Shown here piece after piece: positions 1 through 64,000 of a stretch of DNA of 64,000 nucleotides. The translations under genes and the position numbers were made by a program. A model generated the notes under the pieces. That model was not told where the DNA came from, ran no database searches, and saw nothing but the letters and a program-made list of their open reading frames with translations. This DNA comes from a virus: the IMG/VR virus record IMGVR_UViG_3300028610_000246; one strand, given 5' to 3'. How positions within the stretch are numbered: the first letter of the stretch is position 1; each line of letters starts with the position of its first letter.

Positions 1-85
1 AGCCTTACATGTCTGACCTATGATGGCAAACGCGTTACCATCTTCTCCAATAAGCTTGACAGTGATATTCGGATACTTTACTTCT

Positions 86-2834
86 TCAGACATCGTGTAT
101 CTCCTCATCGACCAACTTGTCGATCGCTTCTTGAAGCTGTTCGCCAGCTCGAACGGCTAAGCCTAGCTCGAACATAGCCTGAAATCGTTCCCTAGCTGGA
201 AGAGACTCGTCGCGACTACGTCGCGCGAGTTCTTCGAGTTCGGCCTTAATGGCAGAGTCGCCGCTCAGAACGTTCGTCAGCCAGCTCACTTGTGTCTCCT
301 CCGAGGGGTGTAGTAGCGAGATGCGTCTAGAGTCATGAATCTGTCGCTATTAACCTCTTCTGAGATGTCGTCTGGCCGGAGGCTGTGTAGCTCTATGAGC
401 GCGCTCCTTCTGAGGACGGCACGAAGTCCAGTGCTATCCTCCCAAACTCTCTGACCCTTAGGTCCTTTCAGTAGAGTTGTTGTGTACATGGCGTATCTCC
501 TGTAACAGACCGCGTCCTTGCGGTTTCGGCCAGCTAGGCCTCGTCAGTGCTACTTATCGATTGGCCGCCTCAGTTCGACTCTCCCAACCCATGGCTTTGA
601 GGTCTTGTTCTGTGAGCGCGTTTGGTCCAGCAAGATAATGAATTTGATCTATCGGATCAATTTCCCCTCGACACTGCTGGTCAAAATCTATTGAGGTGGT
701 AACACATGTAACGACCGTGTTACAATTGATGCCAAATTCTTCGAACGGGTTGTGATCTTCTTCGGCTAAAATTTGAACCCAGGAATTATCCCTGCGCTCA
801 GCCTCGAGCATTAACTCTAAGGTATTCATGGCGTGTTTCCTTGCGTAGCTTATTTCACTATACCATTATATCATGAAGTAGCAGAAATGTATACAAGTCC
901 TGTTACAAGGGACTAGCCCGGAGAATCATCGTCTCCTGCATCTTGAATTGTGTAGGAAACAGTTCTATCGTCTGAGTCCATAATCTCAATTAAGATCTTA
1001 ACCCCACTATTATTACCTCTAACAGCGTTTTCTATGCGTGACTTAAGATCCATCACAAAGGGCTGTAGAGAATAAGTCTCGTGCGAAACCCCGTCATCAT
1101 TGGTTATTAAGTAGATGTTCATATTTTAGATCTCCATACATAGGCCCAAAGGTCCAACGTACATGCCCAAAGGTCCATTAATTAAATGCACCTCGTAAAC
1201 CCAATTAAGTTTCACTGGGTCTCGATCTCCCATTTCTGGAGTAGGTTAATGAAGTGAATGATCGCCTCCGTACCAGCCTCACTAAGGTCATCGCTGTGCT
1301 CATTTTCTATAGTCTCTAGAAACGTACCTATAGCCAATAGCTCCTCGTCGGTGAATACTTCGCTTACAGTATGTGGGGCTGCAAGGTCCTGGTCTGGAGT
1401 CTGTATGATAAGGTAGTTCACTTGTGATCCCTCCATTGCTCCATAAGATTTGACATCGTATAGATAAGGTCCATCTCTTTCTTAGTCGTATCTTTTTTAA
1501 GAAACACTTTCATAGATTCTAAGAAAGAATGCCAAATCTGAAGTTCTTCGTCAGTGAATATCTGGACGACATTGGGCGGCACCTTCGTCGAAGGTGTCTC
1601 TGAGTTTTGTATAATAAGGTAATTCATGGGTTCATAAAGTCGCCATTTTCTTGCTGCCAGCGCTCCTCGTCGTAGTCTCTTTGAATATCATCGTTGTAGC
1701 CCATGACATCATTATAGGCTGCACCACCCGGGTACATCTCTATATCGGGCTCAGATTCGATGGGTTCATCGGCCTCATAATTAGGATCGTTAAGAACCTC
1801 GGGCCGATATGTCCTCAACTTATCATCCTTACACAGACGGCAGACCAGTGTCAGTGGAATACCTCGAGCGTCGTGCTCCATCCATGTATCTTCGTCTTCG
1901 TGTCTACAGTCACTCATGGCAATTACTCCTTCTTATAATCATGTAGGCAATCATTAGAGCAATCCACACAGACTACGAACGTACCATAATCCGTCTTGAT
2001 AGCGCTTAGATAGCCTATAGAGAATTTTGCGCCGTAGTCATGACCAGGATTTCCGTTGGGAGTCATGGTACGTTGTCCGGAGGTCCCGAATGACTCTGGA
2101 TCGTGAGAGAGGTGCTCACATTCACAGGATCGAGTAATCACTATGTCACCATTTCGTTGAATCGCTTAATAGCTCCTAGCTCACTAGCCCATACTTCAGA
2201 TTCTTCGAAATGAGTTTGACCGGAGGGGCTGACTCTATAGGTCTGAACTCTAGCCTCTACGTGACGTGTAAAAGAGTTAGTAGATGTGATGACTAGAGTA
2301 AGAACGTCATCATTGATGTCAGCACGAATAATGGTGGGAACACTCATGGCAGTACTCCTTATTGATCTAGAAAGAACTCTTCACGAATACGAGCGACGGC
2401 ATCCTCGCCGTTTTGCTCACGTTTAAGATAGTAGGGAATGTTGAACGCCAAGATGATCTTGCGCGCTTGATCCTCAGTCATGTCACCCTCAAAACCTACC
2501 TGTATGGCATTGGACATACACTCTATGGCATTATCCTGTAGACTATAGGAGTCAACGCCGCAGGCCTGAAACTCTAAGTCCTTGACCGTAGCGTCGAGGA
2601 GCTCCACTATTTCAAGTATCTTAGATAGTTCCATTACATCTTCTCATAGCCATAAATGTCCTCGTCTATAGACATTCGCTGTATAGCCTCATTATGAGTA
2701 TTAACTTGTCCCATAGCCTGACCAAATTTATTGAATAGTATCCATACAGGTTCTGGTCGAATATTTGGCATCATACGCCCAGTAAACTCACATTCAGTGA
2801 ACATTGGAAGGATATTTGAAGACTCTTTTTTCAC
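86..2834 (-). CDS. Run of small early hypothetical genes (86-289, 286-489, 554-829, 913-1122, 1212-1421, 1418-1627, 1624-1917, 1923-2141, 2141-2347, 2359-2634, 2634-2834)
   Basis: Tightly packed co-oriented 60-97 aa ORFs with overlapping start/stop codons and GGAG-type RBSs; no recognisable domains. Confidence 0.75.
865..893 (-). promoter_or_regulatory. Sigma70-like promoter TATACA-17-TATAAT
   Basis: Minus strand reads TATACA tttctgctacttcatga TATAAT, upstream of ORF 554-829; one of 11 similar sites. Confidence 0.75.
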
Positions 2835-2840
2835 TATATT

Positions 2841-2869
2841 ATTGTACCAAAGATTAATAGCAATGTATA
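2841..2869 (-). promoter_or_regulatory. Promoter TATACA-17-TACAAT
   Basis: Same architecture, directly upstream of ORF 2634-2834. Confidence 0.75.
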
Positions 2870-2897
2870 CAAGTTCCTAACGGGACTATGATCACTT

Positions 2898-2930
2898 AAA
2901 AATGGGGCCAGTCTTGGTAGGACTGACCCC
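2898..2930 (-). terminator. Intrinsic terminator
   Basis: GGGGTCAGTC-7nt-GACTGGCCCC stem followed by ATTTTT on the minus strand. Confidence 0.7.
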
Positions 2931-3095
2931 TAGTCTTACGGCACTTGAGTTGTTTGCTACGGATGTCAGCTACAGGGGGAGATCGTAGCTTGAGTCCCTG
3001 TTGATCTAATTCTTCAATTTTAGCTCACTTCTTTTGTGCCGACCCGCCATGAGTTCAGCGTCCAAAGGTCCAAGTCAGTTGCCCAAAGGTCCATA

Positions 3096-6000
3096 TCATA
3101 CATCCTTATTTTGTCTATTGATCGTGTTCGACACGAAGTCGTTCAATTGCCAATGGCTTCGGCCATAGTCACCGCAAAAGAAAGACTCGACTATTACATC
3201 TTTCTGCATAATTTTAACTCTATGACGTCTATGTATAGATGCCCACCACTTAGCCTTAATACGTGCGTCTCTTATAAGATTCGTCTCGAATAGATTATCG
3301 GGATGACAACTTATTGTAACTCTATATCTCATGAGTCTTCTCTCAAGTGATCGCCTACGAAGCCACCTTCGAGCTCTGTATCAGTCTTTTGGTACTTTTG
3401 ACACTTTTCACAGTCTCGAGCATGCTCCTCTTTTGGATAGTCTGTTAGACCACGATCCCAAGCTTTTTGGCAGTCGGGGTGTAACTGTGTTGAGGGCTTA
3501 ACGACCTCGTGAAGATGCCATACATATCCATCACAGACCGCCGTGCCGACGTACTCGTACTCATCGGGTATAGCATGACCAGTCCCGAAGATAGAGAATC
3601 GTCTTGGTTCAGATACGTTGACGGCATCTGTATGAAACTTGTACCATATACAGAGAGCGCCAGTGCCATCTTCACAGAATGCGATTACTTTCGATGCATG
3701 AGGAAGCACGTATTCTGATTTATTAGGGAATAGCTTTCGCTTATGTATTTTGTACATATATTACCTCCAATGCTGCACGGGCGTAATCCCCGACTATATA
3801 ACTACCTATTTCAGAGTTGGTCTTCATTAATTCCTTACTGTACTGATATTTCCATGTATTAAGGTCGCTTCGCATCCACTCCAATACCACATAATCATCG
3901 TTGGCATTTGTGAATGGATCTGGCAATTCAATGCATTCAGGATGTTCGACGGGTTTAATGTACGCTTCCCATATTGGTCCGCCCATAGCCTCGGCCAGTA
4001 TAATTCTATCTTGATCGATCTTAGCCATTTACTTTCTCCACAGGCTGTAACTCGATGCCGCCACGATTCTTTATGTTGTGATCTGAACAGGGGAGACACA
4101 TAGCGTATGCTCGACGATCTTTGGAGTGATACACGAATGTATGACTAGGACGAGCACATGCTATAAACATCTTACGACTGAGCATACTAGCCTCTTCACA
4201 AGGTATATGGGTTATATCGAGCATTATGCATGTTCTCCATAAGGTTTTCCTGAATTGTAGTCAACGTAGCCAGCATCACGCCAATCCCTCATAAGGTCGA
4301 GCATGCCTGGCTCTAAGTAGATGATTATTGAAGCGACATTCGCTCGATCGTTTGCTGAGAGTACGATCTGATGACCATCAAATTTACCATATACACCATC
4401 ACCAAAATACATCTCTGTATCCATTTTATTCCTCTTGAGCATTAACCTTCTTTAATGACGGCAGGTATGCCTCATTGAATATGAGTCTTGCTATACCGAT
4501 CATATCACTTTGATGTAACTTACCACTAGCGTCTCGCCAGCTACACTCATTATCTACTGTAACGATGGCGTCGTCATCCGCACTATCGATCACTGCATAC
4601 CATGTATCCTCGTACACATGGATATGCTCGAAGGTGTGCGGTAGGTCCATATTATCGAACCAGCGAACGGCATCATCACCTGTTAAACATTTTGAGTTAA
4701 CGATGAACTCGATAGGCGTCTTAGCAGAGCCCTCATACTTTTCGTCGTATTCATCACGAATTATTTCATTAAGAGCTTTCATAATGGGACGAGTTAAAGC
4801 ACTTAGAGACAATATTTCAATATCATCCGGGCTATTTTCAGGACGATCTTCACCCAAGATGGGCTCCGATATAGAATGAGAGCTTGCTGATAAGATTTGT
4901 TCTCCTACGTCATCAATGTAGGCGCCTATGATTTTAAGATAATTGAGGCGCTCGCTATCGAGATTCATCGAATCGAGATCACGATCGATTAAGAGCTTGA
5001 CAAAATCGGCCTCTTCCTTAGATGTAATCTTATTCATGACGGAATTTCCAAGTGTCTATATGTAACAGGATGGGGGTGGCCCTCTATATTAAATAACGGA
5101 ACTTTGGCTTTAGAGTCAGCGTGGGTATGTACTATACCCGTAATCTTCGCAGGTGTCCATATACCGACTTTATGGCCGATTACTTTGTCACCTATCTTTA
5201 AGGTCCTTGCCTTGCGTCTATCCATACTTAATCACCATCGTGAATGACCTCTTCGATTACGGCGTCATAATCAAAAGTCATATCCCCCATATATGCATTC
5301 TTTATAGTAACAGTCTTAGCAACTGAGTCATTGTCGAATATTTGGCCGTAAAACTTACCAGACATCTCTTCGTCAGTGACCCAATCACGATATAATGCAC
5401 GTAATATAGTGTGTTTTCCGTTAGGAATCATAGCTATTTCATCGTGAGTCATCTAGCACCTCCACTGTAGCGAATCCACCTGATAGATCGATGAATCCAC
5501 TATCACCTACTGGCGGTAGTTCATCGCTAGGATACTTCTTAATAATCTTAGCAGCCTCAGAGGGTATGACTTTAACGTTAAGAAATCCGTTCCAAATAGA
5601 ATCGTCAGTAACACCAATGAACATCTCTGGATCCATAAAGAATTGAAATCTTACGACTCTCATGGCCTAAACAACCACGCCCAACGCTTGTAACACGTAC
5701 TACCGGTAGGCGGAGCATAACCATGATGGAGCAGACTCTCTAACTTATTGCTGCTCGGATTTGGTCGATTTTTGTGTCGACGGATCATTTTACGCAATTT
5801 GCGCTGACCCTTGACATCGTTTTTATGAAGTTCAGGCTGTTTGAAGCGTAATTTCATGCGCCGACTCCTTGCTGCGGAATCTTCTCTAATAATTGTCGCA
5901 TAATCTTGGCCTCGGTTCCCTCTATATCGTCATCAAAATAGAAGGGCTCTAAAAGCCAAAGTACGAACTCGCGTCCGTATGTTTGATAGGGGTCGACTAC

Positions 6001-7888
6001 AAATCGACCACAAGACGACCACCACGGATGATGTATTGCCATGCCTTCATGAGTAAATGTATCAGAGGGCTGGCCGCCCTCTTCCAATATATCACGAGAC
6101 TTACATCCGCGCTGACGTCCCAAATCTTCAACGTGTCTTAACGTATCAGTAACGTTCATGGCGAAATTTCTCCTACTACGACCGAAAGATATTTTCCGAT
6201 CATAGGTATATTATACTGCGAGATAACAGCAATGTATACAAGTTCCTTAACTGGTGATCCATCATATACTATAAGATTTAGAAACAAGACTACGTAGAGC
6301 TATTGCGCCTCCGTGTTGATAGCAATAATTTCTTTCATCAATAATTACTATGGCAGGCCTAGTACACCTATATACTCTACCCTTTATATCTCGCCAATAA
6401 ACAGACTCCCTATTAGACGAGCATCTAGGATAACGATACTTTCTCTTTTTTCGGAATTTTGGATCAATCCATTTAGCTTTCATGTAATCGGTCCGAAATT
6501 CTCACCAATTATGTTGCCATGCTCGTCTTCGACCACAGTAGGTTCGGGCTGATCTGAGAAGTCATGATCGACAATCTTAAGATCGAAGACGTGTGGAAAG
6601 AGATGTCTCTCGAATGTATCACTTCTCTTCTTTACAAATACTCGACCAGAACTTGATGCTTTTTGTGGTCGACGCCAACCCTGTAACACGAACTGTGTTC
6701 CGTCTGGAGCTTTGAGTATGGTGCCGATTACTACCTCAGTACCGTCACTCTTTCGTACTAATCTACCTGCACTCATGACGTTCTCCTTAATTTCTATACA
6801 TTTTGTGATTATATCGTACCCGTTGCCAGATGACAATCCACATAAACGGAATCCAAATGGCTAGGGCGAGTAGACCTATAACAATTAACAAGATGTTCAT
6901 GACAATCTCCCTTAGATATCATGCCACTATTATATACTATCATAGGTTAATAGCAATGTATACTAGATTTTTATATGAGGTACATATCCAACTCGCGTTA
7001 TTTCCACTACATTAAATGCACTAAGTGTATCATTGTATAATTTAACACATAATACTCCATCATCAATAATAACTCTCCATTGTTTTTCATCTATAGGAGC
7101 ATTACCATCGGTAATAGTATACACATCACTAAATAATTCATTCATGTCGGTGATTCACCATCGTTGTGTATAAGATATCGATCTACTGCACTACCCAGAG
7201 TCTTCCTGTGTTTGGCTATATCTGAGTATAGACCGTGCCTGACATGATTAATGTAGTCAATGGCCGATATTACCACCTCTCTCTCAAAATCGTCCATCTG
7301 AGAGCCCGAAGGTCCATCACTCGTATGAAGTGAAACATCCAAAGGTCCAACATCTTTAACCATAACCTTTTCTCGCATCTTCTTCGTTATCAAAAAATTG
7401 ACATAACCAATAATTAGGCGGATCACTATCTAGATTGATACATTGCTTACTATACTCATCAGTAAGTGTATCTCTATACTGACGAACAGCATCCCGAAGG
7501 TCCACAGCGCTGTATTCACCACAAAACATAGCTTTTGCACGATTACCTGTTGCATGATAACCTTCTACCCATAACGTAATTCTCATAGCTCCAACTTTAT
7601 AAGCCTCTGTATATTACGTAGAATATTTCGTAATCGACCTATCTCTTGCTCATACTCTAAACAAATGGTTAATATCGCATTATGATCTGCTATATATGGG
7701 CCGACAGTTCCAGTGAGTTCGCTCTGTATAGATCTAGCCTTTATACCGTATTTATTAGCTATTTCTTCTGCATATGAAGTGTTATGACATAACATAGTTG
7801 CATTAATTTTTTTACAGACCTCAGCTAGATTGTGTGTTTTGCCGCACCCATACGGGCCTATAACAAACACATCCGAATACCTATTCAT
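3096..7888 (-). CDS. Second run of small early hypothetical genes (about 18 ORFs; 7583-7888 has a P-loop-like GPYGCGKT)
   Basis: Co-oriented abutting ORFs from the ORF track; 3329-3757 resembles a common small phage protein family (IFGTGH motif). Confidence 0.7.
6210..6238 (-). promoter_or_regulatory. Promoter TATACA-17-TATAAT
   Basis: Exact 17-nt spacer, in the gap upstream of ORF 5854-6159. Confidence 0.75.
6934..6962 (-). promoter_or_regulatory. Promoter TATACA-17-TAGTAT
   Basis: In the gap upstream of ORF 6480-6836. Confidence 0.6.
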
Positions 7889-8048
7889 TTTCGTGCCTCT
7901 GTATGGTATGTTGCTTCAGCCAATCATCACGTGACGTCTCTTCAAATTGTTCTTCTGCAACTTTACGTGCATCAAATCGTTTTTTATGTATATTCAAGAA
8001 GAGATTAAGTAAATCTTCATAAAAAATATAATCGTGCATATAAGCCAT
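7885..8048 (-). CDS. Short ORF (~54 aa, MAYARLYFYEDLLNLF...) missing from the ORF track; 3' end approximate
   Basis: ATG at 8048 follows the GGAGTAAA RBS of the repeated cassette; stop overlaps the start of 7583-7888. Confidence 0.6.
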
Positions 8049-8053
8049 AGTAT

Positions 8054-8116
8054 CTCTACTTTACTCCGTTCAGAATGCTCAGTACAGTTATATACTAGAG
8101 GAGAATAGTGGACTAC
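8054..8116 (-). repeat. ~60-bp palindromic cassette, copy A
   Basis: Close match to copies at 25645-25712, 30128-30184 and 52804-52856; the left arm of the palindrome is degenerate here. Confidence 0.85.
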
Positions 8117-8733
8117 TACATATTCTCTTCATGATGACATTCACTACACTCGTACTTAATAAAGTCTTTACCGTCTGGAGTAGTCTCTATATCTTGTGCT
8201 TGAAGCGTTATCTTGCCGCACTCAGGACATTCCATTGGATCAGCTGCTAGTTTCACTGCCTGAGCTGTTGCCTTCATAAATTCTGTAGCCATAGCTAAGT
8301 TATCCTGATCGTTATACCATCGATTAAGTCCAGAAGTATGCGGGAGTACTACTATACTAATGTCATAAAACTTTGATTTTGGTGCAAGCCTTACATTCAT
8401 ATCCATCCATACGAATGGTTTAACACCCTTTAAACCAAACGCATTACTGACCACTTGACCAAGAGCTAATATACTGACTGGTTCATCTGTGTCTAATCGT
8501 TCCAATAGTTCAAATGCCTTAGCCCGTGGGTTTGGAAATGTATCGCCGAGCTCGAATAAATTTCGTAGGGTGAATAGGTCCATGTACTCGTCTATGTCCA
8601 GACCGGTCATCTTCCAAAGTCTTTCACCTGACGTATTAGGAATTTTCGGGTTTAACGGTGTACTCATGTACGGATCGTTTATACCGACTATTACGAATTT
8701 GGCCATCATCTTATCCTTGGCTGATAGCAACAA
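8116..8733 (-). CDS. Uracil-DNA glycosylase-like superfamily protein with C-terminal Zn ribbon
   Basis: VIVGINDP...SGERLW, ILALG and VVLPHTSGLNRWYN resemble UDG-fold motifs; CPEC...CSEC tail. Confidence 0.55.
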   Translation of the reverse strand: MLLSAKDKMMAKFVIVGINDPYMSTPLNPKIPNTSGERLWKMTGLDIDEYMDLFTLRNLFELGDTFPNPRAKAFELLERLDTDEPVSILALGQVVSNAFGLKGVKPFVWMDMNVRLAPKSKFYDISIVVLPHTSGLNRWYNDQDNLAMATEFMKATAQAVKLAADPMECPECGKITLQAQDIETTPDGKDFIKYECSECHHEENM

Positions 8734-10122
8734 TCGCAGTTGATATGACTTATTTTCATATGTTCCTTAGCACTATCGATAAACCTCTGAAAATGCTCGA
8801 AGACTTGACTTGGGTCATCTAAGCGTACACTAGCTTGAAACCATGGATACGGATGACGACTATAAAATCGTATATACCACTTACCACCATGTCTATGTCT
8901 ATGTCTAACCGGTCGACACATGAAGAATAGCGATTTCTTCACAGCATTCTCAAATTAAAATACATTAGAACTGTAGCACTAACTGATAGACCCATCACTA
9001 ATCCTATAAAGTAGCCGGTCCAGAACAGTATTCCAGACGCCTCTTGAGAAAACCTTTTAATTACAGAGATCAAGCTTTTTATGGCGGAGTTCATGATATT
9101 CCTTGAAAAACTGTATATCTTTAGAGCAATTACCACCTTGGCCTAAACATTCGGCATAAGGTTCCATCTTTTCTATTACTGCTTTACAGGTCGTAGGCAA
9201 TAAATCATGTTGTAATCCCACAGTTATACCCAATATGAAGCATAAAATACACATAGATATGACTGCAGTATGAATTTTCCAATTATTCATTTATCCCAAC
9301 CCATTTGCTTACTAAGTACGGGACTCCAACCGCCTATTTCATCAAATCGCTCCAGCAATCGCTCTTGTATCTTTAGCTGCGCTTGTAGAAGGTCCTCAAA
9401 ATCTGGTTTACCGACAGCATCACGACCCGCTGAACCGAGAAATCTGTACCAATGAGCGAGCTGCCTATGACTTGCAGCTTCTACTTCTCTCATAGTCGAA
9501 TAGCTCATTGAAGAACTTCACCTGTTTCTACGTCCGTAACCTCTATCGGAGGCGCATTACGACGAACGACTCTAATAGCCTTGAATATGACAATTTGACA
9601 GTCGTCCTTTTCTACACAATATATGGCTTTATCAGTAGCCTCATCTTCAGAGGAGTAGAACTTCTGATTTCGAGTTCCAACTACTTTACCATTTACTACA
9701 TTGAGACTGTGAATTTTGTATAGATTCTTCAGTTCTAAATCACTCATTTCATCTTCCTCGTATATTATCGGGATATCCCCTCTACATACATCATAACGAG
9801 CGGGTTCACCCTTTTTATTACAATAGCCAGTGACACTTCCACCACTACTCGGTATCAACTCGAATACATTTTTTGGGCGGGTTATAGTATCTTTACTATA
9901 TACTCTTCGATAATGATCTTCGGCACAAGCAGACCCCATACTCCAGACCCAATCAATTCCCTGACCATTTGGATCCCATGGAGCGTGCTTTTGAGCCATA
10001 TGTCTATACCAATCGGCTCTGTCTATTCTAGACAACATCAGATGGGTATTAGACACTCTGCGATAGCCCCAATTAATGAGTTTATTGGCCTCTCTTTCTA
10101 CAGATGTTTGCTGATTCGTCAT
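8706..10122 (-). CDS. Small hypothetical genes (8706-8942, 8939-9136 membrane, 9057-9290 membrane, 9287-9508, 9505-10122)
   Basis: Abutting co-oriented ORFs. Confidence 0.65.
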
Positions 10123-10541
10123 ACGTGAGTCTCTCCGAATGGATCGATTACGACAACCCTCTTACCAAATGCTTTAGCATATCTTACGGTAGCCCATGTG
10201 CCGCTACGCGTTATTTCGTTGAGTTGAAGAGGTGTTGCTATTAGAATATCTGTAGCATCCACTATATCATGATTACGAGCTATATAGGGTTTAGGAGTGG
10301 ATATTTCTTGGAAATTCTTACAATCAGCTCCAAATTTAGTATTTTCCGGCGGATGATCCCAAATCTTAAAATCGAATACTTCGGCTAGATCGTGACATTG
10401 TTTATCTGAGCCCACACATACACCGTGATGCCATCGAAATTCGCCCGACATCTTATAATAACACAACATGATCTTAGCTAGAGCCGTATGTTGGGCTATA
10501 GTCATACCTTGTCGAGTACCTGTGAAGCCGATTTCAATCAT
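10119..10541 (-). CDS. SLOG-superfamily (DprA/Smf/YspA-like Rossmann fold) protein
   Basis: IGFTGTR, HGxCxGSD, ARNHDIVD, SGTWATVRYA motifs. Confidence 0.7.
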   Translation of the reverse strand: MIEIGFTGTRQGMTIAQHTALAKIMLCYYKMSGEFRWHHGVCVGSDKQCHDLAEVFDFKIWDHPPENTKFGADCKNFQEISTPKPYIARNHDIVDATDILIATPLQLNEITRSGTWATVRYAKAFGKRVVVIDPFGETHV

Positions 10542-10547
10542 AGGTAT

Positions 10548-10576
10548 ATTCTATCACAAATTAACACGAATGTATA
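10548..10576 (-). promoter_or_regulatory. Promoter TATACA-17-TAGAAT
   Basis: Directly upstream of the SLOG gene. Confidence 0.75.
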
Positions 10577-10718
10577 CTAGATCTTTAATCGATGAGCCCT
10601 TTAGAAGGTGATAACGATTCCATAACACTACCGCCTCGCTTCTAGAATTGGCTTTTCGCTCTGGACGGTTCTTTACCATCGAGATAATATTCGACATTAC
10701 CACCATCTAAAGAGCCTT

Positions 10719-10737
10719 AAAGGGGGCCGAAGCCCCC
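10719..10737 (-). terminator. UUCG-loop hairpin, probable terminator
   Basis: GGGGGC-TTCG-GCCCCC then TTT, downstream of 10791-11285; short U tract. Confidence 0.6.
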
Positions 10738-10790
10738 GCATTAAGGTGAATGCAGCACATTATGCCTGATGTGCCAGCAGGTCGTTCGGT

Positions 10791-11285
10791 TTACTCCTCG
10801 AGCATGCCTTCGAGGTCTTCGTCTGCAGCTGCTTCAGGAGCAACTTCAGCTTCCTCGTCACCACCCTCTTTAGCTTGACCGCGAGGTTTGCGATCAGCTT
10901 TTCGAACACCGGAGAGCTGTGACTCGCCGGCAGTTGTGGGCACGCCGTCAATCGCCTCAAACGCATCTTCAATTGCAACATCACGCGCATCAGCTTCGAC
11001 GGTGCTGTTTTCCGCGTTAACAGAAGCCGTAAAACGATCTTTGGCTTCCTGAATTTCAGCGGCCGTAAACGAAAGGTCGCTAGTTACGTACTTGAAGTTA
11101 CGATCTTTGCGGATGTCGTTGACTTTGCCGGGCGTAGTCGCAAATTTCTTTGCAATTTCGCCGTCTTTAGCCTCACCCGAGTTAAACTTAATCGCATACA
11201 CTAATGCAGCATGCATGCGACCGCGAGCGATACCAGCAGCCGGACCAGCCGGTACTGCCTCTACTACTTCTTGGTTTTCTGCCAT
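10791..11285 (-). CDS. Putative DNA-binding (HTH-like) protein with acidic tail
   Basis: EIAKKFATTPGKVNDIRK helix-turn-helix-like segment; Ala/Glu-rich; locally GC-richer; own promoter and terminator. Confidence 0.5.
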   Translation of the reverse strand: MAENQEVVEAVPAGPAAGIARGRMHAALVYAIKFNSGEAKDGEIAKKFATTPGKVNDIRKDRNFKYVTSDLSFTAAEIQEAKDRFTASVNAENSTVEADARDVAIEDAFEAIDGVPTTAGESQLSGVRKADRKPRGQAKEGGDEEAEVAPEAAADEDLEGMLEE

Positions 11286-11457
11286 CTCTTTACCCTCTAT
11301 GCGTTAGAGTCATACAACATGACGCCTATAACAGCTAGCGCCACCATGAGTAGGCCGATCTTATATGCAAGATAGACCGCTATTACCACGACAACTGGAG
11401 TCAATATTACAACGATTACTCTAATGATGAGCTGGCTCCAATCTAATCGTTAAGTTA

Positions 11458-11486
11458 ATTTTACTGCAATATAGTAAGAATGTAAA
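11458..11486 (-). promoter_or_regulatory. Promoter TTTACA-17-TAAAAT
   Basis: About 170 nt upstream of ORF 10791-11285. Confidence 0.6.
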
Positions 11487-11514
11487 CTGGTTCCTACAGG
11501 GAAAATTATTGGAT

Positions 11515-12084
11515 TTAAATCTGAAGGTATTCATAACCATAATCATATGCCACCTCAAAAAACTTATCAGAATCTATCGTCGATATAAATGGCGGCGAAC
11601 CTTTAATGCGCTTATTTAAATGAGGTAATCGACCAAATCTATCCGTATGTACGACTGGGAAGCCTTTTCGATTTTTGTATACTGAAGTCCACCACTGAAT
11701 AGCGGCTCCGACAAAATCTCCATCTTTCAAAAGGTCCATCCATAAACCAAATTCCGCAAGGTCCAAGATGTGTTTGTAAGTGAAACTACTTCTATCTACG
11801 TTCTTTAGTAATTCTGTAAGAGATATAACAGTCTTTATAGGATCACGAACAACTACTATGGTGAGATTGAATTTAGCATTAAGATTGTACGCATGTCGCC
11901 ACTCTACAGTACCATCTTTACCCGACTGTTCATGGCCAATATCTAGACCCTGATCTCTATAGTAAGTAGCTACAGACTTTGTTCCACTACGTGGACACCC
12001 AGTAAATAGGAGTGTACCAGTTTCTTGAGGTGGATAAGGCTCGTTCTCCATACCGTATCTATCCTGTTGGGGGCTTATGTTCAT
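11515..12084 (-). CDS. Sulfotransferase-family protein
   Basis: FTGCPRSGTK (5'-PSB loop) and VVVRDPIKTVIS (3'-PB motif). Confidence 0.65.
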   Translation of the reverse strand: MNISPQQDRYGMENEPYPPQETGTLLFTGCPRSGTKSVATYYRDQGLDIGHEQSGKDGTVEWRHAYNLNAKFNLTIVVVRDPIKTVISLTELLKNVDRSSFTYKHILDLAEFGLWMDLLKDGDFVGAAIQWWTSVYKNRKGFPVVHTDRFGRLPHLNKRIKGSPPFISTIDSDKFFEVAYDYGYEYLQI

Positions 12085-13273
12085 ATAACCAAGGTATCCA
12101 TTTATTACTACGCTTTAACATACATACCATCATAAATACTTGATACGGACGATATTTAACGTATTTTAAGGCGCTAGGCTCCACTCTTTGAATTTTTGGA
12201 AGTGTCTTACCCTGTCTCTTTAATCTAGTATACTGATTTTTATGCTCAGTACAATACGCACTAGATTTAGCCTTCGGAGCTGAGCCGCAATATGCACACA
12301 AACTTGATTTAGAGCTAGCCTCCATTTGCATGATACTATAACCTATCATCATTCTCAAGAATTTCTGATCCTAAAATTACATGATCACAGTTAGGACAAA
12401 AATAGAATTCAGTCATAATTCCTACATCCTTCTCTGCGGGCTGGTATTTCATAAGTTCGCCACATCCGGGACAATCCATACTTAGTCCTTAAACATCGGT
12501 TGTACGTAGTTGGTATAGATCATATGACAAACACCCACTATTAAAAAGGCTAAAGGTGCGTATATGTCGTCACTAATTCCATACGCTATGACCATTGCTA
12601 AGCCGCATATTATTGAATGTACGAACGTGTACATCGTCTTTGTTTTTATCATATTTTAGCTAGACTGATACTCTTCATAGTGAATAAGCTCTATCTCTAC
12701 TCCTACAGGCATATAATTATTGATCTTATACTGAGTATCGATAGGAACTAAGACCTTATACACATTAAAACCTGTTACCTTAGCATTAAGTGAATTATCA
12801 GCCCTTACTTGATTGTCTATACACTCACGTAAACTCTTATTTACACGCCAATATGCTATACTCGATGTAAAGAAGTGATATTTTTGAGTTGTCACCATCG
12901 TATTCCTGCACGCTTAGATAATTCGGCTGATAGACTAATACGTTTGGCTTTAAGTCCGGGTGGGACGTCTTTACCTAATGCCATCTCTGACATCAGTTCT
13001 GATAGACTAAGATACACTACTTGGTCATTAGAGAGAGTACTCAGTATTTCCTCATTCTCTTTAATTCTATCAATAAACGGATCACTTGACATATAATTTT
13101 TGCTCATAGTCACCGGGAGGAAATTTATCGGCCAACACTACTTGACCACGACCCAGACCCTGAGTCTGTAACGCTCTACTATGTCGTTTTGCTTCATTGT
13201 GGAATCTATGGTTAATTATTACTTCCTTACCAATATCTAAAATCCGTTTTTCGACTCTTATATATAATAACAT
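12059..13273 (-). CDS. Small hypothetical genes (12059-12358 Zn-finger-like, 12656-12898, 12892-13113, 13082-13273)
   Basis: Co-oriented ORFs; CxxC...CxxH in 12059-12358. Confidence 0.6.
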
Positions 13274-13456
13274 AGTAGCTCCGTAAATTCATGATCACTA
13301 GCTCAAATCAACACTGCTGGATAAGTAGAAGATTCACGACTGATGCAAGCCGCACAGTTTATTTCCAGCATGCACCCATTTCTAGCTTATGGGCTGTCAC
13401 ATGAGTCTACCCAGACCAAAGGGCATGTAACCGCATTCGATATTTAACATGTATAT

Positions 13457-13485
13457 ATTCTACCATGAAATAGTATGAATGTATA
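13457..13485 (-). promoter_or_regulatory. Promoter TATACA-17-TAGAAT
   Basis: Just downstream of the endolysin stop, facing the next leftward genes. Confidence 0.7.
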
Positions 13486-13493
13486 CTGAATCT

Positions 13494-13964
13494 TTAAATG
13501 AGGCCTTCTATGGGATGTAGACCTGGAATATATATTGTGGCACCCGCTTGAGATCTATAGGCTGTAAGTTCTTCTAGGCGAATAGTCTGGTCATCCCAAC
13601 GAATACCGCAATGTACCCAAGAGCCAAGTTCATGGATAACTTGATCATATGGAAGGTTCATTGACTCAATTAATTTGGCTAATTCTAGAGGTGTAACTTT
13701 GTTACATCTCATATCGGCCGCACATCCAAATCGATGGGCCGACGTCTTCGATCCACCTATTAATGTATTTAGCAGTTCTGGACGAAAGCCAGACGTTATT
13801 GTAATAGGAGAGTCTAATTTTGTTCTTAATGGTTGGACTATTGTCTCTACTAGACGAATGATATTATTTTGGATATGTAGGGGTGGCGTCATATCGATAC
13901 CATTACGTACTGCAGTTTGTGACACCAAAAACTCTTCTAACTTGAAGTTCGTGCTTATAAGCAT
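13494..13964 (-). CDS. Peptidase M15A-family endolysin
   Basis: ITSGFR...GGSKTSAHRFGCAADM...WVH Zn-binding His/Asp/His pattern. Confidence 0.85.
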   Translation of the reverse strand: MLISTNFKLEEFLVSQTAVRNGIDMTPPLHIQNNIIRLVETIVQPLRTKLDSPITITSGFRPELLNTLIGGSKTSAHRFGCAADMRCNKVTPLELAKLIESMNLPYDQVIHELGSWVHCGIRWDDQTIRLEELTAYRSQAGATIYIPGLHPIEGLI

Positions 13965-13974
13965 GGTTAAACTC

Positions 13975-14376
13975 CTATAGAGCTAAGTCAAAACCATTGA
14001 TACCTTTAAATCGTAGTCTACCTGATACGAATGTTATGTCGTAATTAATCTTGTCGAACAGGTCATTCCATATAGGCTGCTCGTCTTCTTTTACATATAT
14101 TGTATTATCGGAGTGGTCGATTATGAATTGGCATAGACCCTTAGCCGTAATATAGTCTATATATCGAACTTCGTTGGGCAGCCTTGAGCAGTCGTGATCT
14201 TCGACGTGAATCAAAAAACCTTTACCTTCTGTAGTTGGAACTATCTGAAGGTCCAAAAGGTCCTCTTTAATTGGGTTTATGTTTCGAACGTAAAAAAATC
14301 CGAGAGGTCTTTTCTCACCGTTTAACCTAAGATAGGTTGCAACTCGGAAGAAACTGGCGGTTCTATATGCGCCCAT
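13975..14376 (-). CDS. Hypothetical protein
   Basis: First ORF of the leftward block, behind the promoter at 14386-14414. Confidence 0.6.
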   Translation of the reverse strand: MGAYRTASFFRVATYLRLNGEKRPLGFFYVRNINPIKEDLLDLQIVPTTEGKGFLIHVEDHDCSRLPNEVRYIDYITAKGLCQFIIDHSDNTIYVKEDEQPIWNDLFDKINYDITFVSGRLRFKGINGFDLAL

Positions 14377-14385
14377 AATAGACCC

Positions 14386-14414
14386 ATTATACTACGAGTA
14401 AAATCATAAGTACA
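14386..14414 (-). promoter_or_regulatory. Promoter TGTACT-17-TATAAT
   Basis: In the divergent intergenic gap. Confidence 0.65.
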
Positions 14415-14570
14415 TCGGATCCTTAAAGGAATTGAAGTCCCTTAAGGATTCAGTTTACTTTCGTGTAATTTTACAGTAGAATTATCTATAGTAGTTAGTT
14501 GGTGGGTCGCGTTTTCGTGTCGTCTCAGCGAATTATCTACGACATTGTAAAAGTTCCCTACTTTTATCAA

Positions 14571-14617
14571 TGAGTGTTGAAGCACCGGACGCTAATACGT
14601 CCGGTGCTTTTTACTCA
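14571..14617. other. Perfect 12-bp inverted repeat
   Basis: AAGCACCGGACG-ctaata-CGTCCGGTGCTT (14580-14609), flanked by TGAGT/ACTCA. Confidence 0.85.
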
Positions 14618-14655
14618 TAGGGATCTAAACACTCAGTACAATAAAACGGTAGGGG

Positions 14656-16863
14656 ATGTACGATGTTTCGATCACAATCAGGTCTCGGAGTCCAAGTGTG
14701 ACAGTCTTAGATGCCGCACTGATGTTCTCAGAGAGGGGTTATTCAGTATTCCCCGTCCATGATAAGAATCCTCAATTAAAAAAGTGGCCCGATCGGGCTA
14801 CTACAGACTCTAAACAGATAAAGACCTGGTTTGATGGCAAATATAAGTACTGCAATGGATTCGGCGTATGTCCCAAGAAACAATGCTTAATAATAGACAT
14901 TGATGTTAAAGAGGGAAAAGGTGGTAAACAATCTTTAACAATTTTACGTGAAAAATTCGGCCTAAATATAAAGACTCTAGCAGTTAAGACTAAGAATAAC
15001 GGCCTGCATCTCTACTATAATTATCCCAATCTAGCTGACAATAAATATATAATGTCCATCACTAATTGGATGGATTTAGACGGTATAGATATACGTGGAA
15101 CTAGAGGCTTTGTAGTCGGACCTACATCCTTAAATGGCTATAAACTCATTCAAAATATGCCTATGGTAGACATAGGTCAGTTACTAGATAAGTTACCTAT
15201 CGGTAATATAGTTAAAGAACAAGTAAATACTCAGAGTGCCGAAACACTCATTGATCAGTCAGAAGTATCTTCATTACGTGGTACTATTCCTGAAGTAATC
15301 GAGTCTGGTGAGAGACACGATACTCTTATAAGGCTGATGGCTTCATGGGCCCGTAAGGTATCATATGATAATGCGGTTATTCTCTTAGAAGTAGCAGTCT
15401 CAAGGTGTGAAGGTAGTGATATACGATTACAAGACTACTTACCTCGATTAGATCAAGCATTCGAGAAATTCAAGCCAATGATAGAAAATCGGCTTGACTG
15501 GATGCTAGATAATCTCACACTAATAGAGTCTGGGCCTCGTGTATTCGATTCATCTAAACCAGCTAATGTATCGGTTTCGAAATTGATAGAGTGTCGTACA
15601 GCATTCGCTAATTGGATGATTTGGGAGGAGAAGGCCGACGGTTCGCAAAAGCCAGTTGCCGCATTTGATAGATGGATTAAGCACGTAGATCGAAAGACTG
15701 AGGGCTTTGTGGGTTATAAGCCAGTGAGTGATACAGTGTACTTCGATAATGTGTTGGGTACTGATGTAGTGAATATCTACAGAGGTCCAGAACACGTGAT
15801 GGTTGAAAAACCAGTATCTATAGACCCGTTTCTTGAGTTTATGAACTATTTACTCGAAGAAGACTCTAATATCATGTTAGATTGGATGGCTCATCTAGTT
15901 CAGAAACCATATATTAAGTTAATGTGGGCCCCAGTACTTGTATCTACACATGAAGGCTTGGGTAAGAACTTTTTATTCAACATAGTATCTCATATGATAG
16001 GACATTGGAATGCAAAGAACGTATCTGCCGGATTATTTAATAAGACTTTTAATATGTTCTTAACTTCGGCTGTCTTAATACTAATTAATGAGTTGGAAGA
16101 AGTAGACTCTCGTAAGAGATATGAGATAGTATCCAAGTTAAAGAGCTATATAACAGAGAGTGCTCAGACTGTAGAGCCCAAGGGCGTAGACGCATATTCT
16201 ACCGAAGTATTCTCTAATTTCGTCTTATTCTCTAATAGAGAAGATGCATTGCACGTAAAGACAGATTCTAGAAGATTTTTTGTTCATATTAATAATCAAA
16301 ATCCAAATCCTGAAGCTTACTATACAAAGTTATATGGGTGGTTGCAAGATGGGGGTTATGACTCAGTATTTAATTTATTAGCACAAAGAAATATAAAGGA
16401 ATTTAAATATGCCGGTAGAGCACCTCATACGACTAGTATGGATGTGATGGTAGAGGCCGGTCGCAGTAACGAAGAAGGCACAATAATAGAGGCTGTAGAT
16501 AATGAGTTTAGTATATTTGCGTCAGATCTTGTTACAAAAGACTCACTAGAATTCTTTATTCGTAATCATGTATTTAAGGGTCACGCAGTATCTGGCGGCC
16601 ATTTAAAGCAATTGATACGAAATTTATTTCAGTCCATTAGAATGAAGACTGGAGGTAGACGGGGTCGACAGATATATGTGCCGAAGATAGCTGAGGGCAG
16701 TGATCAAACCATAATTATAGAGGGCTTAAATATTAAACAAATTCTATACACGTGCCGAAATCATAACACGTATGACGATAGTACTAGTGGAGAGATACAG
16801 AGTGAGTACTACAAGATATTTCAAGCTAATAAATCGGAAACAGCCCTAAAGGTGGTGAAATGA
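14656..16863 (+). CDS. Bifunctional primase-polymerase with C-terminal helicase-like (DUF5906/NrS-1 type) domain
   Basis: IIDIDVK, TKNNGLHLYY and IDIRG..GFVVGP AEP motifs; RHDTL PriCT-like segment; GLGKNFL Walker A and LINELEE Walker B. Confidence 0.85.
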   Translation: MYDVSITIRSRSPSVTVLDAALMFSERGYSVFPVHDKNPQLKKWPDRATTDSKQIKTWFDGKYKYCNGFGVCPKKQCLIIDIDVKEGKGGKQSLTILREKFGLNIKTLAVKTKNNGLHLYYNYPNLADNKYIMSITNWMDLDGIDIRGTRGFVVGPTSLNGYKLIQNMPMVDIGQLLDKLPIGNIVKEQVNTQSAETLIDQSEVSSLRGTIPEVIESGERHDTLIRLMASWARKVSYDNAVILLEVAVSRCEGSDIRLQDYLPRLDQAFEKFKPMIENRLDWMLDNLTLIESGPRVFDSSKPANVSVSKLIECRTAFANWMIWEEKADGSQKPVAAFDRWIKHVDRKTEGFVGYKPVSDTVYFDNVLGTDVVNIYRGPEHVMVEKPVSIDPFLEFMNYLLEEDSNIMLDWMAHLVQKPYIKLMWAPVLVSTHEGLGKNFLFNIVSHMIGHWNAKNVSAGLFNKTFNMFLTSAVLILINELEEVDSRKRYEIVSKLKSYITESAQTVEPKGVDAYSTEVFSNFVLFSNREDALHVKTDSRRFFVHINNQNPNPEAYYTKLYGWLQDGGYDSVFNLLAQRNIKEFKYAGRAPHTTSMDVMVEAGRSNEEGTIIEAVDNEFSIFASDLVTKDSLEFFIRNHVFKGHAVSGGHLKQLIRNLFQSIRMKTGGRRGRQIYVPKIAEGSDQTIIIEGLNIKQILYTCRNHNTYDDSTSGEIQSEYYKIFQANKSETALKVVK

Positions 16864-17666
16864 GGCCTATAAAGACAAAGGAAATGAAACATGTATTACT
16901 GGCTGCACCTGGAGATGAGCACCGTGTTCAAGCACTGCCCATCAAAAGGTCCAATAACGGTGTATCTTCGTGTTGGAAAATGTCGTTTAAAGAGAGGGTA
17001 ATAGCTCTATTTACGGGTAAAATTTGGTTTGAATGTTTGGGTAAAACTCACCCACCCATTAAATTACGAGTATAAAGAAACTTTCCTGTAGGATTCAGTG
17101 TACTTATAGACTAACTTACGGTATAATAGTATGATGGATAAAACTGTACTTGCGAGCATCAGGCAAGATTCGTTGTCTAAGCACGCCGGAGCTATCAAGA
17201 AATATGGAGATAAACATTTAGATAGCTGTATACAGATCGTTATCAATAGACCCATAGACAGTAGACAAGTTAAGGTGGTATTTGAGGAGGGTGACGGATT
17301 TGGGCACGGTGTTAACGTGCCGCCAGACTGGCTAACAGAAGACCATATTCCTAAAGACAGAGTACCATGTCCTAGATGCGGTGGTGCCGGCAAACTAATA
17401 TTAAATGGTGTTGATTGTACAGAATGTAGAGGTACTGGTAAAATAGTTAAAGAATCTACAGAAAAGGTAATTTTACAGTGACACACTTAAAAGAAATTAA
17501 GTCCGAAGTAGACGAAATAGAGACATTTCTATTAGAAGCACTTAATGGCTTTCAAGAGCGCCATTCCAACTTACAAATAAATGGTGTAACTGTAGATCAC
17601 GTACAAGAATTTGGTTGTGAACGACAAGAAATCTTTATGGTAAAACTCGATATATCATTGATATGA
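16860..17666 (+). CDS. Three small genes (16860-17075, 17131-17481 with CxxCxGxG Zn finger, 17478-17666)
   Basis: CPRCGGAGK...CTECRGTGK DnaJ-type repeats. Confidence 0.65.
17099..17127 (+). promoter_or_regulatory. Promoter TGTACT-17-TATAAT
   Basis: Ends 3 nt before the ATG at 17131, so possibly a leaderless transcript. Confidence 0.6.
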
Positions 17667-19507
17667 TGGATTTTTACGCACTTGATATTGAAACTGCTTC
17701 TAATGTGAAGGGTAAAGAATTCGCATTAGAAGCCTGTAGATATACTACCGGTGAGGCTAAGATAACTTCAATAGCCATATCTGGGCCTGACGGATATTTT
17801 AGACAATTAGATGAACGATCAAATAATATGGACGATGTATCAGCCTTACTCTCTTATCTTAAGGGTAAGTCAGTATTCGCTCATAGAGCAGTATTTGATG
17901 TAGGCTGGTTAATAGCTGCATCTAGATACGAATTACTCCTGAATATTAAGTGGAGAGACACTGCTTTACTAGCTAAGTGGATATCTAATGGACAGGTTGC
18001 AGCTAAAAACCATATGAGCTATTCTCTTAGAGCAATTACTCAAAAATATGTAATGGAACATCCAGAATTACAGGATTTTCTCGACTTAAAGCGGGACGAA
18101 GTAACCGCCGGTGAAGACTACGAATATTGGTTAAAGCGTGGTAGCATGGATGCTACGTTTACTAGACTAATAGCTTTAGAAATGTGGAATTTATTACCTA
18201 AAGAACAGCGTGCTGGATATGTGTATGAGCAAGCTAACATAGTTCCAGTAGCTAATGCCTGGTTACAGGGTTTACACGTTAATAGTGAGAAAACACTAGA
18301 ATTAAAGCCTAGATTTAGTGCGTTTAAAAAGAAATTAGCTAAGGATATAGGTCAGACAGAGGCATGTTTAAGTTCACCTCAACAACTATCTCACTTATTA
18401 TTTAACGTCAAGAAATTTCCAGTACAAGGCAGAACTGCTAAGGGAAAACCCAGTACAGCGAAAGATAATCTTCTCTTATTAGAGGATAAATTATCAGGAA
18501 CTGAGGATGGTGAATTTTTTAGGACTATTCTTAATTTCAAATTATTGGCAACTATAGAATCAAAGTTCATTAATGGAATTAATAATAGTGTTGAGTATAA
18601 CGGATCTAATTTTACTCATGCTTTTCCTAATATCTTCGGAACATATACAGGTCGATTTACGTACGTAGCTAAAACTAAAAAGGTCCATGCAAGTGGCATT
18701 GCTAATCATCAACTACCTAGAAAAGGTCCAATACGAAAATTATTGAACGCACCTGAAGGATATGTAGTATGTGAATTAGACGGTGAGCAACAAGAACTCA
18801 GATTTGTAGGACAAATATCTGGTGATACAAATTTAATTACAGATTTTAATAGTGGTATAGACGTACACTCATCAATGACATCGTTTATATCATCTATACC
18901 ATATGAAGAGTTATTAGAGTTATTAGCGGCGGAAGATCCTAATGCAGTTAATTATCGTTATGCTGGTAAACTTCTCAACCTATCATGTCAATATCGTATA
19001 GGAGCTAAAGCCCTAAAATACAAATTTTTTACGACGTACGGAATTAACATTACTAAGGGTCAAGCGTATCAATATTTAGGCATGTATAAGAGACGATATC
19101 CTGGTATTAGAACGTATTGGGATGATGCCATATTATCAGCTAAACAATTGGGTTATGCTGAATCTATAAGTGGCCGACGATATGGATTGAAATTTTGGGG
19201 CGGCAGTGCTGAGTACATGACTGAACAATCTGCAATTAATTTTCCTATTCAAGGTAGTGGCGGTGATCATAAGAACGCCGCTATCTCTATTACAGCACGT
19301 AAATTTCCTGAAGCCATATTTACTCTTGATCTTCATGACGGTATATGGTATTATTTACCTGAAAAGAATGCTAAAGAATTAGCACTCGATATGAAGAATG
19401 AATTGAATCGTACAAACTGGTCTAGATTGTGGAATAGAGATATTAAATTACCATTACCTTTTGGAGTAAAAATCGGACCTACATTCGGCGAGGTTAAATC
19501 GATATGA
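17663..19507 (+). CDS. polA: Family A DNA polymerase with 3'-5' exonuclease
   Basis: LDIET ExoI, HRAVFD ExoII, TYTGRF, motif A LDGEQQELR, motif B RYAGKLLNLSCQY, motif C LHDG. Confidence 0.9.
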   Translation: MMDFYALDIETASNVKGKEFALEACRYTTGEAKITSIAISGPDGYFRQLDERSNNMDDVSALLSYLKGKSVFAHRAVFDVGWLIAASRYELLLNIKWRDTALLAKWISNGQVAAKNHMSYSLRAITQKYVMEHPELQDFLDLKRDEVTAGEDYEYWLKRGSMDATFTRLIALEMWNLLPKEQRAGYVYEQANIVPVANAWLQGLHVNSEKTLELKPRFSAFKKKLAKDIGQTEACLSSPQQLSHLLFNVKKFPVQGRTAKGKPSTAKDNLLLLEDKLSGTEDGEFFRTILNFKLLATIESKFINGINNSVEYNGSNFTHAFPNIFGTYTGRFTYVAKTKKVHASGIANHQLPRKGPIRKLLNAPEGYVVCELDGEQQELRFVGQISGDTNLITDFNSGIDVHSSMTSFISSIPYEELLELLAAEDPNAVNYRYAGKLLNLSCQYRIGAKALKYKFFTTYGINITKGQAYQYLGMYKRRYPGIRTYWDDAILSAKQLGYAESISGRRYGLKFWGGSAEYMTEQSAINFPIQGSGGDHKNAAISITARKFPEAIFTLDLHDGIWYYLPEKNAKELALDMKNELNRTNWSRLWNRDIKLPLPFGVKIGPTFGEVKSI

Positions 19508-19698
19508 AAAAATTGATAATAATCAGTTTATTGTTTTTATTGGTGGCGTGTTCCTCCATGACTGAGCAACCAAGTTATGCGCAACAATCAGAGTCATTTA
19601 GGATATATGACGAAAACGGTGATTTTGCTGGTCATATAGACGGGACGTATCGAGTATATGATAGAGAAGGCAATTTTATTGGGATGATACGTAGATGA
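19504..19698 (+). CDS. Small lipoprotein
   Basis: MKK, hydrophobic stretch, LVAC lipobox. Confidence 0.65.
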   Translation: MKKLIIISLLFLLVACSSMTEQPSYAQQSESFRIYDENGDFAGHIDGTYRVYDREGNFIGMIRR

Positions 19699-19807
19699 GA
19701 CCATGTAAGACTATCGCATGTAAGCGTAAATCCAATAGAAATCGTATTAAATATCGTAAAAATAAAGAGCCGAAATATTTTTGTGCTCATTGCGGAAGGA
19801 AATTATA

Positions 19808-20497
19808 ATGGGACGAATAGCTTTATCATATAGTAGACTCAATACGTACAATAGTTGTGCGAGAAAGTTTAAACTCCAGTACTTGGATAAAGCTTTTCCA
19901 GATGATAGCGATAATCCCAACTTCGTTAGAGGAAATCGTGTACATGGTCAATTAGAGTCCTATGTAATGTGGTTAAATTCTGGTAAGATAACAGAAAAAC
20001 CTAAAATGTGTAATGAGGCTAAGAATGCCATTCCTATTATAGACAGGGTATATGAATCTTATACCACCGTACTACCTGAACAACAACTAGCCATTGATGA
20101 TCGATGGAAGAAGACGGGTTGGTTCGCTGCGAACGTGTATCTTAGAGCTATACTGGACGTCATAGCATTTGCGCCTAGACGTGGTTTAATATTGGATTAT
20201 AAGACTGGTAAGGTCCGGGACTATGATGGATATGGTGGACAGTTGCACTTAAATGCTGCCATGTTATTCGCCATAGAGCCAGAACTTGATGTTATAGATG
20301 TTGCGTATCTATTTGTAGATCATAAACAGACTATACGAGTTAAGTTCGATAGAGGTCAGTACCAAGAATTCAGAGATCACTTTAACGAGAAGCATCTAAA
20401 AGTGAATTCAGAGACAGAGTGGGCGCCCACTATAAATCAGTATTGCAAGTGGTGCCCAGCTACACGAGATCAATGTGAATTTAGTAAGCAACTGTAG
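19808..20497 (+). CDS. PD-(D/E)XK (Cas4/RecB-like) exonuclease
   Basis: LSYSRL...C, LDYKTGK, QL, CKWCP..C; likely start is MGRIALS at 19808. Confidence 0.85.
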   Translation: MGRIALSYSRLNTYNSCARKFKLQYLDKAFPDDSDNPNFVRGNRVHGQLESYVMWLNSGKITEKPKMCNEAKNAIPIIDRVYESYTTVLPEQQLAIDDRWKKTGWFAANVYLRAILDVIAFAPRRGLILDYKTGKVRDYDGYGGQLHLNAAMLFAIEPELDVIDVAYLFVDHKQTIRVKFDRGQYQEFRDHFNEKHLKVNSETEWAPTINQYCKWCPATRDQCEFSKQL

Positions 20498-20511
20498 AGG
20501 AAGAAGAACAA

Positions 20512-20829
20512 ATGCCAACTCCAGAAGGTGCAGTTAAGAATTGGATTAAGAAGGAGATCCTCAGTAAATATCCTAACTCTTACATATACGTAACACATGT
20601 AGGACAGTATGGTAAAAGAGGCGTTCCTGACTTAGTCATGTGTATTAAGGGTTTATTCGTAACTGTCGAAGTTAAAACTCTTAATGGTAAAGTAACCGAG
20701 TTACAGGCTCTTGAGTGCAGACGTATTGAAAAAGCTGGCGGCATTGCTATAGTGATATACGGACGCAATCAAGATCAATTAGAACAATTATATGAGATGA
20801 TAGAAGCAGTATTAGATCTATGTCAGTAA
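20512..20829 (+). CDS. VRR-NUC domain nuclease
   Basis: GVPDL, VEVK, Q......IEKAGG. Confidence 0.85.
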   Translation: MPTPEGAVKNWIKKEILSKYPNSYIYVTHVGQYGKRGVPDLVMCIKGLFVTVEVKTLNGKVTELQALECRRIEKAGGIAIVIYGRNQDQLEQLYEMIEAVLDLCQ

Positions 20830-21038
20830 CTGCTACAATAACTGAGGGCGAATTAAAACGCCTTACTTATGCGGGGCATGAGTATATTTATAGGGTAGAC
20901 CGATACGATTTATGGCGGGATTATTACGCATTAATAATAATCGGTGGACCCTATAGAGTACGTGCCGTAACGACGTGCAGAAAATCTTCAGTCAAGAAAA
21001 ATTTGATGAAGATAATACAATCGTTAAGTCACAAATGA
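20820..21038 (+). CDS. Hypothetical protein
   Basis: Abutting ORF. Confidence 0.55.
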   Translation: MSVTATITEGELKRLTYAGHEYIYRVDRYDLWRDYYALIIIGGPYRVRAVTTCRKSSVKKNLMKIIQSLSHK

Positions 21039-21047
21039 GGAACCGCT

Positions 21048-21350
21048 ATGAGTACATCAGGAATTGCTATGAACATGTCATTCATTGCATGGACCATAGG
21101 TCTATTGCTTTTAGGCAATTTAACACACGTAGTAAAGAAGGTAGTGGAGGTTAGACAGATTAATGGAACGTTTAGTTTATGGAAATATCTATCCATGTAT
21201 CCGTACAAGACGTTTCTAATAGTTATGGCAGGAGTTGGAGGATATTTAGGATTGATGTCTGCTGGAGAATTAACATATGTCACGTCATTTATGGCTGGAT
21301 TTATGGCTAATTCTCTTGGCGGTATTGACGCAGATAAGGCTAAGAAATAA
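21048..21350 (+). CDS. Putative holin (three TM segments)
   Basis: Three hydrophobic segments, basic C-terminus, possible dual start, near the spanin-like pair. Confidence 0.5.
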   Translation: MSTSGIAMNMSFIAWTIGLLLLGNLTHVVKKVVEVRQINGTFSLWKYLSMYPYKTFLIVMAGVGGYLGLMSAGELTYVTSFMAGFMANSLGGIDADKAKK

Positions 21351-21355
21351 GAGTT

Positions 21356-21520
21356 AGTTCAATGAGTCGTAGTGCCGTCCGAAAAGACAACGGATAGCGG
21401 TTACATGTGCTGAAAGTCGGAGATTGCACCCGACCCGGCTCATTGGGCTTTTAAGAACTTGGGAGCGGGTCGCAATCGCCTACCAGCGAAAGTCGTTCAC
21501 CCTGACGCGACTCGTTCCCA
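21356..21520 (+). ncRNA. Candidate structured RNA, two domains
   Basis: 14-bp closing stem (21356-69/21436-49) with inner hairpin and possible pseudoknot; 13-bp stem (21461-73/21507-19); G-U pairs fit the + strand. Confidence 0.5.
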
Positions 21521-21554
21521 TTTAATTTAAAGTAATTGATAAAAAGAGAGTATT

Positions 21555-21773
21555 ATGAGTATTATAAGTAAGATTGGATATACTCCAAGACAGGCTGCAT
21601 ATGCTATTACTATTCAAGGAATTGCTAATGCAACGGTTTGTCCTAATGAGCATCTAACTGGTGGCGATGATTTAACCCCTAATGAATTAAAGCAAGTTAC
21701 AATCCAATTAACCAAACTCCATAATCAATTGCTCAATAAATCTGGATTAGATGGTGTAGAAATAACATGTTAA
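21555..21773 (+). CDS. Hypothetical protein
   Basis: ORF with RBS. Confidence 0.6.
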   Translation: MSIISKIGYTPRQAAYAITIQGIANATVCPNEHLTGGDDLTPNELKQVTIQLTKLHNQLLNKSGLDGVEITC

Positions 21774-21792
21774 TTAAACAGAGTATTTTAAT

Positions 21793-22104
21793 ATGAAATA
21801 TCTAAAACTCTTGAAAAAGTATTTATTCGTATTCGTAGGGGCTGTTTTGTTCGGTATGGCTGCAATCAAAGTTAAGTCCGCCCAAAGATCTGAAAATAAA
21901 ATGTCTCAGAAATTACGTGAATTAGCAGAAGCAGGTATTGATGATCAAGATAAGATTATAGCAAAGAACGTAAATGATCTCAGAAAGGCACAAGCTCATG
22001 CTTCAAAGGTGAAGAAAAATGCAATCAAAAAACTCGATAATATTTCTAGCAACAGTGAAAGTGTTGGTAGTCTGCTCAATGACTATAATCGTGACAGGGT
22101 GTAG
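21793..22104 (+). CDS. i-spanin (Rz-like) candidate
   Basis: N-terminal TM helix followed by coiled coil. Confidence 0.55.
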   Translation: MKYLKLLKKYLFVFVGAVLFGMAAIKVKSAQRSENKMSQKLRELAEAGIDDQDKIIAKNVNDLRKAQAHASKVKKNAIKKLDNISSNSESVGSLLNDYNRDRV

Positions 22105-22486
22105 TTCATCTCCAACGTTAATTGAATTTAAAGAAGATCCAATAGAGATAAAGGCCGAAGGTCCACTCGATAAATGTATTTGGCCTAAATTACAGGAAAC
22201 TGAACTCGACGATAACACTATTATTTATATGAATGCTGAGGGGTTAAAAGCCCAAAGGTCCTGTCAAGTAACTGAGCAAGGAAATTACGAAATTGCTAAA
22301 GACAATGCAAAATCAGTAGATAATGCTGTCAATGCATTTAATGCTCTAATAAAGAAATCAGAAATACATCATCAGCATGCACAAAATGAACTCGATCGTG
22401 TTGAAGATGAACGAAAGAGTAAAGCCATGGAAGTACTGACTTATCAGGGCTTATTAGCTCTAGTACTAATAGCAATAGCTCTATGA
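22019..22486 (+). CDS. o-spanin (Rz1-like) lipoprotein candidate
   Basis: Overlaps the preceding gene; VTGC lipobox; hydrophobic C-terminus. Confidence 0.5.
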   Translation: MQSKNSIIFLATVKVLVVCSMTIIVTGCSSSPTLIEFKEDPIEIKAEGPLDKCIWPKLQETELDDNTIIYMNAEGLKAQRSCQVTEQGNYEIAKDNAKSVDNAVNAFNALIKKSEIHHQHAQNELDRVEDERKSKAMEVLTYQGLLALVLIAIAL

Positions 22487-22869
22487 ACAGACGTGAATTA
22501 ATATTAGCAATATCTGCTAGTGCAGTAGTTACTGCTGAAGGTTTGTGGCTACCTAGCAGTAAGTTAATATCTATATCTAAAAATCATTTAATTTTAAGTG
22601 AAAGATACATAAGTCTTGTAGATGACTATACGTCTAAAGTATTATGTTCTGTATTACGTAAGGTTGGAGCAGTGAGTATTAAAGATGATGTAGTTAATTT
22701 GACTTTTCCTGAAAACATTGATAATAGTGGTACAATTACTAGTATGTATGCAGGTAAAGTAAAAATCATAGATTCATTTGATACAGAACTAATCCTAGTT
22801 CCAGGTATGACTGTAGATGTTACGATTAAAGATTTAATACCCGAAGTAAAGCTTAATTTATTAATATGA
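22483..22869 (+). CDS. Hypothetical protein with RR-containing N-terminus
   Basis: MNRRELIL resembles a Tat signal; otherwise unassigned. Confidence 0.5.
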   Translation: MNRRELILAISASAVVTAEGLWLPSSKLISISKNHLILSERYISLVDDYTSKVLCSVLRKVGAVSIKDDVVNLTFPENIDNSGTITSMYAGKVKIIDSFDTELILVPGMTVDVTIKDLIPEVKLNLLI

Positions 22870-24257
22870 CTTTAACTAACTCATATCCATTTCCAGGTGT
22901 ATCGTTTCCATTCAGTCATCAGTTGGAAACAGTGGTCTTTATGCTCAAGAATAATATTGGATATGTACTAGATGAAATGGGTACTGGAAAAACGCTTAGT
23001 AGCTTGTGGGCTACAGATATATTGTATATACATGACAAAATTGAAAGTGTATTAATAGTCGCACCCCTATCTACTTTAGACTTTGTATGGGCTAAGGAAT
23101 TACGAAACGGTTTACCGCATAGAACATATACGATACTACATGGTAGTAAGGCTGAAAGATTGAGACGATTAGATACAAAGGTCCACTACTATATCATTAA
23201 TCATGATGGTGTTAAGACCATTACCGCTGCTCTGATTAAGAAAAAATTTGATGCTATTATAATAGACGAACTTACTGCGTTCAAAAATAATCAATCTCAA
23301 CGTACTAGAGATATGAAAAAGATAGTTAAGCATATTCATATTCAAAAGAAGCGTAGAGGATTGTGGGGTTTGGCCGGTGCACCTACGGCCAATAGCCCGT
23401 TAGACGCATTTGGTCAAGCTAAAGTAATTACTCCTGATACTTTGAATCCATTTGATGGTTATTGGACTAGATTTAGAGACGCTATAATGATACAGCTAGA
23501 TATGTACAACTACATACCTAGAACAGGTTGGCAAAGCATCGTAGCTAATACGTTATCACCGTCTATACGACATAAGTTACGAGATTGTATCGATCTCCCT
23601 GAAACTCTACACGAACAACGATCTATAGAAATGAGTCGAGATCAAGCTAGATTATATAAAGAGATGAAGGATAGATTTCTTGTCGAATATAATAATGGTG
23701 AAATATCAGCCAGCAATGCTGGTGTTAAAGCTCTTAAGCTGCTTCAAATTTCAGCTGGTTGTATATACGGTGAGGATAAGAGCCATAACTTTATTGACAA
23801 CGGACCTAAACTCAAAGAATTACATAATATATTCAACGAGTCTGGTAGAGACAAGTTACTCGTATTCGCTACATTCAGAGCCAGCCTTCAGCAAATTAAA
23901 GAGTACTTAGATAGTAAGGGTATATCTTGTAAGATAGTACAAGGTGGTATGAACAGAAATGCACGTACAGCTGTATACAATGAATTTCAAGATGGTGATC
24001 TTGAGGTAATGGCGGCACAACCAGGAACTAGTAGTCATGGATTAAATTTTACTGCATGTAGATACATAGTCTGGTTTACACCGGTACCCAGTAACGAAAT
24101 TAATAAGCAAGCTAATGCACGAATTGTTAGACCGGGTCAACTACGAACTCAAATTATTGTGCGTCTTCATAATTCTCCCGCGGAACGAAGAACTTATAAG
24201 GCATTAGACAACAAGGAAAATATGAGTACGGCGCTCCTCGAGTTACTCTCCTCTTAG
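22866..24257 (+). CDS. SNF2-family helicase
   Basis: LDEMGTGKT, IIIDEL, GAP, HGLNF, QANARIVRPGQ. Confidence 0.9.
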   Translation: MTLTNSYPFPGVSFPFSHQLETVVFMLKNNIGYVLDEMGTGKTLSSLWATDILYIHDKIESVLIVAPLSTLDFVWAKELRNGLPHRTYTILHGSKAERLRRLDTKVHYYIINHDGVKTITAALIKKKFDAIIIDELTAFKNNQSQRTRDMKKIVKHIHIQKKRRGLWGLAGAPTANSPLDAFGQAKVITPDTLNPFDGYWTRFRDAIMIQLDMYNYIPRTGWQSIVANTLSPSIRHKLRDCIDLPETLHEQRSIEMSRDQARLYKEMKDRFLVEYNNGEISASNAGVKALKLLQISAGCIYGEDKSHNFIDNGPKLKELHNIFNESGRDKLLVFATFRASLQQIKEYLDSKGISCKIVQGGMNRNARTAVYNEFQDGDLEVMAAQPGTSSHGLNFTACRYIVWFTPVPSNEINKQANARIVRPGQLRTQIIVRLHNSPAERRTYKALDNKENMSTALLELLSS

Positions 24258-24264
24258 GAACTTG

Positions 24265-24293
24265 TATACATACGTATAATTTCACGGTATAAT
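24265..24293 (+). promoter_or_regulatory. Promoter TATACA-17-TATAAT
   Basis: Upstream of ORF 24309. Confidence 0.8.
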
Positions 24294-24308
24294 AGGTTAA
24301 TATATAGA

Positions 24309-24806
24309 ATGGCTAATCACACTGTAGACTGTAAATATTGTGGCGAAGACATACGTACTATGGGCGTAGTATCCGTTAAGGCACATGAAGATGTCTGTCC
24401 TAAAAAACCAGAGAAGATCGATGATCTTGTAGGTCAATACGTAGCTATTCGTGATAGATTAAGTGAAGTAAGAAAAAAGTGGAAAATATTCGAGGTCAAC
24501 CGTAAGGCTGATATGGAAAAGATCGAGGTTAAGTTACTAGAAAAAGCTAGAAAACTAGGCGTACAGAATTTTAAGACACAACATGGGACTGCTATGTGTG
24601 TAGATAAAGATTTCGCACGTGTAGGAGGTCCAGAGGGCTGGGAAAGATTGACTGCATATATGGTAGAGACAGGTGATTTTGGCCTAGTAGAAAAACGAGT
24701 GGCCAAACTTCATTTTAAAGAAGTAATGGAGACTAAGGGTATAGCACCACAAGATATCGGTGTTGAATATGTCATAGAACAAACAATACAAGTTAGGAGA
24801 TCGTAA
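24309..24806 (+). CDS. Conserved phage replication-cluster protein with N-terminal Zn finger
   Basis: CxxC...HxxxC, coiled coil, KTQHGT; precedes the SSB-like gene. Confidence 0.6.
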   Translation: MANHTVDCKYCGEDIRTMGVVSVKAHEDVCPKKPEKIDDLVGQYVAIRDRLSEVRKKWKIFEVNRKADMEKIEVKLLEKARKLGVQNFKTQHGTAMCVDKDFARVGGPEGWERLTAYMVETGDFGLVEKRVAKLHFKEVMETKGIAPQDIGVEYVIEQTIQVRRS

Positions 24807-25648
24807 TGGCTGGCAAAGAATTAGCTGTACCAAACTGGTTAAAAGCCAAAATAGAAGAAGGCGCTGTAACAGCGGACGCGAGTAAAATAGTTACCACTAT
24901 AGACTCTGTTCCACGTATCAGTCTAAAAGCTAGAAAATTTAACTTCATAGAAAATGGTGAAGTTATAGGTAAGGTGAATGATAGAATCCACGTAGTAATA
25001 GTCGGTGTACAACCAGAAAGTGGTATGGCTAAGACATTTTACGCTGGAGCTTATGAACCTGGAGATACGTCACCACCTGACTGCTCATCTTTTGACGGTG
25101 TTAGGCCTGATTCATGGATTAGTGTACCTATATCTGAAAATTGTTCTGTATGCCCTAATAATAAATGGGGCTCTGCTAAATCTATGTCCGGTGGTAAAGC
25201 TAAGGCATGTCGTGATAGTAAGAGATTGATCGTAGTTAATGCAAAAAATATTAGTGGTGGCACGGCGTTTGTACTCAATGTTACTGTGGCGTCATTAAAG
25301 AACCTAAGTAATTATGGTAAAGAATTAGCTAAACAGGGTATACCGTTAGAGGCGGTTATCACTACTATATCGATAGATGAAGACAGTGATTTCTCTATGT
25401 TAGAATTTGCTGCAGCAGGTGTATTGAAAGAAGATCAAGGTATGTTAGCTATTACCAGATCAAATGAGAGAGCTTGGGAGTCTGGCGCTAGCAGCTCTAC
25501 AGCCATAACAGATCAAAGTTCGGCTGTACAGTCACAGCCTGAGACGCCACCTGCCGCAGCACCGGCTGCGGCTGAAGCTCCACCGGTTGCGACAGAAGCT
25601 ACTGTCACTGAAAACGAAGACATAGATGATTTAATCAGTAACTGGTAG
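24806..25648 (+). CDS. Putative ssDNA-binding protein
   Basis: PDCSSFDGVRP...CxxCPNNKWGS...GKACR pattern; acidic tail EDIDDLISNW. Confidence 0.6.
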   Translation: MAGKELAVPNWLKAKIEEGAVTADASKIVTTIDSVPRISLKARKFNFIENGEVIGKVNDRIHVVIVGVQPESGMAKTFYAGAYEPGDTSPPDCSSFDGVRPDSWISVPISENCSVCPNNKWGSAKSMSGGKAKACRDSKRLIVVNAKNISGGTAFVLNVTVASLKNLSNYGKELAKQGIPLEAVITTISIDEDSDFSMLEFAAAGVLKEDQGMLAITRSNERAWESGASSSTAITDQSSAVQSQPETPPAAAPAAAEAPPVATEATVTENEDIDDLISNW

Positions 25649-25712
25649 TCTCTACTTTTCTCCGTTTAAAACTACTAGTATAGTTATATACTAGCTGAGA
25701 ATAGCAGACTAC
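25645..25712 (-). repeat. ~60-bp palindromic cassette, copy B (antisense to local genes)
   Basis: CTAGTATA-gtta-TATACTAG core; GTAGTC...GACTAC ends. Confidence 0.85.
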
Positions 25713-25720
25713 ATTAAATT

Positions 25721-25795
25721 TGGGGCGCTGACGATTACTTTGAGGAAGCCCAAGTAAAAAGTAAGGTTAATCTTGTTTAACTAGTCAGTGCCCCA
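25721..25795 (+). ncRNA. Candidate three-way-junction leader RNA
   Basis: TGGGGCGCTGAC/GTCAGTGCCCCA 12-bp stem enclosing two hairpins, ending 18 nt before the carbamoyltransferase ATG. Confidence 0.45.
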
Positions 25796-25813
25796 TTCAT
25801 TAGGGAAATTACA

Positions 25814-27475
25814 ATGTCTAGATTATTACTGTCTTTAGGCCACAATTCCAGTGCAATACTGGTAGACGGTGGTCACATAGTAGCTGGATACGAAGAAGAG
25901 AGATTGTCTAAAATCAAGAGTGATAGCACGTTTCCACGACTAGCTATCCAGCAATTAGAAAAATTGCACACAGAAATGTTTAAAGACATATCTGATATAT
26001 ACATATCTCACTGGTTCGTAGACGGTACGCTACCAGAAATTCATGATAAATATTTTGATCCACTATATTTCGAGTTTAACATACCCAAAGCTAGAATTCA
26101 TTCTGTCAGTATGGATTTTACACATCATGATGCTCATGCATGGTCAGCATGTTCATTTATTGGACCGACATTCTCTAAAGAAAATACACTTATAGTGGTA
26201 GCTGACGGATTCGGTAATTTCGGTGAAACTATATCGTTGTACTGGCTAGGACATCACAATGAGCCAAAACTTATCCGAAGGTCCTTTGGCTATCAGTCTA
26301 GTCTAGGACTCATGTATCAGTACGCTACAGCGTTTTTGGGATTAAAAGAGAACCAAGACGAGTATAAGTTATTAGGATACGAAGCTCATATAAGTGATTA
26401 TTTATTGGACGAGGAAATAGAAAAGCTCCAAAGGTCCATCATACATAACGCTGATGTACATTTAGAGATCATCAATAGTCTAGATACCTTCGATAGATAT
26501 GATCCGTTACTAGCACTCGACGCACTACCAGCACTCAGAGTTCACTACGGAATTCACTTTCAAAAGGTCCTAGACAAATTAGACATCAACGACGTCTACT
26601 CAGATGATGCTAGACGAAGTATTATTGCATATTACGTTCAGTCTAGATTAGAATATAGTATGAAGACTATAGTATCGAAATATAAACCTATGAACCTAAT
26701 ACTAGTCGGCGGACTATTCATGAACGTCAAGCTAAATAACGAATTATCTAAGATGGTTAATGAAATCAGTATAATGCCATTAGCCGGTGATCAGGGCGCT
26801 GCCATAGGTCTATATCAAGCCATGGAGTCTGATTTCATATGGCCCGACCACTTAAATTGGGGTACTAGAGAGTTTTATAGTATTTTATGTGATAGATTAC
26901 ATATGTTTATGTGTGATGATCCTGTAGAATACACTCAATTTATAATAGATTTATTGAAACAAGACAAGATAGTCAACGTAATAAAGGGTAATATGGAGTT
27001 TGGAGCTAGGGCTCTAGGTAGCACTACTACTCTAGCTCTACCCAGTAAAGAGAATGTAGAGTATATAAACGAGCTCAATGGACGTAATACTATAATGCCG
27101 ATGGCACCTGTAGTAACTAGACGATCGGCTAATAACTTATTTGAGAATGTCGATAGAGTGCACCAGTCTCTAGAATATATGGTATGTACTAGAGATTATA
27201 GAACTATACCCGAAGAGTGTATGGGTGCTGTCCACTCTCTTCCTATATTCAGACTGAATTCAGCATCTAATCTTACAGGACGACCACAAGTCATAGATTC
27301 TAATCACTGGTTATATCCTGTACTAAAAGTAATGCCGCATGAGATGTTGATTAATACATCCTTTAATGAGCATGGAATGCCAATTTGTTATAGTATGCAA
27401 GACATCTTACGATGTCATCAATATCAGTTATCTAACGATCTACAAAATAGGGTTTATACGGTGATAGTGACATGA
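25814..27475 (+). CDS. Carbamoyltransferase (NodU/CmcH/TobZ family)
   Basis: EEERLSKIK, HHDAH, DGFG, GLMY, EYKLLG, GGLFMNVKLN, GDQGAAIG, MEFGARALG, NTSFNEHGMP. Confidence 0.9.
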   Translation: MSRLLLSLGHNSSAILVDGGHIVAGYEEERLSKIKSDSTFPRLAIQQLEKLHTEMFKDISDIYISHWFVDGTLPEIHDKYFDPLYFEFNIPKARIHSVSMDFTHHDAHAWSACSFIGPTFSKENTLIVVADGFGNFGETISLYWLGHHNEPKLIRRSFGYQSSLGLMYQYATAFLGLKENQDEYKLLGYEAHISDYLLDEEIEKLQRSIIHNADVHLEIINSLDTFDRYDPLLALDALPALRVHYGIHFQKVLDKLDINDVYSDDARRSIIAYYVQSRLEYSMKTIVSKYKPMNLILVGGLFMNVKLNNELSKMVNEISIMPLAGDQGAAIGLYQAMESDFIWPDHLNWGTREFYSILCDRLHMFMCDDPVEYTQFIIDLLKQDKIVNVIKGNMEFGARALGSTTTLALPSKENVEYINELNGRNTIMPMAPVVTRRSANNLFENVDRVHQSLEYMVCTRDYRTIPEECMGAVHSLPIFRLNSASNLTGRPQVIDSNHWLYPVLKVMPHEMLINTSFNEHGMPICYSMQDILRCHQYQLSNDLQNRVYTVIVT

Positions 27476-27909
27476 GCGAACCAACATACGTAAGTATTAA
27501 TAGACAGATGCTGAGTGTAATTGACTTTAACTTCAATATACTCGGAATACCTAAAAGGTCCTTAGGCTTACAGTCGGAGGACGAATTTCGATTATCTATG
27601 CATCAGCTTAGAGAAGAAATTGACGAGATAGAGAAGGCCTTTTCTCATGGCGACTTTATAGGTGTATTAGACGGTTTAGTTGACTTGGAATACTTCTTGT
27701 TAGGTATATTCTATAAGAGTGGTATAAATGAACCAACACATGCAGAATTATTTGATACAGTACATCAAGCTAATTCACTCAAAAAAGTCGGAGTTAAAAC
27801 CGGTAGAGAGGGATATGGAGCGGCAGATGCTGTAAAGCCAGAATCATGGGTTAATCCAGAAATTAAATTTGCTAGAATACTAGATCGAGTAAATAAACGT
27901 GGATCTTAG
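27472..27909 (+). CDS. MazG/PRA-PH-like nucleotide pyrophosphohydrolase
   Basis: LREEIDE...VLDGLVDLEY acidic motif; VHQANSLK...KPESW. Confidence 0.8.
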   Translation: MSEPTYVSINRQMLSVIDFNFNILGIPKRSLGLQSEDEFRLSMHQLREEIDEIEKAFSHGDFIGVLDGLVDLEYFLLGIFYKSGINEPTHAELFDTVHQANSLKKVGVKTGREGYGAADAVKPESWVNPEIKFARILDRVNKRGS

Positions 27910-28420
27910 CAGTAAAAAACGCTCTATAATTGTAGAGGGTGCCGACGCTACTGGTAAATCGACATTAGCTACAAAACTTGGACAACAGTACGGTATATAC
28001 ACATTTCGTGCCGGACCTAAACCCACTAGTACTAAGCATGCAGAGATGTGTATGTTGTATCAGAATATGTGGTTACATAATCAGAGTTGTGTATGGGATA
28101 GACACACTGGAATAAGTAATGTGTGTAATCTACCTGGACTAAGTAAGCAATCTACACGTATGCATGCATACTACGTAAAAGAGGCTCTACAGTATTCCCT
28201 AATAATAGTATGTACTGCTGAAAATTTAGACTCTCATAACCAAGAATCCTATGAGACTGGTGCAGATTTAGAGCGTGTACGTAAGGAACACTCTACAGTA
28301 TCTAACAACTATAAGAAAATGGCACATGACCTTCCCAGTGTAATACGATACGACTTTAAAATAAAGCCGTTTCAAACGTTGATTGAGGAGATAGACCGTG
28401 CGATTTCTATCAGTATATAA
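27899..28420 (+). CDS. P-loop nucleotide monophosphate kinase
   Basis: IIVEGADATGKST and WDRH, thymidylate-kinase-like. Confidence 0.75.
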   Translation: MDLSSKKRSIIVEGADATGKSTLATKLGQQYGIYTFRAGPKPTSTKHAEMCMLYQNMWLHNQSCVWDRHTGISNVCNLPGLSKQSTRMHAYYVKEALQYSLIIVCTAENLDSHNQESYETGADLERVRKEHSTVSNNYKKMAHDLPSVIRYDFKIKPFQTLIEEIDRAISISI

Positions 28421-29210
28421 GGATTTAAAGAGTAAGGGCTCTATAGTCTCACCCAGAGATCAAAAGGTCCTAGAGATACAGGACTACATGTTTACTATGG
28501 GTCCAAGAGATCGATTTACATCGTATTCAGCACGACATCTTAACCTAGACTATGCTAAATTTGAAATGGTGTGGTATCTAACAGGTGATAAATTAGACAA
28601 ACGCATAACCAAATCAGCAGCCATGTGGTCAGATTTACGACAGCCGGATGGATCATGGTTTTCTAATTATGGCCAATACTGGTTCGGTGATCCACAACAG
28701 GGTTTTGAATGGGTTATCAATCAACTATTTTCGGATAAGGATAGTCGTCAGGCAGTTATTCCAATGTTACATAGACGTAATCTATTTACTGGGAATAAGG
28801 ACGTAGTATGTACTCAGTGTATATCATTTCGTATACGAGATAACAAGCTCTATATGAGTGTTAACATGCGGAGTCAAGATGCCATATGGGGTATGACTAA
28901 TGACATATTCTGTTTCTCAGTATTACATGAAATGATATACGTAGTTTTACGTGACGGTAAATATCATAATCTAGTTATGGGATCATATACTCATAAAGTA
29001 GACTCATTTCACGTATACGAAAAACACTTTGGTATGCTAGATAGAATTATAATCGAAGGCCACGGTGGATATACTGAAATATACTGTCCAGAAATATATG
29101 ATAATCGTGAAGTAATGAATCTTCTCAACTATAAAGCGAGAGATTGCGTAGCACAACATCTATTTACGGAGTGGTTATATGAGAATAGATACTCGGATGG
29201 ACATCGATGA
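28398..29210 (+). CDS. Thymidylate synthase homologue, dCMP hydroxymethylase type
   Basis: DVVCTQ...IRD...VNMRSQDAIWGMTND matches the T4 gp42 pattern, with Asp at the specificity position. Confidence 0.8.
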   Translation: MRFLSVYKDLKSKGSIVSPRDQKVLEIQDYMFTMGPRDRFTSYSARHLNLDYAKFEMVWYLTGDKLDKRITKSAAMWSDLRQPDGSWFSNYGQYWFGDPQQGFEWVINQLFSDKDSRQAVIPMLHRRNLFTGNKDVVCTQCISFRIRDNKLYMSVNMRSQDAIWGMTNDIFCFSVLHEMIYVVLRDGKYHNLVMGSYTHKVDSFHVYEKHFGMLDRIIIEGHGGYTEIYCPEIYDNREVMNLLNYKARDCVAQHLFTEWLYENRYSDGHR

Positions 29211-29658
29211 ATACTTTACTAAAATGGTTCGTCTTGCTAGTTTACGTGGTGCCTGTATTCGTCGTAAAACTGGCTGTATCCTTGTTAATGATCGCAATCA
29301 TGTTATTGCTACTGGGTATAATGGTCGTTCTAGCGGCGTGCGTAACTGTCTTCAAGACCCTTGCGGAGGTAGCGAAATGGATTCTGGATTGGGTCTGGAG
29401 CGATGCGAAGCTATACACGCCGAAGCAAATGCTCTTCTCCAGTGTCCAGATGTATTTACGATTAAAACGGTGTATTGTACGACTGCTCCGTGCATTCACT
29501 GCGTCAAACTCTTAACTAATACTTCTTGTGATAGAGTAGTATTTTTAGACACATATCCACATGAATCAGAAAGTGAAAAACTGTGGATAAAATCAAACCC
29601 ACTTAGATTGTGGGAACATTGTCCTGAGCAATTAGATTTTATCGGAGAACAGAGATGA
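29179..29658 (+). CDS. dCMP deaminase family protein
   Basis: TGYNG, HAEANA, TAPCIHC Zn motifs. Confidence 0.9.
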   Translation: MRIDTRMDIDEYFTKMVRLASLRGACIRRKTGCILVNDRNHVIATGYNGRSSGVRNCLQDPCGGSEMDSGLGLERCEAIHAEANALLQCPDVFTIKTVYCTTAPCIHCVKLLTNTSCDRVVFLDTYPHESESEKLWIKSNPLRLWEHCPEQLDFIGEQR

Positions 29659-30131
29659 CAGACGGCACAACACAAATGGATCCACTAATACTCATTAAAA
29701 GAGTTATAGATAAAGCAGGGATAGACGGAACACTCACAGAAAATGCAGCTAAATACTTTAACGATAAACTTACACAAAATAAAGAGATGAAGACCAAAAT
29801 CTCTACATTGGAGACTATGGTCGAATCAAGAACAGAAAAAATAGCCACGTTAGAAGCTAGTAACAATCGATTAATGACAGAAAATACTGAATGGCAGAAG
29901 CGAGAAACCGAACTAGAAACACGTGAAGATGAGATGCTCAGATTAGAGTTAACAGCTCAATTTGAGGCTGAACGAGTCACTGATCATAAAGAGATGTTCG
30001 GCCAGGTATTTCGCAATATCGAAGTGCGTCGTGACATATTTACAGCTTATCCTGGTTCAGATGGCGGGCAGTATCAAACACCTATAGCTGGCGGCGTAGA
30101 ACATAATGTAGAAACGACTAAAACAGAGTAG
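29655..30131 (+). CDS. Coiled-coil hypothetical protein
   Basis: Heptad-rich E/K/T sequence. Confidence 0.6.
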   Translation: MTDGTTQMDPLILIKRVIDKAGIDGTLTENAAKYFNDKLTQNKEMKTKISTLETMVESRTEKIATLEASNNRLMTENTEWQKRETELETREDEMLRLELTAQFEAERVTDHKEMFGQVFRNIEVRRDIFTAYPGSDGGQYQTPIAGGVEHNVETTKTE

Positions 30132-30184
30132 TCCACTATTCTCTGCTAGTATATAACTATACTAGTAGTTCTGAACGGAGTAAA
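30128..30184 (+). repeat. ~60-bp palindromic cassette, copy C, supplying the ligase RBS
   Basis: Reverse-orientation copy ending GGAGTAAA just before ATG 30189. Confidence 0.85.
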
Positions 30185-30188
30185 GCGG

Positions 30189-31271
30189 ATGCGTACGAAA
30201 GATGTTAAGTTGTACAAAGTAGACAAAAACGGCTCAGAGCGTCTCTGGACCATAAAAATATACGACAACACCATCGTTATCCAGTACGGTCAGTTGGGTG
30301 GAGCTATGCAGACGCAGACAGAGACAGTAGACAAGGGACTGGCTAGCCGCACTCTTGACGAACAGTTACTTAGTAGAGTAAAATCTAGGGTTAATAAGCA
30401 GCTAGATAAAGGTTACAATAAGACATTGGAAGATGCTCATAAAAATAAGGGTAAAGACGCGTCTGGAAACATCAAGCCAATGCTAGCTCAGCCGATCAAG
30501 AGAATATCGTATATAGATTGGGAAACTGCCTTTACTCAATGGAAGTATGACGGCCATCGTATGATGGTGGAGGTGCAAGATGGACAAGCTAGGGCTTGGT
30601 CAAGACTCGGTAAACCTATTACTTCAGTTCAGCATATTTTGGATCTTCTTTCTAAGCTTCCTAGCGGCACTATTCTGGACGGTGAGCTATACCATCATGG
30701 TACTCCATTACAGACAATTGCTTCTTGGGTCAAGAGGAGTCAACCTGAGTCTAACAATCTTATCTATATTATATTTGATATGGTACATCCCGCACCTTTT
30801 ATAGAAAGATTTAATGGTATACAGATGAGATTAAATTCACGTGATATGAATAATAATCCACATATTCAAATAGCTACTACTGGTAAGATTAATAACTCTG
30901 AAGCCATAGGTCCTAATCTCAGATATGCTATAGATCAGGGATATGAGGGCTTGATACTACGACACAGTACTGCGTCATACGAAATAGGCACAAGGTCCAG
31001 ATCGTTAGTCAAGATCAAGCAAATGTTCGATTCTGAATTTAGATGTATAGCAATAAATGAGTCAGCAGACGGGTGGGCCGTCCTACAATGTGAAGACGGT
31101 GCGGGTCGTAAGTTCAATGTATCTGCACCAGGAACCATAGACGATAAGAGGGAAGTGCTCTATAACGCAGACGAGTATATCGGTCGAAGCATCACAGTAG
31201 AATATAGTCAATTGACTAAAGATAAAATACCGTTTCATCCCGTAGCCATTAGATGGAGAGAAGACGTATGA
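30189..31271 (+). CDS. ATP-dependent DNA ligase with WGR-like N-terminus
   Basis: KYDGHR, LDGEL, IFD, EGLILR, VKIK and OB-fold TVEY motifs. Confidence 0.9.
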   Translation: MRTKDVKLYKVDKNGSERLWTIKIYDNTIVIQYGQLGGAMQTQTETVDKGLASRTLDEQLLSRVKSRVNKQLDKGYNKTLEDAHKNKGKDASGNIKPMLAQPIKRISYIDWETAFTQWKYDGHRMMVEVQDGQARAWSRLGKPITSVQHILDLLSKLPSGTILDGELYHHGTPLQTIASWVKRSQPESNNLIYIIFDMVHPAPFIERFNGIQMRLNSRDMNNNPHIQIATTGKINNSEAIGPNLRYAIDQGYEGLILRHSTASYEIGTRSRSLVKIKQMFDSEFRCIAINESADGWAVLQCEDGAGRKFNVSAPGTIDDKREVLYNADEYIGRSITVEYSQLTKDKIPFHPVAIRWREDV

Positions 31272-31798
31272 AAACGTATCTGAAAATATTGCATATACTC
31301 AGCTGGATTCCCATATTCGCTATAAACATAGTGCTATGGATCATGGGCATATTCGTAGTAAGCTGGTATGCTAGAGACCCTATGGATTCATGGCCTAAGT
31401 GGACATGGATTTGGCAAAATGACGAAGACCAGGGAGAACCACTCTGGTACGTGAAAAAATATCCCGACCGATCTCCATGGTTACGTCGATTTTTGTATAT
31501 GGCATTTCGTAATCCAGTCAATAACCATAGATTCATATTTGAAGATAAGACTACGTGGTATACTGATGGTGATCTTGATGCCTTCGATACAGAGGGTAGT
31601 GACCTAGTACGTCGTGGTATAGGTATGGCAGCCGGATGGCGTTGGGCTGGAGCGTTTGCAGGATATAGACGAATTTGGTTAAATAGTTCAATCAAGTACT
31701 CAGAGTTCTACATAGGGTGGAAGGTCGGATCTAGCGTTCCAGGACTCGGGTTCACATTCCAACTTAGGCTAAAACGTGACTTCATCAGGGGACTATAA
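31268..31798 (+). CDS. Trp-rich membrane-anchored hypothetical protein
   Basis: N-terminal TM segment, RNP motif; start probably 31268 (ATGA overlap). Confidence 0.6.
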   Translation: MKTYLKILHILSWIPIFAINIVLWIMGIFVVSWYARDPMDSWPKWTWIWQNDEDQGEPLWYVKKYPDRSPWLRRFLYMAFRNPVNNHRFIFEDKTTWYTDGDLDAFDTEGSDLVRRGIGMAAGWRWAGAFAGYRRIWLNSSIKYSEFYIGWKVGSSVPGLGFTFQLRLKRDFIRGL

Positions 31799-31800
31799 CC

Positions 31801-32310
31801 ATGGTCAACAAACTACTTAATAATCCACCACTAGTTCGGATAGTGATATACATACTCATAGCCATAATGTTACTCTGGTTATGGCTCGGTGAAAGGGCAG
31901 AGGCGGAAACAATTGTTGGCATTGGGCCCGCGTTTGTTTCTGGACATTACTCAGATACGCTGGCGATCACCATAAACGAGCGCTTCGGCGGACGTTGGGA
32001 AATCGGCCTCATGCTCGTTGGAGAACAGACCACTAAACACGATCAGTTCGTCGGTAACAACTTTGCCTTTGGCGCACGTTTGATTGTGCCATCGCCTAAG
32101 AAGCGATTTGAACTTGCCTTCGGTGGCTCAGTTTGGGCCGAACAAAATACTGTAGTCTCTTGCGAAAGCCGATTTACACTTACAATAGGCATAGCATGGA
32201 ACATTCGTCGCGGACCGTGGAATCTGGCGATAGACCATGCGTCGACTGCTGGAGTATGCAAACCAAATCCTGGACAGAACATACTATCGATCAGGAGAAA
32301 ATTCGGATGA
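31801..32310 (+). CDS. PagL-like (lipid A 3-O-deacylase/acyloxyacyl hydrolase) outer-membrane beta-barrel
   Basis: Signal peptide ending AEA, amphipathic strands, HASTAGVCKPNPGQN like the PagL HxSNAG..KPNxG motif, near-terminal Phe. Confidence 0.7.
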   Translation: MVNKLLNNPPLVRIVIYILIAIMLLWLWLGERAEAETIVGIGPAFVSGHYSDTLAITINERFGGRWEIGLMLVGEQTTKHDQFVGNNFAFGARLIVPSPKKRFELAFGGSVWAEQNTVVSCESRFTLTIGIAWNIRRGPWNLAIDHASTAGVCKPNPGQNILSIRRKFG

Positions 32311-32678
32311 GTAACTACGGAGAAAGTCTTGTACTAGACCTAATCGACTGCAATCCAGAGACGTTTACTCGCATAAACATCAAGATGTTGTGCTGTGGAC
32401 TTTGTGATATAATTGACATGGAACGGGAGGACCTATATTTTTGGGATTATGAGGGCGCGCAGGAAGAGTATCAAGAGGCTCCCGACCACCTGAAGGGGAC
32501 ATCTGCCGTTCAATTCATCCGTACTAGTAGTCTAGTAATTCACACTTTAGATGTTACACGTCAGGTATTCATAGACTTATTTTCTTGTAAAACATTCGAC
32601 CATAACGTTGTCGCAGAATATGTGACAGTATTTTTTGAGGGGAAGATCAATGCACAACATTCATTCACGCGCGGCTGA
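32307..32678 (+). CDS. speD: S-adenosylmethionine decarboxylase-like pyruvoyl proenzyme
   Basis: LVLDLIDC, GTSAVQFIRTSSLVIHT (cleavage site), IDLFSC; true start is MSNYG at 32307. Confidence 0.75.
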   Translation: MSNYGESLVLDLIDCNPETFTRINIKMLCCGLCDIIDMEREDLYFWDYEGAQEEYQEAPDHLKGTSAVQFIRTSSLVIHTLDVTRQVFIDLFSCKTFDHNVVAEYVTVFFEGKINAQHSFTRG

Positions 32679-33675
32679 TCTGGTAGGAGTTCTAATTATC
32701 CCTACAGGAGTCGGCGCTGCTATAGGCGGCCATGCTGGCGATGCTACGCCTGTGGCTAAGTTACTGGCGGCCTGTTGTGATTGGCTGATCGTTCATCCAA
32801 ACGTAGTCAATGCATCTGACATAAACGAAATGCCTATAAATGCACTCTATGTAGACGGCTACACTCTCGATCAAGTACTATCTGGCAAAGAAGGGCTTAA
32901 AAAATGTCAGCGCCAGAATACGATTCTAGTAGTGGCTAATGATCCGATACATGGCAGTACCGTTAACGCAATTAATGCAGCACGTACGACTATAGGTGCT
33001 GACATACAGCTAATTGCACTCAAAACTCCTTTGACCATGAGTGCACATATTGATACAGACGGAACTGCATCTGGCGTCGTAACTGGAGTTGATGAGTTAG
33101 TAGAGCAGCTCAAATCTCTAGAATATGACGCGTTAGCTATTCATACCCCAATTATTTGTTCAACAGACGTAGAAAAATATTATTGGGACAATGGCGGAGT
33201 GAATCCATGGGGCGGAGTAGAGGCCAGAGCGTCTAGAATGATATCCACAAGGATTCGAAAGCCAGTAGCACATGCACCACTAGACCTTGAAGATAAGCCG
33301 GAGTTTAGAAACTTATACTGTCAATCAGTAGATCCACGTATGGCAGCAGAAGTAATATCTAACTGCTTTTTACACTGCGTCCTAAAAGGATTGCATGACT
33401 GTCCTTTGCCTACAAATTATATACCAGAGGCTGATTGGACGATAAGTGATATTGATTTCATCGTTACTCCCTTCAATGCTTACCCTAATGATGCTTTATT
33501 TGTAGTGAAGAGAGGTGCTAGACTGATTCGAGTAGCTGAAAATATAACAGTATTTGACGATATGCCGTATCTACCTGGAGGAGAGAGCGTAGCGAATTAC
33601 TTAGAAGCTGCAGGGTTAATTGTGTGCATGAGAGCTGGCATAACATCAGATTCAGTACGCTTATTAACTCGATAG
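32650..33675 (+). CDS. DUF3326-family protein
   Basis: LIIPTGVGAAIGGHAGDA, HPNVVNA, NPWGGVEA, AAEVI, NYLEAAG; likely start 32650. Confidence 0.75.
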   Translation: MHNIHSRAADLVGVLIIPTGVGAAIGGHAGDATPVAKLLAACCDWLIVHPNVVNASDINEMPINALYVDGYTLDQVLSGKEGLKKCQRQNTILVVANDPIHGSTVNAINAARTTIGADIQLIALKTPLTMSAHIDTDGTASGVVTGVDELVEQLKSLEYDALAIHTPIICSTDVEKYYWDNGGVNPWGGVEARASRMISTRIRKPVAHAPLDLEDKPEFRNLYCQSVDPRMAAEVISNCFLHCVLKGLHDCPLPTNYIPEADWTISDIDFIVTPFNAYPNDALFVVKRGARLIRVAENITVFDDMPYLPGGESVANYLEAAGLIVCMRAGITSDSVRLLTR

Positions 33676-33683
33676 GAATAAAT

Positions 33684-34455
33684 ATGAGCGAATTTCCGAT
33701 AACAAAGCATTTTACTATTCGAGTCAAAGATTTTATTAAGAGATTAGAGGAGCTCGATCCAGAAGCACATATTATGACACAGTTAGTACCAACTGAGGGT
33801 GATAGTGCTTGGAGTATGTGGCTTGATCTTAGTGACGAAATTGAGCACTTTAAATGGGATGCGCCAGTACATCAACTAAAGGTGTGGCATCCTGAGTTTA
33901 CACACCTACCTAAGGAATAAATATGAGTGAGTGTAGTCATGATTCACGTTTTAGTGGAGTATTCTTTTTACCGAAAGAAGATAATGGCTGTATAGCTTGT
34001 GCTCTTGAGCGCGCGTCTAATGAGATTAAAAATGCTTATATGACAGGATTTTATAACGGACAATCAAATATCATACAAGGTTCTCCGCTCGATAGCAAGT
34101 TTGGTTTTGAACAGTATCAAAAAGATCCTACAAAACAAGATAGACTAGATATTACTTATGACGATGGTTTTATGGGCACATCTAACCCCAGTGACTAAGA
34201 AAAATTAGAGGATTAAAAATGAGTGAGGATTCAATGTATAGAAAGAAGCTATTTGCCATACTTGAAGGTTATGGTATGATGAAGATCGAGCAGTATGCTC
34301 TATTCGGCGGTATAGTCAACGAGCTACAACGTGAATCTAACGTTAAGATTGGAAAGATGAAGCGAACAGTCTCGTTAGCAGAAGACGTACTAAGATCTCA
34401 TACCGAATTAGGTAAGGCACTGGAGGCTTTATCGACTGAACTAGACTCTACTTGA
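33684..34455 (+). CDS. Three small hypothetical genes (33684-33920, 33923-34198, 34219-34455)
   Basis: ORFs with AGGA RBSs. Confidence 0.6.
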
Positions 34456-34626
34456 CGATAGGTATTTTTCTGGGATACGCCTTAAAAATACGAAGGTCCA
34501 ACGTATTATCTAGATCTACTAATTTTCTTACATATAAATACCTAAGATCGGCCCTCGCTCGAGGGCCTTCTATCTTAGGACTACCTTTAGACTGCTCTAT
34601 CTTATAGATTACGTTGTAGTTCTGCG

Positions 34627-34944
34627 TCATACTACGGTAACAGTCATAGTCTGAACACCTTTAGGATTAGAGAAAGGGACATTTGCTGGTCTGACCTCCG
34701 GACTCGACTCATTGCCCTTCGTATCTACTACGATACATCTAAATTCCCAATCACCTGGGTCCATATCAAGTACGTTCACCTCTTGAGGCGCCGTTGGAGC
34801 TATCCTAGGAGGAATGGGAGTCCATGTAGGTGCACCGACAACCCTAAACGAAACATCTACACCCGCAATTTCTTCTACAGGTAAAGGACGATTATTCTCT
34901 CTTTCAACAGGGAGAGTCCATTTTACTAATACATCACCACTCAT
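34627..34944 (-). CDS. Fibronectin type III-like protein
   Basis: VKWTLP...Y/F...GDWEFRCIVVD..GNES. Confidence 0.65.
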   Translation of the reverse strand: MSGDVLVKWTLPVERENNRPLPVEEIAGVDVSFRVVGAPTWTPIPPRIAPTAPQEVNVLDMDPGDWEFRCIVVDTKGNESSPEVRPANVPFSNPKGVQTMTVTVV

Positions 34945-35056
34945 TCTATCACCTCTATAGTCATACTCGTTATTGGCTTAGGTCGATTACGTCTCTTATC
35001 CGAACCTTGCAACCTTAACAGGGTCCTTACGTACTGAATAAATGCCTTTATACAGA

Positions 35057-35623
35057 TCATTCGCAAGAGGCTACTACTACTGTCGACCTGACTGATCCGA
35101 ACCATGATTCTACCTTGTCGACGGGAACTACGTGACGTTTATCGACCTCGTTAATTCCACGTATGTATTGATCTGGATCGCATGGCGACCCTATGGGTGC
35201 AGTGCCTACTGCAGACATCAGCAGTATATCGTCACCCTTCGATATCGAGTACACAGTCTGCTCGATCGTCAGCATAGTTGGTGGCATCGGTACTAGCGGC
35301 GGTATAGTCTTAACAGCCTCATTGGAAAAATCACTTTCTTGTACAGGATTCGCACTGTTATAGGCAGTCGATACGAAGTAGTACGTATCACCCTCAGTCA
35401 AGTTTGGTATTGTAAGTGTCGTTACCGTAGGATCAGTTATATCTATTGTTACTGGATACGGACCGCCCAGTGTCTGGCCCATATAGATCTTGAACCCTGC
35501 AAGGTCCGTTAGGGGCGTACCGTCAGTATTTTGTATCGGTGCTACCCAATTTAATACGACTTCACCTGCATGCACCATAGAAGGTAATAGGTATAGTAAT
35601 ACGATAATTAGCTTATTCATCAT
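35057..35623 (-). CDS. Fibronectin type III-like protein with signal peptide
   Basis: Signal ending VHA; LNWVAP..NTDGTPLTDLAGFKIY...YYFVSTAY..ESDFSN. Confidence 0.7.
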   Translation of the reverse strand: MMNKLIIVLLYLLPSMVHAGEVVLNWVAPIQNTDGTPLTDLAGFKIYMGQTLGGPYPVTIDITDPTVTTLTIPNLTEGDTYYFVSTAYNSANPVQESDFSNEAVKTIPPLVPMPPTMLTIEQTVYSISKGDDILLMSAVGTAPIGSPCDPDQYIRGINEVDKRHVVPVDKVESWFGSVRSTVVVASCE

Positions 35624-37283
35624 TATCTCTTCTCAATAAATGTTTCCAAATATCTTCCAACTTATCTCGTATCTTACTGTGCTGCTCATCCATCTTACGA
35701 TGCATTTCACCATGTGCCTTAGAATTTTCTTCATCTAACTTATCTAATTTTTCATCTTGTCTAGATTCAATACAGTACCACCACCGAATAAAACCAGAAA
35801 TCATGGCTAATAAGATGATGACTACTATGCCTATCACCCATTGTACCCAGCTTTCAGTCATCATTATGCCCAGCCAATAATCGTAACGTAGCCTTGACGT
35901 CACCGTTTAATTCTCTAATAGCATCACCATTGGCTTTAACACTGGCCTCAACGTCCTTTACATTATCTACAAGAACCGCTAAACTAGTGTTACCTGTCTC
36001 TATAGCAATACCCTCTTGAATCTTCTTTTCAATCCATAACTCAGAATATGCGAATAACGCTACAGCTACTACGGAATATATTGGCCACCCTGCTAGTAGA
36101 CGCTCTACAAGAGTGCCTACGTTCTTAGCTGCTTCATTTTCAGAGGTCATCTTCAATCTCCTGCTCAACAATTTTTTCGTATATCTTGTTAAATGCAGCC
36201 GCTTTTTCTGCTTCTTCTACTTTATGAATTTCTTGCTTTTCTTTCAGTTCTTCAAATTCTTTAATTTTAGATTCACGAGAATCTAACTCATCTTCTAACG
36301 AATCTATCTTGTTCTGCTGCTGAGCTATACGATACTCAATCTGTTTCTGCTGCTCTTCATACTCTTCCTGAGTTATGTCGGCCATCAACCATCGCTCGTC
36401 ATACTTAGCAGCTCTGTCGTAAATTTCTCCAAGGTCCGGAGATACGTCGATTAAACCTAATTCTACTAGTGATAAATGATCGAATTCCATACATATCTCA
36501 TTACCCCAATTCTTACGAATTGTCTTTATACTACACATAAACATATACGCAGTAAATACATGACTATTCTGCTGTGCTTCTTCTGCAGCCTTCCAAAGAT
36601 CACACGTAGGTGTCCATGATCTTGGAATGGGTACGCCCAGAGCCCAAGCACCCGACGTATTGGCACCACTTATACCGAATACTCGTCCACACGCCTCTAC
36701 CTGATTAGTCTGATGTAGGTATATGCTGGGCACCTGCCTTGTCTCATTAAAGGCAATGCTCTGTTCATTACCAGTATTGACGGCACTAGATGTAGAGCTC
36801 TGACTTTGACTCTGATCTTGATCTTGATTTTGATCTTGATCTTGAACTTGTTCGCTACTACTCCCTATAATATCATCATGGCCACATTGACGATGCCCTC
36901 TGCGACAATCGTCATCATACTCTTCAGCCCAAATAAACGGGCTGAAGAGTAACAATACCACAAATAATTTATTCACTTGGAGACCCTTCACCATTCGCTC
37001 CCGGAGTTGGCGGTGGTGATAATGGTTTTAAACTTACTGGAGCACCTTGTAAACCATTTGGATCAGTATCAATTCCAAATTCACCTGACGCCAATGCTCT
37101 AAGTAACCACTTTAAGTCTACAATACCATCAGAATATTTAATAGGTGCATTCACAGTTTCATCAGTCAAGAACTGTATACCTCCCTGAATAGCACGAAGA
37201 ATCTTCTGCTGAGTTATTTGATTCTGCATCTGACGCTGTTGTGGTGATAATTGTTGTTGTACTTGCTCTGCTGGTCGATTCAT
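35613..37283 (-). CDS. Membrane, secreted and hypothetical genes (35613-35903 and 35854-36171 TM+coiled coil; 36140-36994 signal peptide; 36969-37283)
   Basis: Hydrophobic N-terminal segments; a QD repeat in 36140-36994. Confidence 0.6.
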
Positions 37284-37368
37284 TTCATTTACCTCTTTGT
37301 CATTAATTATCTTAGATTATCTTTCTCTTTTTCATCAGTATAAAAATCATACGGGTACTCTTTTCATA

Positions 37369-40300
37369 CTAAACGAAAGCTATTTGATGATCAACTCCAT
37401 CTTCACCTGTAAACCATAATTCGATTGGATTAGTGTTTTTCATCCAAATTTGTCCATATGCTGTAACATCAGTATCTGCCGCCGCCTGCTCTCGCAAGAA
37501 CAATGAGCCTTGATTAGAAAATCTCGCCTCTACAATAAGGCCGGGTTCCCAGACATTAAACGAACCGTCATCACTAAAGCCTGCGTAGCCTTTAATTCCA
37601 TCTGTATTTGAAAATGCTATTGCGGAACCACCAGTTGTACTGATGCGATTGACCTGCAATGCAGCACCAAAAGCAGAGTCACTAAAAGTCCAGAGATCGG
37701 TTATTGTTTCTTGTACTGTTTTATCAACAAGATCACCTTCGGTGATACCGCCAAAGGAATCAGCAGTAACAGCCGTTGGAAAATTGATTCCATCAATCAC
37801 AGCGCCAGTACGAGAAACGTCAAATACACTATTACTTACAGACGTTGCATCATTCCATGCTCTAAGTCTAAAGGTCTCAGCGTCCGCCTGAATTGACCAT
37901 AACTGATTATCTGCCGCTGCATCGGTTTCATCAAACCACAGACGCGGTGTAACTGCTTGGAACGTATATGCAGTACCAGAGAACGTTTCTGCGACTGTCT
38001 TATCTATTAAGTTCGCCTCAAGAATAGCCCCGTAAGACGTAGCCGTAATTGCATCGAAGTCTGCATCGACTGTACCAGCGGCTATATCTGCAAAGCCAGT
38101 GATGTTCCATGTCGTACCACCAATAGTGTCGGCTAAGGTAAAATCAGTGCTTACATTATCGTAGTCAAAGCGAACGTCACTGCCACTACCGAACCTAAGC
38201 TGGGTGCCATCAACAAAGATAAAAGGATTACCTGACTGAAAGTTGATCCCGGAGAATGTCCAACCACCGCTGATTGATGCGTCAGCAATCTTACTAACTA
38301 GGTTTGCTTCTAGTATTCCACCGTAGCTAGTACCAGTTATTGCATCAAAGTCAGCATCAACCGCTCCAGCTTTAATTGCCGTAATGCCCGATATGTTCCA
38401 ATCGACGGTGGCGGCGTGGGTAGTATTTACATCTGTGCCGTCATGACGTGTTATCTGCGCTCCAGACCCACTGTCTATAACCTTAAATCCACGGCCTGGT
38501 GGAGCAACAATGTCTCCAGTTAAACCCGTGATATTTAAGTCAGCCGTACCAGTGATCGCCCAGTTTAGGTCTGTAGCTGAGAGGTCTATAGCAGACTTCT
38601 GCGAGCGTGTGTCATTGAAAAGATCAAATGAACCGTCTTGTCTGAACCAGTAGCCCACCTCCTCCACGATGCGCCATTCAGTTGAACTGACACGACGCAG
38701 AGTTAGCTTGGCCCCAATCTCATTAGAGTCGATAGACTTACCAACACCTGCGCTACCTGGCTGTATATTACTAGAACCGTCAGGAGTAATACGTAGAAGT
38801 TGTGCGGCCTTAACTTCAAAAGTAATTAACGGCCAACCCGTGGGCAGAGCGTCTAGAGTAACTACTACTGTTGCGACAGCACCCTCATTAGTAACTGTAC
38901 GAACGTAGTTCGACCAACCCTGCGTATAGCTGATAGTCGCGTCATGCTGAATTAGCCCCCGTATATCCTCGACGTTACCCGTTGCGTTAAAGTCAACCAT
39001 TTGATTGCCGTCGGGCTGTCCTTCGCCATTAAGTAGCGAAAAGTCAACGTCCAGAATAATGTCTGACCCTACCGTTCTAACGTCATCCACAAATAAATAA
39101 TTAGTAACAAGCGGCGTTTCTCTATCGTCGATAACCTCTGCGTCGGTAATTCGTACATTACCAAGATTCGCGGCTCCAGTATCCGGGGCGGGTGCGTACA
39201 CAATAAATGCGGCGCCCAACGATGCCGACGTAGACCCTACAGAGTTCGGACGGATTGCTTTCGGATGCTCTATCTCAATGAGTGGGCCGAGGGCATCATA
39301 GTTACGGGAGACAAACATGAAATTTGCGGTGTCTATTCCAACTGGATTGATAACTTTAATAGACCCCGTTATACGACTGCCCACAGTAAAAGATTGTTTT
39401 ACATTAAGATTACCTACCGACAAGGCGATTGGAGATTCGATATCTACGGGATTCTGCACTACAATGTTGACTGTGGACATGAAATTATAGCTGTCTCCTA
39501 CGTCCCAATCATTATCTGTTCCGCCCGTGAGTACGGCAGTTATTGTGGTTGCGGTATTTGCCGTGATAGGACCAGAGCTGCCGTCGTCCAGATTCACAAT
39601 AACTCGCCCCACAAACTCGTTTGTGGCCCACGACTCACCACTGTCGCTTAATGTGGCAGCACTTGCTCCACCGTCATGTGTGCCAATAGCCTCTGGGAAA
39701 TTATGAATATCAATTATAAGACCTGCACCCGTGTTACTTTTAGTATGGATGTCGTTCAGTACAATACCCTCAAGCAGATCGTAGGAACTGTTGGGTTCTA
39801 TGTCTAGGCCAAATTCAGGGGCAGTGCCTGCACTATTTCTTAGAACTGCACCATTCACAACAATATCTTTACCAGCAGTAATAGATAACCCACCACGTCT
39901 ATTATCATCTGCCGAAATATTTTCAAGGTATATATTGGAACAATTTCTAGTAGTTGCACCATTACCAATTGTAAAGCCGTCTCCACCAGATTTGTTTGCG
40001 GCTACATCCCGTATCGTTATATTATTTGCACCACGTAACGCAAAAATGTGTCGGAATTCTCCTGTAACAGGCTTAGTGATATACTCCCAAACTGAATTAT
40101 TTCCTTCGATGGAGCAATTCCCAACATCTCTGTATCGCATCCAGCCTCTGTCGGCAGTCATTCCTGTATTCCGCATCGTAACACCGGCGTCACAAAGAAT
40201 GTGCGTATTAGCTCCTACAAGAACACCGTCGGTTGCCTCAATGGCAGATGTCCATTGATAAATACCTGCGGGAACGCGAATAGTGAAACCACCAGCGATC

Positions 40301-43300
40301 AAAATGGCATTGAATGCAGCGGTGTTGTCTGTTGCGTCATCCCCAACGACACCGTACCGGAACATATGACCGACCGGATAGTGATAGTCAGTGATGGTCA
40401 GGCTTGCTGCTGTCTCTTCGGTAGTCTCAGGAAAAAGTGGTGCTACCGGGAAGTCTGTTCCAAGATCGTTAGTAAACCAAAGCTCATTTGCTGACCCTAC
40501 AATCTTGACCCATGGTTGCCCATACGCTAGGGTGTCTGCACCCGCAGATACCCTTTCTTTAATCTTGACGAGTCCGTCGAAATCCCAATTGCCAGTTATC
40601 GTTTCGATCGCACTCTTATCTAGTAAATTGCCTTCAGTAATTCCACCATAGCTAAGAGCAGTAATAGCTCCAGTAGAACTAATCTTAGCACTAACTTCCT
40701 CCACCCAGGCACTACCATTCCATCGAACTGTATTGTCAACTCCTGTACCATCAGCAATACCAACACCTATCATCGACTTACTAACTCCATTGATCCTAAT
40801 GAATGCATCAGTAGCCGTAACCCATATATCACCCTGTACTGGTACTGTAGGAGCTATACCTGTCGGGATATTAAATCCAGCACGTACAGTCGTACTATCA
40901 TCAGTAACCAAACGTCCCGAATGAGTCCAGAGACCACTTATAGTCTCACTAGCAGCAACACGAGCTAATATCGCAGCATCTGTAATTTGAGATTCTAAGA
41001 TAGTCAATGCTGCCTCATGAGCAATCACAGTCGCTTCGGGAACAATTGTAATGCCACTAAAGGTCCAATTACCGGCTATCGCTTCAATAGCACTTTTATC
41101 GACGAGATCAGCATTCGCTATACCGGCAATTAATGTAGCACTAAAATCAGCTGTAACAGCATTGAATGTAAGACCGGCATTCGTCTTAGGCCCAAGATTA
41201 CCTGTAGGAGCAGTAACAAATAACGGAAATGATGTTGTGTCGACTACTTCGTTTGCTACTGTAATTAATGTAGGTACTGCTCCCGCCAAAAGATCCTGTG
41301 TAGCCCCATTAATACGCGCAAAAATACTCGCTGTTGTTGTCCACATATCCCCATTAACAGGCACAGTTGGTGCTACACCGTGTGGCAAACGAAATCCTGC
41401 TGCTGTTGCATCTGATGCATCAGTAATTAATAGTGCGGAGTGAGTCCATACACCACTAATAGTTTCTGTACTAGCGAGACGCGCTAAAATTGAACCGTCC
41501 GTTATTTGGGATTCCAATATAGCTAGTGCTGCCTCGTGTGATGTGATTGTGACCTCGGGAACAGTAGTAGTACCACTAAAGGTCCATGCTCCAGTAATTA
41601 ACTCTATTGCACCTTTATCAACCAGGTCTATTTCAGTAATACCACCGTATGATTGAGCAGTAAGATCACCAGATATATCAAATGCCGCCGTAATGAAATT
41701 AAGCGTATTAATATTCATACCTGATCTATTTATGACCAAGAAATTGAGCGTAGCACTTTCAGCGTCATTTTCAGCTCTAAATATTAATTGTCCACCAGAC
41801 GCTAGAATGTTCCAACGCTTTTCGTCAAGAATAGCGTCAGTCTCATTAAACCGTATTTTAGGAACCAATCCCTCAAATGTATATGTGTTAGTTATCGTCT
41901 CTACGGCCGTCTTATCAAGCAAGTTACCCTCAATAATTCCACCGTAGCTCAAAGCAGTAATAGCTCCAATTGAACTAATTCGAGCACTAGATTCTTCTAT
42001 CCATGCAGAACCGCTCCAACGAAGTGTGTTATCAGTCCCTGTACCATCAGCGATACCACCAACACCGAGCTGATGATCAGCACCACCATCATCAGTGAAC
42101 CAGAGGGTGTTAGGCACGTCGTTCTTAACCCATACTACACCATCACCTGCGCTAGGAAGAGCCGGAACTGCAGTATCTTCTTCGATATAGACACCTGCAC
42201 CACCGCCAACTCTCGAGACTCGTATACCAAAATCAACTGTCGCGAATCGAACACCACCAGTGTAAAATAGTGTAACAGCACCATCAGGATCATGTGTGTA
42301 CCCAGTAGATAAGCCACCTAGTGCTGTAGTTGCTCGCCATCGAGTGGTTTGACCTCGAACATTGTTCGTAATTCCGCCAATGGCCCCGCTACCAAAGTCC
42401 AAAGCACCCCAAACAACGGTATCATCACTGTTCGTAAATACGAAAGTATTCGAGCCATTATCACTTGATACAGGCGGATTAGAGCCAACTATACTACCAC
42501 GTGCCTCTAATTGAGCTGCTGAAATCGCTACTAACTTGTCATTACCTCCTACCCTTAATCTATCTGTATCTCCTACTGTCGGTACAGCCCAAACACCATC
42601 AGCCCGTAAGAAGTTAGTACTGCCACCACCTGACAATGGAGCTAATCCCTTAAGACCAGATGTAAAAACATCAAGTAGTACAGTGGCCTGTGTACCTGTA
42701 AGTTCCTCACCATCACCAGCACCTGTAGTAGTTCTAGCCAAGAATCTGTCTGTTGCCGCAAACGCTACATCGGCTGCTACGAATCGTCGACTCTCCCAAT
42801 CTACACCATCTGCGATTAACACATTTCGATTGGTGGGTGTAGAGGTGTTTACATCAGAAAGCTCACTAAGTTCACCAGCACCAGCGCCTATATTTTCTGT
42901 CCAAGTGCCATCCGATTGCAGAACTTTACCAGAATCAGTAGACGTATCTGATTCAGGCACTAGTCCAGCCTGAACCTTATTCGTAGGACCTGAACCAACA
43001 GTAGTACCAAATGATTGTGAAGTTTGAAATACGAATATAGAGTCAATTTCTATTTCTTCTTCAGTAGTAGGGCTCTGATCAAACCAATCAACCCTAAACA
43101 TCCAATACTGAGCATCTACATTACCGTCAGTTTCTACATGAATAGTACTTTCTTGCCATGTAGTACCTGTTACAGCGAATGTCGTAAAGGTAGAATTTGC
43201 TTGAGCCCCTATAGATCCACCTCTAGGTAAATCAAACCCTAACATCCTCCAAACTAATCCAGAAAACGTATTAACTCCGTTGTTTCTCCATCTAATCTTT

Positions 43301-46300
43301 ATATCAAATGAAGGTAAATTCGTCCTAATTCTATGTCCATGCCAAAAGTATCCCTCACTAGTCCTAGGCGGAATACCTGTAGTTAAATTGTCTTTAAAAA
43401 ATCTTACTGTATTAGAACCATTAGGACCGGTACCTAAACTCATTGTAATAGTACTAGTACCGTCAGGTATACCTGACGTTACACTGTCCTGTGTAAATTC
43501 ATTCCATAATCGTCGAGTATCAGCTACATTCGCTGCAGCATATAGACTACTAGATAAATCGAAATCGGGGTCAATAATGGGTTGTTGCTGTCTATCGAAT
43601 AATCCACTATGTACTATAAACGATACATCTGTACCCGACGTAGTGGGAATGGTTACAGTAGGATCTGGATCTACAGAATCTATCAGCACTACACCAAACT
43701 TATACGCTTCAGCCGTTCCCGTACCAACTATATCAAATATCTCATCTATTGAAAATATAAACCATCGTGTACTAGATATACGATATGTAATCCTATCACC
43801 AAGATTAAGATCAGAAAAGAATAGAGTAAAATTCAGTCCAGCCTTATCTTTCTTATTTATTAGTATGGCATCAGTTAAGTGAAAATTATTCTGACTACCT
43901 GAGGTATCAGTTCCTCTGGCCGTCAACATAGCGTATCTAGACTGGCCGGCGGCCAGCTGCGTAGTATCTAAATCATCATATATAAGTGTTACATGTTGGC
44001 CAGGTTCACCCGTACCACCACCAGTAACCGAGTTAACGGTTTCAGACACACTAGAATCATCGCCGCCAAACGAATAATCAAATTTAACACTAAACGTCTC
44101 AGTACCCGACCCAGTTGGAGTTATCGTAATACGAGAAATATTTAAATCACCTAATGGATGCGTAGTAACTGCGCCAGTTATAGTTCCATCAGTACTATTT
44201 AGAGTTAATCTGTACCCCTGACGAGCTACAGCTGATCCGCCCTGTACGAACGTAACATCTAAATCAGTAGTAAGTTGTGAAGGTGTCCAAGGTCCATCAG
44301 TACCTTCTCTACGCCAAGCTAAACCATTTTCAGGTTCAATAAATCCATTAACACTGTTTCCACCATCTAAACCATCTGCAATATCTACTAAAGTTATAGT
44401 ATCAAGAACAGTGCCTCCTACACCGTCTTTCATAGTAATGACTATGTCATTACTTATATTTCCAGAATCCAATATACCTGTATAACCGTCACTACCTGTC
44501 TGATATCCATTAGCTACCGTGAGCTCGAGATCACCAGGGTCAAATAGCTTAATAGTTCCTGTAGATAATAAAGTATCGACACCGCCCTCAATCTTATGGG
44601 CTTCAACTGTAAGTGTACCTGTACCATTATGAATAGCTGTACCGTTAGTGGGTTTGATATAAAATACAGTAGTCGTTGATACGAGCGGTGTAGCGGATAT
44701 ACCTGCAGTAGGACTAACTGGAAAATATATAGATTGCTGTAAGTATATGTCTACTACTCTAGCCCACATAAATCTAGTAACAGTATCAATATATGGAATA
44801 AAGTAATCTAATATGGTAGTAGAGTTTAGATCAGACGGAAGAATGAATTGAAGTGTCTGAGGCACTGGCGACACTGCATCTCTATCATTCACCGTGTTAA
44901 CATGCAATTCTATATATGAACTATTTCTTATCATAATACTAGTAAGATCTGCAGTAGCTATTATACCACCGGCCACACCAACAGCAGTTAATCCATCTAC
45001 AGCCGGCGGATTTCTAGTAGCACCACCTACAGTATGTAGTATTACATTTGACCATACAGACTGAGCTCCGAATTCTGTAACGGTTCTCATCTGTATTTCG
45101 TATTCAAGACCTATTTCTACATTATCGATATTTATAAACGCTTGACTAGCGTTAAATGTAGAAATATACATCCACGTGCCTAATACTGGCGCTTCAGTTA
45201 TATTAAATATTCTATATCTTAAATCCGCAGTTAACGAGCCCCAAGCCTCAAGATTATTAGAAGTTATTTGCCATGTAACGATAATACGTGGAATCAAAAC
45301 ACCTGAACCGTCTACAAAAAATACGTTTTGATCACTATTAGCCTCTAAGCCAAATGGTGGGCTCGGACGTAGTGTAGTCGGATCTGGGGGTAGGGTTATA
45401 TTGGGGTTAAACGGTGGAATAACACCTGTATCAGCATCTAATATGGCAGGCGATAGATCAAGACAGGTCAATCTAGCAGTTAAATTATCTTGTGGATCTA
45501 TGGCGATTATAAGTAAATCTTGTGTCTCACTACCTACTTCACCTATCATATACAAATCACCGATTTGTATGCCCGCAGGTATAACGGGTGTAAATGTATG
45601 GCTAAATAGATCGGGACCGCCTTGTAGCGTTAGATCCTCTATGACAGAAGTTCCGTCATCCAATCTAACTCTCATCACATAGTTAGTACCTCCATCTAGA
45701 GTTACAGCTTCATCGGTAGTAATTACATTACCTACAACATCTTTAATTCGACCATAGCTATTACCCCATAACGGTATATCATGTGCTGATTTAATGTGGT
45801 CACCACGTTGAGCCACAATATGCTCAACATCAGCATTAAACGTATAAACTTCAGGTCGCAATCTAGCGGCAGCCATTATATATCTGGCCGTCTTCCAAGC
45901 AAAGTCTGCATCAGTTATACCAGCAAGTTGTAAGACCTCAAATTCAGTAGCACTACCTGCATCAAACCCATCATCAAAGACTATCATTTCATCTTCTTGA
46001 TAGCCTGAATCCTCAGAATTAAATCGCACCTTAAATGCATGTGGAAAATTAACAAATCTTTTAACAGAGTTGAATCCCCAGCTATTTCTAGGCGTAAAAT
46101 ATTGTACTGGAGTAGGTGTAGCTTGTTCTAATATGACAGTCCATTTACCATCTCTATTAGATACTGATGCACGACCTACACTAGCTGCACGTGTTATAGC
46201 TCGAAATACAGACGTCTTGTAATCTACGACTTCATCATAAAACCGACCTTCAACAGTGTTTTCAGTAGCCCAATCAGCTAGATCATCCAGTATAATTTTA

Positions 46301-47781
46301 TCGATCTCAGGTGCGTCAATAGGCCTAGCATTACCTAAACCGGTAAGAACGTCTAAAAACGCCCAAGCAGGATCACGAGTAGCGGCCGCAATATTAAATA
46401 ACTGAGTACCTTTATTCCACGAACGTAGTTTTCTAGTAGCTATTACATTAAACGTATCTATAATACCGTTTAATTGGTCCGTAGCTCTAACTCTCAACGT
46501 CATAAACGTAGCAGTACCTGCGGGTAAGAGTATAGCAGGTGTTGGTTTAATACTTCTAGTAGCACTCCAAGCTAACACCCATTGAAAACTAAACCAGTTA
46601 GCGTCTGATGAATCTCTTGTAGTTCCAGGAATAGGGTATTCTGATCGTTGTCTAGTAACTCTTACGTCCCAAGTACCCGCACTACCTGTAGGCCATCTAA
46701 CACCTATTCTAAATGGATCACGAGTTTGAGCATGAACCATTACCCATGCTGAATTTAGAGTAGAAATGAGTACAGTTCCCGCTGAAGTAGTAAATGGTGG
46801 CGGGTTACCTACGGCTGGAGTACCTAGTACCTCTCTTTCACCTCTAGTTTCTGTATTAAAACTAGTCACTGTTATAGATACCCATGGATCAGTAGAACCG
46901 GATGCTCTATACTCTACAGAAAAATGAATTCGTACTGCCTCTGTATCACCAACATCATTAGTGAATATTAACCCAGCCGGTAATATAAGATCAAGACTTA
47001 TACTCTCAGTAAGCGGTTGTGTTGTACGAGTAAATGAATCACCTGGTTCAGAATCTTGATTTAGTACTAAATTATGCTGTAATTCAAAGATGTCTAAAGC
47101 ATCGGGTTGATCCGTTATTCGCACATCTATATCTTCAAAATCAGTGGCTAACGTCTCTCCTATCTTAACCGTAGTAGCATCTATATCATAATCACCTAGA
47201 CCAATACAATATATCATATTTAAATACTGGTCTTCACCTATAATTTCAGTTACAGGTATAGATGCTATCGGCGGATATAGTCTATGCCTACCATATAGAC
47301 TAGGAATAGTTCCGAACGGTAAAAATCTATTACGGGTCCCCGTTAAGGAATTTAATCTCTTAGTTTCATCTGTACCCTGAACATCTAGTGTAGGTGGTAG
47401 TAAAAGACTAACTGCGATCATTCCTGCAAATAATACTGCAGAGGTCCAAAATGCCTCAGATCCGCCCCAAGCACCTGCTAAAGCAGGGCCAGCATAAAAT
47501 GCAATTACAAAGACTACTACGACAGCCAGAAGTCGTAAAAATGAATTGTCTCCACCAGCAGGGAGGCCTGTTATTACTATGAGATCATCTTCACTAACAA
47601 ACGTTAATTCCCACTCAGACGAGTCAACAGGAACACCGTTTAAACTAATAATAAAGCTATTACTATCATTACCAAGAATTTCACGCAAAGACAGACCGGC
47701 ACCGACTGTTGTCTCCAACAATTCTTGCTTAAATAATAGCGGTTTAGCTATTACTCTGGCTGTACCTATAATATCCTTCAA
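37369..47781 (-). CDS. Giant tail tip (I+J-like) fused to fibre and beta-helix domains, 3470 aa
   Basis: Ubiquitin-like N-terminus, J-like core (YGRHR..P, GLG), Fn3 domains, pectate-lyase-type YGVVGDDATDNTAAFN, internal repeats. Confidence 0.85.
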   Translation of the reverse strand: MKDIIGTARVIAKPLLFKQELLETTVGAGLSLREILGNDSNSFIISLNGVPVDSSEWELTFVSEDDLIVITGLPAGGDNSFLRLLAVVVVFVIAFYAGPALAGAWGGSEAFWTSAVLFAGMIAVSLLLPPTLDVQGTDETKRLNSLTGTRNRFLPFGTIPSLYGRHRLYPPIASIPVTEIIGEDQYLNMIYCIGLGDYDIDATTVKIGETLATDFEDIDVRITDQPDALDIFELQHNLVLNQDSEPGDSFTRTTQPLTESISLDLILPAGLIFTNDVGDTEAVRIHFSVEYRASGSTDPWVSITVTSFNTETRGEREVLGTPAVGNPPPFTTSAGTVLISTLNSAWVMVHAQTRDPFRIGVRWPTGSAGTWDVRVTRQRSEYPIPGTTRDSSDANWFSFQWVLAWSATRSIKPTPAILLPAGTATFMTLRVRATDQLNGIIDTFNVIATRKLRSWNKGTQLFNIAAATRDPAWAFLDVLTGLGNARPIDAPEIDKIILDDLADWATENTVEGRFYDEVVDYKTSVFRAITRAASVGRASVSNRDGKWTVILEQATPTPVQYFTPRNSWGFNSVKRFVNFPHAFKVRFNSEDSGYQEDEMIVFDDGFDAGSATEFEVLQLAGITDADFAWKTARYIMAAARLRPEVYTFNADVEHIVAQRGDHIKSAHDIPLWGNSYGRIKDVVGNVITTDEAVTLDGGTNYVMRVRLDDGTSVIEDLTLQGGPDLFSHTFTPVIPAGIQIGDLYMIGEVGSETQDLLIIAIDPQDNLTARLTCLDLSPAILDADTGVIPPFNPNITLPPDPTTLRPSPPFGLEANSDQNVFFVDGSGVLIPRIIVTWQITSNNLEAWGSLTADLRYRIFNITEAPVLGTWMYISTFNASQAFINIDNVEIGLEYEIQMRTVTEFGAQSVWSNVILHTVGGATRNPPAVDGLTAVGVAGGIIATADLTSIMIRNSSYIELHVNTVNDRDAVSPVPQTLQFILPSDLNSTTILDYFIPYIDTVTRFMWARVVDIYLQQSIYFPVSPTAGISATPLVSTTTVFYIKPTNGTAIHNGTGTLTVEAHKIEGGVDTLLSTGTIKLFDPGDLELTVANGYQTGSDGYTGILDSGNISNDIVITMKDGVGGTVLDTITLVDIADGLDGGNSVNGFIEPENGLAWRREGTDGPWTPSQLTTDLDVTFVQGGSAVARQGYRLTLNSTDGTITGAVTTHPLGDLNISRITITPTGSGTETFSVKFDYSFGGDDSSVSETVNSVTGGGTGEPGQHVTLIYDDLDTTQLAAGQSRYAMLTARGTDTSGSQNNFHLTDAILINKKDKAGLNFTLFFSDLNLGDRITYRISSTRWFIFSIDEIFDIVGTGTAEAYKFGVVLIDSVDPDPTVTIPTTSGTDVSFIVHSGLFDRQQQPIIDPDFDLSSSLYAAANVADTRRLWNEFTQDSVTSGIPDGTSTITMSLGTGPNGSNTVRFFKDNLTTGIPPRTSEGYFWHGHRIRTNLPSFDIKIRWRNNGVNTFSGLVWRMLGFDLPRGGSIGAQANSTFTTFAVTGTTWQESTIHVETDGNVDAQYWMFRVDWFDQSPTTEEEIEIDSIFVFQTSQSFGTTVGSGPTNKVQAGLVPESDTSTDSGKVLQSDGTWTENIGAGAGELSELSDVNTSTPTNRNVLIADGVDWESRRFVAADVAFAATDRFLARTTTGAGDGEELTGTQATVLLDVFTSGLKGLAPLSGGGSTNFLRADGVWAVPTVGDTDRLRVGGNDKLVAISAAQLEARGSIVGSNPPVSSDNGSNTFVFTNSDDTVVWGALDFGSGAIGGITNNVRGQTTRWRATTALGGLSTGYTHDPDGAVTLFYTGGVRFATVDFGIRVSRVGGGAGVYIEEDTAVPALPSAGDGVVWVKNDVPNTLWFTDDGGADHQLGVGGIADGTGTDNTLRWSGSAWIEESSARISSIGAITALSYGGIIEGNLLDKTAVETITNTYTFEGLVPKIRFNETDAILDEKRWNILASGGQLIFRAENDAESATLNFLVINRSGMNINTLNFITAAFDISGDLTAQSYGGITEIDLVDKGAIELITGAWTFSGTTTVPEVTITSHEAALAILESQITDGSILARLASTETISGVWTHSALLITDASDATAAGFRLPHGVAPTVPVNGDMWTTTASIFARINGATQDLLAGAVPTLITVANEVVDTTSFPLFVTAPTGNLGPKTNAGLTFNAVTADFSATLIAGIANADLVDKSAIEAIAGNWTFSGITIVPEATVIAHEAALTILESQITDAAILARVAASETISGLWTHSGRLVTDDSTTVRAGFNIPTGIAPTVPVQGDIWVTATDAFIRINGVSKSMIGVGIADGTGVDNTVRWNGSAWVEEVSAKISSTGAITALSYGGITEGNLLDKSAIETITGNWDFDGLVKIKERVSAGADTLAYGQPWVKIVGSANELWFTNDLGTDFPVAPLFPETTEETAASLTITDYHYPVGHMFRYGVVGDDATDNTAAFNAILIAGGFTIRVPAGIYQWTSAIEATDGVLVGANTHILCDAGVTMRNTGMTADRGWMRYRDVGNCSIEGNNSVWEYITKPVTGEFRHIFALRGANNITIRDVAANKSGGDGFTIGNGATTRNCSNIYLENISADDNRRGGLSITAGKDIVVNGAVLRNSAGTAPEFGLDIEPNSSYDLLEGIVLNDIHTKSNTGAGLIIDIHNFPEAIGTHDGGASAATLSDSGESWATNEFVGRVIVNLDDGSSGPITANTATTITAVLTGGTDNDWDVGDSYNFMSTVNIVVQNPVDIESPIALSVGNLNVKQSFTVGSRITGSIKVINPVGIDTANFMFVSRNYDALGPLIEIEHPKAIRPNSVGSTSASLGAAFIVYAPAPDTGAANLGNVRITDAEVIDDRETPLVTNYLFVDDVRTVGSDIILDVDFSLLNGEGQPDGNQMVDFNATGNVEDIRGLIQHDATISYTQGWSNYVRTVTNEGAVATVVVTLDALPTGWPLITFEVKAAQLLRITPDGSSNIQPGSAGVGKSIDSNEIGAKLTLRRVSSTEWRIVEEVGYWFRQDGSFDLFNDTRSQKSAIDLSATDLNWAITGTADLNITGLTGDIVAPPGRGFKVIDSGSGAQITRHDGTDVNTTHAATVDWNISGITAIKAGAVDADFDAITGTSYGGILEANLVSKIADASISGGWTFSGINFQSGNPFIFVDGTQLRFGSGSDVRFDYDNVSTDFTLADTIGGTTWNITGFADIAAGTVDADFDAITATSYGAILEANLIDKTVAETFSGTAYTFQAVTPRLWFDETDAAADNQLWSIQADAETFRLRAWNDATSVSNSVFDVSRTGAVIDGINFPTAVTADSFGGITEGDLVDKTVQETITDLWTFSDSAFGAALQVNRISTTGGSAIAFSNTDGIKGYAGFSDDGSFNVWEPGLIVEARFSNQGSLFLREQAAADTDVTAYGQIWMKNTNPIELWFTGEDGVDHQIAFV

Positions 47782-48142
47782 AACGAGATTTCCATCTGTG
47801 ATTATCTATTCTCTGTATACATGAACTTATACCATCTATGGTATGAAGCATTTTATTATCACCGATATATACTCCACAATGTGGCAATTTACTAGCTATT
47901 AAAAATAAAATTCCATCTCCTATTTCGGGTTTATCGATATTCGTCCATGAAGACACATATTCAAGTAACCTATCTACCTTATCTCGTTTATCTACATACA
48001 TAATCATATTCTTATGAATATCTATGTCAAACTCATTCTTATATATTAAGACAATTAGACCCCAACAATCATAATATTCAGGGCCCCAACAAGCTTCTTT
48101 ATACGGTATTCCTATATAGTTTTTAGCCCAATTAGCTATCAT
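47744..48142 (-). CDS. NlpC/P60 tail-tip protein
   Basis: YIGIPY...DCWGL...HCGVYIG. Confidence 0.9.
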   Translation of the reverse strand: MIANWAKNYIGIPYKEACWGPEYYDCWGLIVLIYKNEFDIDIHKNMIMYVDKRDKVDRLLEYVSSWTNIDKPEIGDGILFLIASKLPHCGVYIGDNKMLHTIDGISSCIQRIDNHRWKSRFEGYYRYSQSNS

Positions 48143-48615
48143 GAAAACATACCAGGAAAATTCACTGAATCAAAAGTCCTAAACGGAAACGGTTCACGTG
48201 TAAACGTACTATAACCTAATCTAAATACGATACTAGATGCGTCGTACGTAACACCTCTAGTTTCAAGCTCTAATGGACCCCACTCTATAATACTAGGTGA
48301 CGATTCTAATATAACACTTATAGTCATTAAAGGTGGTGATTGTATAGATCGAATTTCATCTATCAAATCTCTACTGACGTTATCAATTTTCAATGAGGCC
48401 AATGGTTCTTTATCTTCTCTATCATCAGGTAATTGCACCTCAAACGGAAATGCTGTATACACATCTCCACTACTAGTTACATCAACAGAATTATTTACAA
48501 GCCTAATCGGTGACGGAAGATCCGCATGATCTATTTGAAGTAGTACTAAATACACTTCATCCGTCTGTGCAGCCAATGCACCCTGCAATGCAGGTAATGA
48601 TACTAATCTAGGCAT
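48139..48615 (-). CDS. Minor tail protein (DUF1833-like)
   Basis: HADLPSPIRLVNN...FPFEVQLP...LKIDNV; position in the tail module. Confidence 0.75.
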   Translation of the reverse strand: MPRLVSLPALQGALAAQTDEVYLVLLQIDHADLPSPIRLVNNSVDVTSSGDVYTAFPFEVQLPDDREDKEPLASLKIDNVSRDLIDEIRSIQSPPLMTISVILESSPSIIEWGPLELETRGVTYDASSIVFRLGYSTFTREPFPFRTFDSVNFPGMFS

Positions 48616-48962
48616 TATGGCATCTCTTCTATATTTAATCTAACTTGCCAGTTTTCAGGCCCTAGAGTCGTATATACTGGTGGACTTAAAAATCTCCAAG
48701 TCTGATTGACGCCATGAGCGTCATCCATAGTGAATGGTAATGATCCATATGCATGAGTTATTTCGTAAAATGTCTTTAACTCTGTATATTGTGATGGGGT
48801 TAACCACATACTACCTACGACTGTTCTAGTATCAGTAACTGTTCTACGTCGTATCTTATCTGGACCTACGTCCATCTGAGTACGAATTGTATTTTCAGCA
48901 CCTGTTTCCGTATATCCACCAACTTGAAAGAAATCAGGTAGTGTACCAGGCCATGCAGCCAT
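48615..48962 (-). CDS. Distal tail protein
   Basis: WPGTLP...RTQMDVGPDKIRRR; follows the tape measure gene. Confidence 0.7.
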   Translation of the reverse strand: MAAWPGTLPDFFQVGGYTETGAENTIRTQMDVGPDKIRRRTVTDTRTVVGSMWLTPSQYTELKTFYEITHAYGSLPFTMDDAHGVNQTWRFLSPPVYTTLGPENWQVRLNIEEMP

Positions 48963-51900
48963 TATCTCAATCCCGTAGTAGTTTTAAGTCCAAACTTGCC
49001 ACGTAATGTCCTAGAAATATTTCCATCGGCAGCTATATCTGTATTAATAGTACCAATAATCAACTGTATTAACTCATTTCCATTGGCACTCTTAGATCTA
49101 TTAACCTCTGTTTCTTCACCAGTATTATTTATGATTTCAACCTTGGTAGATGGAGCATTAACATTGACTATTGGCGGTCTATTATTCATTTGAGGAGGTG
49201 ATGATACTTTAGCTAATGCACTAGATACTATAGACATAGATGCTAAAAACTCCGTCTGTTGTTGAGCAAACATATCTTCATCACGTCGCGCTCTAATTGG
49301 TTGATCATTATCACGTAAATTATCAAATGATGATTTTTGTTGTAATCTACTTTCATCAGCCATACTAGTAATAGATTCTATTAAATTCTTAGAATTAACC
49401 TTTCCTGTAGTAACAAACTCTGATAATACGCCCCCAGTCTTTTTAATAGAGTTAGTAAATATATCTTGTATAGACGTAAATGTCCGTTTAAAACTCTCTA
49501 TATTATTTCGTTCTTCATCCACCAATTTTAGTTGTTCATTTATTAATTCACGTTTTCCTTCTTCTTGAACCGTAGATTTATCGGTAATAGGATCTAATTC
49601 TCTATTAACATTATTAAAAGCAGTAGAATTTATTTCGTCAACAGGTGGAGTATCGATATTAACTGTAGGAGAACTATTGATTATTTGAGGCGATGATACT
49701 CTAGATAACGCGCCAGATATGGTGGATACAGACGCTAGAGACGCCATCTGTTGCTGAGTAAATATACCTTCACCACGTTGAACTATAATTGGTTGTTCAT
49801 TACTACGTAAATTATCAAATGACGATCTCTGTTGTAATCTATCCTCACCAATTATACCACCAGTATGAGCTAGTCCAACACCTGTCACGGCTGGTGACGG
49901 CGTAGAAAATGTGCCGCCCAACTGATCACCGAAACTCTGCGTAATACCACCTAGTAAAGGTCCTAATATAAATCTAGTAAGAAAAGCCTGTATAGCTAGT
50001 CTTACAAGGTCCTTTATAATGGACTCAGCTAGCTCCTTAAAATCAGCTTTACCTGAAGCCACCATTTCCGCAAATGCATCTTCAGTCTTCTTAATAGAAT
50101 TAATAACTACATCTCGTACCGAAGTAAACGTTTCTTCGAGTTCCTGTTGAAAAGTCTTGAGCTTTTCAAGTTGACGTAATTCATCATCCTTTAACTTAAT
50201 CAACTCCTTCTGCAATTCGAGTCGTCGCTCCTCCTCAGATATGAATTTTTCAGTGTCCTCTATGATTCTCATATTAGCATTATTAAGTTTAACGGCATCC
50301 GCTTCTTCATCAGTTACACTTCTTAACACGGCTAATTCAGCCTCAGCGGCTTTAATCTTCTCCATCAATAAAACTTGAGATTCTGTAACATTGGCAAGGT
50401 CCAACGATACTCTGACTATATCAGTTAAACCATCTCTAATCTCATTATTTATAACCTTTTCATAAAATTCAGGTAACTGAATAGTGGCTAGTCGCTCAGC
50501 CTGTTCTAACGCATCTGCTGTTGCAGCAGGAAGACCCTCTATAGCAGGCTGATTAGCTAGTGGCAATCCCTCAGACACACCTACTGGCTCAATTCTAGGT
50601 ATTGTTATTTGTGGAGGACCTATTTCAGGACCACCTTGCGGTAAATTACCGAATAATGTATCTGGCAAAAACGCTATTTCTACGCCCAAAGCTCTAACAT
50701 CGCCAATAGTACCTTGTAATTCGCCTCTTAAATCAATAATATCATTTTCAAGTTCACCTAGTTGACCCTTAGCATTTTCAATTTGAGCCTCACTAGCTGT
50801 CTCAAATGGAACATCCGCATCAGTAGGTCCAAAACCTGCACGTATTTGTCCAGTAGCCACTATATCAGCTAATCTATTACGTTGACGAATTAATGCATCT
50901 AACTTAGTTGTCCCTTCTTCAATTTTACCTATAGCCTCATCAAAATCATCATCAAATAATCTTCGCACATGAAACGCTAGAGTACTTATAACATTAATCA
51001 ATGTCTCAAATGCGCCTATAAGACCATTTAATATACCTATAATTTTATCTGAACTCAATGAATTTAAGAAATTAGATACAGTACTAAATACCTCTTTAGA
51101 AAATCCGCCTAATGCTTTAGCCAATTCTGGATTATTACGTAGAAAACTAGATGCCGCCCTAACTAGCTCTTTTAAGCCTTCTTCAAATCCGCTCTGAAAA
51201 ATTTCCTGTCTAAATCTAATAAACTCATTACCCAAACGCTGAATATCAGCAAATAATCTAGTAGAAGCTAATTCGGCTGCGAGGCCGAATGTCTCCTTAA
51301 GTTTAACAGCGAATTTTTCAAGAAACTCACCAGCATTAATCGTTCTATCACGAACAGCTATTTCAAATTCTCGCATAGACATACCCATAGAGATAGCTGC
51401 TAATCTCATTGCACCAGGTACACGTTCAGCGAGCTGCAATCTCAATTCTTCCATAGATACTACGCCCTTAGACGCGATCTGTTGAAGAGCCAAGAATACA
51501 CCTGTAACTTCTGATTTAGTAAGTTGAAGTGCTACACCCACAGTAGCGAATGATTCGAATACATCTCTAATTGATTTATCAGAAATAGTACCTGCTGCGG
51601 CCGCAGCGAATTTAGTAAACGGTGTAGCGGCTGCCTCAAATGATGTGCCGAGTCTATTAGATATTTTAAACAACTCATTTAGTTCAGAAACAGCTCCAGC
51701 CGTATTACCTTTAAGTATGACTAATGTGTTGATAAACTTATTTATCTTATTACCAGCATCAGCCACACTTCTAGCAAATATGGTAAATACACCTATACCT
51801 ATAGCTATAACTTTAAATGCTAGACGAAATGCTCTAGCAAACGTACCGGCTAATTTTTGTATACCTCTAAATCCAGCACCTAAGACTGAAAATGCTTTAG

Positions 51901-52081
51901 CGCCCGCAGATCTCATCTTAGAAAATGTACTAGCAGTGGCCGCACCTAATCGTTTGAAATTACTGCCTGCACGACTAACAGCTGATTCTAAGCGTTTAAA
52001 TGCAGCAGTAATTTTATCGACATCTCGTGCCGCTCTAGTGCCATCAACTTCTACATTTAGTTTGGAAGTTTCATCGACCAT
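48962..52081 (-). CDS. Tape measure protein
   Basis: Ala-rich helical 1039 aa; LQQIASKGVVSMEELRLQLAERVPGA signature. Confidence 0.9.
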   Translation of the reverse strand: MVDETSKLNVEVDGTRAARDVDKITAAFKRLESAVSRAGSNFKRLGAATASTFSKMRSAGAKAFSVLGAGFRGIQKLAGTFARAFRLAFKVIAIGIGVFTIFARSVADAGNKINKFINTLVILKGNTAGAVSELNELFKISNRLGTSFEAAATPFTKFAAAAAGTISDKSIRDVFESFATVGVALQLTKSEVTGVFLALQQIASKGVVSMEELRLQLAERVPGAMRLAAISMGMSMREFEIAVRDRTINAGEFLEKFAVKLKETFGLAAELASTRLFADIQRLGNEFIRFRQEIFQSGFEEGLKELVRAASSFLRNNPELAKALGGFSKEVFSTVSNFLNSLSSDKIIGILNGLIGAFETLINVISTLAFHVRRLFDDDFDEAIGKIEEGTTKLDALIRQRNRLADIVATGQIRAGFGPTDADVPFETASEAQIENAKGQLGELENDIIDLRGELQGTIGDVRALGVEIAFLPDTLFGNLPQGGPEIGPPQITIPRIEPVGVSEGLPLANQPAIEGLPAATADALEQAERLATIQLPEFYEKVINNEIRDGLTDIVRVSLDLANVTESQVLLMEKIKAAEAELAVLRSVTDEEADAVKLNNANMRIIEDTEKFISEEERRLELQKELIKLKDDELRQLEKLKTFQQELEETFTSVRDVVINSIKKTEDAFAEMVASGKADFKELAESIIKDLVRLAIQAFLTRFILGPLLGGITQSFGDQLGGTFSTPSPAVTGVGLAHTGGIIGEDRLQQRSSFDNLRSNEQPIIVQRGEGIFTQQQMASLASVSTISGALSRVSSPQIINSSPTVNIDTPPVDEINSTAFNNVNRELDPITDKSTVQEEGKRELINEQLKLVDEERNNIESFKRTFTSIQDIFTNSIKKTGGVLSEFVTTGKVNSKNLIESITSMADESRLQQKSSFDNLRDNDQPIRARRDEDMFAQQQTEFLASMSIVSSALAKVSSPPQMNNRPPIVNVNAPSTKVEIINNTGEETEVNRSKSANGNELIQLIIGTINTDIAADGNISRTLRGKFGLKTTTGLR

Positions 52082-52798
52082 CAGTATTCTTTACCTTGGG
52101 ATGCTTCTTAGATCTTATAGCCAGATACTCATTATCCATTTCTGTCAATAAATGCATAAATAAATCTTGATCATCTGTAGGATTTCTATTTAAATACGCA
52201 TCTATATCTGAAATTGATATGGGATTTTCAGACGAGAATCCAGCAGTTCGTCTAGCAGACAAAAAATAAAACGCTTCTACATACTCTAATACATAAAACG
52301 GTATTTCAGGCTTACTATCTAGTGCAGGTGGATCTATACCTTTAGATACTAAACTCTCTAAGAACTCTTCTCTTTCACCGTATCGGATGTTCCATCCGAC
52401 GATGTCTTTACAGACTTTCCCAGGTCGTCCTTAACCTCTTCTATATAGTTTTGAAGGTCCGTAGAATAATCAGTAACAAAATCACGTAACTCACTATTTC
52501 CCTTCAATGCCGCAAATGCCATATCATGGCTATATTCGATAGAATTACCATCGTTACCCACAACGTCAGACCAATCCAAAAGAAGCGTTTTTGACATCGC
52601 TCTAGCCATGATGTCAAGTTGCGTTTCTGGATCGAGCCTATTCTTAAGAATATCCTTACGATGCGGCTGTTGTAACCTAGACCACATCTTTTGAAACTTG
52701 ATACTCCCACTACTGGCAATAAGAAATCTACTGCCCTTAAAATCAGTCCATGTACCCTCATCTTCAGTGTCTTGCGTTCTTTTCTCTATATTAAACAT
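52071..52798 (-). CDS. Tail assembly chaperone pair (G and frameshifted G-T)
   Basis: ORF 52358-52798; the -1 frame is open from the slippery site to 52071. Confidence 0.8.
52415..52421 (-). other. -1 ribosomal frameshift site G GGA AAG
   Basis: Same heptamer as lambda G-T, in the correct phase. Confidence 0.8.
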
Positions 52799-52803
52799 TC
52801 TAG

Positions 52804-52856
52804 TTTACTCCGTTTAAAAGTACTAGTATAGTTATATACTAGCAGAGAATAGCGGA
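52804..52856 (-). repeat. ~60-bp palindromic cassette, copy D, supplying the chaperone RBS
   Basis: Full palindrome; GGAGTAAA shortly before ATG 52798. Confidence 0.85.
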
Positions 52857-52952
52857 GTGCAAACTATAGCACTCGCCACGAGTAGTCATGCTTAGTAGCA
52901 TTATTATGGTATTAAAACAGTTCTCTAGTCTGATAATCTAACAGGTTATTGA

Positions 52953-54125
52953 TTACGCTGCAAACTTATCGACTTGAATCATCGAATCAGTGGTAGCGTC
53001 CCTAATGGCTCTAATGGTCGACGTTTGAAATACGTCTTGATCAAGACCACCAGAAACAACTTCACCGGTCTCGTATTTTGCTCTGGGTAGAGTAAATATA
53101 TACGCGTTCCCCGCAGCATCTTCAACTCTAAACGATAAACTAAATGCAGTAGCATTTAGATATTTTGTATATTCAGAATTATCTTGGAAATACAGCTCAA
53201 TATCGCCAGTAACTTCCAACCTAGCCATCGCTATACCTACATGAGGTAGGCTACCGATCGCGTCCTGAGGACGAAGGTTATTGTTTATACTGAGATTAAG
53301 TGTATTAAAGAACGCAGTAGTAACTACATCATCAAATTCAATTTGTAGTACGTTACTGACAGCATTCATAACTTCGTTACTAGGTGCAGGTACTTCAGTC
53401 TGACCAGCCTCACCTGTCGTATTAACGGTTGCACCGAGACCCATCAACGAAAATATCCCGGTAAGAATTGAGCCAGTCTCAAATGATAGTTGTAACTGAC
53501 CGACTCTAGCACCATTAAATAAGAAGTATGAATTTGGTGTGATGTCCTCTAATTGCTTTTGTACTGAAAACGATCTTTCAACAACACCGTTACGTAGCAT
53601 CGAACCGCCCATAGTAATGGCGGCACCACCGGCCTCAGTTGCAGGAATAGGATTAGATGTCGTAATAATGGTAGACGTAACAGTCAAGACCCTATAATAA
53701 CCATTAATAGTGTTGTCAGCATAACCCCTAACTTCGATCCATTGACCTACAACTATACCATCTGCTACAAAATCTCCAACTACTGTAACAAATGTATTCG
53801 TCGGATCAGCAGTGGCTGTAATATCTGTTTCTGCTACTGCGATAACTGTGCCCCATGTACCGGCTAAAACTGCCTCGATAAAATCGTCATAAGCGTCATA
53901 GCTTACTTCTATATTGACATCACCTGAAGCATCTCCTTGTACCTGAACTAGATCCGCTGTCATTCTATCAGATCTAACTTCATCAGACGTAACATTGGAT
54001 ATATTGAAGTTAAGACTTTCTCCAGTATATCTTAACTCCTTAAATGCTGGGGTTGCAGGCGTAGTACCAAAAGTTACTTCCGCAATTGCTCGTAAGGCTA
54101 CTCGATTACTTGATGCTAGTGTCAT
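52953..54125 (-). CDS. Major tail tube protein
   Basis: SDEVRSDR...GDVNIE...; position in the tail module. Confidence 0.85.
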   Translation of the reverse strand: MTLASSNRVALRAIAEVTFGTTPATPAFKELRYTGESLNFNISNVTSDEVRSDRMTADLVQVQGDASGDVNIEVSYDAYDDFIEAVLAGTWGTVIAVAETDITATADPTNTFVTVVGDFVADGIVVGQWIEVRGYADNTINGYYRVLTVTSTIITTSNPIPATEAGGAAITMGGSMLRNGVVERSFSVQKQLEDITPNSYFLFNGARVGQLQLSFETGSILTGIFSLMGLGATVNTTGEAGQTEVPAPSNEVMNAVSNVLQIEFDDVVTTAFFNTLNLSINNNLRPQDAIGSLPHVGIAMARLEVTGDIELYFQDNSEYTKYLNATAFSLSFRVEDAAGNAYIFTLPRAKYETGEVVSGGLDQDVFQTSTIRAIRDATTDSMIQVDKFAA

Positions 54126-54532
54126 AACACACTCCTAGATTCAAAGCTATTTCTATAATAAGGGCTGATTGCGTCCACTTGATACCAACCATCTTGGACA
54201 CCAACCGTAACCGCCTTAGTAGCACCCATAGTAATTCCGCTAAATTGCGCACTACGCCAGATATCTGCCACTAATTCGGCAAGTTGTAAAGCTCGAGTAG
54301 CCCCGCTATTCGGCAACACGAAAATTTGTATTACAATATTTCCAAAATATCTATACAGTACAGTAGGTCCACCTATACTTTTCTCTTTAACATCGTCAGT
54401 AACATTCGTAAATGCCACATACTCCGTTCTATCTTTCGTAACAAACACGATATTCGGCCACTTAATATCAGTATGAGACCAGTTTGTATCAAATCGTGTT
54501 TCAAATAATCGTTCCTGTGTTTCAAACGTCAA
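54122..54532 (-). CDS. Tail terminator
   Basis: G...IQIF...SG...A..LAE pattern; synteny. Confidence 0.7.
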   Translation of the reverse strand: MTFETQERLFETRFDTNWSHTDIKWPNIVFVTKDRTEYVAFTNVTDDVKEKSIGGPTVLYRYFGNIVIQIFVLPNSGATRALQLAELVADIWRSAQFSGITMGATKAVTVGVQDGWYQVDAISPYYRNSFESRSVL

Positions 54533-54914
54533 CTGCTTGTACCGACCTAGTCAGCATCAAATGAGGCCGAATAGTAGTAGATCCAAATTCAACGATAGAC
54601 GCATAGTCCTTGCCATTAGCTATAAAATATTTAGCTTGACTAAGTATCGTCGGTTTAAGTGTTGGGGGTGACGGTTTCGGTAGAGCTCCAGACGTATCGC
54701 TAGCAGCGCTACCAGCCTCTCCGACAGTAGTAAAATCTGGTCTACCTGCCGATAAGGTCCAAGAAGCTCGTAATTCACCTGAGGCTACAGGCGTTCTATC
54801 AACCGCGCCTTTCCATACGGTTAAAGCTATGTTGATAGTACGCTGCGACGCTGCCCTCCTTAATTTAGGAATGAACGATCGTGTAGGTTTTGGTGTTGCC
54901 CAAGTAATATTCAT
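54522..54914 (-). CDS. Neck protein (HK97 gp10-like)
   Basis: TPVASGELRASW...N..YA..VEFG. Confidence 0.8.
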   Translation of the reverse strand: MNITWATPKPTRSFIPKLRRAASQRTINIALTVWKGAVDRTPVASGELRASWTLSAGRPDFTTVGEAGSAASDTSGALPKPSPPTLKPTILSQAKYFIANGKDYASIVEFGSTTIRPHLMLTRSVQAVDV

Positions 54915-55279
54915 TTACGAGCCTGTAATTCCCACAAAAACGCTTTATCATAGGCCTTAATTTCATTAAAATCCATGATATTGTATATAATTCCGTCTGG
55001 ATCTGTTATAGTATCACCTATTTTTGGTGTATATGTATCTACAGGTTTAACTAATATCAAACGATCTTCTCTCTGTATAACAGTTCCATCTACTCTATCA
55101 CTCTCATACGTATCGAATATGCCCTGAACTATTATACCTGCCTCAACTTTGGTCAATGCACCGGTACTAGGAACATATGCACTACTAGATACAGACGTAA
55201 TCGTCATATCACCAGCTAAATCATCTAGAGCATTAAACGCTTTATCTACTGAATTTTGCAAGCGTTTTTCTAGCGACAT
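54911..55279 (-). CDS. Head closure protein
   Basis: Synteny and size. Confidence 0.65.
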   Translation of the reverse strand: MSLEKRLQNSVDKAFNALDDLAGDMTITSVSSSAYVPSTGALTKVEAGIIVQGIFDTYESDRVDGTVIQREDRLILVKPVDTYTPKIGDTITDPDGIIYNIMDFNEIKAYDKAFLWELQARK

Positions 55280-55281
55280 AA

Positions 55282-55797
55282 CTACCTCGATAATGCAACT
55301 GACTTAATAAAATCTTTCGTAGTAAATCTAGCACCTAAGTACGATATCATAGACCATATTTTATCAGGTACTAGCTGGCTACTCTGAAATTCATTAAAGT
55401 CTATAGATAAGCTACCGACTTTAATTGCGTCTAGAGAATTGCTGTCACTGGGTTCACCATTATCTACAACAAATAAAGCTAATTCACATTGAGCATTCTT
55501 GAGATCTTGTGGTATCGCAACCCCTAGAACCAATATATCTTCAGGTGTATCCAGAGTAAAATCAAATACACGAGGCCACGCTAGTGCTTGTGGTGTAGTC
55601 TGATCCTTAATATCTCCAATCCAAGTAACTCGTGAATCTAAAAATGTAACGGCTGTACGAAGTAATTTCTCTCTATCAGCATCAGAAGCATTTACATATC
55701 CACTAGCACCAAACCTTCCTTCGAAATATATCAGCGCATCTGCCGCAGTTATATACGAATTAGCAGAAGGTCCACCTACTGTAGCATCTATAGTCAC
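55282..55797 (-). CDS. Head-tail adaptor (DnaT-like domain)
   Basis: GGPSANSYIT...QALAWPR...IPQDLKNAQCELA. Confidence 0.75.
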   Translation of the reverse strand: MTIDATVGGPSANSYITAADALIYFEGRFGASGYVNASDADREKLLRTAVTFLDSRVTWIGDIKDQTTPQALAWPRVFDFTLDTPEDILVLGVAIPQDLKNAQCELALFVVDNGEPSDSNSLDAIKVGSLSIDFNEFQSSQLVPDKIWSMISYLGARFTTKDFIKSVALSR

Positions 55798-56177
55798 TAA
55801 TCAGTTCCTACACTCGCACCAAAAACTTCGTCACTGACTTTACCTGTACTCTTAACGGGTTTACTCTCGACCTTAACTTCAGGCATTACTACTGACGATA
55901 CAGGATCACTCACTACAGCCGTAACTACGGATTCAGGTTTAACCATTTCACCGATTTTGATTGAGCCACCGTCTTTTTCAGCCCAAATCGGATTTTCACC
56001 TTCAATATTACAACAGTATCTACTGCAAAGTATTAAGGCTACTTTATCCTTGTAATCAGAGTTAACAGTTAGTTTACCGTCTCTAAATCCGTATCTACCG
56101 CCTAACACACCTGTAAACCCTTTACGAGGTCCAGTTAGTACAAATGTTACTTGTGGTTTAAGTTCTTCATCAGCCAT
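55797..56177 (-). CDS. Virion-associated hypothetical protein
   Basis: Likely start MADEE at 56177, because the longer ORF overlaps the terminator. Confidence 0.55.
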   Translation of the reverse strand: MADEELKPQVTFVLTGPRKGFTGVLGGRYGFRDGKLTVNSDYKDKVALILCSRYCCNIEGENPIWAEKDGGSIKIGEMVKPESVVTAVVSDPVSSVVMPEVKVESKPVKSTGKVSDEVFGASVGTD

Positions 56178-56207
56178 GACTGTTCCTTTCGCTTCGTTAT
56201 AGTTATG

Positions 56208-56238
56208 AAAAAGAGCCCGCTCCACTAAGAAGCGGGCT
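56208..56238 (-). terminator. Terminator after the capsid gene
   Basis: AGCCCGCT-9nt-AGCGGGCT followed by CTTTTT. Confidence 0.75.
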
Positions 56239-56285
56239 AAATCGGCCTACTCACGGCGTGCAAATCATGCAGAATCCGTTAACTG

Positions 56286-57215
56286 TTATACAGGTATGAT
56301 TCCGGTTCCAGTAGCTGCGCCCAATTCACTGAATAGGGCGAATCCACAATAGAATTTTACACGAGTAATAGATTCGTCTTTAGTCTGATGCTCACCGATA
56401 TCAGAAACTCTAATACCAGCTTCACCGACAGCCGTAAGACCAGTAATACCTACCTGATTACTACCGTCATCTAGAGTACCAGCAAAAACCTGAGACGCAA
56501 TTGTCGAAGTGCCCTGTGTCTGATCAATGGGAATATTATCATTTTTAAAGATCGGCACACCACGATACGCTGGAATCTGTGCTCCACTAGGTAGAGTAAC
56601 AGTTTCAGAGATGGTAGCACCACCGGATGCTCTCAAGAGAACGTAGTACGCTCTGAGCTCACGGCCATTCATCTGAAAATAATCTACAACACCGTTCTTA
56701 TCTTTGACAAGATCGATTAGATTATCCAATAAGCCTAGGCTGAGCGTATCACCATTGGCTGCAGACGTAACTGTCTGAGATGCTGCGGCTGCAGCTAGCA
56801 AGGAGATAAGTCCCTGTACAGTATCAGCGGCACCAGTACCGTTGACATACTGATCTCGATACGTCAAGCCAATATTCTTAGCTTTCGACATAACTTGAGC
56901 AGCTTTTTGATCCGTAAAGTTGGATCGAGTTGCCTGAATCAAGTTATTAACTTCGGCATCACCCAAGATAGTCGTAAGAGACGTAGTGACAAGAGTAAAG
57001 GTGGCGGCCGCTTTCGCGGTGATAGTACCACCAACAGCGAGATTCTCAACATCGCCCAGAGCATTTTCACGGTTATACGCAAGCGCATTACCTTCAACTT
57101 CTAGAAATGGGAGAACTTCGAAAAATCGATCAACCGTAACGATTGATTCGATAACACCGGCAATAAGCATATCCTGAGATAGCTTTGCGGATTCTACAAG
57201 GGTCACACTAGCCAT
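56286..57215 (-). CDS. Major capsid protein
   Basis: MASVTLVESAKLSQD..VEGNALAYNRE..; recalled similarity to YuA/M6-like capsids; synteny. Confidence 0.85.
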   Translation of the reverse strand: MASVTLVESAKLSQDMLIAGVIESIVTVDRFFEVLPFLEVEGNALAYNRENALGDVENLAVGGTITAKAAATFTLVTTSLTTILGDAEVNNLIQATRSNFTDQKAAQVMSKAKNIGLTYRDQYVNGTGAADTVQGLISLLAAAAASQTVTSAANGDTLSLGLLDNLIDLVKDKNGVVDYFQMNGRELRAYYVLLRASGGATISETVTLPSGAQIPAYRGVPIFKNDNIPIDQTQGTSTIASQVFAGTLDDGSNQVGITGLTAVGEAGIRVSDIGEHQTKDESITRVKFYCGFALFSELGAATGTGIIPV

Positions 57216-57384
57216 TTATTGTATCCTCCAATGAATACGTATTATAAGTAACGTCCTTCACCGAAGGACCAACCAATAGGGAACTTGTTCCAGTGCCCCG
57301 CACTTGGACGGTCTTACATCTATACTAATTCTACTACAGAAGAACCTCAAAGTAAACTGTTTCTTTATAGGTTCCCTGAGCAGA

Positions 57385-58110
57385 TTACTCCTTTGCAGCC
57401 ATTCCCTGCGAAATTTTCTGTAACGGAGATAGTTGGGTTATATCTTGAACCCCAGTTGGAGGCGGTTTACCACCGCCACCAGCACCACCGCCCTTAGATG
57501 ATTCAAATAAATGTTCGGCAGTAGTTTTCAGTCCACCAACCCACTCATTTGCTGTAAGTGGATTAGTACCGTCTTTACCGTATACGACCTTACCGTCTGT
57601 ATCATGTGCTAGAGCCTTGCCTTCTACGACTTTGAACGTACGCTGTGCACGTAACACTACGTCTTCTAAGGCGCCCTTACGAACTCCAGCAGTCACAGCC
57701 GCATCTCTAATAGCACTATCAATTAAAAGACTATTCAGCTGACCGCCTTGCGATGTAATTCGATCATCACGCTCTCTAATCTGAGCCTCATGATCAGTCT
57801 TCATTGCCGCAGTTCTCTCTGCAACGACCTCATCAACACTCTCCATGGTAAGACGCTTTTTACCGTCATCCAACGCAGCTTTATCCATAAGATCGTTATA
57901 CTTATCGATATCAATTTTGCCGTATTTATCAGTCATTTCTTCAAGCTGTTGTTTTAATGATATATTATTATCACGAAATTCGTCTACCTTACCCTTAGCC
58001 ACAGCTCCGTCTACATCCAAGTAGAACTTTCCGTCAGTATGTTTAGAGTAAAGACTCTTAATACCGTCATCTAGATCATCTAGAGTTTCTAATACAAATT
58101 TAAGTGCCAT
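57385..58110 (-). CDS. Capsid scaffold/assembly protein
   Basis: Coiled coil, HLFE..GGGAG C-terminus; between portal and capsid genes. Confidence 0.7.
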   Translation of the reverse strand: MALKFVLETLDDLDDGIKSLYSKHTDGKFYLDVDGAVAKGKVDEFRDNNISLKQQLEEMTDKYGKIDIDKYNDLMDKAALDDGKKRLTMESVDEVVAERTAAMKTDHEAQIRERDDRITSQGGQLNSLLIDSAIRDAAVTAGVRKGALEDVVLRAQRTFKVVEGKALAHDTDGKVVYGKDGTNPLTANEWVGGLKTTAEHLFESSKGGGAGGGGKPPPTGVQDITQLSPLQKISQGMAAKE

Positions 58111-58112
58111 AA

Positions 58113-59564
58113 TTATTCTTCCTCACTTCCGTTAGTAGTTTCATCATCATTATTATTTTCGTCAGTCGAACCTGGGATTGATATATCCACAGTTCTATCC
58201 AACGTATTCGTCTGCATTATATCACCTCGTTGGAGGTTAAATATCAATGTCTCTTCATTAATTGCGCCCTCTGTAAACGCCTTAACAATTTCTCTGAGCT
58301 CAGAAGCCGGCATTCTTGGATCTAAGAAATGCTTATTAAGAGTAATTTTAACCGCTTCTCCGGATATACCCTCCATCTCTTTAATCATATTATAATGACG
58401 ATTAAGAGCATTCTCTATAGTAAACGCTATACGAGTCATATTGGCCGCATCAGAAGAATGCCTAATTCGCACGTTATCTGGCGACTCACTTCCTTTAGTA
58501 CTTGTATCCATAAGACGTGTACTAAAAATAGCCATTTGATCTGATTTTTCTTTTAACGCTGTTTCAAGACTTTGTAGACCTTGACCTGTAAACTCTAGAT
58601 ACATAGCCTTAGCTTGATGTGGAGGTAGTATCCATGCCTGCTCAGAACCTACTCTAAGAGGCTCAGTAGCATCAACACCACTAACTACAGGTACAGGTAG
58701 TGCAGTAAAGTGTCGACCATGTTCTAAATCAGCACTAGTTCTATAATGCGATAAATTAACGTCTACAATGTCTAACATGGGTGGCTTGACTAAATCAGTC
58801 TTAATTCCTTCAGGCGTAATAAATGTAAATGGAATAATATCTAGCGGTTCACCACGTACCGTAGGTTGAATAATGGCTCTTCTAGTCAATGAACCTAATA
58901 CTCTATCTACCGTAGATCGTCTCCAAATTTCACCAGCGTACTGGCCGGTAGTCTGATCGACCCTTAGAAGTCTAAATTCATTAAATCGACTTATAAAATG
59001 AATTGTATTAGGATGTGGCCAGAACTTGATTTCTTGAAGAACCAACATCTCTAAGGTCCTTAACTCAGGATCTGTATTCCAATTAAGTATATTTTCAGCA
59101 CTATACGGAACTGTATACGCTCGACCTCCTTCTATTGGAAAATCAATGAGTAAACCTACTCGACCCATAAGCCAGATTTCTTTGATTATGAATCTATACA
59201 ACTCATTAAAAGACGTGCCCTGATTATCTGTATCTTCAAAATATGGCTTCATTTCGTCAGGGGCTTCGATCGTAGGCTCTCTTTCTGTCATTAAACCTAC
59301 TAAACCTGTTAAAGTGCGATCAGCCATAGATACGAATAATGCTCGCTTCAAATATGCATTATATTCGGCCGTATCTTGACCGGTAAGCTTAGGTAAATAC
59401 TCCGTGCGTCTTGCTTTTACTTCATCACTGCCCTCAATACAGTCGCGACTTCTACGCCATTTCTTATTAAATTTATCATAATCTGGATGCTTAAGAGTTG
59501 TCTCCTGTATGATCTGTGATCCAGGAGTACCAGTAGCCAATACGTCTCGTGGGTTGGCAGCCAT
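58113..59564 (-). CDS. Portal protein (DUF4055-like)
   Basis: HPDY...YLP...Y..YLKRA, NLSHYR.SAD; follows terL. Confidence 0.85.
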   Translation of the reverse strand: MAANPRDVLATGTPGSQIIQETTLKHPDYDKFNKKWRRSRDCIEGSDEVKARRTEYLPKLTGQDTAEYNAYLKRALFVSMADRTLTGLVGLMTEREPTIEAPDEMKPYFEDTDNQGTSFNELYRFIIKEIWLMGRVGLLIDFPIEGGRAYTVPYSAENILNWNTDPELRTLEMLVLQEIKFWPHPNTIHFISRFNEFRLLRVDQTTGQYAGEIWRRSTVDRVLGSLTRRAIIQPTVRGEPLDIIPFTFITPEGIKTDLVKPPMLDIVDVNLSHYRTSADLEHGRHFTALPVPVVSGVDATEPLRVGSEQAWILPPHQAKAMYLEFTGQGLQSLETALKEKSDQMAIFSTRLMDTSTKGSESPDNVRIRHSSDAANMTRIAFTIENALNRHYNMIKEMEGISGEAVKITLNKHFLDPRMPASELREIVKAFTEGAINEETLIFNLQRGDIMQTNTLDRTVDISIPGSTDENNNDDETTNGSEEE

Positions 59565-59565
59565 T

Positions 59566-60978
59566 TTATAATCCTATTATCTTCCTGAGTTGAACAGTCT
59601 GACTCAACTGTAGAACCTTATATCTAAGAACGTCCATGAGATGATCTTCTAACTTAGTATCTATATCTTCAACCTTCTTATCATCTCGCTGCATCTGAGG
59701 TAAAGTCCTTATCAAGTTAGGACATTCAGTAGTAATATATAGATGTTTCTCTTCTTTATTACCGTCTATAGATGCTCTCAGCATCTGTCTGATAAATTGC
59801 CACCCAGTCGCTCTAGATCCTGGCGATTTATCAGACTTAGTAAATAGTATTCCTCCAGCCATGAACTGATCATGTATGCTGTCCGAAGATTGATCCGTTG
59901 TCCATATAGACGCGTCTGCGGGTCCTGGTCTAACTTCTCTATTGGGAAACTGCTCTTTTTCAAATACCTTCATTCTATACGCTTGTTTATCTGGCGTAAG
60001 CTTCAATCCTTCACGTTTTTCATTGGCAAAATATAGTTCTCCAATAACGAAAAGAGAGCCGCGGGGGACGACCCTCTTCTCATCACTTGCATCTGTGAAC
60101 TCTTCACCGTTTGACTCAGCGAAATATAGATTTCCGCCAGGGGCACTCGAGCCCCAGTCATGTGCTCGAGTAATTTTCCACTGCTTGGGAACGAGAAATG
60201 GACGAATCACTTGGATGTCAGGACGCCAAACGTCACTGAACATACCTTTCATCATAATATCCCAGTCACCAGATAACATCGCATCCACTAGTACTGAGTC
60301 ACCCAAACCCCTCAATCTATCTGCATAACCTGGGTCACTACGCGTCAATGTGAAATTATCAGCCAGTTTAGCTGGAACATACATTCTACTCATTCCACCA
60401 TCGCTCGCTGGAGCTTGCCATAACTTGTTTCCGTGATCAACGAATTGAGTCTTAAAATAATCGTGTCCAATGCCACCTGGGTTGCTGCAGTACAGAATAC
60501 GAGGAAACATTCCTTTATACTCGCCTGGAACCTCCAGACCGCCAAGTCTAACCCTAGACCTGATAAAACGTACCATTGCTTCTGAAAAGTGGGTCGCCTC
60601 ATCAATTCCTAAAAATCCAATCTGTGCACCTTGATGTGTCGTTATATCCGTTTCCCACTGAGAATGAGCTAGTTGGATTATTGACCCATTTTCAAATTCG
60701 AACAGGTAATTGGACTTATCCCACCGGACCTTATTGGCCCTAATAAAATCCCTAAGCATTTCCGGATACCCACCCGGCGTATGAATATGATTACTGACTA
60801 ACTCCTTAAACGTCCGTCGAAAAATATACGTAATCAGGCCTGGAACCCAAATACTGTATATAATGGAAGCCGCCCTTAAAAGATGCGACTTCCCCCCACC
60901 AGCTGCGCCTCCGTACAAAACTTCATTAGCCTGAGACAGTAAGGCTTCTTTCTGCTTAGGCCAAAGTCTTAACTCCAT
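59566..60978 (-). CDS. terL: Terminase large subunit
   Basis: YGGAAGGGKS, IDEATHF, NPGG.GH, DWG, DHLMD..RY. Confidence 0.92.
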   Translation of the reverse strand: MELRLWPKQKEALLSQANEVLYGGAAGGGKSHLLRAASIIYSIWVPGLITYIFRRTFKELVSNHIHTPGGYPEMLRDFIRANKVRWDKSNYLFEFENGSIIQLAHSQWETDITTHQGAQIGFLGIDEATHFSEAMVRFIRSRVRLGGLEVPGEYKGMFPRILYCSNPGGIGHDYFKTQFVDHGNKLWQAPASDGGMSRMYVPAKLADNFTLTRSDPGYADRLRGLGDSVLVDAMLSGDWDIMMKGMFSDVWRPDIQVIRPFLVPKQWKITRAHDWGSSAPGGNLYFAESNGEEFTDASDEKRVVPRGSLFVIGELYFANEKREGLKLTPDKQAYRMKVFEKEQFPNREVRPGPADASIWTTDQSSDSIHDQFMAGGILFTKSDKSPGSRATGWQFIRQMLRASIDGNKEEKHLYITTECPNLIRTLPQMQRDDKKVEDIDTKLEDHLMDVLRYKVLQLSQTVQLRKIIGL

Positions 60979-61382
60979 TATACATTAGTCCAATTTTGAC
61001 CATGTTTAATGGCCCAAATTGTTTGGGGACTTACATTTAGATCTTCTGCAATAAGTCTATGTATTCTAGAGTCTTTACGAATTTTCAGTATGTCCACCGG
61101 ACTTAACCTGGCTTTTCTTCCATTTTGACTATTGATTTGATTATTAACAAAACGACAATTATCTGGAGAATAGTCACCTTCATTATCGCGCCTATCTAAC
61201 TGTAAACCTTGTATATATCCGTTATTTATACACCACTTTTCGAATACGTTAAAATCGTTCCATTCTGTACAAATTTTTATTCCTCGATCCAAATAAATAC
61301 TTTTAGTCTTAGCATCCTTACCACGAACTCTATGACGCATACATTTCCATAATTTATAAATCGGATTATCACATCTATTCAT
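60978..61382 (-). CDS. HNH-type endonuclease with C-terminal HTH
   Basis: LDRRDNEGDYSPDNCRF...N..N. Confidence 0.8.
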   Translation of the reverse strand: MNRCDNPIYKLWKCMRHRVRGKDAKTKSIYLDRGIKICTEWNDFNVFEKWCINNGYIQGLQLDRRDNEGDYSPDNCRFVNNQINSQNGRKARLSPVDILKIRKDSRIHRLIAEDLNVSPQTIWAIKHGQNWTNV

Positions 61383-61519
61383 TACTTCTTACGGCCAGAC
61401 TTCCTTCGATTCTGACTAGCCTTGATCGCTCTACCCTGACGCACTGCGTCAGAACGTCTCTTAAAAACTTTGCCTCTATTACCGAACTTAAATCCACCTC
61501 TTACTTTATGCACAGGCAT
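61382..61519 (-). CDS. Small basic protein (45 aa, MPVHKVRGGFKFGNRGKVF...) missing from the ORF track
   Basis: Translated by hand; fills the gap exactly. Confidence 0.65.
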   Translation of the reverse strand: MPVHKVRGGFKFGNRGKVFKRRSDAVRQGRAIKASQNRRKSGRKK

Positions 61520-61520
61520 A

Positions 61521-62529
61521 TCAAGACGTACAAGCTACAAATATGGTGAGCTTGCCCTCCTCAGTAATACTGAAACTATGACATATTCGCTCTATACGAT
61601 TAATCATTACAATATGTCCCGTAAAATCCAAGTCTTTATACTCAGATACGGGCTCAACATGGTAGTGATGACCGTCCATAGACGCATCATATATACGCCT
61701 AGTACACGTAAACTCCATGCAGTGATCTTCACCGTCATCATCAACGAACATTAGTTTTGAGGGAGTTTCTTCATCTAATACCACAAAATCAACTCTAAGA
61801 CCACTAGCCTCTTCAGCCCTATCAACCTCAGAACTACTAATTTCGATGTTAGTGTTGGTCTTATCCTCGTCTGATATAGCCATAACTATAGCCTAAAAGA
61901 TCGGGCTTTTTGGTGTATCTAGTGTTCCGTCTGGTAGACTAGCACCACCGCTCTTAGAACGTGATGCTTGAGGATCTGAGTGATGCTTACCACCACTAGA
62001 AATTCCCGATGTAGCTGGATCGGTCTGACGCTTATCAGTTCTAGTCTCTGGAAGTTCTGTGTTATGATTTGCTAACGTGCCCATAATTATCTCCAAGATT
62101 AATCGTCTTTTAGATCACTTACAATTTCTTGCGCTTCTTCAGCGACAGGTTTAGTTATCGATCTAGCTACATCGACAGCAATCTCCACTGGCGCAGTTAC
62201 GACTTCAACTACGTCTTCGACTATTTGTCCAGTCGTCTTTAATAATGAGAAAAGACCCATTATTAGGCTATAATTTCTTGTCGCTCTGGGCCAAATATCA
62301 ATTTATCTTCGTCGGTATCTATCTGTCCCGCAACGTTCCATTGATCCGCACTGTTAAAATAACCAGTAGGAATGGGGTGACCGGCTGCGACTAGCGCCGC
62401 CTCAGTAGCAGCTAGTACTGTAGCCTCACTATCTAGGCTATCCTCATTAACTATTACCGTAGTAATACCGTTAATAATCGTCTCCTTATCAGAAGGAATT
62501 TTACGTACAATAAATACTGTTGCGACCAT
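61521..62529 (-). CDS. Small late genes (61521-61883, 61893-62096, unlisted 62099-62260, 62263-62529)
   Basis: Abutting ORFs; 62099-62260 reads MGLFSLLKTTGQIVEDVV... Confidence 0.6.
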
Positions 62530-62538
62530 TACCGTCTC

Positions 62539-62889
62539 CTATGCAACGTTTACGTTGAGTTCATCTTTGTGTTCAACCTCTTCAAACTGCCCGTCTAATA
62601 TCTCATCAACCGGCAGTCTATCGGATTCTTTATGTTCAAGTGTAGGCACAACCGCATCCTCAAATACGACAAGTAGTTTATTTGCATCATCGGGTGCCAT
62701 GGATATTTCAGTAGATTTGAGCTCTGGTTCTACGTATCTAGACAGTGCTTTATGACAGTCAAACTTTAATCTCTCATCTTGAGTACTGTGAGCTATATCG
62801 GCAATACCTATCAATGGATGATACCCTGAATGCTGTTCTTGAAGAAGTAATAAGATACGTTCTCCCTGCTTTAAGTCACGAGTTATCAT
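62539..62889 (-). CDS. Putative terminase small subunit
   Basis: Helical N-terminus, Y..P.LKS.E motif, behind a promoter upstream of terL. Confidence 0.55.
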   Translation of the reverse strand: MITRDLKQGERILLLLQEQHSGYHPLIGIADIAHSTQDERLKFDCHKALSRYVEPELKSTEISMAPDDANKLLVVFEDAVVPTLEHKESDRLPVDEILDGQFEEVEHKDELNVNVA

Positions 62890-62909
62890 TCAAAGTCCTC
62901 CATTAAAAC

Positions 62910-62938
62910 ATTATACTGCAAGGAGTCCCATATGTAAA
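62910..62938 (-). promoter_or_regulatory. Promoter TTTACA-17-TATAAT
   Basis: Upstream of 62889. Confidence 0.75.
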
Positions 62939-62970
62939 CAACTTCTTTAAAGGATCCACATTATATTGAT

Positions 62971-63294
62971 CTAAGGTCCAGTAGGTCCCTTCAAATTCTT
63001 CACTATATACTCAGATTCTGCGTGAGCTTCTCCGGGCAGAGTATCATCTACACGTACACCAAATATATGAATTTCTTCAGTTCTAGACTCATCCTCTATA
63101 GTATTATTTGAGCCAGGAATGGTGACACTCATAGTACTAGCAGGACTAGCTAATAAGGTCCAGGGCACTATTTCTATATCATTAGTAATATCATCTAAAC
63201 GCCAATGAACCGTATTAGGAATCAGTGGAGCACCTAACTCATCTGTAAATACCATAATCATGATTACAGGGCTCTTCTCATTTACTGTTAACAT
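62971..63294 (-). CDS. Hypothetical beta-rich protein
   Basis: ORF track. Confidence 0.6.
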   Translation of the reverse strand: MLTVNEKSPVIMIMVFTDELGAPLIPNTVHWRLDDITNDIEIVPWTLLASPASTMSVTIPGSNNTIEDESRTEEIHIFGVRVDDTLPGEAHAESEYIVKNLKGPTGP

Positions 63295-63304
63295 AATACA
63301 TCCT

Positions 63305-64000
63305 CTAATTTATTCGACCAGCAAAACTGGTAATTGAAATCCCACGGGTCGCGGCCGTGATGTCGATATGATGGAATGGAGCTCCTATGGGAGCGTCGAC
63401 GAGCGCTACTGCTTGCGTAAACACCAAGAGTGCTGTGGCATCTAAGCTCCCAGGGGCTTTCAAGTCTGCCGCTTGCGTGAATGCGAGGGCAGGAGCAGCA
63501 TCTAGTTTGCCACTGCTTGTAAGATTGGCACTCTGCATGAAGGCGAGTGCGGGACTTGCGTTGAGCACACCTAAGGCATTGAGGTCCGCAGTTCCTGCAA
63601 ATGCAAGTGCCGGCGTCGCGAAGACTTGACCTTCAATTGCATCCTTCAAATCTGCTGTAGCACTGAAGATTAGTTGTGCGATTGTGGCATCCAATTTGCC
63701 TGAAGCATCAAGGTTTGCTGCTGCACTGAACACTAGGAGCGTTGTAGCATTCAAACTTCCTAGTGCCTTCAAACTTGCTGTGGCACTAAATATTAGTGCT
63801 GCTGTAGCATCCAATTTCCCCCGTGCGTCTAGGTTGGCACTACCACCAAACACAAGTGCTGGCGTCGCATCGAGCTTTCCGTCTGCCTTAAGATTGGCTG
63901 TTGCACTGATTACTAATGCAGATGTGGCGCTTATTGGTGATGGGGCCCCTTTAAGGTCTGCTGTCGCACTGAACGCCAGTGAGGCAGTTGCAGCCAGAAG
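63305..64000 (-). CDS. Ala-rich ~20-aa repeat protein, 5' end outside the window
   Basis: Frame stays open to the window edge; repeats of LxAxGxLDAxxALxFxxxAx. Confidence 0.75.
   Translation of the reverse strand, partial: LLAATASLAFSATADLKGAPSPISATSALVISATANLKADGKLDATPALVFGGSANLDARGKLDATAALIFSATASLKALGSLNATTLLVFSAAANLDASGKLDATIAQLIFSATADLKDAIEGQVFATPALAFAGTADLNALGVLNASPALAFMQSANLTSSGKLDAAPALAFTQAADLKAPGSLDATALLVFTQAVALVDAPIGAPFHHIDITAATRGISITSFAGRIN

Follow-up and report, generated by a model that had tools for sequence, protein, structure and literature searches.

AAGGTCC, a positively selected and strand-polarised DNA signal in an uncultivated Xp15-like phage and its relatives

Background

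Phages enriched in host Chi words offer one precedent for a short sequence kept on a single strand: the strand ratio is 20:3 in LLS, with one copy per 1.86 kb, and 32:0 in MD8, while P1 carries one per 1.9 kb, and in these phages the words lie on the terminase-coding strand, are concentrated towards the right end, come and go in evolution, and are sparse in recently acquired DNA (PMC12315714). Programmed nicks furnish a second precedent, since in phage tf 14 of 14 copies of TACTRTGMC lie on one strand and all are nicked, despite the presence of two convergent gene blocks, and LUZ24, PaP3 and T5 have one-strand sites too (PMC3517423). The present analysis concerns the heptamer AAGGTCC in a 64,000-nt stretch of DNA (hereafter the window) from an uncultivated subsurface phage, a virulent-type Xp15-like siphovirus.

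Strand polarity of AAGGTCC in the window

An exact search of the window returned 44 matches to AAGGTCC, namely 43 on the + strand (one per ~1.5 kb) and a single one on the - strand, at 60726, with a chance expectation of ~2.7 per strand. A first-pass annotation of the same DNA had put this bias at ~41:1; it is real and stronger than stated, the 41 + sites then listed being all correct and two more (23178 and 49957) having been missed. Its further statement that GGACCTT occurs only at 60726 is confirmed by the exact search. The sites, together with the large terminase and HNH endonuclease genes, are as follows:

1149..1176 (+), intergenic doublet, GCCCAAAGGTCCA twice, 21 bp apart; exact search
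1383..1389 (+), site in minus-strand early ORF, reads Asp-Leu; exact search
1466..1472 (+), site in minus-strand early ORF; exact search
3065..3092 (+), intergenic doublet, (T/C)CCAAAGGTCCA twice, 21 bp apart; exact search
5200..5206 (+), single site, early ORF; exact search
7309..7348 (+), doublet 33 bp apart in ORF 7142-7426, CCR prefix on both
7497..7503 (+), intergenic site with CCCG prefix; exact search
9389..9395 (+), single site, early ORF; exact search
11731..11764 (+), doublet 27 bp apart in ORF 11515-12084; exact search
14248..14263 (+), doublet 9 bp apart in the first early gene (13975-14376), both positions shared with the MAG phage
16946..16952 (+), site in plus-strand ORF, AGG-TCC codons; exact search
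18680..18729 (+), doublet 43 bp apart in the family A DNA polymerase gene, 18723 kept in the MAG phage
20210..20216 (+), site in the PD-(D/E)XK exonuclease gene; exact search
22158..22261 (+), two sites 97 bp apart in ORF 22019-22486, CCR prefix on both
23178..23184 (+), site in the SNF2 helicase gene; exact search
26278..26570 (+), three sites in the carbamoyltransferase gene, 26278 kept in the MAG phage
27555..27561 (+), site in the MazG-like gene; exact search
28464..28470 (+), site in the thymidylate-synthase-like gene, kept in the MAG phage
30992..30998 (+), site in the ATP-dependent DNA ligase gene; exact search
34493..34499 (+), site in the minus-strand ORF opening the late block; exact search
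35501..35507 (+), site in ORF 35057-35623; exact search
36431..36437 (+), site in ORF 36140-36994; exact search
41060..44295 (+), three sites (41060, 41579, 44289) in the gene for a 3470-aa tail protein, the lowest-density stretch
49957..50012 (+), doublet 49 bp apart in the tape-measure-like gene, 49957 kept in G001
50396..50402 (+), site in the tape-measure-like gene; exact search
52454..52460 (+), site in ORF 52358-52798; exact search
54754..54760 (+), site in ORF 54522-54914; exact search
55767..55773 (+), site in ORF 55282-55797; exact search
59053..59059 (+), site in the portal gene; exact search
62973..63161 (+), two sites in ORF 62971-63294, upstream of the terminase region; exact search
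60726..60732 (-), sole reverse-oriented copy, in the large terminase gene; exact search
59566..60978 (-), large terminase gene, the orientation landmark
60978..61382 (-), HNH endonuclease gene, an insertion in this phage only

Dinucleotide shuffles of the window gave a mean of 5.4 and a largest value of 12 copies with both strands summed. Under codon-preserving shuffling (n=1000), in which synonymous codons were permuted within each gene and the 5 intergenic sites were held fixed, the + strand averaged 9.7 copies (sd 2.0, maximum 18) versus 43 observed, and the - strand 1.4 versus 1. The + orientation is therefore ~8-fold enriched in coding DNA, and relative to the same shuffles the - orientation is not depleted. 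The heptamer is the top strand-asymmetric 7-mer of the window (z 6.3) and is polar in each gene orientation taken alone (minus genes 30:1, plus genes 13:0); no other 7-mer of the window is polar in both orientations separately. The minus-gene blocks 1-14450 and 33901-64000 hold 15 + sites each and the plus-gene block 14451-33900 holds 13, so that the earlier count of 15 for the first minus block stands while those for the second minus block and the plus block rise from 14 to 15 and from 12 to 13. Both the enrichment and the strict polarity hold irrespective of gene direction, as had been claimed.

The sites occupy every frame in genes of either orientation and encode many differing peptides, and 38 of the 43 are genic with the other five being intergenic. 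Codon choice at the motif reverses with gene orientation: Arg-Ser is written AGGTCC in 6 of 23 instances in + genes versus none of 42 in - genes, and Asp-Leu is written GACCTT in 17 of 90 instances in - genes versus 2 of 29 in + genes. Selection on AAGGTCC acts at the DNA level, and the earlier contention that the bias is not protein-, codon- or transcription-driven is upheld by the shuffles, the use of all frames, and a codon choice that follows the gene strand. A by-product of protein, codon usage, a dispersed repeat or faulty assembly has in its favour the predominance of genic sites and nothing further. This reading is already refuted and retains next to no probability, given that codon-preserving shuffles fail to reproduce the count, that the sites share neither frame nor peptide and have unrelated flanks beyond ~10 nt, and that the same bias recurs in independent assemblies from several studies.

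One-letter variants of the heptamer show no strand skew (57 on + versus 56 on -), and the core must therefore be exact. Around it, the informative positions are A at -9, C at -4/-3, a purine at -1 and A/T at +7, with C at +7 absent from all window sites; these preferences recur across three independent genome sets and define a fuller form, A-N4-CC-N-R-AAGGTCC-W. Inter-site spacing is random plus clumps (CV 0.95, largest gap 5.7 kb), and close doublets are in 5-fold excess (7 vs 1.4 by chance, P = 0.0003). Counted from site positions, 27 sites fall in 1-30 kb vs 16 in 30-64 kb. The GC skew of the window tracks transcription only, a replication component being absent.

The sole reverse copy corresponds to nucleotides 247-253 of the large terminase gene and falls in Lys-Val-Arg codons. 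It is kept at the identical place in the relatives G001 and G002 and in the MAG phage (two contigs of a metagenome-assembled genome), and has been lost in three other relatives via a synonymous AAG to AAA change; hence the reverse orientation is tolerated, not purged. This bears on the evasion of restriction. Type III enzymes need two inversely oriented sites, and the EcoP15I sites of T7 are one-oriented. An asymmetric word used strictly in one orientation could similarly make the present genome uncuttable by a Type III-like enzyme; however, evasion would account only for the loss of one orientation, and here the other has risen 8- to 16-fold. The reverse orientation matches expectation (1 vs 1.4), with its copy kept in four relatives, and the arrays described below are left unexplained. 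We accord this reading very little probability.

Polarity and positional turnover among relatives

The polarity is maintained in relatives at 70-74% nucleotide identity, a test that the first-pass annotation had itself set for its proposal of a genome-polarised signal, and on this point the proposal holds. The MAG phage shows 61:1 over ~70 kb at 49% GC, its contigs bearing 45 and 16 sites versus codon-preserving shuffle means of 11.2 and 3.9, and further relatives give strand counts of 25:2, 16:0, 14:0 and 6:0, with the motif being retained in phages spanning 40 to 52% GC. Across the whole clade, in every relative, it is the terminase-coding strand that carries 5'-GGACCTT-3'. The polar bias is absent in Xp15, Acinetobacter phage HHU4 and one close relative, and no polar 7-mer was found in Xp15 or HHU4.

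Site positions are mostly not conserved between relatives: in the replication block 5 of 9 aligned sites are shared, and in the structural block 0-1 of 4-6. Polarity is thus conserved while positions turn over. Density varies ~4-fold between close relatives, and within the MAG phage, as counted from positions, it amounts to 1.24 sites per kb in the early, 0.77 in the replication and 0.59 in the structural block. A 78-kb relative has 3 sites in 19 kb, and only one in the ~15 kb upstream of its terminase gene, where three large genes are read as a ~12 kb insertion. On the whole, AAGGTCC is a DNA signal under positive selection in which orientation counts, and its one-strand polarity shows that the genome is read in one direction by something.

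Arrays and the array-module gene

Relatives of the phage carry tight non-coding arrays of CCGAAGGTCC (10-14 copies, period 9-17 bp) located 2-6 kb upstream of the terminase gene and adjoining the 3' end of the early block, a region that lies just outside this window. Non-coding AAGGTCC arrays were not found in IMG/VR outside this clade. Site density declines away from the array in two genomes, the window and the MAG phage. In 6 of 6 relatives sequenced there, the CCGAAGGTCC arrays stand on either side of an additional paralogue of the gene for an 85-aa protein with a coiled coil and a helix-turn-helix; G002, Xp15 and HHU4, which are without motif and arrays, possess a single copy of this gene, and in distant relatives arrays of other short words adjoin their single copy. 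Across 44 homologues, both paralogues included, the predicted recognition helix does not vary, and the array words differ by lineage with no co-variation with the helix residues. This combination suggests that the 85-aa protein more likely binds a conserved 18-mer, TTATGTCAAGTCGGTAAG, than AAGGTCC. A fold search with the protein recovered generic HTH and sigma-region-4-like matches only, none of them significant.

The arrays raise the prospect of a new kind of phage reader, which we consider unlikely: a protein, either that of the array module or the product of a clade-specific ORF, would nucleate or enter at the arrays, and the polar copies would guide or shield a process that runs in one direction, for instance packaging, ejection, or a polar block to nucleases or forks. 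Such a phage-borne direction-marking system, neither host Chi nor nick site, with a reader that loads at the CCGAAGGTCC arrays, is a minority possibility, in which the polar copies would let this reader tell its own DNA and its direction from other DNA. The consistent association of the arrays with the extra HTH paralogue, the single-copy state in the motif-free phages, and the presence of other-word arrays beside the single gene in distant relatives argue for it, as do the resemblance of the array-gene-array layout to iteron-flanked plasmid rep genes, the retention of the motif from 40 to 52% GC with non-coding arrays confined to the clade, and the doublets, which fit a dimeric binder. Against it, the recognition helix is invariant though the array words vary, the fold search gave no significant match, operators are usually degenerate whereas only exact AAGGTCC is enriched, and double-strand binding alone gives no reason for a genome-wide polarity. 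If true, it would represent a phage-owned counterpart of Chi/RecBCD or KOPS/FtsK that might, for example, keep a helicase-nuclease of phage or host off the phage DNA, or give packaging or ejection its direction.

Candidate functions of the polar heptamer

By analogy with described phages, nicking and Chi-like control of recombination or nucleases appear to be the two best-precedented readings, and to this extent the list of functions proposed in the earlier annotation survives; T7-type priming drops out of it. Site-specific modification offers no reason for polarity.

Tentatively, and with real doubt, we favour the view that the word acts like Chi in LLS and MD8, controlling a helicase-nuclease that would come in from the end carrying the array. 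An enzyme of the RecBCD/AddAB kind, belonging to the host or, less likely, to the phage, would enter the linear phage DNA at the end beside the early genes and would meet every GGACCTT copy from its 3' side, first crossing the tight array of 10-14 copies and then approximately one copy per 1.5 kb. On recognising each copy, the enzyme would cease to degrade and would instead promote recombination or repair; the incoming genome and the tails of replicating concatemers would in this way escape destruction and be recombined. On this reading we infer that the physical genome end would separate the array from the terminase genes, that entry into the cell would begin with the array end, that the reader would be a helicase-nuclease, and that a host would use the same word as its Chi.

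Several features are consistent with this Chi-like reading. The exact core fits lock-type recognition and not a loose operator, and the flanking positions that carry information are 3' of GGACCTT, where a helicase-nuclease would arrive. The excess of close doublets fits a signal that is read at less than full efficiency, and a tolerated reverse copy is as for Chi. Positional turnover with number and strand kept and density variable among relatives, and the density gradient away from the array, also count in its favour, although the gradient could come simply from looser protein constraint on the small early genes. The same holds for the gene content, as neither a strand-annealing protein nor a Gam-type inhibitor was recognised among the ORFs scanned, many of which are without assigned function. 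On the opposite side, genes for a PD-(D/E)XK exonuclease and a VRR-NUC nuclease are present, and the arrays always flank an extra small DNA-binding gene, which hints at a phage-encoded reader. Furthermore, a pyrimidine of the phage DNA is probably replaced by a hypermodified base, and this might stop a host enzyme from reading the word as its own Chi. AAGGTCC is also not over-represented in the sole bacterial genome bin containing a relative, an Acidimicrobiia MAG, nor in 60 genomes of its class, which counts against the Chi-like reading; however, this bin is probably not the true host and the binning wrong, because both a PagL-like gene and the closest phages in culture indicate Pseudomonadota.

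A somewhat less probable explanation, to be held as doubtful, is that of programmed nicks, whereby a late phage nickase would cut the + strand at or beside AAGGTCC and the phage ligase would seal it early in the next infection, the packaged DNA bearing 40-60 one-strand nicks as in tf, T5 and the phiKMV group. The tf precedent of one-strand nicked sites despite convergent gene blocks supports this, and an exact word with a ~17-nt flank resembles a nuclease site. The phage has an ATP-dependent ligase of its own, its clade-specific conserved ORFs (including 13975-14376, 17131-17481 and 21048-21350) could hide a nickase, hypermodified DNA would be no obstacle to a phage enzyme, and the dispensability of the T5 nicks fits the variable site density. 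Nevertheless, no nickase was recognised among the phage ORFs; the HNH nuclease (60978..61382) is ruled out as the motif reader, there being motif-bearing relatives without an HNH gene, and the VRR-NUC nuclease, exonuclease and ligase are all shared with motif-free Xp15 or HHU4. The 43-61 sites are several times the number in any nicked phage, nicks at the 9-17 nt spacing of the arrays would release short oligonucleotides and leave gaps, and site positions are largely conserved in the LUZ24 group whereas most here are not.

Decidedly unlikely is a role in priming or replisome loading, in which the PrimPol-helicase (14656-16863) would start lagging-strand primers or reload at AAGGTCC on one template strand in the course of one-directional (rolling-circle) replication starting at the array. 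The ~1.5 kb spacing is the size of an Okazaki fragment, a polarity that does not switch across ~70 kb agrees with replication in one direction, the arrays might be an origin, and AEP-type primases from plasmids and phages can need specific template words. Primase words are short: T7 gp4 reads 5'-(G/T)(G/T)GTC-3' and pRN1 ORF904 reads GTG, and a 7-17 nt site far exceeds known primase sites. The first-pass analogy with the GTC sites of T7 primase fails, as this phage has a PrimPol-helicase of the AEP type (archaeo-eukaryotic primase superfamily), and Xp15 and HHU4 encode homologous PrimPol-helicases yet have no polar word. The ~4-fold density difference between close relatives is hard to reconcile with an essential priming signal. 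The irregular spacing, the sparse sites of the 78-kb relative and a GC skew without a replication component also speak against priming.

Comparison with known polar signals

In the KOPS/FtsK system, as among architecture imparting sequences, a short word encodes direction, and KOPS flip at the origin and at dif in a two-armed chromosome. AAGGTCC is similar in being a short word whose orientation encodes direction along a whole replicon, and differs in keeping a single orientation over the entire genome; no FtsK-like translocase was found in the phage. Iteron arrays flank plasmid rep genes, such as P1 repA with incC/incA and F repE, and the arrays of the relatives are comparable in forming direct repeats on either side of a small DNA-binding protein gene within a control region. 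Unlike in iteron systems, the protein is only ~85 aa in length with a helix invariant across differing array words, and the word is scattered in polar fashion genome-wide. Primase sites, which are read on single-stranded DNA, share with AAGGTCC the property of a template-strand-specific word, and GGTC is contained within it; the differences from T7 sites are the AEP-type rather than DnaG-type enzyme, the much longer word, and the relatives that have a homologous primase without the word.

The nicked phages of the tf/LUZ24 group, T5/BF23 and the phiKMV-like phages (Glukhov et al. 2012, PMC3517423) are alike in having a consensus on one strand across opposed gene blocks, an exact core with tolerated variants, an encoded ligase, and a dispensable feature whose site number differs between relatives. 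In contrast to their 4-14 sites of 9-20 nt, there are 43-61 sites of 7 (to 17) nt here, and where they are without arrays and keep their positions largely conserved, the relatives of the present phage carry arrays.

As for the Chi-enriched phages, GGACCTT matches none of the known Chi words, which are G-rich as it is not, and the non-coding arrays, with their 9-17 bp period, are far tighter than the kilobase-scale clustering of LLS and MD8. Chi-rich lambdoid phages are typically without a recombination module, whereas this phage has its own replication and nuclease genes and DNA that is probably hypermodified. With LLS, MD8 and P1 (Zheng et al. 2025, PMC12315714), it shares an exact 7-8-nt word occurring once per ~1.5-1.9 kb; with LLS and MD8, the placement of nearly all copies in one orientation on the terminase-coding strand regardless of gene direction; and with Chi-enriched phages in general, a word that is among the most frequent or most skewed, turns over in position, is sparse in DNA read as recently acquired, and is probably concentrated towards one end.

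A strand-polarised heptamer under selection at the DNA level

An exact search of the window recovered AAGGTCC at 43 positions on the plus strand and at one on the minus strand. The 41 plus-strand positions listed in the first-pass annotation were all correct, with only 23178 and 49957 overlooked, and its count of about one minus-strand copy agrees with ours. Dinucleotide shuffles gave 5.4 copies with both strands summed, and 12 at the highest. ORF calling gave 104 ORFs that span 93% of the window; in 1000 rounds of shuffling synonymous codons gene by gene, the plus strand carried on average 9.7 copies (5 of these in untouched intergenic DNA), with a maximum of 18, and the minus strand 1.4. Thus, the plus orientation is strongly enriched and the minus orientation is at expectation, and the excess is driven neither by protein sequence, as had been proposed, nor by codon usage. 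Avoidance of Type III restriction fails as an explanation of the polarity for the same reason, namely that the forward orientation is enriched and the reverse one shows no depletion.

AAGGTCC ranks first among the 7-mers of the window in strand asymmetry, and it alone is polar both in minus-strand genes (30:1) and in plus-strand genes (13:0) taken separately, which upholds the claimed independence from gene direction. It also occurs in all three frames, as the first-pass annotation had stated, in both gene orientations, and encodes diverse peptides. Codon choice varies with gene strand: Arg-Ser is written as AGGTCC at 6 of 23 occurrences in plus-strand genes and at none of 42 in minus-strand genes, while Asp-Leu is written as GACCTT at 17 of 90 in minus-strand genes and at 2 of 29 in plus-strand genes. 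Hence selection acts on the DNA itself. For a strand-specific word to be blind to gene direction, its reader must either act on single-stranded DNA or travel one way along the whole genome. Two other words, AGACCC (20:2, plus versus minus) and ACCACCA (17:0), may be further strand-biased words or coding-strand effects.

The enrichment is limited to the exact heptamer, its one-letter variants summing to 57 on the plus and 56 on the minus strand. The flanks show preferences for A at -9, C at -4 and -3, a purine at -1, and A or T at +7, which recur in three independent genome sets (the window, the MAG phage and the other relatives). The longer form CCRAAGGTCC is found at all five intergenic copies and at six coding copies. 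Gaps between sites are random overall (CV 0.95), with an excess of close pairs (7 gaps below 50 bp versus 1.4 expected, P = 0.0003). We rejected a -35-like promoter element, as no -10 element accompanies the dispersed sites at a constant spacing.

Genomic setting

The window, derived from a subsurface metagenome, comprises most of a siphovirus-type genome organized in three gene blocks.

Gene blocks and selected features of the window
1-14.4 kb, minus strand: small early genes
Plus strand: replication and nucleotide-modification block
Minus strand: structural block, extending to the portal and large terminase genes
25814-29658: overlapping carbamoyltransferase, MazG-like, kinase-like, thymidylate-synthase-like and dCMP deaminase genes
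31801-33675: PagL-like lipid A deacylase gene, then overlapping AdoMet-decarboxylase-like and DUF3326 genes
37369-47781, minus strand: single 3470-aa ORF in the tail region
60978-61382, minus strand: free-standing HNH endonuclease gene

The replication block encodes an AEP PrimPol-helicase, a family A polymerase, a PD-(D/E)XK exonuclease, a VRR-NUC protein, an SNF2 helicase and an ATP-dependent ligase, besides the carbamoyltransferase, MazG-like, thymidylate-synthase-like, dCMP deaminase, PagL-like, AdoMet-decarboxylase-like and DUF3326 proteins. The closest cultured phages, namely the Acinetobacter phages HHU4 and Effie and the Xanthomonas phage Xp15, share its gene order and about 51-54% terminase identity; a search of cultured phages for near-identical DNA found none. 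The cassette at 25814-29658, common to Xp15 and HHU4, suggests a hypermodified pyrimidine in the phage DNA. AAGGTCC is sparse in the PagL-containing stretch, which may be a recent acquisition, and occurs only 3 times in the 10.4 kb of the 3470-aa ORF. The HNH gene directly upstream abuts the start of the large terminase gene and has no counterpart in any of the relatives, and thus looks like a recent homing-type insertion. Being private to this phage, the HNH endonuclease is ruled out as the nickase or reader of AAGGTCC.

Polarity and turnover in relatives

In every relative listed below, as in the window, AAGGTCC lies on the strand opposite to the terminase coding strand. The MAG phage is a relative split over two contigs (C86 and C79) of one metagenomic bin.

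AAGGTCC counts (forward:reverse) in relatives, oriented by the terminase gene
G001, IMG/VR contig, 33 kb, terminase identity 84%: 25:2
G003, relative, 8.9 kb: 6:0
L012, small metagenome contig: 2:0
L013, small metagenome contig: 3:0
L015, small metagenome contig: 14:0
C86, MAG phage, 49.3 kb (49,340 bp), terminase identity 79%: 45:1
C79, MAG phage, 20.9 kb (20,922 bp): 16:0
L218/L219, JGI contigs, 27 kb and 23 kb: 16:0
L220, JGI contig, 20.7 kb: 11:2
L217 (Ga0452205_000573), 78-kb JGI contig, 20.6 kb read, terminase identity 83%: 17:0

C86 and C79 sum to about 70 kb (49% GC), nearly a whole phage genome with all three blocks, and their joint counts (61:1) far exceed codon-preserving shuffles. 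The polarity on whose presence in close relatives the first-pass annotation had staked its reading is therefore there (61:1, 25:2 and 17:0, for example), and its proposal of a genome-polarised signal holds for both gene orientations and across relatives. No word polar in both gene orientations was found in Xp15 or HHU4, and the close relative G002 (13.7 kb, terminase identity 80%) has AAGGTCC at 3:2, without bias, and also lacks the arrays described below. The feature is thus that of one clade inside the Xp15-like family; the terminase-portal tree fits either loss of the signal in G002 or branching of G002 before its origin. CTGGCG (9:0 in G002), considered as a Pseudomonas-type Chi, is uninformative because all G002 genes run in one direction. 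GCTCCAG, in the same one-way gene set (L004, the G002 locus, 136-13382), stands at 8:0 in favor of the terminase strand, at intervals of about 1.7 kb and in all frames, with borderline significance, and may be a different polar word.

At 70-74% nucleotide identity, 0-1 of 4-6 aligned sites are homologous in the structural genes, whereas the replication block keeps 5 of 9, among them the doublet at 14248/14257. Site number and strand are maintained while positions drift. The lone reverse copy coincides with Lys-Val-Arg codons of the terminase gene (nucleotide 247); four phages have it at this position, three lack it owing to a synonymous change, and the reverse orientation is tolerated.

Of the sites in the window, 27 fall within 1-30 kb and 16 within 30-64 kb, and the MAG phage has 1.24, 0.77 and 0.59 sites per kb in its early, replication and structural blocks. 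Dispersed sites are thus commonest beside the array and fewer with distance, each contrast reaching only about P = 0.04 and being confounded by weaker constraint in the small early genes. The window and the MAG phage have one site per about 1.4-1.5 kb overall, and G001 has one per 2.7 kb; the 78-kb phage has just 3 dispersed sites in 19 kb, with a single site in the 15 kb upstream of its terminase gene, a stretch that includes three large genes. We read these genes (464, 431 and 653 aa proteins; L217 2800-16500, between the control region and the terminase gene) as a probable insertion of about 12 kb. That AAGGTCC is a priming site of the PrimPol-helicase encoded at 14656-16863 in the replication block is improbable, given this variable, irregular density and the presence of a homologous primase in motif-free relatives.

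Arrays upstream of the terminase gene

Exact-protein look-ups aimed past the window ends returned no record on the high-coordinate side and, on the low-coordinate side, a JGI contig that stops within the window near position 2526; tight arrays of the word were therefore studied in the relatives only. They occupy a GC-rich, non-coding region that separates the 3' end of the early block from the first terminase-side genes, 2-6 kb upstream of the terminase gene, and contain 10-14 copies of CCGAAGGTCC per array region, often 9-17 bp apart and all in the genome-wide orientation. The arrays sit on both sides of an 83-90-aa gene on the AAGGTCC strand. Interleaved with the array copies is a conserved 18-mer, TTATGTCAAGTCGGTAAG (TTATGTAAAGTCGAAC in G002), which has TTGACA on its other strand and occurs in as many as nine copies within the control region.

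18-mer control regions and paired genes for the array protein (see below)
L015, small metagenome contig: control region 770-1040; paralogues 362-610 and 1431-1763
L003, relative locus: control region 3860-3900; paralogues 3239-3487 and 4543-4725
L139, relative locus: control region 9980-10580; paralogues 10042-10302 and 11030-11278
L004, G002: control region 2590-3100

Some 18-mer copies form TTGACA-N16/17-GATAAT, which we read as a putative good sigma-70 promoter directed towards the terminase side. GAGTCGG, tried as an alternative array word of G002, is merely the inverted partner of the 18-mer. A search of the window for a homologue of the array gene or for the 18-mer found neither; synteny with the MAG phage would place the window's own array region just past 64000, next to coordinate 1 in a circular map. 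The arrays do not fit a hairpin-plus-motif, as they fold no better than shuffled sequence (z -0.41). Matches in IMG/VR to arrays of the word in unrelated phages were almost all collagen-like coding repeats with spacings in multiples of 3, the remainder being the known relative G001 and one two-site chance match.

One-strand words are known as nick sites: in phage tf, all 14 of 14 sites lie on one strand and are nicked, with convergent gene blocks (PMC3517423). That AAGGTCC sites are likewise nicked on one strand agrees with the exact word and its long flank, the encoded ligase and the dispensability of the feature; site number, tight arrays and turnover fit this reading less well, and we consider it possible rather than probable, slightly behind the Chi-like reading below.

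The array protein

The AlphaFold model of the array protein (pLDDT 91) shows a coiled coil that leads into a three-helix HTH. A fold search retrieved generic HTH matches (sigma region 4 and LuxR-type domains), none significant. Its family comprises more than 260 metagenomic proteins, without Pfam or PHROG assignment, that share the invariant signature RDRGPKS...LGLSYGQxYSxRxGYTF, and among cultured phages is limited to Xp15 and the Acinetobacter phages. In motif-bearing phages the gene is present as two paralogues, of which one lies within the array, while G002, Xp15 and HHU4 have a single copy. That the extra paralogue tracks the motif suggests a phage-encoded reader; however, the predicted recognition helix is identical in 44 homologues, both paralogues included, whereas each lineage has its own array word (AGGCAC in HHU4; in Xp15, a period of ATGATAT). 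A phage-encoded reader of a new kind, for which the clade-specific ORFs 13975-14376, 17131-17481 and 21048-21350 are further candidates, is in our view rather unlikely. The invariance of this helix suggests that the protein binds the 18-mer rather than AAGGTCC, the 18-mer probably being the target of the family-wide 85-aa HTH protein. In HHU4 (L001 1315-1407 and 4989-5081), the AGGCAC(C/T) arrays have a 14-bp period and opposite orientations, flank the HTH-gene region, and are not dispersed over the genome.

A possible Chi-like signal

Weighed against these alternatives, we tentatively favor AAGGTCC as a Chi-like signal, a reading that we consider possible rather than probable. A packaging cut site between the array and the terminase genes is the usual arrangement, and such a cut would place the array at the last-packaged, first-injected end. 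A RecBCD-type enzyme entering there would meet every GGACCTT from its 3' side, and the array first. Several features would agree with this Chi-like reading: the site statistics and their geometry, the density gradient, the tolerance of reverse copies, the strict core with context on its 3' side, and the close pairs. Counting against it, no excess of the word was found in the Acidimicrobiia bin (JASJBC01) or in 60 genomes of its class; one Acidimicrobiia genome seemed to show 100:0 polarity, which was produced by the listing order. The Acidimicrobiia binning of the MAG phage is itself probably wrong, as both PagL and the closest cultured phages indicate Pseudomonadota. Also against a Chi-like signal are the probable hypermodification of the phage DNA and the nucleases that the phage itself encodes. 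A literature search for the word in connection with RecBCD or phages returned nothing relevant. All further readings together have a small residual probability.

Implications and comparison with known systems

The polarity is genuine and its statistical support overwhelming, and it is conserved in one clade of uncultivated phages that several studies have sampled. Words confined to one strand regardless of gene direction are direct evidence of one-way genome reading, and to our knowledge the understood phage examples are very few, namely nick sites and the Chi-rich phages (2025); as far as we know, the function of nick sites is still not known 60 years after T5. The present clade is a very clean case, with polarity up to 61:1, an extended consensus, natural variation in density, and tight arrays that mark a likely entry point. 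If the word is Chi, it would disclose the Chi used by an uncultivated subsurface host, and it would make polar words a means of linking phages with hosts; if it marks nicks, programmed nicking would extend to a new phage family at unprecedented density; and if its reader is phage-encoded, it would represent a new kind of self-marking.

AAGGTCC thus joins a small class of genome-polarised phage words, to which the word itself, the phage family and the accompanying tight arrays are new. In the Chi-rich phages LLS (20:3, one per 1.86 kb) and MD8 (32:0), Chi clusters at the right end, shows turnover and is rare in recently gained segments (PMC12315714); it lies on the terminase-coding strand, as does 5'-GGACCTT-3' here.

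Follow-up and report, generated by a model that had tools for sequence, protein, structure and literature searches.

The window analysed in this study, i.e., the whole 64,000-nt stretch of the IMG/VR virus record IMGVR_UViG_3300028610_000246, contains a 204-nt gap (21351-21554) that separates the gene of a 100-aa membrane protein from a 72-aa ORF (P0001), which is followed by two genes of spanin-like appearance (Table 1). The earlier note had described the 100-aa product as holin-like; two strong hydrophobic segments, a charged C-terminus and the spanin-like genes downstream make this name plausible, although no match was obtained in Pfam or PHROG. Homologues of this protein in seven related contigs are 78-82% identical, and its only cultured relative, with 35% identity, belongs to the Marinobacter phage PS6. 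The phage itself, which is uncultured, is a siphovirus; its tape measure is of the lambda type, and it encodes a GpJ-like tail protein of 3470 aa. The idea of an N4-like phage, which had come from the 3470-aa ORF, was rejected based on the assignment of this ORF and the type of the tape measure, and no phage RNA polymerase was seen. According to the helicase, the nearest cultured relatives are phages of Acinetobacter, Xanthomonas (Xp15) and Rhizobium, which show 36-40% identity. Replication genes that encode a polymerase, an exonuclease and a helicase surround the gap; the helicase gene is located downstream of the spanin-like genes and, in the sister phage L004, straight after the spanin-like gene. 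The G+C content of the gap region is 52-57% versus about 40% for the window and the phage. On the plus strand, the gap folds into two independent domains, D1 and D2, with a minimum free energy (MFE) of -66.2 kcal/mol and a z-score of -3.67, and the fold of the minus strand is unremarkable (z = -1.31).

Table 1. Genes and RNA features at the locus (positions refer to the window).
Feature	Position	Strand	Basis or remark
Holin-like small membrane protein gene, 100 aa	21048-21350	+	ORF list; stop codon 21348-21350
Domain 1 (D1), 94-nt three-way-junction RNA	21356-21449	+	Fold z-score, pairs kept in L004, identity versus neutral sites
D1 P1, 5' strand	21356-21369	+	14 bp with 21436-21449; 14/14 pairs intact in L004
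D1 P1, 3' strand	21436-21449	+	Partner of 21356-21369
D1 P2 hairpin	21375-21400	+	3 + 4 bp, UAG bulge, 9-nt A-rich loop
D1 P3 hairpin, GUCGG/CCGAC	21416-21434	+	9-nt loop
Candidate pseudoknot arm GUGC	21407-21410	+	Proposed partner GCAC, 21426-21429
D1 conserved junction strand	21401-21415	+	Inside the 22-nt block 21396-21417, identical in L004
Domain 2 (D2)	21461-21519	+	Closing stem of 13 bp, 21461-21473/21507-21519, around two small hairpins
D2 U-rich tail	21520-21532	+	Directly 3' of D2
P0001, 72-aa ORF	21555-21773	+	Separates the RNA from the lysis gene that follows; window only
103-aa ORF, N-terminal membrane anchor and coiled coil	21793-22104	+	i-spanin-like or lysis regulator
155-aa ORF, lipobox (VTGC) and C-terminal membrane anchor	22019-22486	+	Unimolecular-spanin-like

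The earlier note had proposed that D1, starting 5 nt past the stop codon of the membrane protein gene, consists of a 14-bp closing stem (P1), an inner hairpin (P2) and a second hairpin, GUCGG/CCGAC (P3). These parts were borne out, as was the start of the domain, even though the exact register of P2 was ambiguous in RNAalifold. The assignment of the RNA to the plus strand, which the note had based on the G-U pairs, also holds; P1 includes three U-G pairs, which on the minus strand would be A-C mismatches. When D1 was folded alone and compared with shuffled sequences, its MFE was -32.7 kcal/mol (z = -2.69) and none of the 200 shuffles was as good, while the z-score of the minus strand was -1.38.

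For D1, the window was compared with one homologue only, positions 1343-1436 of L004 (SDBT01044285.1), and, because just two sequences are known, the covariation rests on a single pairwise comparison. The two differ at 16 of 94 bases, 13 of which lie in helices and three at unpaired positions. Nevertheless, all 30 of the proposed pairs are still standard pairs in L004, including ten that had changed, seven of them on one side and three on both sides, i.e., in a compensatory manner. P1 accounts for six of the one-sided changes and one two-sided change (A-U to G-C), P2 retains 7/7 pairs with a single U-A to U-G change, and in P3, two adjacent pairs changed on both sides from U-A/C-G to A-U/U-A, so that the stem reads GAUGG/CCAUC. 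In a simulation with 16 random substitutions, all of the pairs survived in 0.16% of the trials (P = 0.0016), and in 0.03% of the trials when 13 substitutions were forced into the stems; shifting the partner columns by one to three positions lowered the pairing to 28-43%. The identity of D1 between the two phages is 83% (78% for the paired and 91% for the unpaired bases), and a 22-nt block across the junction is invariant. At the four-fold degenerate sites of five flanking genes, by comparison, 85/152 positions (56%) are identical, against which both the whole D1 (p = 3e-8) and its unpaired bases (p = 9e-6) are significantly more conserved. Moreover, wobble pairs are exchanged with Watson-Crick pairs in a way that preserves pairing on the plus strand and would produce mismatches on the minus strand. 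Because of the retained pairs, the identity above that of the neutral sites and this exchange on the plus strand, D1 is, as judged from one pairwise comparison, a genuine structured RNA of the plus strand that is under purifying selection.

The inner architecture of D1 is less clear. The earlier note had proposed an H-type pseudoknot in which GUGC at 21407 pairs with GCAC at 21426. The two arms are complementary, and both are unchanged in L004, which is why covariation is silent on the candidate pseudoknot, whether for or against it. The GCAC arm directly adjoins (0 nt) the 3' strand of P3, i.e., the third loop would have zero length, which we judge to be a sterically awkward geometry. RNAalifold preferred a nested helix (21370-21373/21409-21412) that extends P1 and shares two bases with the candidate arm GUGC; under this fold, a U-G to C-G change would account for one of the three differences at unpaired positions. 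Another GUGC, at 21372-21375, offers a third possible pairing partner inside D1. Within D1, firm support is thus limited to P1 and P3, and the interior pairing is ambiguous.

D2 has an even lower fold z-score (-4.91), and its counterpart in L004 has the same three-way architecture, in which the closing stem is retained through compensatory and wobble changes. The first hairpin of D2 is unrelated between the two phages in both sequence and length, and the loop of the second one, UUCACCC, is conserved. In both sequences the domain is followed by a U-rich tail with six U in 8 nt after one A. The stem is 13-14 bp long in both, and what would be the loop of a terminator is a branched insert of 33-45 nt; terminator scans of the window and L004 did not call D2. 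It can be described as terminator-like in a loose sense, and efficient termination is unlikely at this place, with essential genes lying downstream. The covariance model of D1 gave D2 only about 10-12 bits. A similarity between D1 and D2 around GAAAGUCG is present in the window and absent in L004, and since it is not common to both, it is probably coincidental. In the window, the P3 loop and the 3' strand of D1 are complementary to the 5' strand of D2 over about 13 bp within 21414-21485 (GAUUGCACCCG with CGGGUCGCAAUC). The alternative duplex that would form between the domains has -26 kcal/mol and is stronger than 99% of the shuffles (p 0.011), but is absent from L004 (p = 0.34). This complementarity was also the source of a spurious match to a miRNA precursor of Rfam. 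Both domains are found in L004, in which the 72-aa ORF is absent, and together they are one two-domain module that lies in the sense orientation between the holin-like and the spanin-like genes.

Seven related contigs were recovered by protein-led searches with the flanking membrane ORF, and L004 came from a metagenome search. In L004, the module occupies the same site; it starts 5 nt past the stop codon, and its end is about 16 nt away from where the next gene starts. Five relatives (L003, L005, L006, L007 and L011) have neither the RNA nor the 72-aa ORF, and in these RNA-less relatives the two flanking genes overlap or are 1-2 nt apart. In the contigs compared, the RNA module is accessory, as the window and L004 carry it and five relatives lack it. 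In a tree based on a concatenate of five proteins, the window and L004 were sisters (support 100/99) and, with a midpoint root, they were nested inside the RNA-less lineages. This placement favours a single gain of the module, as one gain would be the simplest history. One of the close relatives, L011 (JASJBC010000015.1), is a 20.9-kb contig that was binned in an Acidimicrobiia MAG, which is probably a binning artefact rather than evidence for the host.

When the region was compared by blastn with 50,697 phage records, no match was obtained. Within the limits of scans for exact or degenerate motifs, no further D1 was found in IMG/VR with an 18-mer, a 27-position pattern, a 16-mer or an exact 25-mer of the window, nor was one revealed by three protein-led locus searches of IMG/VR or, apart from that in L004, by those of genome and metagenome collections. 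The 16-mer scan of IMG/VR returned eight chance matches, which were rejected by the covariance model. The 27-position pattern was also absent from the contigs of the GTDB genomes, and the covariance model R1 detected no further copy of D1 in the window, in all of the loci or in the two whole records. As regards a trans-acting RNA with seed pairing, no target that is complementary to the conserved single strands of D1 was found within the window.

No promoter was called upstream of D1 in the window or in L004. Because of this, and because the space behind D2 in L004 is too short for a promoter and the essential helicase is encoded further along, it can be inferred that the module must be transcribed within a polycistronic mRNA and read through. 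Among the genes that follow, P0001 appeared to be an orphan in a word-based search, but HMMER revealed a real family of proteins of 65-97 aa that share 35-49% identity and the motifs TPR(E/Q)AAY and QLAKLHNxLLDxSGLDG. It had no match in Pfam or PHROG, and its AlphaFold model was uninformative (pLDDT 47). The possibility that the RNA is a leader of P0001 was rejected, as L004 has the RNA without the ORF, and L012 and L013 have homologues of the ORF without a D1-like RNA upstream. The RNA and the 72-aa ORF are independent accessory modules; if, however, L004 had lost the ORF recently, the RNA could still be the leader of that gene. A second accessory gene specific for the window at the same hotspot as P0001 is P0003, a 128-aa ORF (22483-22869) that has no counterpart in L004 or the other relatives. 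The 155-aa ORF overlaps the 3' end of the membrane-anchored coiled-coil ORF; it carries an N-terminal lipoprotein signal with the lipobox VTGC at residue 25 and has the layout of a unimolecular spanin.

Several other intergenic elements were observed in the window. A 63-nt cassette with the palindrome CTAGTATAGTTATATACTAG occurs in three copies that are 78-89% identical (8055-8117, 25651-25713 and 52799-52861), one of which lies directly upstream of a cytosine-modification operon; these copies look like a shared promoter or operator cassette. The early region on the minus strand contains intergenic repeats of 50-67 nt that end in AATGTATAC(A/T)AG (849-898, 2825-2874, 6191-6260, 6915-6974, 10529-10598 and 13438-13497), which are probably repeated regulatory sites. 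Another candidate for a three-way junction, with a long stem and two hairpins, is located at 25718-25797, upstream of the modification operon. It is not a detectable homologue of D1, as the D1 model gave it about 10 bits.

The earlier note could not assign the RNA to a known family, and this still stands, as none of the 4227 families of Rfam 15 matched anywhere in the window at the gathering thresholds. When the regions of the window and L004 were scanned permissively, with E up to 10, the highest scores were 12-18 bits versus thresholds of 36-88 bits, no family was common to the two phages, and the matches were inconsistent and at the level of chance. Several known types of element were considered and rejected. 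ARAGORN found no tRNA genes, and a tRNA or tRNA-like structure was dismissed on this result, on the lack of CCA after D2 in L004 and on the length of P1, which is 13-16 bp rather than 7 bp. In the hammerhead core, stems I and II are linked by CUGANGA, stems II and III by GAA and stems III and I by a single base other than G. In D1, by inspection, the first junction strand is UAGUG (5 nt), the second has 15 nt with GAAA at its end, and the third is C; with no CUGANGA and no Rfam match at E up to 10, a hammerhead was rejected. A stimulator of readthrough or frameshifting for the holin-like gene was discarded as well, as a further stop codon in the 0 frame follows four codons (window) or one codon (L004) after that of the gene and there is no slippery heptamer. 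The same applies to group I or II introns, MITEs and terminal inverted repeats, for which neither an Rfam match nor, by eye, inverted ends or a target duplication were found.

The reading that we favour, which could well be correct but is put forward tentatively, is that of a co-transcribed accessory RNA that would be cut by the host RNase E or RNase III, leaving D1 as a stable, partner-binding RNA, or that would serve as a processing element between cistrons. Owing to the two long terminal helices and the A/U-rich single-stranded linkers that flank them, the module would be open to attack by host endonucleases, with RNase E cutting in the linkers or RNase III acting on the stacks of P1 and P3. 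By such cuts, the holin cistron would be uncoupled from those downstream, and D1 would be freed as a compact RNA of about 95 nt that resists nucleases. With its near-invariant junction and loops, this RNA might adopt a specific tertiary fold and bind a protein or another, hypothetical, partner, while the role of D2 would be mainly structural or 3'-protective. Neither D1 nor D2 sequesters a ribosome-binding site, as these sites are free in both the window and L004, and the constrained folds of the two phages revealed no shared alternative fold or antiterminator. Of the three functions that the earlier note had offered, the riboswitch, in its usual form with a switching P1, is therefore disfavoured by the stability of P1, the lack of a shared alternative fold and the unmasked ribosome-binding sites, while the ribozyme and the processed small RNA could not be told apart. 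What speaks against the favoured reading, which is argued from anatomy, is that the stems are branched, unlike the classical RNase III sites of T7, and that D2 with its U-rich tail fits an attenuator equally well as a 3'-protective hairpin.

Among the rival explanations, a passive structural insert, i.e., a moron or mobile relic or a set of hairpins that stabilise or terminate the mRNA without any sequence-specific function, is rather unlikely. Selection would then act just on tight folding, which would keep the 185-nt untranslated gap from exposing the operon to Rho or nucleases. Its position at an accessory-gene hotspot, where the window-only P0001 and P0003 adjoin, agrees with such an origin, as do the U-rich runs after both long stems and the G+C content, whose excess over that of the phage suggests a foreign source. 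However, an insert of this kind fails to explain why the unpaired bases are more conserved (91%) than the paired ones (78%) and the neutral sites (56%), or why the 22-nt junction block is invariant. The contrast between the highly conserved unpaired core of D1 and the variable interior of D2 is the usual pattern of an aptamer and its expression platform. A cis-regulatory sensor, in which the D1 aptamer and a terminator-type platform in D2 would tune the read-through from the holin-like gene to the spanin-like and replication genes and hence the timing of lysis, is also consistent with the location of the module upstream of genes in the sense orientation, with the D2 stem that is followed by six U in 8 nt in both sequences and with the strong pairing of the 3' part of D1 with the 5' strand of D2 in the window (p ~0.01). 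We consider it unlikely, as that pairing is lost in L004, the constrained folds share no antiterminator and P1, with its 14-16 bp, is much too stable to be gated by a ligand. Moreover, the branched insert is atypical of an intrinsic terminator, neither scan called D2, an efficient terminator would cut off the helicase of L004 and no riboswitch of Rfam matched.

That D1 might belong to a class of RNA not yet described, whose core for catalysis or ligand binding it would form, and that a phage lineage acquired it to control or time the lysis genes downstream of the holin, is distinctly unlikely. Its narrower form, an undescribed class of self-cleaving ribozyme that would cut the mRNA between the holin-like and the downstream cistrons, is very unlikely, even though D1 is compact (94 nt) and branched, its junction and loops hardly vary, it may contain a pseudoknot, and its long closing stem lies between genes of a phage operon, where known small ribozymes are common. 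A new class has a low prior probability, no ribozyme model of Rfam matched at E up to 10, the 5-nt UAGUG stands where a hammerhead needs CUGANGA, the pseudoknot is a candidate only and D2 would be left unexplained. Hardly any probability is attached to an element that acts at the DNA level, such as a single-stranded hairpin for replication or priming or a recombination site. The surrounding replication genes (polymerase, exonuclease and helicase) and the A/T-rich stretch after D2 in the window would suit it, but the exchange of G-U and Watson-Crick pairs is restricted to the plus strand, as is expected of RNA, five relatives replicate without the element and there are no iterons or repeats.

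To our knowledge, phage genomes encode thousands of predicted structured RNAs, of which almost none has a known function. For a family of two members, the present case is unusually clean, as each substitution in the stems preserves pairing and the conservation of the unpaired core is far above that of the neutral sites. The insertion is discrete, accessory and placed at a defined point of a lysis cassette, and the relatives that naturally lack the RNA can be used as controls. If D1 were a ribozyme, an aptamer or a decoy for a protein, this phage, whose DNA is also hypermodified, would have an additional RNA-level layer in the control of lysis or host takeover. As a mere processing or stability element, D1 would be a tidy but ordinary example.

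The long helix that joins the 5' and 3' ends and closes a small head of several hairpins resembles tRNA-like modules and those of bacterial Y RNAs, and the second hairpin of D2, which abuts the 3' strand and has the 7-nt loop UUCACCC, is similar to a T-arm. However, the would-be T-loop has C instead of the conserved A58, and there was no match to the tRNA, Y RNA or YrlA models of Rfam. The put RNAs of the lambdoid phage HK022 are cis-acting antiterminators that consist of two simple stem-loops and follow the early promoters closely. The module is also a two-domain sense RNA in a long siphovirus operon that is read through and masks no ribosome-binding site, but its domains are branched, it lies at an accessory insertion site and no set of downstream terminators is known. 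Small self-cleaving ribozymes, such as the hammerhead, twister, pistol, hatchet and HDV-like ones, occur in phage and bacterial operons. D1 is of similar size (50-100 nt) and likewise has a junction of several stems that is closed by a stem, its core is conserved, it may contain a pseudoknot and it lies between genes of a phage; it differs in having no covariance-model match and no hammerhead core, and catalysis by D1 is a candidate function only. Hammerheads are common in phages (PMC3088659). A survey of the IMG/VR phage contigs reported many candidate RNAs that are tRNA-like, contain terminators or are located upstream of genes, and thousands of candidate structured RNAs of phages have already been catalogued (PMC10690425). 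Like these candidates, the present RNA is a conserved intergenic structure of phages that is backed by covariation. The element is a very small family from two phages, of moderate complexity, that is new with respect to Rfam 15 and the motif scans used here. In anatomy, D1 and D2 are like the processing structures of RNase III and RNase E, as they are stable helices on the sense strand between the cistrons of a phage operon, with lengths of 14 and 13 bp, A/U-rich single-stranded flanks and no masked ribosome-binding site; if the closing stems stacked on the abutting P3, they would be extended to about 18-20 bp, or about 19 and 17 bp for the two P1+P3 stacks, compared with a helix of about two turns at an RNase III processing site. 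The R-sites of T7 are intercistronic RNase III structures of phage polycistronic mRNAs; each is one hairpin that has an internal loop but no branches, and their unpaired sequence is hardly conserved. In contrast to these sites, with which the comparison is one of anatomy alone, the module has two three-way junctions, and that of D1 is almost invariant.

Follow-up and report, generated by a model that had tools for sequence, protein, structure and literature searches.

Organization of the candidate modification cassette

The DNA analyzed here (the window, 64,000 nucleotides at its full length) comes from an uncultured tailed phage in a subsurface metagenome. Between positions 25814 and 29658, five genes follow one another on the + strand, each overlapping the next (by 4, 11, 23 and 32 nt, successively). 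A carbamoyltransferase, a MazG/PRA-PH enzyme, a kinase, a thymidylate-synthase (TS) homologue and a dCMP-deaminase-family enzyme had been claimed at these positions in an earlier note drawn from the sequence alone, and all five were found there with Pfam, PHROG or fold matches; the gene-family matches of the five genes lie far beyond chance. The features discussed below are the following.

17663-19507, + strand: family A DNA polymerase (PolA); PF00476; phrog_17
25655-25712, no strand: left arm of an inverted repeat, 58 nt; repeat search
25814-27475, + strand: carbamoyltransferase, TobZ/NodU type, 553 aa; Pfam Carbam_trans_N and Carbam_trans_C; phrog_1601
27472-27909, + strand: MazG/PRA-PH pyrophosphohydrolase, 145 aa; PF01503; phrog_18404
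27899-28420, + strand: thymidylate-kinase-fold kinase, 173 aa; phrog_761; AlphaFold/Foldseek fold match
28398-29210, + strand: TS homologue, 270 aa; PF00303
29179-29658, + strand: dCMP deaminase, 159 aa; PF00383; phrog_174
29655-30131, + strand: sixth open reading frame (ORF) of the block, 158 aa; 4-nt overlap with the deaminase gene
30128-30185, no strand: right arm of the inverted repeat, 58 nt; repeat search

Two isolate phages share the gene order of the cassette, namely Xanthomonas phage Xp15 (Alachuavirus, AY986977) and Acinetobacter phage Effie (MW176033), as do five metagenomic contigs (L006-L010) whose carbamoyltransferases are 40-69% identical to that of the window; synteny with all seven extends over the entire replication and modification module. 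The order shared with Xp15 and Effie runs PolA, PD-(D/E)XK nuclease, SNF2 helicase, two small ORFs, the cassette (carbamoyltransferase, MazG, kinase, TS, deaminase) and ligase, at 34-51% amino-acid identity over the module. These isolates differ from the window phage in their hosts and in genome length (54-56 kb, versus about 67 kb here), and our literature search found no report on the DNA chemistry of either.

The TS homologue is a predicted dCMP 5-hydroxymethylase

The TS homologue matched PF00303 at 5.5e-16, and among solved structures its best matches were the MilA CMP hydroxymethylase (7.9e-18) and the T4 dCMP hydroxymethylase (2e-16), compared with 1.3e-6 for E. coli ThyA; it is ~28% identical to T4 gp42. 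The peptide quoted in the earlier note, RSQDAIWGMTND, is present, and its last Asp (D169) aligns with Asp179 of T4 gp42 and Asn177 of E. coli ThyA. Listed with their ThyA equivalents in brackets, the informative residues are D135 (L143), C138 (C146), T139 (H147), S159 (S167), D161 (D169), D169 (N177) and R117 (R126'). Asp at ThyA N177 specifies a cytosine substrate, and an acidic residue at ThyA L143 marks hydroxymethyl over methyl products. All three published diagnostics of T4-type dCMP hydroxymethylases are present: Asp at N177, Asp at L143, and retention of the ThyA Asp169. Ser159 and Arg117 form the deoxy-specific pair; the ribo-specific MilA carries Ala176 and Lys133, which disfavors a CMP (ribo) hydroxymethylase. 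The diagnostic residues and the Ser/Arg pair therefore speak against three other assignments: methylase, 5-hydroxy-dCMP synthase and CMP enzyme. A Gln occupies the ThyA Arg127 site and is probably tolerated, because it is conserved in the close clade (L006, L007). The enzyme is thus a predicted dCMP 5-hydroxymethylase; dCMP, the substrate proposed earlier, is supported by the published residue signature and by the best solved relatives.

The carbamoyltransferase resembles an enzyme that modifies 5-hydroxymethylcytosine

Matches of the carbamoyltransferase to PF02543 (Carbam_trans_N, 4.9e-22), PF16861 (Carbam_trans_C, 3e-23) and phrog_1601 (7e-63) were accompanied by PDB sequence matches to novobiocin carbamoyltransferase, GdmN and TobZ. 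Like TobZ, NodU, NovN and GdmN, which act on antibiotics or Nod factors, it combines a Kae1-like N domain with a YrdC-like C domain and keeps the conserved motifs H104-x3-H108, D131 (DGFG), D326 (GDQG), EFGARALG (395-402) and NTSFN (514-518). The metal-site and carbamoyl-adenylate motifs are thus retained, and a carbamoyl-adenylate mechanism common to these enzymes is presumed. A NodU orthologue was rejected, because the NCBIfam NodU equivalog, whose cut-off is 1000, gave 43 bits. Carbamoyltransferases from phages Xp15, Effie, HHU4 and Bacteroides BF503P2, whose genes likewise adjoin those of TS homologues, share 37-40% identity with the window enzyme; those of cyanophage, pelagiphage and jumbo-phage records in the same search share 23-27%.

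Using MetaGPA on viral metagenomes, Yang et al. 2021 (eLife 10:e70021, PMC8670742) described this enzyme family and its gene arrangement, and showed that a carbamoyltransferase turned 5hmC into 5-carbamoyloxymethylcytosine in vitro. Conversion to 5cmdC was ~100% for 5hmdC in single-stranded DNA and ~60% for 5hmdCTP; the enzyme was inactive on 5mdCTP and 5hmdUTP, accepted RNA 5hmC too, and came from a contig that also carried a TS homologue. Three TobZ positions were tied to cytosine specificity in the same work. Long blocks are common to the characterized enzyme and that of the window, compared by eye, and we predict that the latter is a 5-hydroxymethylcytosine carbamoyltransferase.

MazG-like enzyme, kinase and deaminase

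The MazG gene encodes an all-alpha NTP pyrophosphohydrolase of the MazG/PRA-PH type (PF01503, 4.4e-7; phrog_18404, 8.9e-18; phrog_671, 5.4e-13), with the motifs E49-x-x-E52 and E92-x-x-D95 and a PDB match to 3nl9, a 'putative NTP pyrophosphohydrolase' (1.3e-4). It may be a dCTPase that keeps dC out and yields dCMP. PRA-PH is among the top domains co-occurring with the carbamoyltransferase on cytosine-modified contigs (Yang et al. 2021).

For the kinase, Pfam, NCBIfam and PDB sequence searches returned no match, and the profile match to phrog_761 'thymidylate kinase' was weak (2.6e-7). The protein carries a P-loop (EGADATGKST) and a DR motif (at WDRH), and its AlphaFold model (pLDDT 87, pTM 0.83) found SPbeta YorR/BSU20280, thymidylate kinases and deoxyadenosine kinase as top PDB matches in Foldseek (E ~1e-5, TM 0.5-0.63); a small P-loop kinase of thymidylate-kinase fold is supported by this model. 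It is homologous to the Xp15 ORF at the same position (25% identity, E 2e-8), and L006-L010 each have an ORF with its motifs there. By analogy with T4 gp1, it would be a 5hmdCMP kinase.

The deaminase (PF00383, 7.1e-18; phrog_174, 2.1e-31) is a zinc deaminase of the dCMP-deaminase family, with HAE at 80-82 and PCIHC at 104-108 and PDB matches to the dCMP deaminases of S. mutans (4.2e-15), human (3.3e-9), cyanophage S-TIM5 (6.2e-8) and T4 (1.2e-7). Its role is uncertain, because modified dCTP can be the preferred substrate of phage deaminases encoded beside TS homologues with Asp177.

A model for cytosine replacement

Taken together, the cassette would most likely replace the cytosine of the phage DNA by 5-carbamoyloxymethylcytosine (5cmdC). 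Gene identities, motifs, diagnostic residues, the kinase fold and synteny are directly observed; from them we infer the substrates of all the enzymes and the final base. The MazG-like enzyme would convert dCTP to dCMP, both excluding dC from phage DNA and feeding the TS homologue, which would transfer the methylene of 5,10-methylene-tetrahydrofolate onto C5 of dCMP, followed by hydration to 5hmdCMP. The kinase would yield 5hmdCDP, and the host nucleoside diphosphate kinase 5hmdCTP, for presumptive incorporation by the phage PolA. From carbamoyl phosphate and ATP, the carbamoyltransferase would form carbamoyl-AMP and pass the carbamoyl on to the 5-CH2OH; the acceptor would be 5hmdCTP or else DNA, single-stranded or nascent. 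The deaminase would most likely be an optional helper that turns dCMP (or dCTP) into a uracil nucleotide, feeding dTTP synthesis through host ThyA and draining the dC pool further. All in silico tests that we ran agree with, and so support, this order of dCMP, 5hmdCMP, triphosphate, DNA and O-carbamoylation.

PolA (PF00476, 2.9e-43; phrog_17, 1.6e-62) had been called unusual and linked to the cassette; it is instead ordinary for its lineage, with 38.6% identity to its syntenic Xp15 counterpart. AdoMet_dc (2.3e-10, 32133-32678) and DUF3326 (8.1e-70, 32635-33675) genes follow closely after the ligase gene. In L006 and Xp15, the equivalent position past the ligase has neither this pair nor a PagL-like gene. 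No evidence ties PolA or the extra tailoring candidates of the earlier note to the cassette.

Alternative readings

Pre-replicative cytosine replacement followed by O-carbamoylation, as in the 5cmdC system that Yang et al. 2021 described, is in our estimation likely, and the alternatives concern either the fate of the hydroxymethyl group or the product of the TS homologue. TobZ/NodU enzymes have many small-molecule substrates, 'Nol-like' carbamoyltransferases of cyanophage and pelagiphage occur without such cassettes, and RNA 5hmC is accepted by the characterized enzyme; the carbamoyltransferase might then serve another hydroxyl acceptor (RNA 5hmC, a metabolite of the nucleotide pool, a host surface molecule), leaving plain 5hmC in the virion. 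We find this unlikely, given that the gene overlaps the next one of the cassette by 4 nt, holds its position in all relatives sampled, and encodes an enzyme closer to the TS-linked phage group than to the cyanophage, pelagiphage and jumbo-phage enzymes. Somewhat less probable still is 5cmdC as an intermediate, or as one decoration among several, tailored further by the AdoMetDC-like and DUF3326 pair and a sulfotransferase-like ORF (11515-12084, by indicated fold); the pair lies shortly after the ligase gene, and pavABC, a candidate cluster for the polyamine pavettamine, includes the gene of PavB, a DUF3326 protein. These candidates lie outside the overlapping block, however, with the phylogenetic gaps noted above, and no recurrent link of DUF3326 to modification cassettes was seen, because DUF3326 had no match among 50,697 phage records. 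We know of no chemistry by which a carbamate of this kind would be displaced in DNA. Deamination of 5hm-dC nucleotides, with 5-hydroxymethyluracil partly replacing thymine and two modified pyrimidines resulting, would accord with the literature in that a preference for 5mdCTP and/or 5hmdCTP was seen in >60% of the 56 active enzymes assayed from phages and seven candidates produced 5hmdU in vivo, and with a UDG-like gene at 8116-8733 (weak Pfam match, 0.0031). All seven 5hmdU producers, however, have as partner a TS homologue whose predicted product is 5mdCMP (5 confirmed), where deamination leads to dTTP, and the deaminase of the window resembles conventional dCMP deaminases; we hold this reading to be very unlikely.

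The two readings that change the TS product fare worse. Were the TS homologue to methylate dCMP, the DNA would carry 5-methylcytosine like that of phage Xp12, whose enzyme also has Asp at N177, a residue that alone does not discriminate; the acidic residue at L143 and Thr at H147 are nevertheless those of T4 gp42, whereas Xp12 has Asn and Pro. The window signature recurs in nine of nine carbamoyltransferase-linked TS homologues examined; BLAST gave these 70-92 bits with T4-type gp42 and 41-55 bits with the Xp12 enzyme. A methyl group would offer the adjacent carbamoyltransferase no hydroxyl, and the characterized enzyme was inactive on 5mdCTP; we give methylation scant credence. Flavin-dependent 5-hydroxy-dCMP synthases, long taken for hydroxymethylases, carry N177D and L143E too, and the carbamoyltransferase would in that event act on 5-hydroxycytosine; every 5hodCMP synthase assayed carries Asn in place of ThyA D169, however, a position at which the window enzyme and all carbamoyltransferase-linked relatives keep Asp, making this the least probable reading of those weighed.

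Relation to known systems

In the 5hmC pathway of T4, gp42 is the dCMP hydroxymethylase, gp1 the dNMP kinase, gp56 the dCTPase and cd the dCMP deaminase, and glucosyltransferases complete the modification. The 5cmdC model has the same design (removal of dCTP by a pyrophosphatase, a hydroxymethylase of TS fold with the gp42 diagnostic residues, a dedicated kinase, a dCMP deaminase, then group transfer onto the hydroxymethyl), but with carbamoyl in place of glucose and a Tmk-like kinase fold; MazG in the role of gp56 would be an analogy from established T4 biology. The Xp12 5-methylcytosine and RB69/DLP3 5-hydroxycytosine pathways likewise use Asp177 TS-fold dCMP enzymes, often beside a deaminase, and differ from the window at L143 and H147, and at D169, respectively.

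The 5cmdC interpretation of the earlier note is supported in silico by the TS signature, the carbamoyltransferase motifs and the gene context; its novelty was overstated. Co-occurrence of carbamoyltransferase, TS, PRA-PH and dCMP deaminase is specific to cytosine-modified contigs (Yang et al. 2021), and the two-domain carbamoyltransferase, its neighbors (Asp177 TS homologue, PRA-PH, dCMP deaminase) and the tailed-phage context are the same here. The window cassette is a clean new example of that 2021 system, not a new system, from a different, uncultured lineage and known here from sequence. We found no paper reporting 5-carbamoyloxymethylcytosine in the virion DNA of an isolated phage. The same cassette is found in phage sequences that go back to Xp15 (GenBank AY986977).

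Three observations are small additions to the known system. The kinase encoded between PRA-PH and TS belongs to the conserved core of the cassette and is missed by Pfam; it is therefore absent from the co-occurring Pfam domains listed by Yang et al. 2021. The deaminase is an optional accessory member among the relatives; none was called between TS and ligase in L007 and L010. Lastly, the sixth ORF, with no significant Pfam or PHROG match and a 155-aa positional counterpart in L006, completes a six-gene block bracketed by the inverted repeat (58 nt, 90% complementary, 4415 nt between arms), whose left arm lies within the 165-nt gap before the carbamoyltransferase gene and whose right arm lies between the sixth ORF and the ligase gene.

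Genomic setting and organization of the cassette

The window is most of the genome of an uncultured siphovirus; its carbamoyltransferase is found on a database record of 67,237 bp, and a single sequencing run, a subsurface metagenome, contains the stretch. Structural genes, including those for a tape-measure protein and for a 3470-residue protein with GpJ-type tail domains, lie on the - strand. The five cassette genes follow one another in series within the replication block:

14656-16863, + strand: primase-polymerase/helicase, start of the replication block
17663-19507, + strand: family A polymerase (PolA), in the replication block
25814-27475, + strand: carbamoyltransferase
27472-27909, + strand: MazG/PRA-PH pyrophosphohydrolase
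27899-28420, + strand: kinase
28398-29210, + strand: thymidylate synthase (TS) homologue
29179-29658, + strand: deaminase
30189-31271, + strand: ATP-dependent ligase, end of the replication block

All five genes that the earlier note had described are present, at exactly the coordinates claimed for them. Successive cassette genes overlap by 4, 11, 23 and 32 nt, and a sixth ORF (29655-30131) overlaps the deaminase gene by a further 4 nt. Promoter and terminator scans gave no signal defining the operon above the shuffled background, and a near-identity DNA search with the cassette returned 0 matches among 50,697 phage records. A 58-nt inverted repeat (25655-25712 and 30128-30185, 90% complementary), the core of which is itself palindromic, flanks the six-gene modification block. 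The element AAGGTCCTT.GGCT occurs twice within the cassette coding sequence, at 26278-26298 and 27555-27575, with the heptamer AAGGTCC inside both copies.

Directly upstream of the carbamoyltransferase lies a 280-residue ORF (24806-25648) whose C-terminal tail is acidic. The ORF is kept at the same position in Xanthomonas phage Xp15 (AY986977) and Acinetobacter phage Effie (MW176033), and an ORF of ~280 residues occupies this position in all five of the related metagenomic contigs that we compared (L006-L010). It is a member of a large phage family (phrog_27714, Pam3_Gp34/DUF5895-like) without stated function and is left out of our count of modification enzymes.

The TS homologue as a predicted dCMP hydroxymethylase

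The closest relatives of the TS homologue among solved structures in the PDB are the CMP hydroxymethylase MilA (7.9e-18) and the T4 dCMP hydroxymethylase gp42 (2e-16); the match to E. coli ThyA is at 1.3e-6. The catalytic Cys (C138, ThyA C146) and Glu (E56, ThyA E58) are invariant in the alignment, and the residue following the catalytic Cys is Thr, as in T4 gp42. The Asp on which the earlier note had based a dCMP substrate is in place, with D169 of the TS homologue aligned to T4 Asp179 and ThyA Asn177, as expected for a cytosine substrate; this residue is insufficient by itself to assign the product, because the Xp12 enzyme, a 5-methyl-dCMP synthase, has Asp there too.

Further positions, numbered here by their ThyA equivalents, separate the possible products. 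A 2026 paper reports that an acidic residue at L143 accompanies hydroxymethyl rather than methyl products, and that Asn replacing D169 marks the flavin-dependent 5-hydroxy-dCMP synthases. At the first position the TS homologue carries Asp135, and at the second it retains Asp (Asp161). A reading of the protein as a methylase thus fails, contradicted by the diagnostic residues despite the Asp shared with the Xp12 enzyme at N177; where the TS homologue has Asp and Thr (L143 and H147 positions), the Xp12 enzyme carries Asn and Pro. The diagnostic residues likewise contradict a 5-hydroxy-dCMP synthase, and this reading fails as well. For the sugar, a study of MilA found Ala and Lys in ribo-specific enzymes where deoxy-specific enzymes have Ser and Arg, and the TS homologue carries Ser159 (S167) and Arg117 (R126'), as expected for a deoxyribo substrate. 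With the residues at N177, L143 and D169 and the Ser/Arg pair all in agreement, the published sequence criteria together indicate a dCMP 5-hydroxymethylase. A Gln at the R127 position departs from the pattern; contigs L006 and L007, of the close clade, have it as well, so it is probably no defect.

The carbamoyltransferase

The first cassette gene encodes a protein with the two-domain TobZ/NodU architecture, matching Carbam_trans_N (PF02543, 4.9e-22) and Carbam_trans_C (PF16861, 3e-23) in Pfam, and residues 2-537 align with phrog_1601 (7e-63). The family is large: with an E-value limit of 1e-20, the database contains >1200 members. The motifs of the Kae1-type metal site are intact (H104-H108 in HxxxH, D131 in DGFG, D326 in GDQG), as are the YrdC-type motifs EFGARALG (395-402, EFGxRALG) and NTSFN (514-518). 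We take these motifs to map onto residues of TobZ, with Parthier et al. 2012 as background.

Viral carbamoyltransferases of this kind have a biochemical precedent. TS, PRA-PH and dCMP deaminase were the commonest domains co-occurring with the carbamoyltransferase in viral contigs that showed enrichment for modified cytosine; the pairing of carbamoyltransferase with TS was confined to modified contigs, and the positions equivalent to TobZ W408, G421 and R423 differed between modified and unmodified contigs (Yang et al. 2021, eLife 10:e70021, PMC8670742). One enzyme encoded on such a contig was purified; it required carbamoyl phosphate and ATP, and converted 5hmdC in single-stranded DNA (~100%) and 5hmdCTP (~60%) into 5-carbamoyloxymethyl-dC (5cmdC), with no action on 5mdCTP or 5hmdUTP. 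The window carbamoyltransferase stands in the same context, its gene neighbours being a PRA-PH, a deaminase and a TS homologue that carries Asp at ThyA 177. Compared by eye, it appears to have long blocks in common with the characterised enzyme, among them THHDxHA, DGFGN and SLGLMYQYATxFLGLK..DEYKLLGY; the characterised enzyme was absent from the best 120 database matches of the window protein.

MazG, kinase and deaminase

The second gene product is a MazG/PRA-PH pyrophosphohydrolase of the all-alpha NTP-PPase type (Pfam PF01503), with the metal motifs ExxE at 49-52 and ExxD at 92-95. By analogy with T4 gp56, and from the association with modified contigs, it may prefer dCTP.

The kinase was identified by fold comparison alone: sequence searches of Pfam and NCBIfam gave no match, nor did a search of PDB sequences even at E 1. 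The protein carries a P-loop, GxxxxGK[ST], and a DR motif, and an AlphaFold model built from 18 homologues (pLDDT 87) was matched by Foldseek to thymidylate kinases, deoxyadenosine kinase and SPbeta YorR (E about 1e-5, TM 0.5-0.63). The label of NMP kinase given from sequence is therefore borne out at the fold level, by these matches and by the two motifs.

The deaminase possesses the zinc motifs HAE and PCxxC, and its best matches in the PDB are solved dCMP deaminases. Its probable role is to provide the dUMP from which the host enzyme would make dTTP, because no canonical TS was found in the window. According to a recent preprint, modified dCTP is often the preferred substrate of phage deaminases that adjoin Asp177 TS homologues; its clear cases were paired with 5-methyl-dCMP synthases. 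Elsewhere in the window, an ORF at 8116-8733 (- strand) has a weak match to the UDG superfamily (0.0031, below the Pfam cut-off), a C-terminal zinc ribbon and a match to phrog_12275 (6.7e-14), and could be relevant to uracil produced through the deaminase.

The module in related phages and contigs

From PolA to the ligase, Xp15 and Effie are syntenic with the window gene by gene at 34-51% identity, the small kinase included. Contigs L006-L010 encode carbamoyltransferases 40-69% identical to that of the window and share a common gene order, running from a helicase through two small ORFs to carbamoyltransferase, PRA-PH, a kinase of ~170 residues and TS; the TS homologues carry the same diagnostic residues in all five. 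In L007 and L010 the stretch from TS to ligase gave no dCMP deaminase call, and in L008 an inserted ThyX (Thy1) gene separates the TS homologue from the deaminase. From these absences in two of the five contigs and the insertion in another, it follows that the core of the cassette is four genes and that the deaminase is a helper.

In a Bacteroides fragilis phage (BF503P2), too, the carbamoyltransferase adjoins annotated hydroxymethylases. Downstream of it lie two TS homologues (7456-8262 and 10336-11016), both with dCMP hydroxymethylase annotations, and a dUTPase between them; the first of the two reads LPYD like the Xp12 enzyme, yet has Asp at the L143 position. A paper on Stenotrophomonas phage AXL3 describes restriction-resistant DNA and mentions Xp15, with no carbamoyltransferase in its text.

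Predicted pathway and alternatives

Taken together, the most likely pathway, in which all substrates are predicted, follows the T4 scheme except in the group transfer that ends it. MazG would convert dCTP to dCMP, which the TS homologue would hydroxymethylate to 5hmdCMP; the kinase, followed by the host nucleoside diphosphate kinase, would raise this to the triphosphate for PolA to build into DNA. The carbamoyltransferase would form the carbamate, either on DNA that is nascent or single-stranded or at the triphosphate stage. The pathway advanced in the earlier note is thus supported, by the diagnostic residues of the TS homologue and by a cassette architecture matching that of Yang et al. 2021.

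Two other readings concern the last steps. That the carbamoyltransferase acts on a target other than DNA is hard to square with its fixed operon position across hosts. Alternatively, 5cmdC might not be the final base, with accessory genes adding to or replacing the carbamate to give an undescribed cytosine hypermodification; the candidates for such tailoring are an AdoMetDC-like decarboxylase and a DUF3326 protein (32133-33675) and a sulfotransferase-like ORF (11515-12084). We regard this as very improbable: these genes sit outside the cassette block, they are missing after the ligase in L006 and Xp15, and the DUF3326 gene is without counterpart among the 50,697 phage records.

The T4-like route ending in 5cmdC is not new in its gene content. 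The novelty seen in the cassette earlier does not hold, as the same architecture is present in Yang et al. 2021 and the module also occurs in the sequenced phages Xp15 and Effie. With the window, a widespread lineage of phages with predicted 5-carbamoyloxymethylcytosine gains a further genome that is intact and divergent; the practical value is modest. The analysis adds that published diagnostic residues sort the carbamoyltransferase-linked clade cleanly as hydroxymethylases, and that the cassette core includes a kinase that Pfam does not detect. 5cmdC has so far been demonstrated as an in vitro product only; our literature searches gave only the 2021 paper, and none reporting the base in virion DNA of an isolated phage. 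The cultured relatives Xp15, Effie, HHU4 (a phage with a related carbamoyltransferase) and the Bacteroides fragilis phages are the obvious systems in which to establish the native base and its protective role.

Other genes in the window

The AdoMet_dc-like ORF (Pfam 2.3e-10, phrog_3125) overlaps the DUF3326 ORF, which is full length (8.1e-70) and, beyond the phage records, had no match in the PDB; neither ORF of the pair follows the ligase in L006. Another DUF3326 protein, PavB, comes from pavABC, a candidate gene cluster for the polyamine pavettamine. A PagL-like lipid A 3-O-deacylase domain (31801-32310, Pfam 2e-7) suggests a Gram-negative host. The 189-residue ORF on the - strand (11515-12084) had no Pfam, NCBIfam or PHROG match; its Atlas neighbours by feature and by structure are clusters of the sulfotransferase family from viruses and bacteria (score 0.94, TM ~0.55), and the sulfotransferase assignment is a lead only.

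The 3470-residue ORF (37369-47781, - strand) contains GpJ FNIII-A and Phage-tail_3 domains. These GpJ-type tail domains make the product, rather than an N4-type virion RNA polymerase, a very large protein of the tail tip or central fibre; it has a counterpart of 3192 residues in L006.

What the first reader, a model, noticed from the sequence alone, without database searches (positions are those of the whole stretch)
31801..32310. Phage-encoded PagL-like lipid A deacylase
Seen: signal peptide, beta-barrel pattern and His-x-Ser (HAS-TAG) followed by KPNPG. Established: PagL uses an HxS motif to remove the 3-O-acyl chain of lipid A. Inference: an apparently non-temperate phage remodels the host outer membrane, for superinfection exclusion, easier lysis or vesiculation, or altered immune recognition. 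The conserved Asn is Thr here, so specificity may differ.
Basis: partly seen in the sequence, partly recalled or inferred. Interest (0 to 1): 0.72.

Follow-up and report, generated by a model that had tools for sequence, protein, structure and literature searches.

The report
Phage-encoded PagL-like outer-membrane deacylase
An uncultured tailed phage carries a well-conserved gene for a small outer-membrane barrel enzyme related to bacterial PagL, which clips a fatty acid off lipid A, so the phage probably edits the lipid layer of its host's outer membrane, here with an unusual version of the active site.

Summary

The gene belongs to a family of over 100 clusters seen on phage or metagenomic contigs, clearly apart from the bacterial chromosomal homologues sampled. 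None of four family members tried matches any of 50,697 deposited phage genomes. It is under strong purifying selection (dN/dS about 0.1).

That gives a His-Ser-Asn arrangement with the composition and spacing of OMPLA.

The gene sits in the replication and nucleotide-metabolism operon, 18 kb from the endolysin, so a dedicated lysis role is not favoured for this phage.

Substrate and biological role are inferred, not shown. This scan has already reported phage PagL-like genes on at least 14 other genomes. No description turned up in the keyword searches of the open-access library.

The parts
31801..32310 (+). PagL-like gene, 169 aa (P0001)
31801..31905 (+). Predicted Sec signal peptide (residues 1-35; hydrophobic core about 13-29, A-E-A at 33-35). 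It includes an N-terminal K-L-L-N-N-P motif that is conserved in the family.
   Evidence: Hydrophobic segment 5-33. Model helix 10-29, then the first strand from residue 35. The family consensus has E-A-x-A-E-T at this point and Asn8 in at least 90% of rows. No dedicated signal-peptide predictor was available.
32236..32247 (+). His146-Ala-Ser148-Thr149: the catalytic His/Ser pair, with Thr in place of the oxyanion Asn
   Evidence: Codons cat gcg tcg act. In the profile-to-2ERV alignment the family's H, S and N sit on chain residues 126, 128 and 129. His and Ser are present in 223 of the 224 aligned sequences. Across those 224 rows the Asn position reads N 204, T 11, S 5, M 1, Q 1, C 1 and one gap; among the 178 metagenomic rows it reads N 158.
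32266..32280 (+). Asn156-Pro-Gly158-Gln-Asn160: the invariant P-N-x-G motif, with Asn160 at the position of the triad acid
   Evidence: Codons aat cct gga cag aac. The family's Asp aligns with residue 140 (Glu) of 2ERV. Across the 224 rows this position reads D 208, N 13, E 1, T 1, P 1; among the 178 metagenomic rows it reads D 162.
31253..31798 (+). Upstream neighbour: 181-aa single-pass membrane protein, DUF7338-like (phrog_2143). Context only; it is not conserved next to the gene in relatives.
   Evidence: phrog_2143 at E 1e-7. Transmembrane segment at residues 9-40. ESM Atlas neighbours are DUF7338 viral clusters, score 0.93, a lead only. It shows no similarity to the upstream genes in L001 or L073.
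32307..32678 (+). Downstream neighbour with an overlapping start: S-adenosylmethionine-decarboxylase-like gene. Context only.
   Evidence: PF02675 at E 7.7e-11. The ATGA overlap is visible. It is not similar to the downstream gene of L001.
30189..31271 (+). ATP-dependent DNA ligase, two genes upstream. A ligase is also found near the PagL-like gene in related contigs.
   Evidence: PF01068 and PF14743. A ligase lies one or a few genes upstream in L001-L005 and in the P0003 contig. The window and L001 ligases are only 22% identical.
13494..13964 (-). Endolysin of this phage, listed to show its distance from the PagL-like gene
   Evidence: phrog_894 endolysin at E 2.7e-38.

Best explanation
The gene encodes a phage-made outer-membrane acyl hydrolase homologous to PagL.

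Inferred pathway:
- The precursor is exported by Sec and cut after Ala35.
- The host BAM machinery inserts it into the outer membrane as an 8-stranded barrel.
- Topology read from the model puts His146 and Ser148 at the top of strand 7 and Asn160 at the top of strand 8, on the outer-leaflet side.
- Ser148, activated by His146 and oriented by Asn160, would hydrolyse an ester-linked acyl chain of an outer-leaflet lipid. By homology this is most probably the 3-O-acyl chain of lipid A.

The gene is translationally linked to replication and nucleotide-metabolism genes. The enzyme would therefore be made from early or middle infection and remodel LPS packing while the cell is still intact. Plausible consequences are changed adsorption or entry of competing phages, or of the phage's own progeny on debris, or a pre-weakened outer membrane.

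Shown here: homology, fold, conserved His/Ser, purifying selection and phage context. Inferred: export, outer-membrane location, activity, substrate and biological role.
For: - Catalytic pair: His and Ser are present in 223 of the 224 aligned sequences.
- Selection: dN/dS is 0.08-0.17 against two relatives, with synonymous sites saturated. The protein is 85% identical between the window and L001, while the nearby ligases are 22% identical.
- Precedent for Asn as the third triad member: OMPLA's triad is His142-Ser144-Asn156, the same H-x-S-x11-N spacing (PMC5043575). [quoted passage not shown]
- Host: the major head protein is about 60% identical to those of Acinetobacter, Pseudomonas and Variovorax siphoviruses, so the host is probably a Gram-negative proteobacterium.
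- Relevance of lipid A acylation to phage infection: mutations in P. aeruginosa lipid A secondary acylation (htrB2) enhance susceptibility to RNA phage PP7, in a paper on outer-membrane determinants of genome entry (PMC10783630).
Against: - Two accessory catalytic residues of canonical PagL are replaced. The oxyanion Asn is Thr149, and Met in the 71%-identical relative P0004. The acid is Asn160. Together with the single cluster P0068 (Ser plus Asn), this clade is the only one that combines both changes, so activity could be reduced, altered or lost.
- No activity, localisation or expression data exist, and the phage is uncultured.
- Gene position varies across the family: replication modules, next to packaging genes, after tail genes and, in one case (L011), inside a lysis cassette. 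Context therefore does not fix a role.
- Signal-peptide cleavage was judged by eye only.
Confidence: 0.58

Rival explanations
1. The fold and membrane location are the same, but the substrate differs. With a His-Ser-Asn triad like OMPLA and without the PagL oxyanion Asn, the enzyme would cleave glycerophospholipids or lysophospholipids that reach the outer leaflet, or a different ester on LPS (another position, or an O-acyl group), rather than the 3-O-acyl chain of lipid A.
For: The triad composition and spacing equal those of OMPLA. The Asn-to-Thr/Met and Asp-to-Asn changes are specific to this clade. Pfam similarity is modest at 31.6 bits, and the phage family is well separated from the bacterial homologues (34-89 bits against 140-189 bits on the phage-family profile).
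Against: The best solved match is PagL, not OMPLA, which is a 12-stranded, calcium-dependent dimer. The P-N-x-G loop shared with PagL is invariant. Nothing positive points to a phospholipid substrate.
Confidence: 0.2
2. The protein is a catalytically dead or weakened barrel. It would serve as an outer-membrane protein in its own right, for example blocking or mimicking a receptor to exclude other phages, or binding LPS without cleaving it.
For: Both accessory catalytic residues are lost, and the oxyanion position drifts (Thr or Met) inside an otherwise nearly invariant stretch. Phages commonly carry small non-enzymatic 8-stranded outer-membrane barrels (BFVD matches).
Against: His146 and Ser148 are kept in every close relative, and in 223 of the 224 aligned sequences. 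The active-site stretch is the most conserved part of the protein. A dead enzyme would be expected to lose these residues.
Confidence: 0.14
3. The protein is a lysis accessory. It would loosen the outer membrane at the end of infection, as an alternative or helper to spanins, in the way mycobacteriophage LysB cleaves outer-membrane lipid linkages.
For: In L011 the homologue lies between small transmembrane ORFs and a CHAP-domain (endolysin-like) gene. In L014 a GTA_holin_3TM gene lies directly upstream. The LysB analogy comes from my own knowledge.
Against: In this window the gene is in the replication operon on the opposite strand from the late genes, 18 kb from the endolysin. No lysis family appears in the Pfam tally of 44 neighbours on 11 IMG/VR loci, or among the 25 PHROG families shown.
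Confidence: 0.08

Closest known systems
PagL, lipid A 3-O-deacylase (P. aeruginosa PA4661, PDB 2ERV; Salmonella and Bordetella PagL; Pfam PF09411)
   Same: The 8-stranded outer-membrane barrel, the size, the signal peptide, the H-x-S-x-A-G...P-N-x-G motif at the end of strand 7 and in the last loop, and the third triad residue 12 positions after the Ser.
   Different: The gene is phage-encoded. The oxyanion Asn is Thr. The triad Glu/Asp is Asn. Sequence similarity is low (14% identity in the structural alignment). The protein belongs to a separate, phage-borne family with signature residues of its own (Glu60, Gln76, Asn87; Glu60 and Asn87 are absent or rare in the bacterial homologues sampled, while Gln76 is shared by 16 of 36) and a conserved N-terminal N-N-P motif. 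Activity is untested.
OMPLA (PldA), outer-membrane phospholipase A of E. coli
   Same: It is an outer-membrane barrel serine hydrolase with a His-x-Ser...Asn triad of identical spacing, on the outside of the barrel at outer-leaflet level (PMC5043575).
   Different: OMPLA is a 12-stranded barrel that acts as a calcium-dependent dimer. It shows no detectable sequence relationship here and does not appear among the structural matches listed. The resemblance is in how the active site may work, not in family membership.
Phage PagL-like family on uncultured phage contigs
   Same: It is the same family: 74 representative clusters by single-sequence search and 118 by profile, on contigs of at most 105 kb that carry phage hallmark genes.
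   Different: Most members keep the canonical Asn and Asp. The window's clade (P0001-P0004) has Thr or Met plus Asn.
Phage-encoded LPS modifiers (O-antigen acetylases and glucosyltransferases of temperate phages) and mycobacteriophage LysB
   Same: They share the idea of a phage enzyme acting on outer-envelope lipid or LPS (my own knowledge; not tested here).
   Different: Those enzymes act on O-antigen sugars or on mycolyl-arabinogalactan, have unrelated folds, and sit in lysogenic-conversion or lysis modules.

Membership tests
PagL family (Pfam PF09411) | Profile match above the curated gathering score | tested here: met
   31.6 bits against 23, E 2e-7, covering profile positions 24-132 of 136. 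63 of 65 relatives also match.
PagL family (Pfam PF09411) | 8-stranded antiparallel outer-membrane beta-barrel closest to the PagL structure | tested here: met
PagL family (Pfam PF09411) | Catalytic His-x-Ser pair (His126/Ser128 of P. aeruginosa PagL) | tested here: met
   His146 and Ser148 align with chain residues 126 and 128 of 2ERV through the family profile. Both are present in 223 of the 224 aligned sequences.
PagL family (Pfam PF09411) | Acidic third member of the triad (Glu140; Asp in many homologues) | tested here: not met
   The position holds Asn160. The family's Asp aligns with Glu at chain residue 140 of 2ERV. Asn occurs in 13 of 224 family sequences.
PagL family (Pfam PF09411) | Conserved Asn of the oxyanion hole (Asn129) | tested here: not met
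   Thr149 here, and Met in relative P0004. The role of the Asn is taken from PMC4402001.
PagL family (Pfam PF09411) | Export signal and outer-membrane targeting (cleavable signal peptide; aromatic residue at or near the C-terminus) | tested here: inconclusive
   A hydrophobic N-terminal segment plus a conserved A-x-A site, and Phe168 in at least 90% of the 22 closest relatives. No signal-peptide or outer-membrane predictor was run.
PagL family (Pfam PF09411) | Lipid A 3-O-deacylase activity | not testable with these tools
   This needs expression and lipid A mass spectrometry.
OMPLA (outer-membrane phospholipase A) | 12-stranded barrel, calcium-dependent dimer | tested here: not met
   The model has 8 strands. 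OMPLA is absent from the structural matches listed. Only the triad composition and spacing are shared.

The most novel reading that the evidence does not exclude
Tailed phages of Gram-negative bacteria carry their own widespread family of outer-membrane lipid A or lipid deacylases as a mobile accessory gene, which they use to rewrite the lipid anchor of the host surface during infection. Within that family, the window's clade has switched to an OMPLA-type His-Ser-Asn active site, possibly with a new substrate. This would be a new layer of phage-host surface warfare: lipid editing rather than sugar editing.
Probability: 0.3. Interest if true: 0.72.

Novelty: new variant of a known kind. Interest (0 to 1): 0.52.

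Why it matters
Known phage modifications of LPS act on the O-antigen sugars and are mostly features of temperate phages. A phage enzyme that edits lipid A, or another outer-leaflet lipid, in an apparently lytic phage would extend phage control of the host envelope to its lipid core. That could affect superinfection, vesicle release and outer-membrane breakdown.

The family is large and strongly conserved. None of the four family members tried matched any deposited phage genome, so a whole functional class seems to have gone uncharacterised.

The Thr/Asn variant in this window is also a natural experiment on what a PagL-type active site needs. The claim is easy to test in a laboratory strain.

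Tried and rejected
**Searches that found nothing**
- tblastn of the protein and of three other family members (P0078, P0034, P0060) against 50,697 GenBank phage records: no match.
- blastn of 8 kb around the gene against the same records: no match.
- PHROGs: no family for the protein.
- A single-sequence search of PDB sequences missed PagL. The profile search found it.
- Keyword searches of the paper library for a phage PagL returned only author-name hits (Pagliara) or unrelated uses.

**Steps that could not be run**
- No whole genome is held for this window.
A degenerate DNA motif was used instead.
- The primary PagL structure paper (Rutten et al. 2006) is not held. Its conclusions are cited through a review, and the residue numbers were checked against the 2ERV alignment.

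**Readings rejected**
- A lysis-cassette reading for this phage: the endolysin is 18 kb away on the other strand. No lysis family appears in the Pfam tally of 44 neighbours on IMG/VR loci or among the 25 PHROG families shown.
- A conserved gene pair with the upstream membrane protein or the downstream decarboxylase-like gene: neither neighbour is conserved in close relatives.
- A lipoprotein: there is no Cys at the end of the signal peptide in this protein.
- A bacterial cargo or prophage gene: the family profile separates viral ORFs (140-189 bits) from bacterial chromosomal ORFs that carry the same motif (34-89 bits). In the tree, the bacterial rows need only 2 label changes.

Full report
**Observation.** The window has an ORF at 31801-32310 on the + strand that encodes 169 residues.
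- The ORF starts 2 nt after the stop of the upstream ORF, and its stop overlaps the start of the next gene (ATGA at 32307-32310). It is therefore embedded in an operon of tightly packed genes.

**Identity.**
- The protein passes Pfam's curated threshold for PagL (PF09411, 31.6 bits against 23, E 2e-7). It has no PHROG or NCBIfam family.
- An exhaustive single-sequence search found 74 representative clusters at E below 1e-3.
- A profile of 65 of these clusters hits the sequence of the P. aeruginosa PagL crystal structure 2ERV at E 1.7e-7. The family's H, S, N and D align with chain residues 126, 128, 129 and 140, which read H, S, N and E.
- An AlphaFold model built on that alignment is confident (mean pLDDT 91.9, pTM 0.82). 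It shows an N-terminal helix (10-29) followed by eight strands.
- ESM Atlas neighbours, by features and by structure, are PagL or acyloxyacyl-hydrolase clusters of Pseudomonadota.
- Alternation of strands from a periplasmic N-terminus puts His146 and Ser148 at the outer end of strand 7 and residue 160 at the outer end of strand 8. This is my inference from the secondary structure.

**Active site.** I aligned 224 sequences: 178 metagenomic family members, 10 full-length ORFs from IMG/VR contigs and 36 from bacterial genomes.
- His and Ser are present in 223 of 224.
- Among the 178 metagenomic rows, the oxyanion position reads Asn 158, Thr 11, Ser 5 and single Met, Gln and Cys. The acid position reads Asp 162, Asn 13 and Glu 1.
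- All 46 ORFs recovered from IMG/VR and bacterial contigs have Asn and Asp at these two positions, but the search motif required both residues.
- The window protein and its three close relatives read His-Ser-Thr/Met-Asn. Only one other cluster (P0068, Ser plus Asn) combines both changes.
- Asn as the third triad member has a direct precedent in another outer-membrane acyl hydrolase. OMPLA uses His142-Ser144-Asn156 (PMC5043575), the same H-x-S-x11-N spacing as His146, Ser148 and Asn160.
- I therefore read the site as probably active, though possibly altered in rate or specificity.

**Selection.** The protein is under strong purifying selection.
- Against the 85%- and 71%-identical homologues for which DNA was available (L001, L073), dN/dS is 0.08 and 0.13, with synonymous sites saturated (dS about 1.2-1.5). 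Between L001 and L073 it is 0.17.
- The C-terminal stretch that carries the active site is nearly invariant, except for the Thr/Met position.
- The protein is 85% identical between the window and L001, whereas the nearby DNA ligases are only 22% identical. The immediate neighbours on both sides are unrelated.
- The gene therefore behaves as a conserved, movable accessory gene in otherwise divergent genomes.

**Context.** The window is a siphovirus-like phage.
- Late genes lie on the - strand: terminase, portal, major head protein, tail tube, tape measure and a 3470-aa central fibre.
- A + strand block from 14.6 to 34.5 kb carries a primase-polymerase, DNA polymerase A, an SNF2 helicase, a carbamoyltransferase, a thymidylate-synthase-like gene, a ligase, the PagL-like gene, an AdoMet-decarboxylase-like gene and DUF3326.
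- The endolysin is at 13494-13964 on the - strand, 18 kb away.
- No integrase-sized unassigned ORF exists in the window.
- The major head protein is about 60% identical to those of Acinetobacter, Pseudomonas (PaMx28-like) and Variovorax siphoviruses. A Gram-negative proteobacterial host is therefore likely.

**Family.**
- A profile search lists 118 clusters, all from metagenomes, with longest contigs of 105 kb or less.
- Every context examined carries phage genes or is phage-like.
- A degenerate DNA motif for H-x-S-N-A-G-x3-P-N-x-G-Q-D found 13 IMG/VR contigs and 44 bacterial genome contigs, among them Ramlibacter, Steroidobacteraceae and Chromatiaceae.
- Against the phage-family profile, most viral ORFs score 140-189 bits. 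Two divergent IMG/VR ORFs (L019, L020) score 34 bits. The bacterial ORFs score 34-89 bits.
- In a FastTree phylogeny the bacterial rows need only 2 label changes, and one origin is not excluded. The bacterial sample was chosen by motif, so it is biased.
- Gene position is not fixed:
  - inside a lysis cassette in L011 (transmembrane ORF, PagL-like gene, transmembrane ORF, CHAP-domain gene, 83-aa ORF with a long hydrophobic stretch);
  - directly after a GTA_holin_3TM gene in L014;
  - after tail genes;
  - in replication modules (and this window).
- A tally of 44 neighbours on 11 IMG/VR loci gave portal, terminase, adaptor, polymerase, ligase, exonuclease and primase-helicase families, and no lysis family among those listed.
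- Four family members gave no tblastn match in 50,697 deposited phage genomes.

**Mechanism and role.**
- The best-supported reading is an exported, BAM-inserted outer-membrane serine esterase that removes an ester-linked acyl chain from an outer-leaflet lipid, most likely the 3-O-acyl chain of lipid A.
- Its position in the replication operon suggests synthesis from early or middle infection. This favours remodelling of an intact surface over a terminal lysis function in this phage.
- Lipid A acylation state can matter for phage infection. Mutations in P. aeruginosa lipid A secondary acylation (htrB2) enhance susceptibility to RNA phage PP7, in a paper on outer-membrane determinants of genome entry (PMC10783630).
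- Export, activity, substrate and role are all inferences.

**Novelty.**
- PagL is well known, and automatic annotation already labels a close relative 'Acyloxyacyl hydrolase'.
- My literature searches found no description of phage-encoded PagL homologues. These searches cover only the open-access library held here.
- This scan has already reported phage PagL-like genes in at least 14 other genomes. Those are unchecked AI notes, and my own family analysis agrees with them.
- New in this window is the variant His-Ser-Asn site with Thr at the oxyanion position, conserved in a small clade.
- I class the finding as a new variant of a known kind, of moderate interest.

Noticed in passing
window 25814-29658: A carbamoyltransferase (PF02543/PF16861), a thymidylate-kinase-like ORF and a thymidylate-synthase-like ORF sit together. 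This looks like a DNA base hypermodification cassette.
   Followed up: partly
window 32307-33675: An AdoMet-decarboxylase-like ORF (PF02675) overlaps a full-length DUF3326 ORF (E 8e-70), directly downstream of and translationally coupled to the PagL-like gene. The function of the pair is unknown.
   Followed up: no
window 31801-31830 and family alignment A2: The n-region of the signal peptide carries a conserved K-L-(L/F)-N-N-P-K motif, with Asn8 in at least 90% of 22 relatives. Sequence conservation before the hydrophobic core is unusual for a Sec signal peptide and is unexplained.
   Followed up: no
window 31253-31798: A 181-aa single-pass membrane protein lies just upstream (phrog_2143). 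Its ESM Atlas neighbours are DUF7338 viral clusters, one of them auto-named 'Holin family protein' (score 0.93, a lead only).
   Followed up: partly
window 37369-47781: A single 3470-aa ORF matches central tail fibre J at its N-terminus (phrog_31, E 4.5e-79). The remaining roughly 2400 residues are unassigned.
   Followed up: no
window 34627-36994 (- strand): Several small ORFs lie downstream of the tail fibre: a 284-aa ORF with a hydrophobic, signal-like N-terminus, a Q/D/S low-complexity tract and a strongly charged E/K-rich tail; two ORFs with hydrophobic stretches (105 and 96 aa); and two ORFs with weak or apparent fibronectin-III similarity, the first with a signal-like N-terminus. Only the fibronectin match is a tool result (E 0.006, below threshold); the rest is read by eye. 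None has a family assignment.
   Followed up: partly
L011 9864-11705: In a 33-kb temperate-looking phage contig (it carries a serine recombinase), the PagL-like homologue P0021 sits inside what looks like a lysis cassette: 46-aa transmembrane ORF, PagL-like gene, 58-aa transmembrane ORF, CHAP-domain gene, 83-aa ORF with a long hydrophobic stretch.
   Followed up: partly
L029-L072 (bacterial genome contigs): Chromosomal PagL-family genes with the motif H-x-S-N-A-G-x3-P-N-x-G-Q-D occur in Ramlibacter isolates and in Steroidobacteraceae, Chromatiaceae and other gammaproteobacterial MAGs. The Chromatiaceae-like group is the closest bacterial set to the phage family, at about 80-89 bits.
   Followed up: partly
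L019 1355-1783 and L020 2612-3040: Two IMG/VR contigs carry a shorter (142-aa), much more divergent PagL-motif ORF that scores only 34 bits on the phage-family profile. This may be a second, independent phage acquisition.
   Followed up: no
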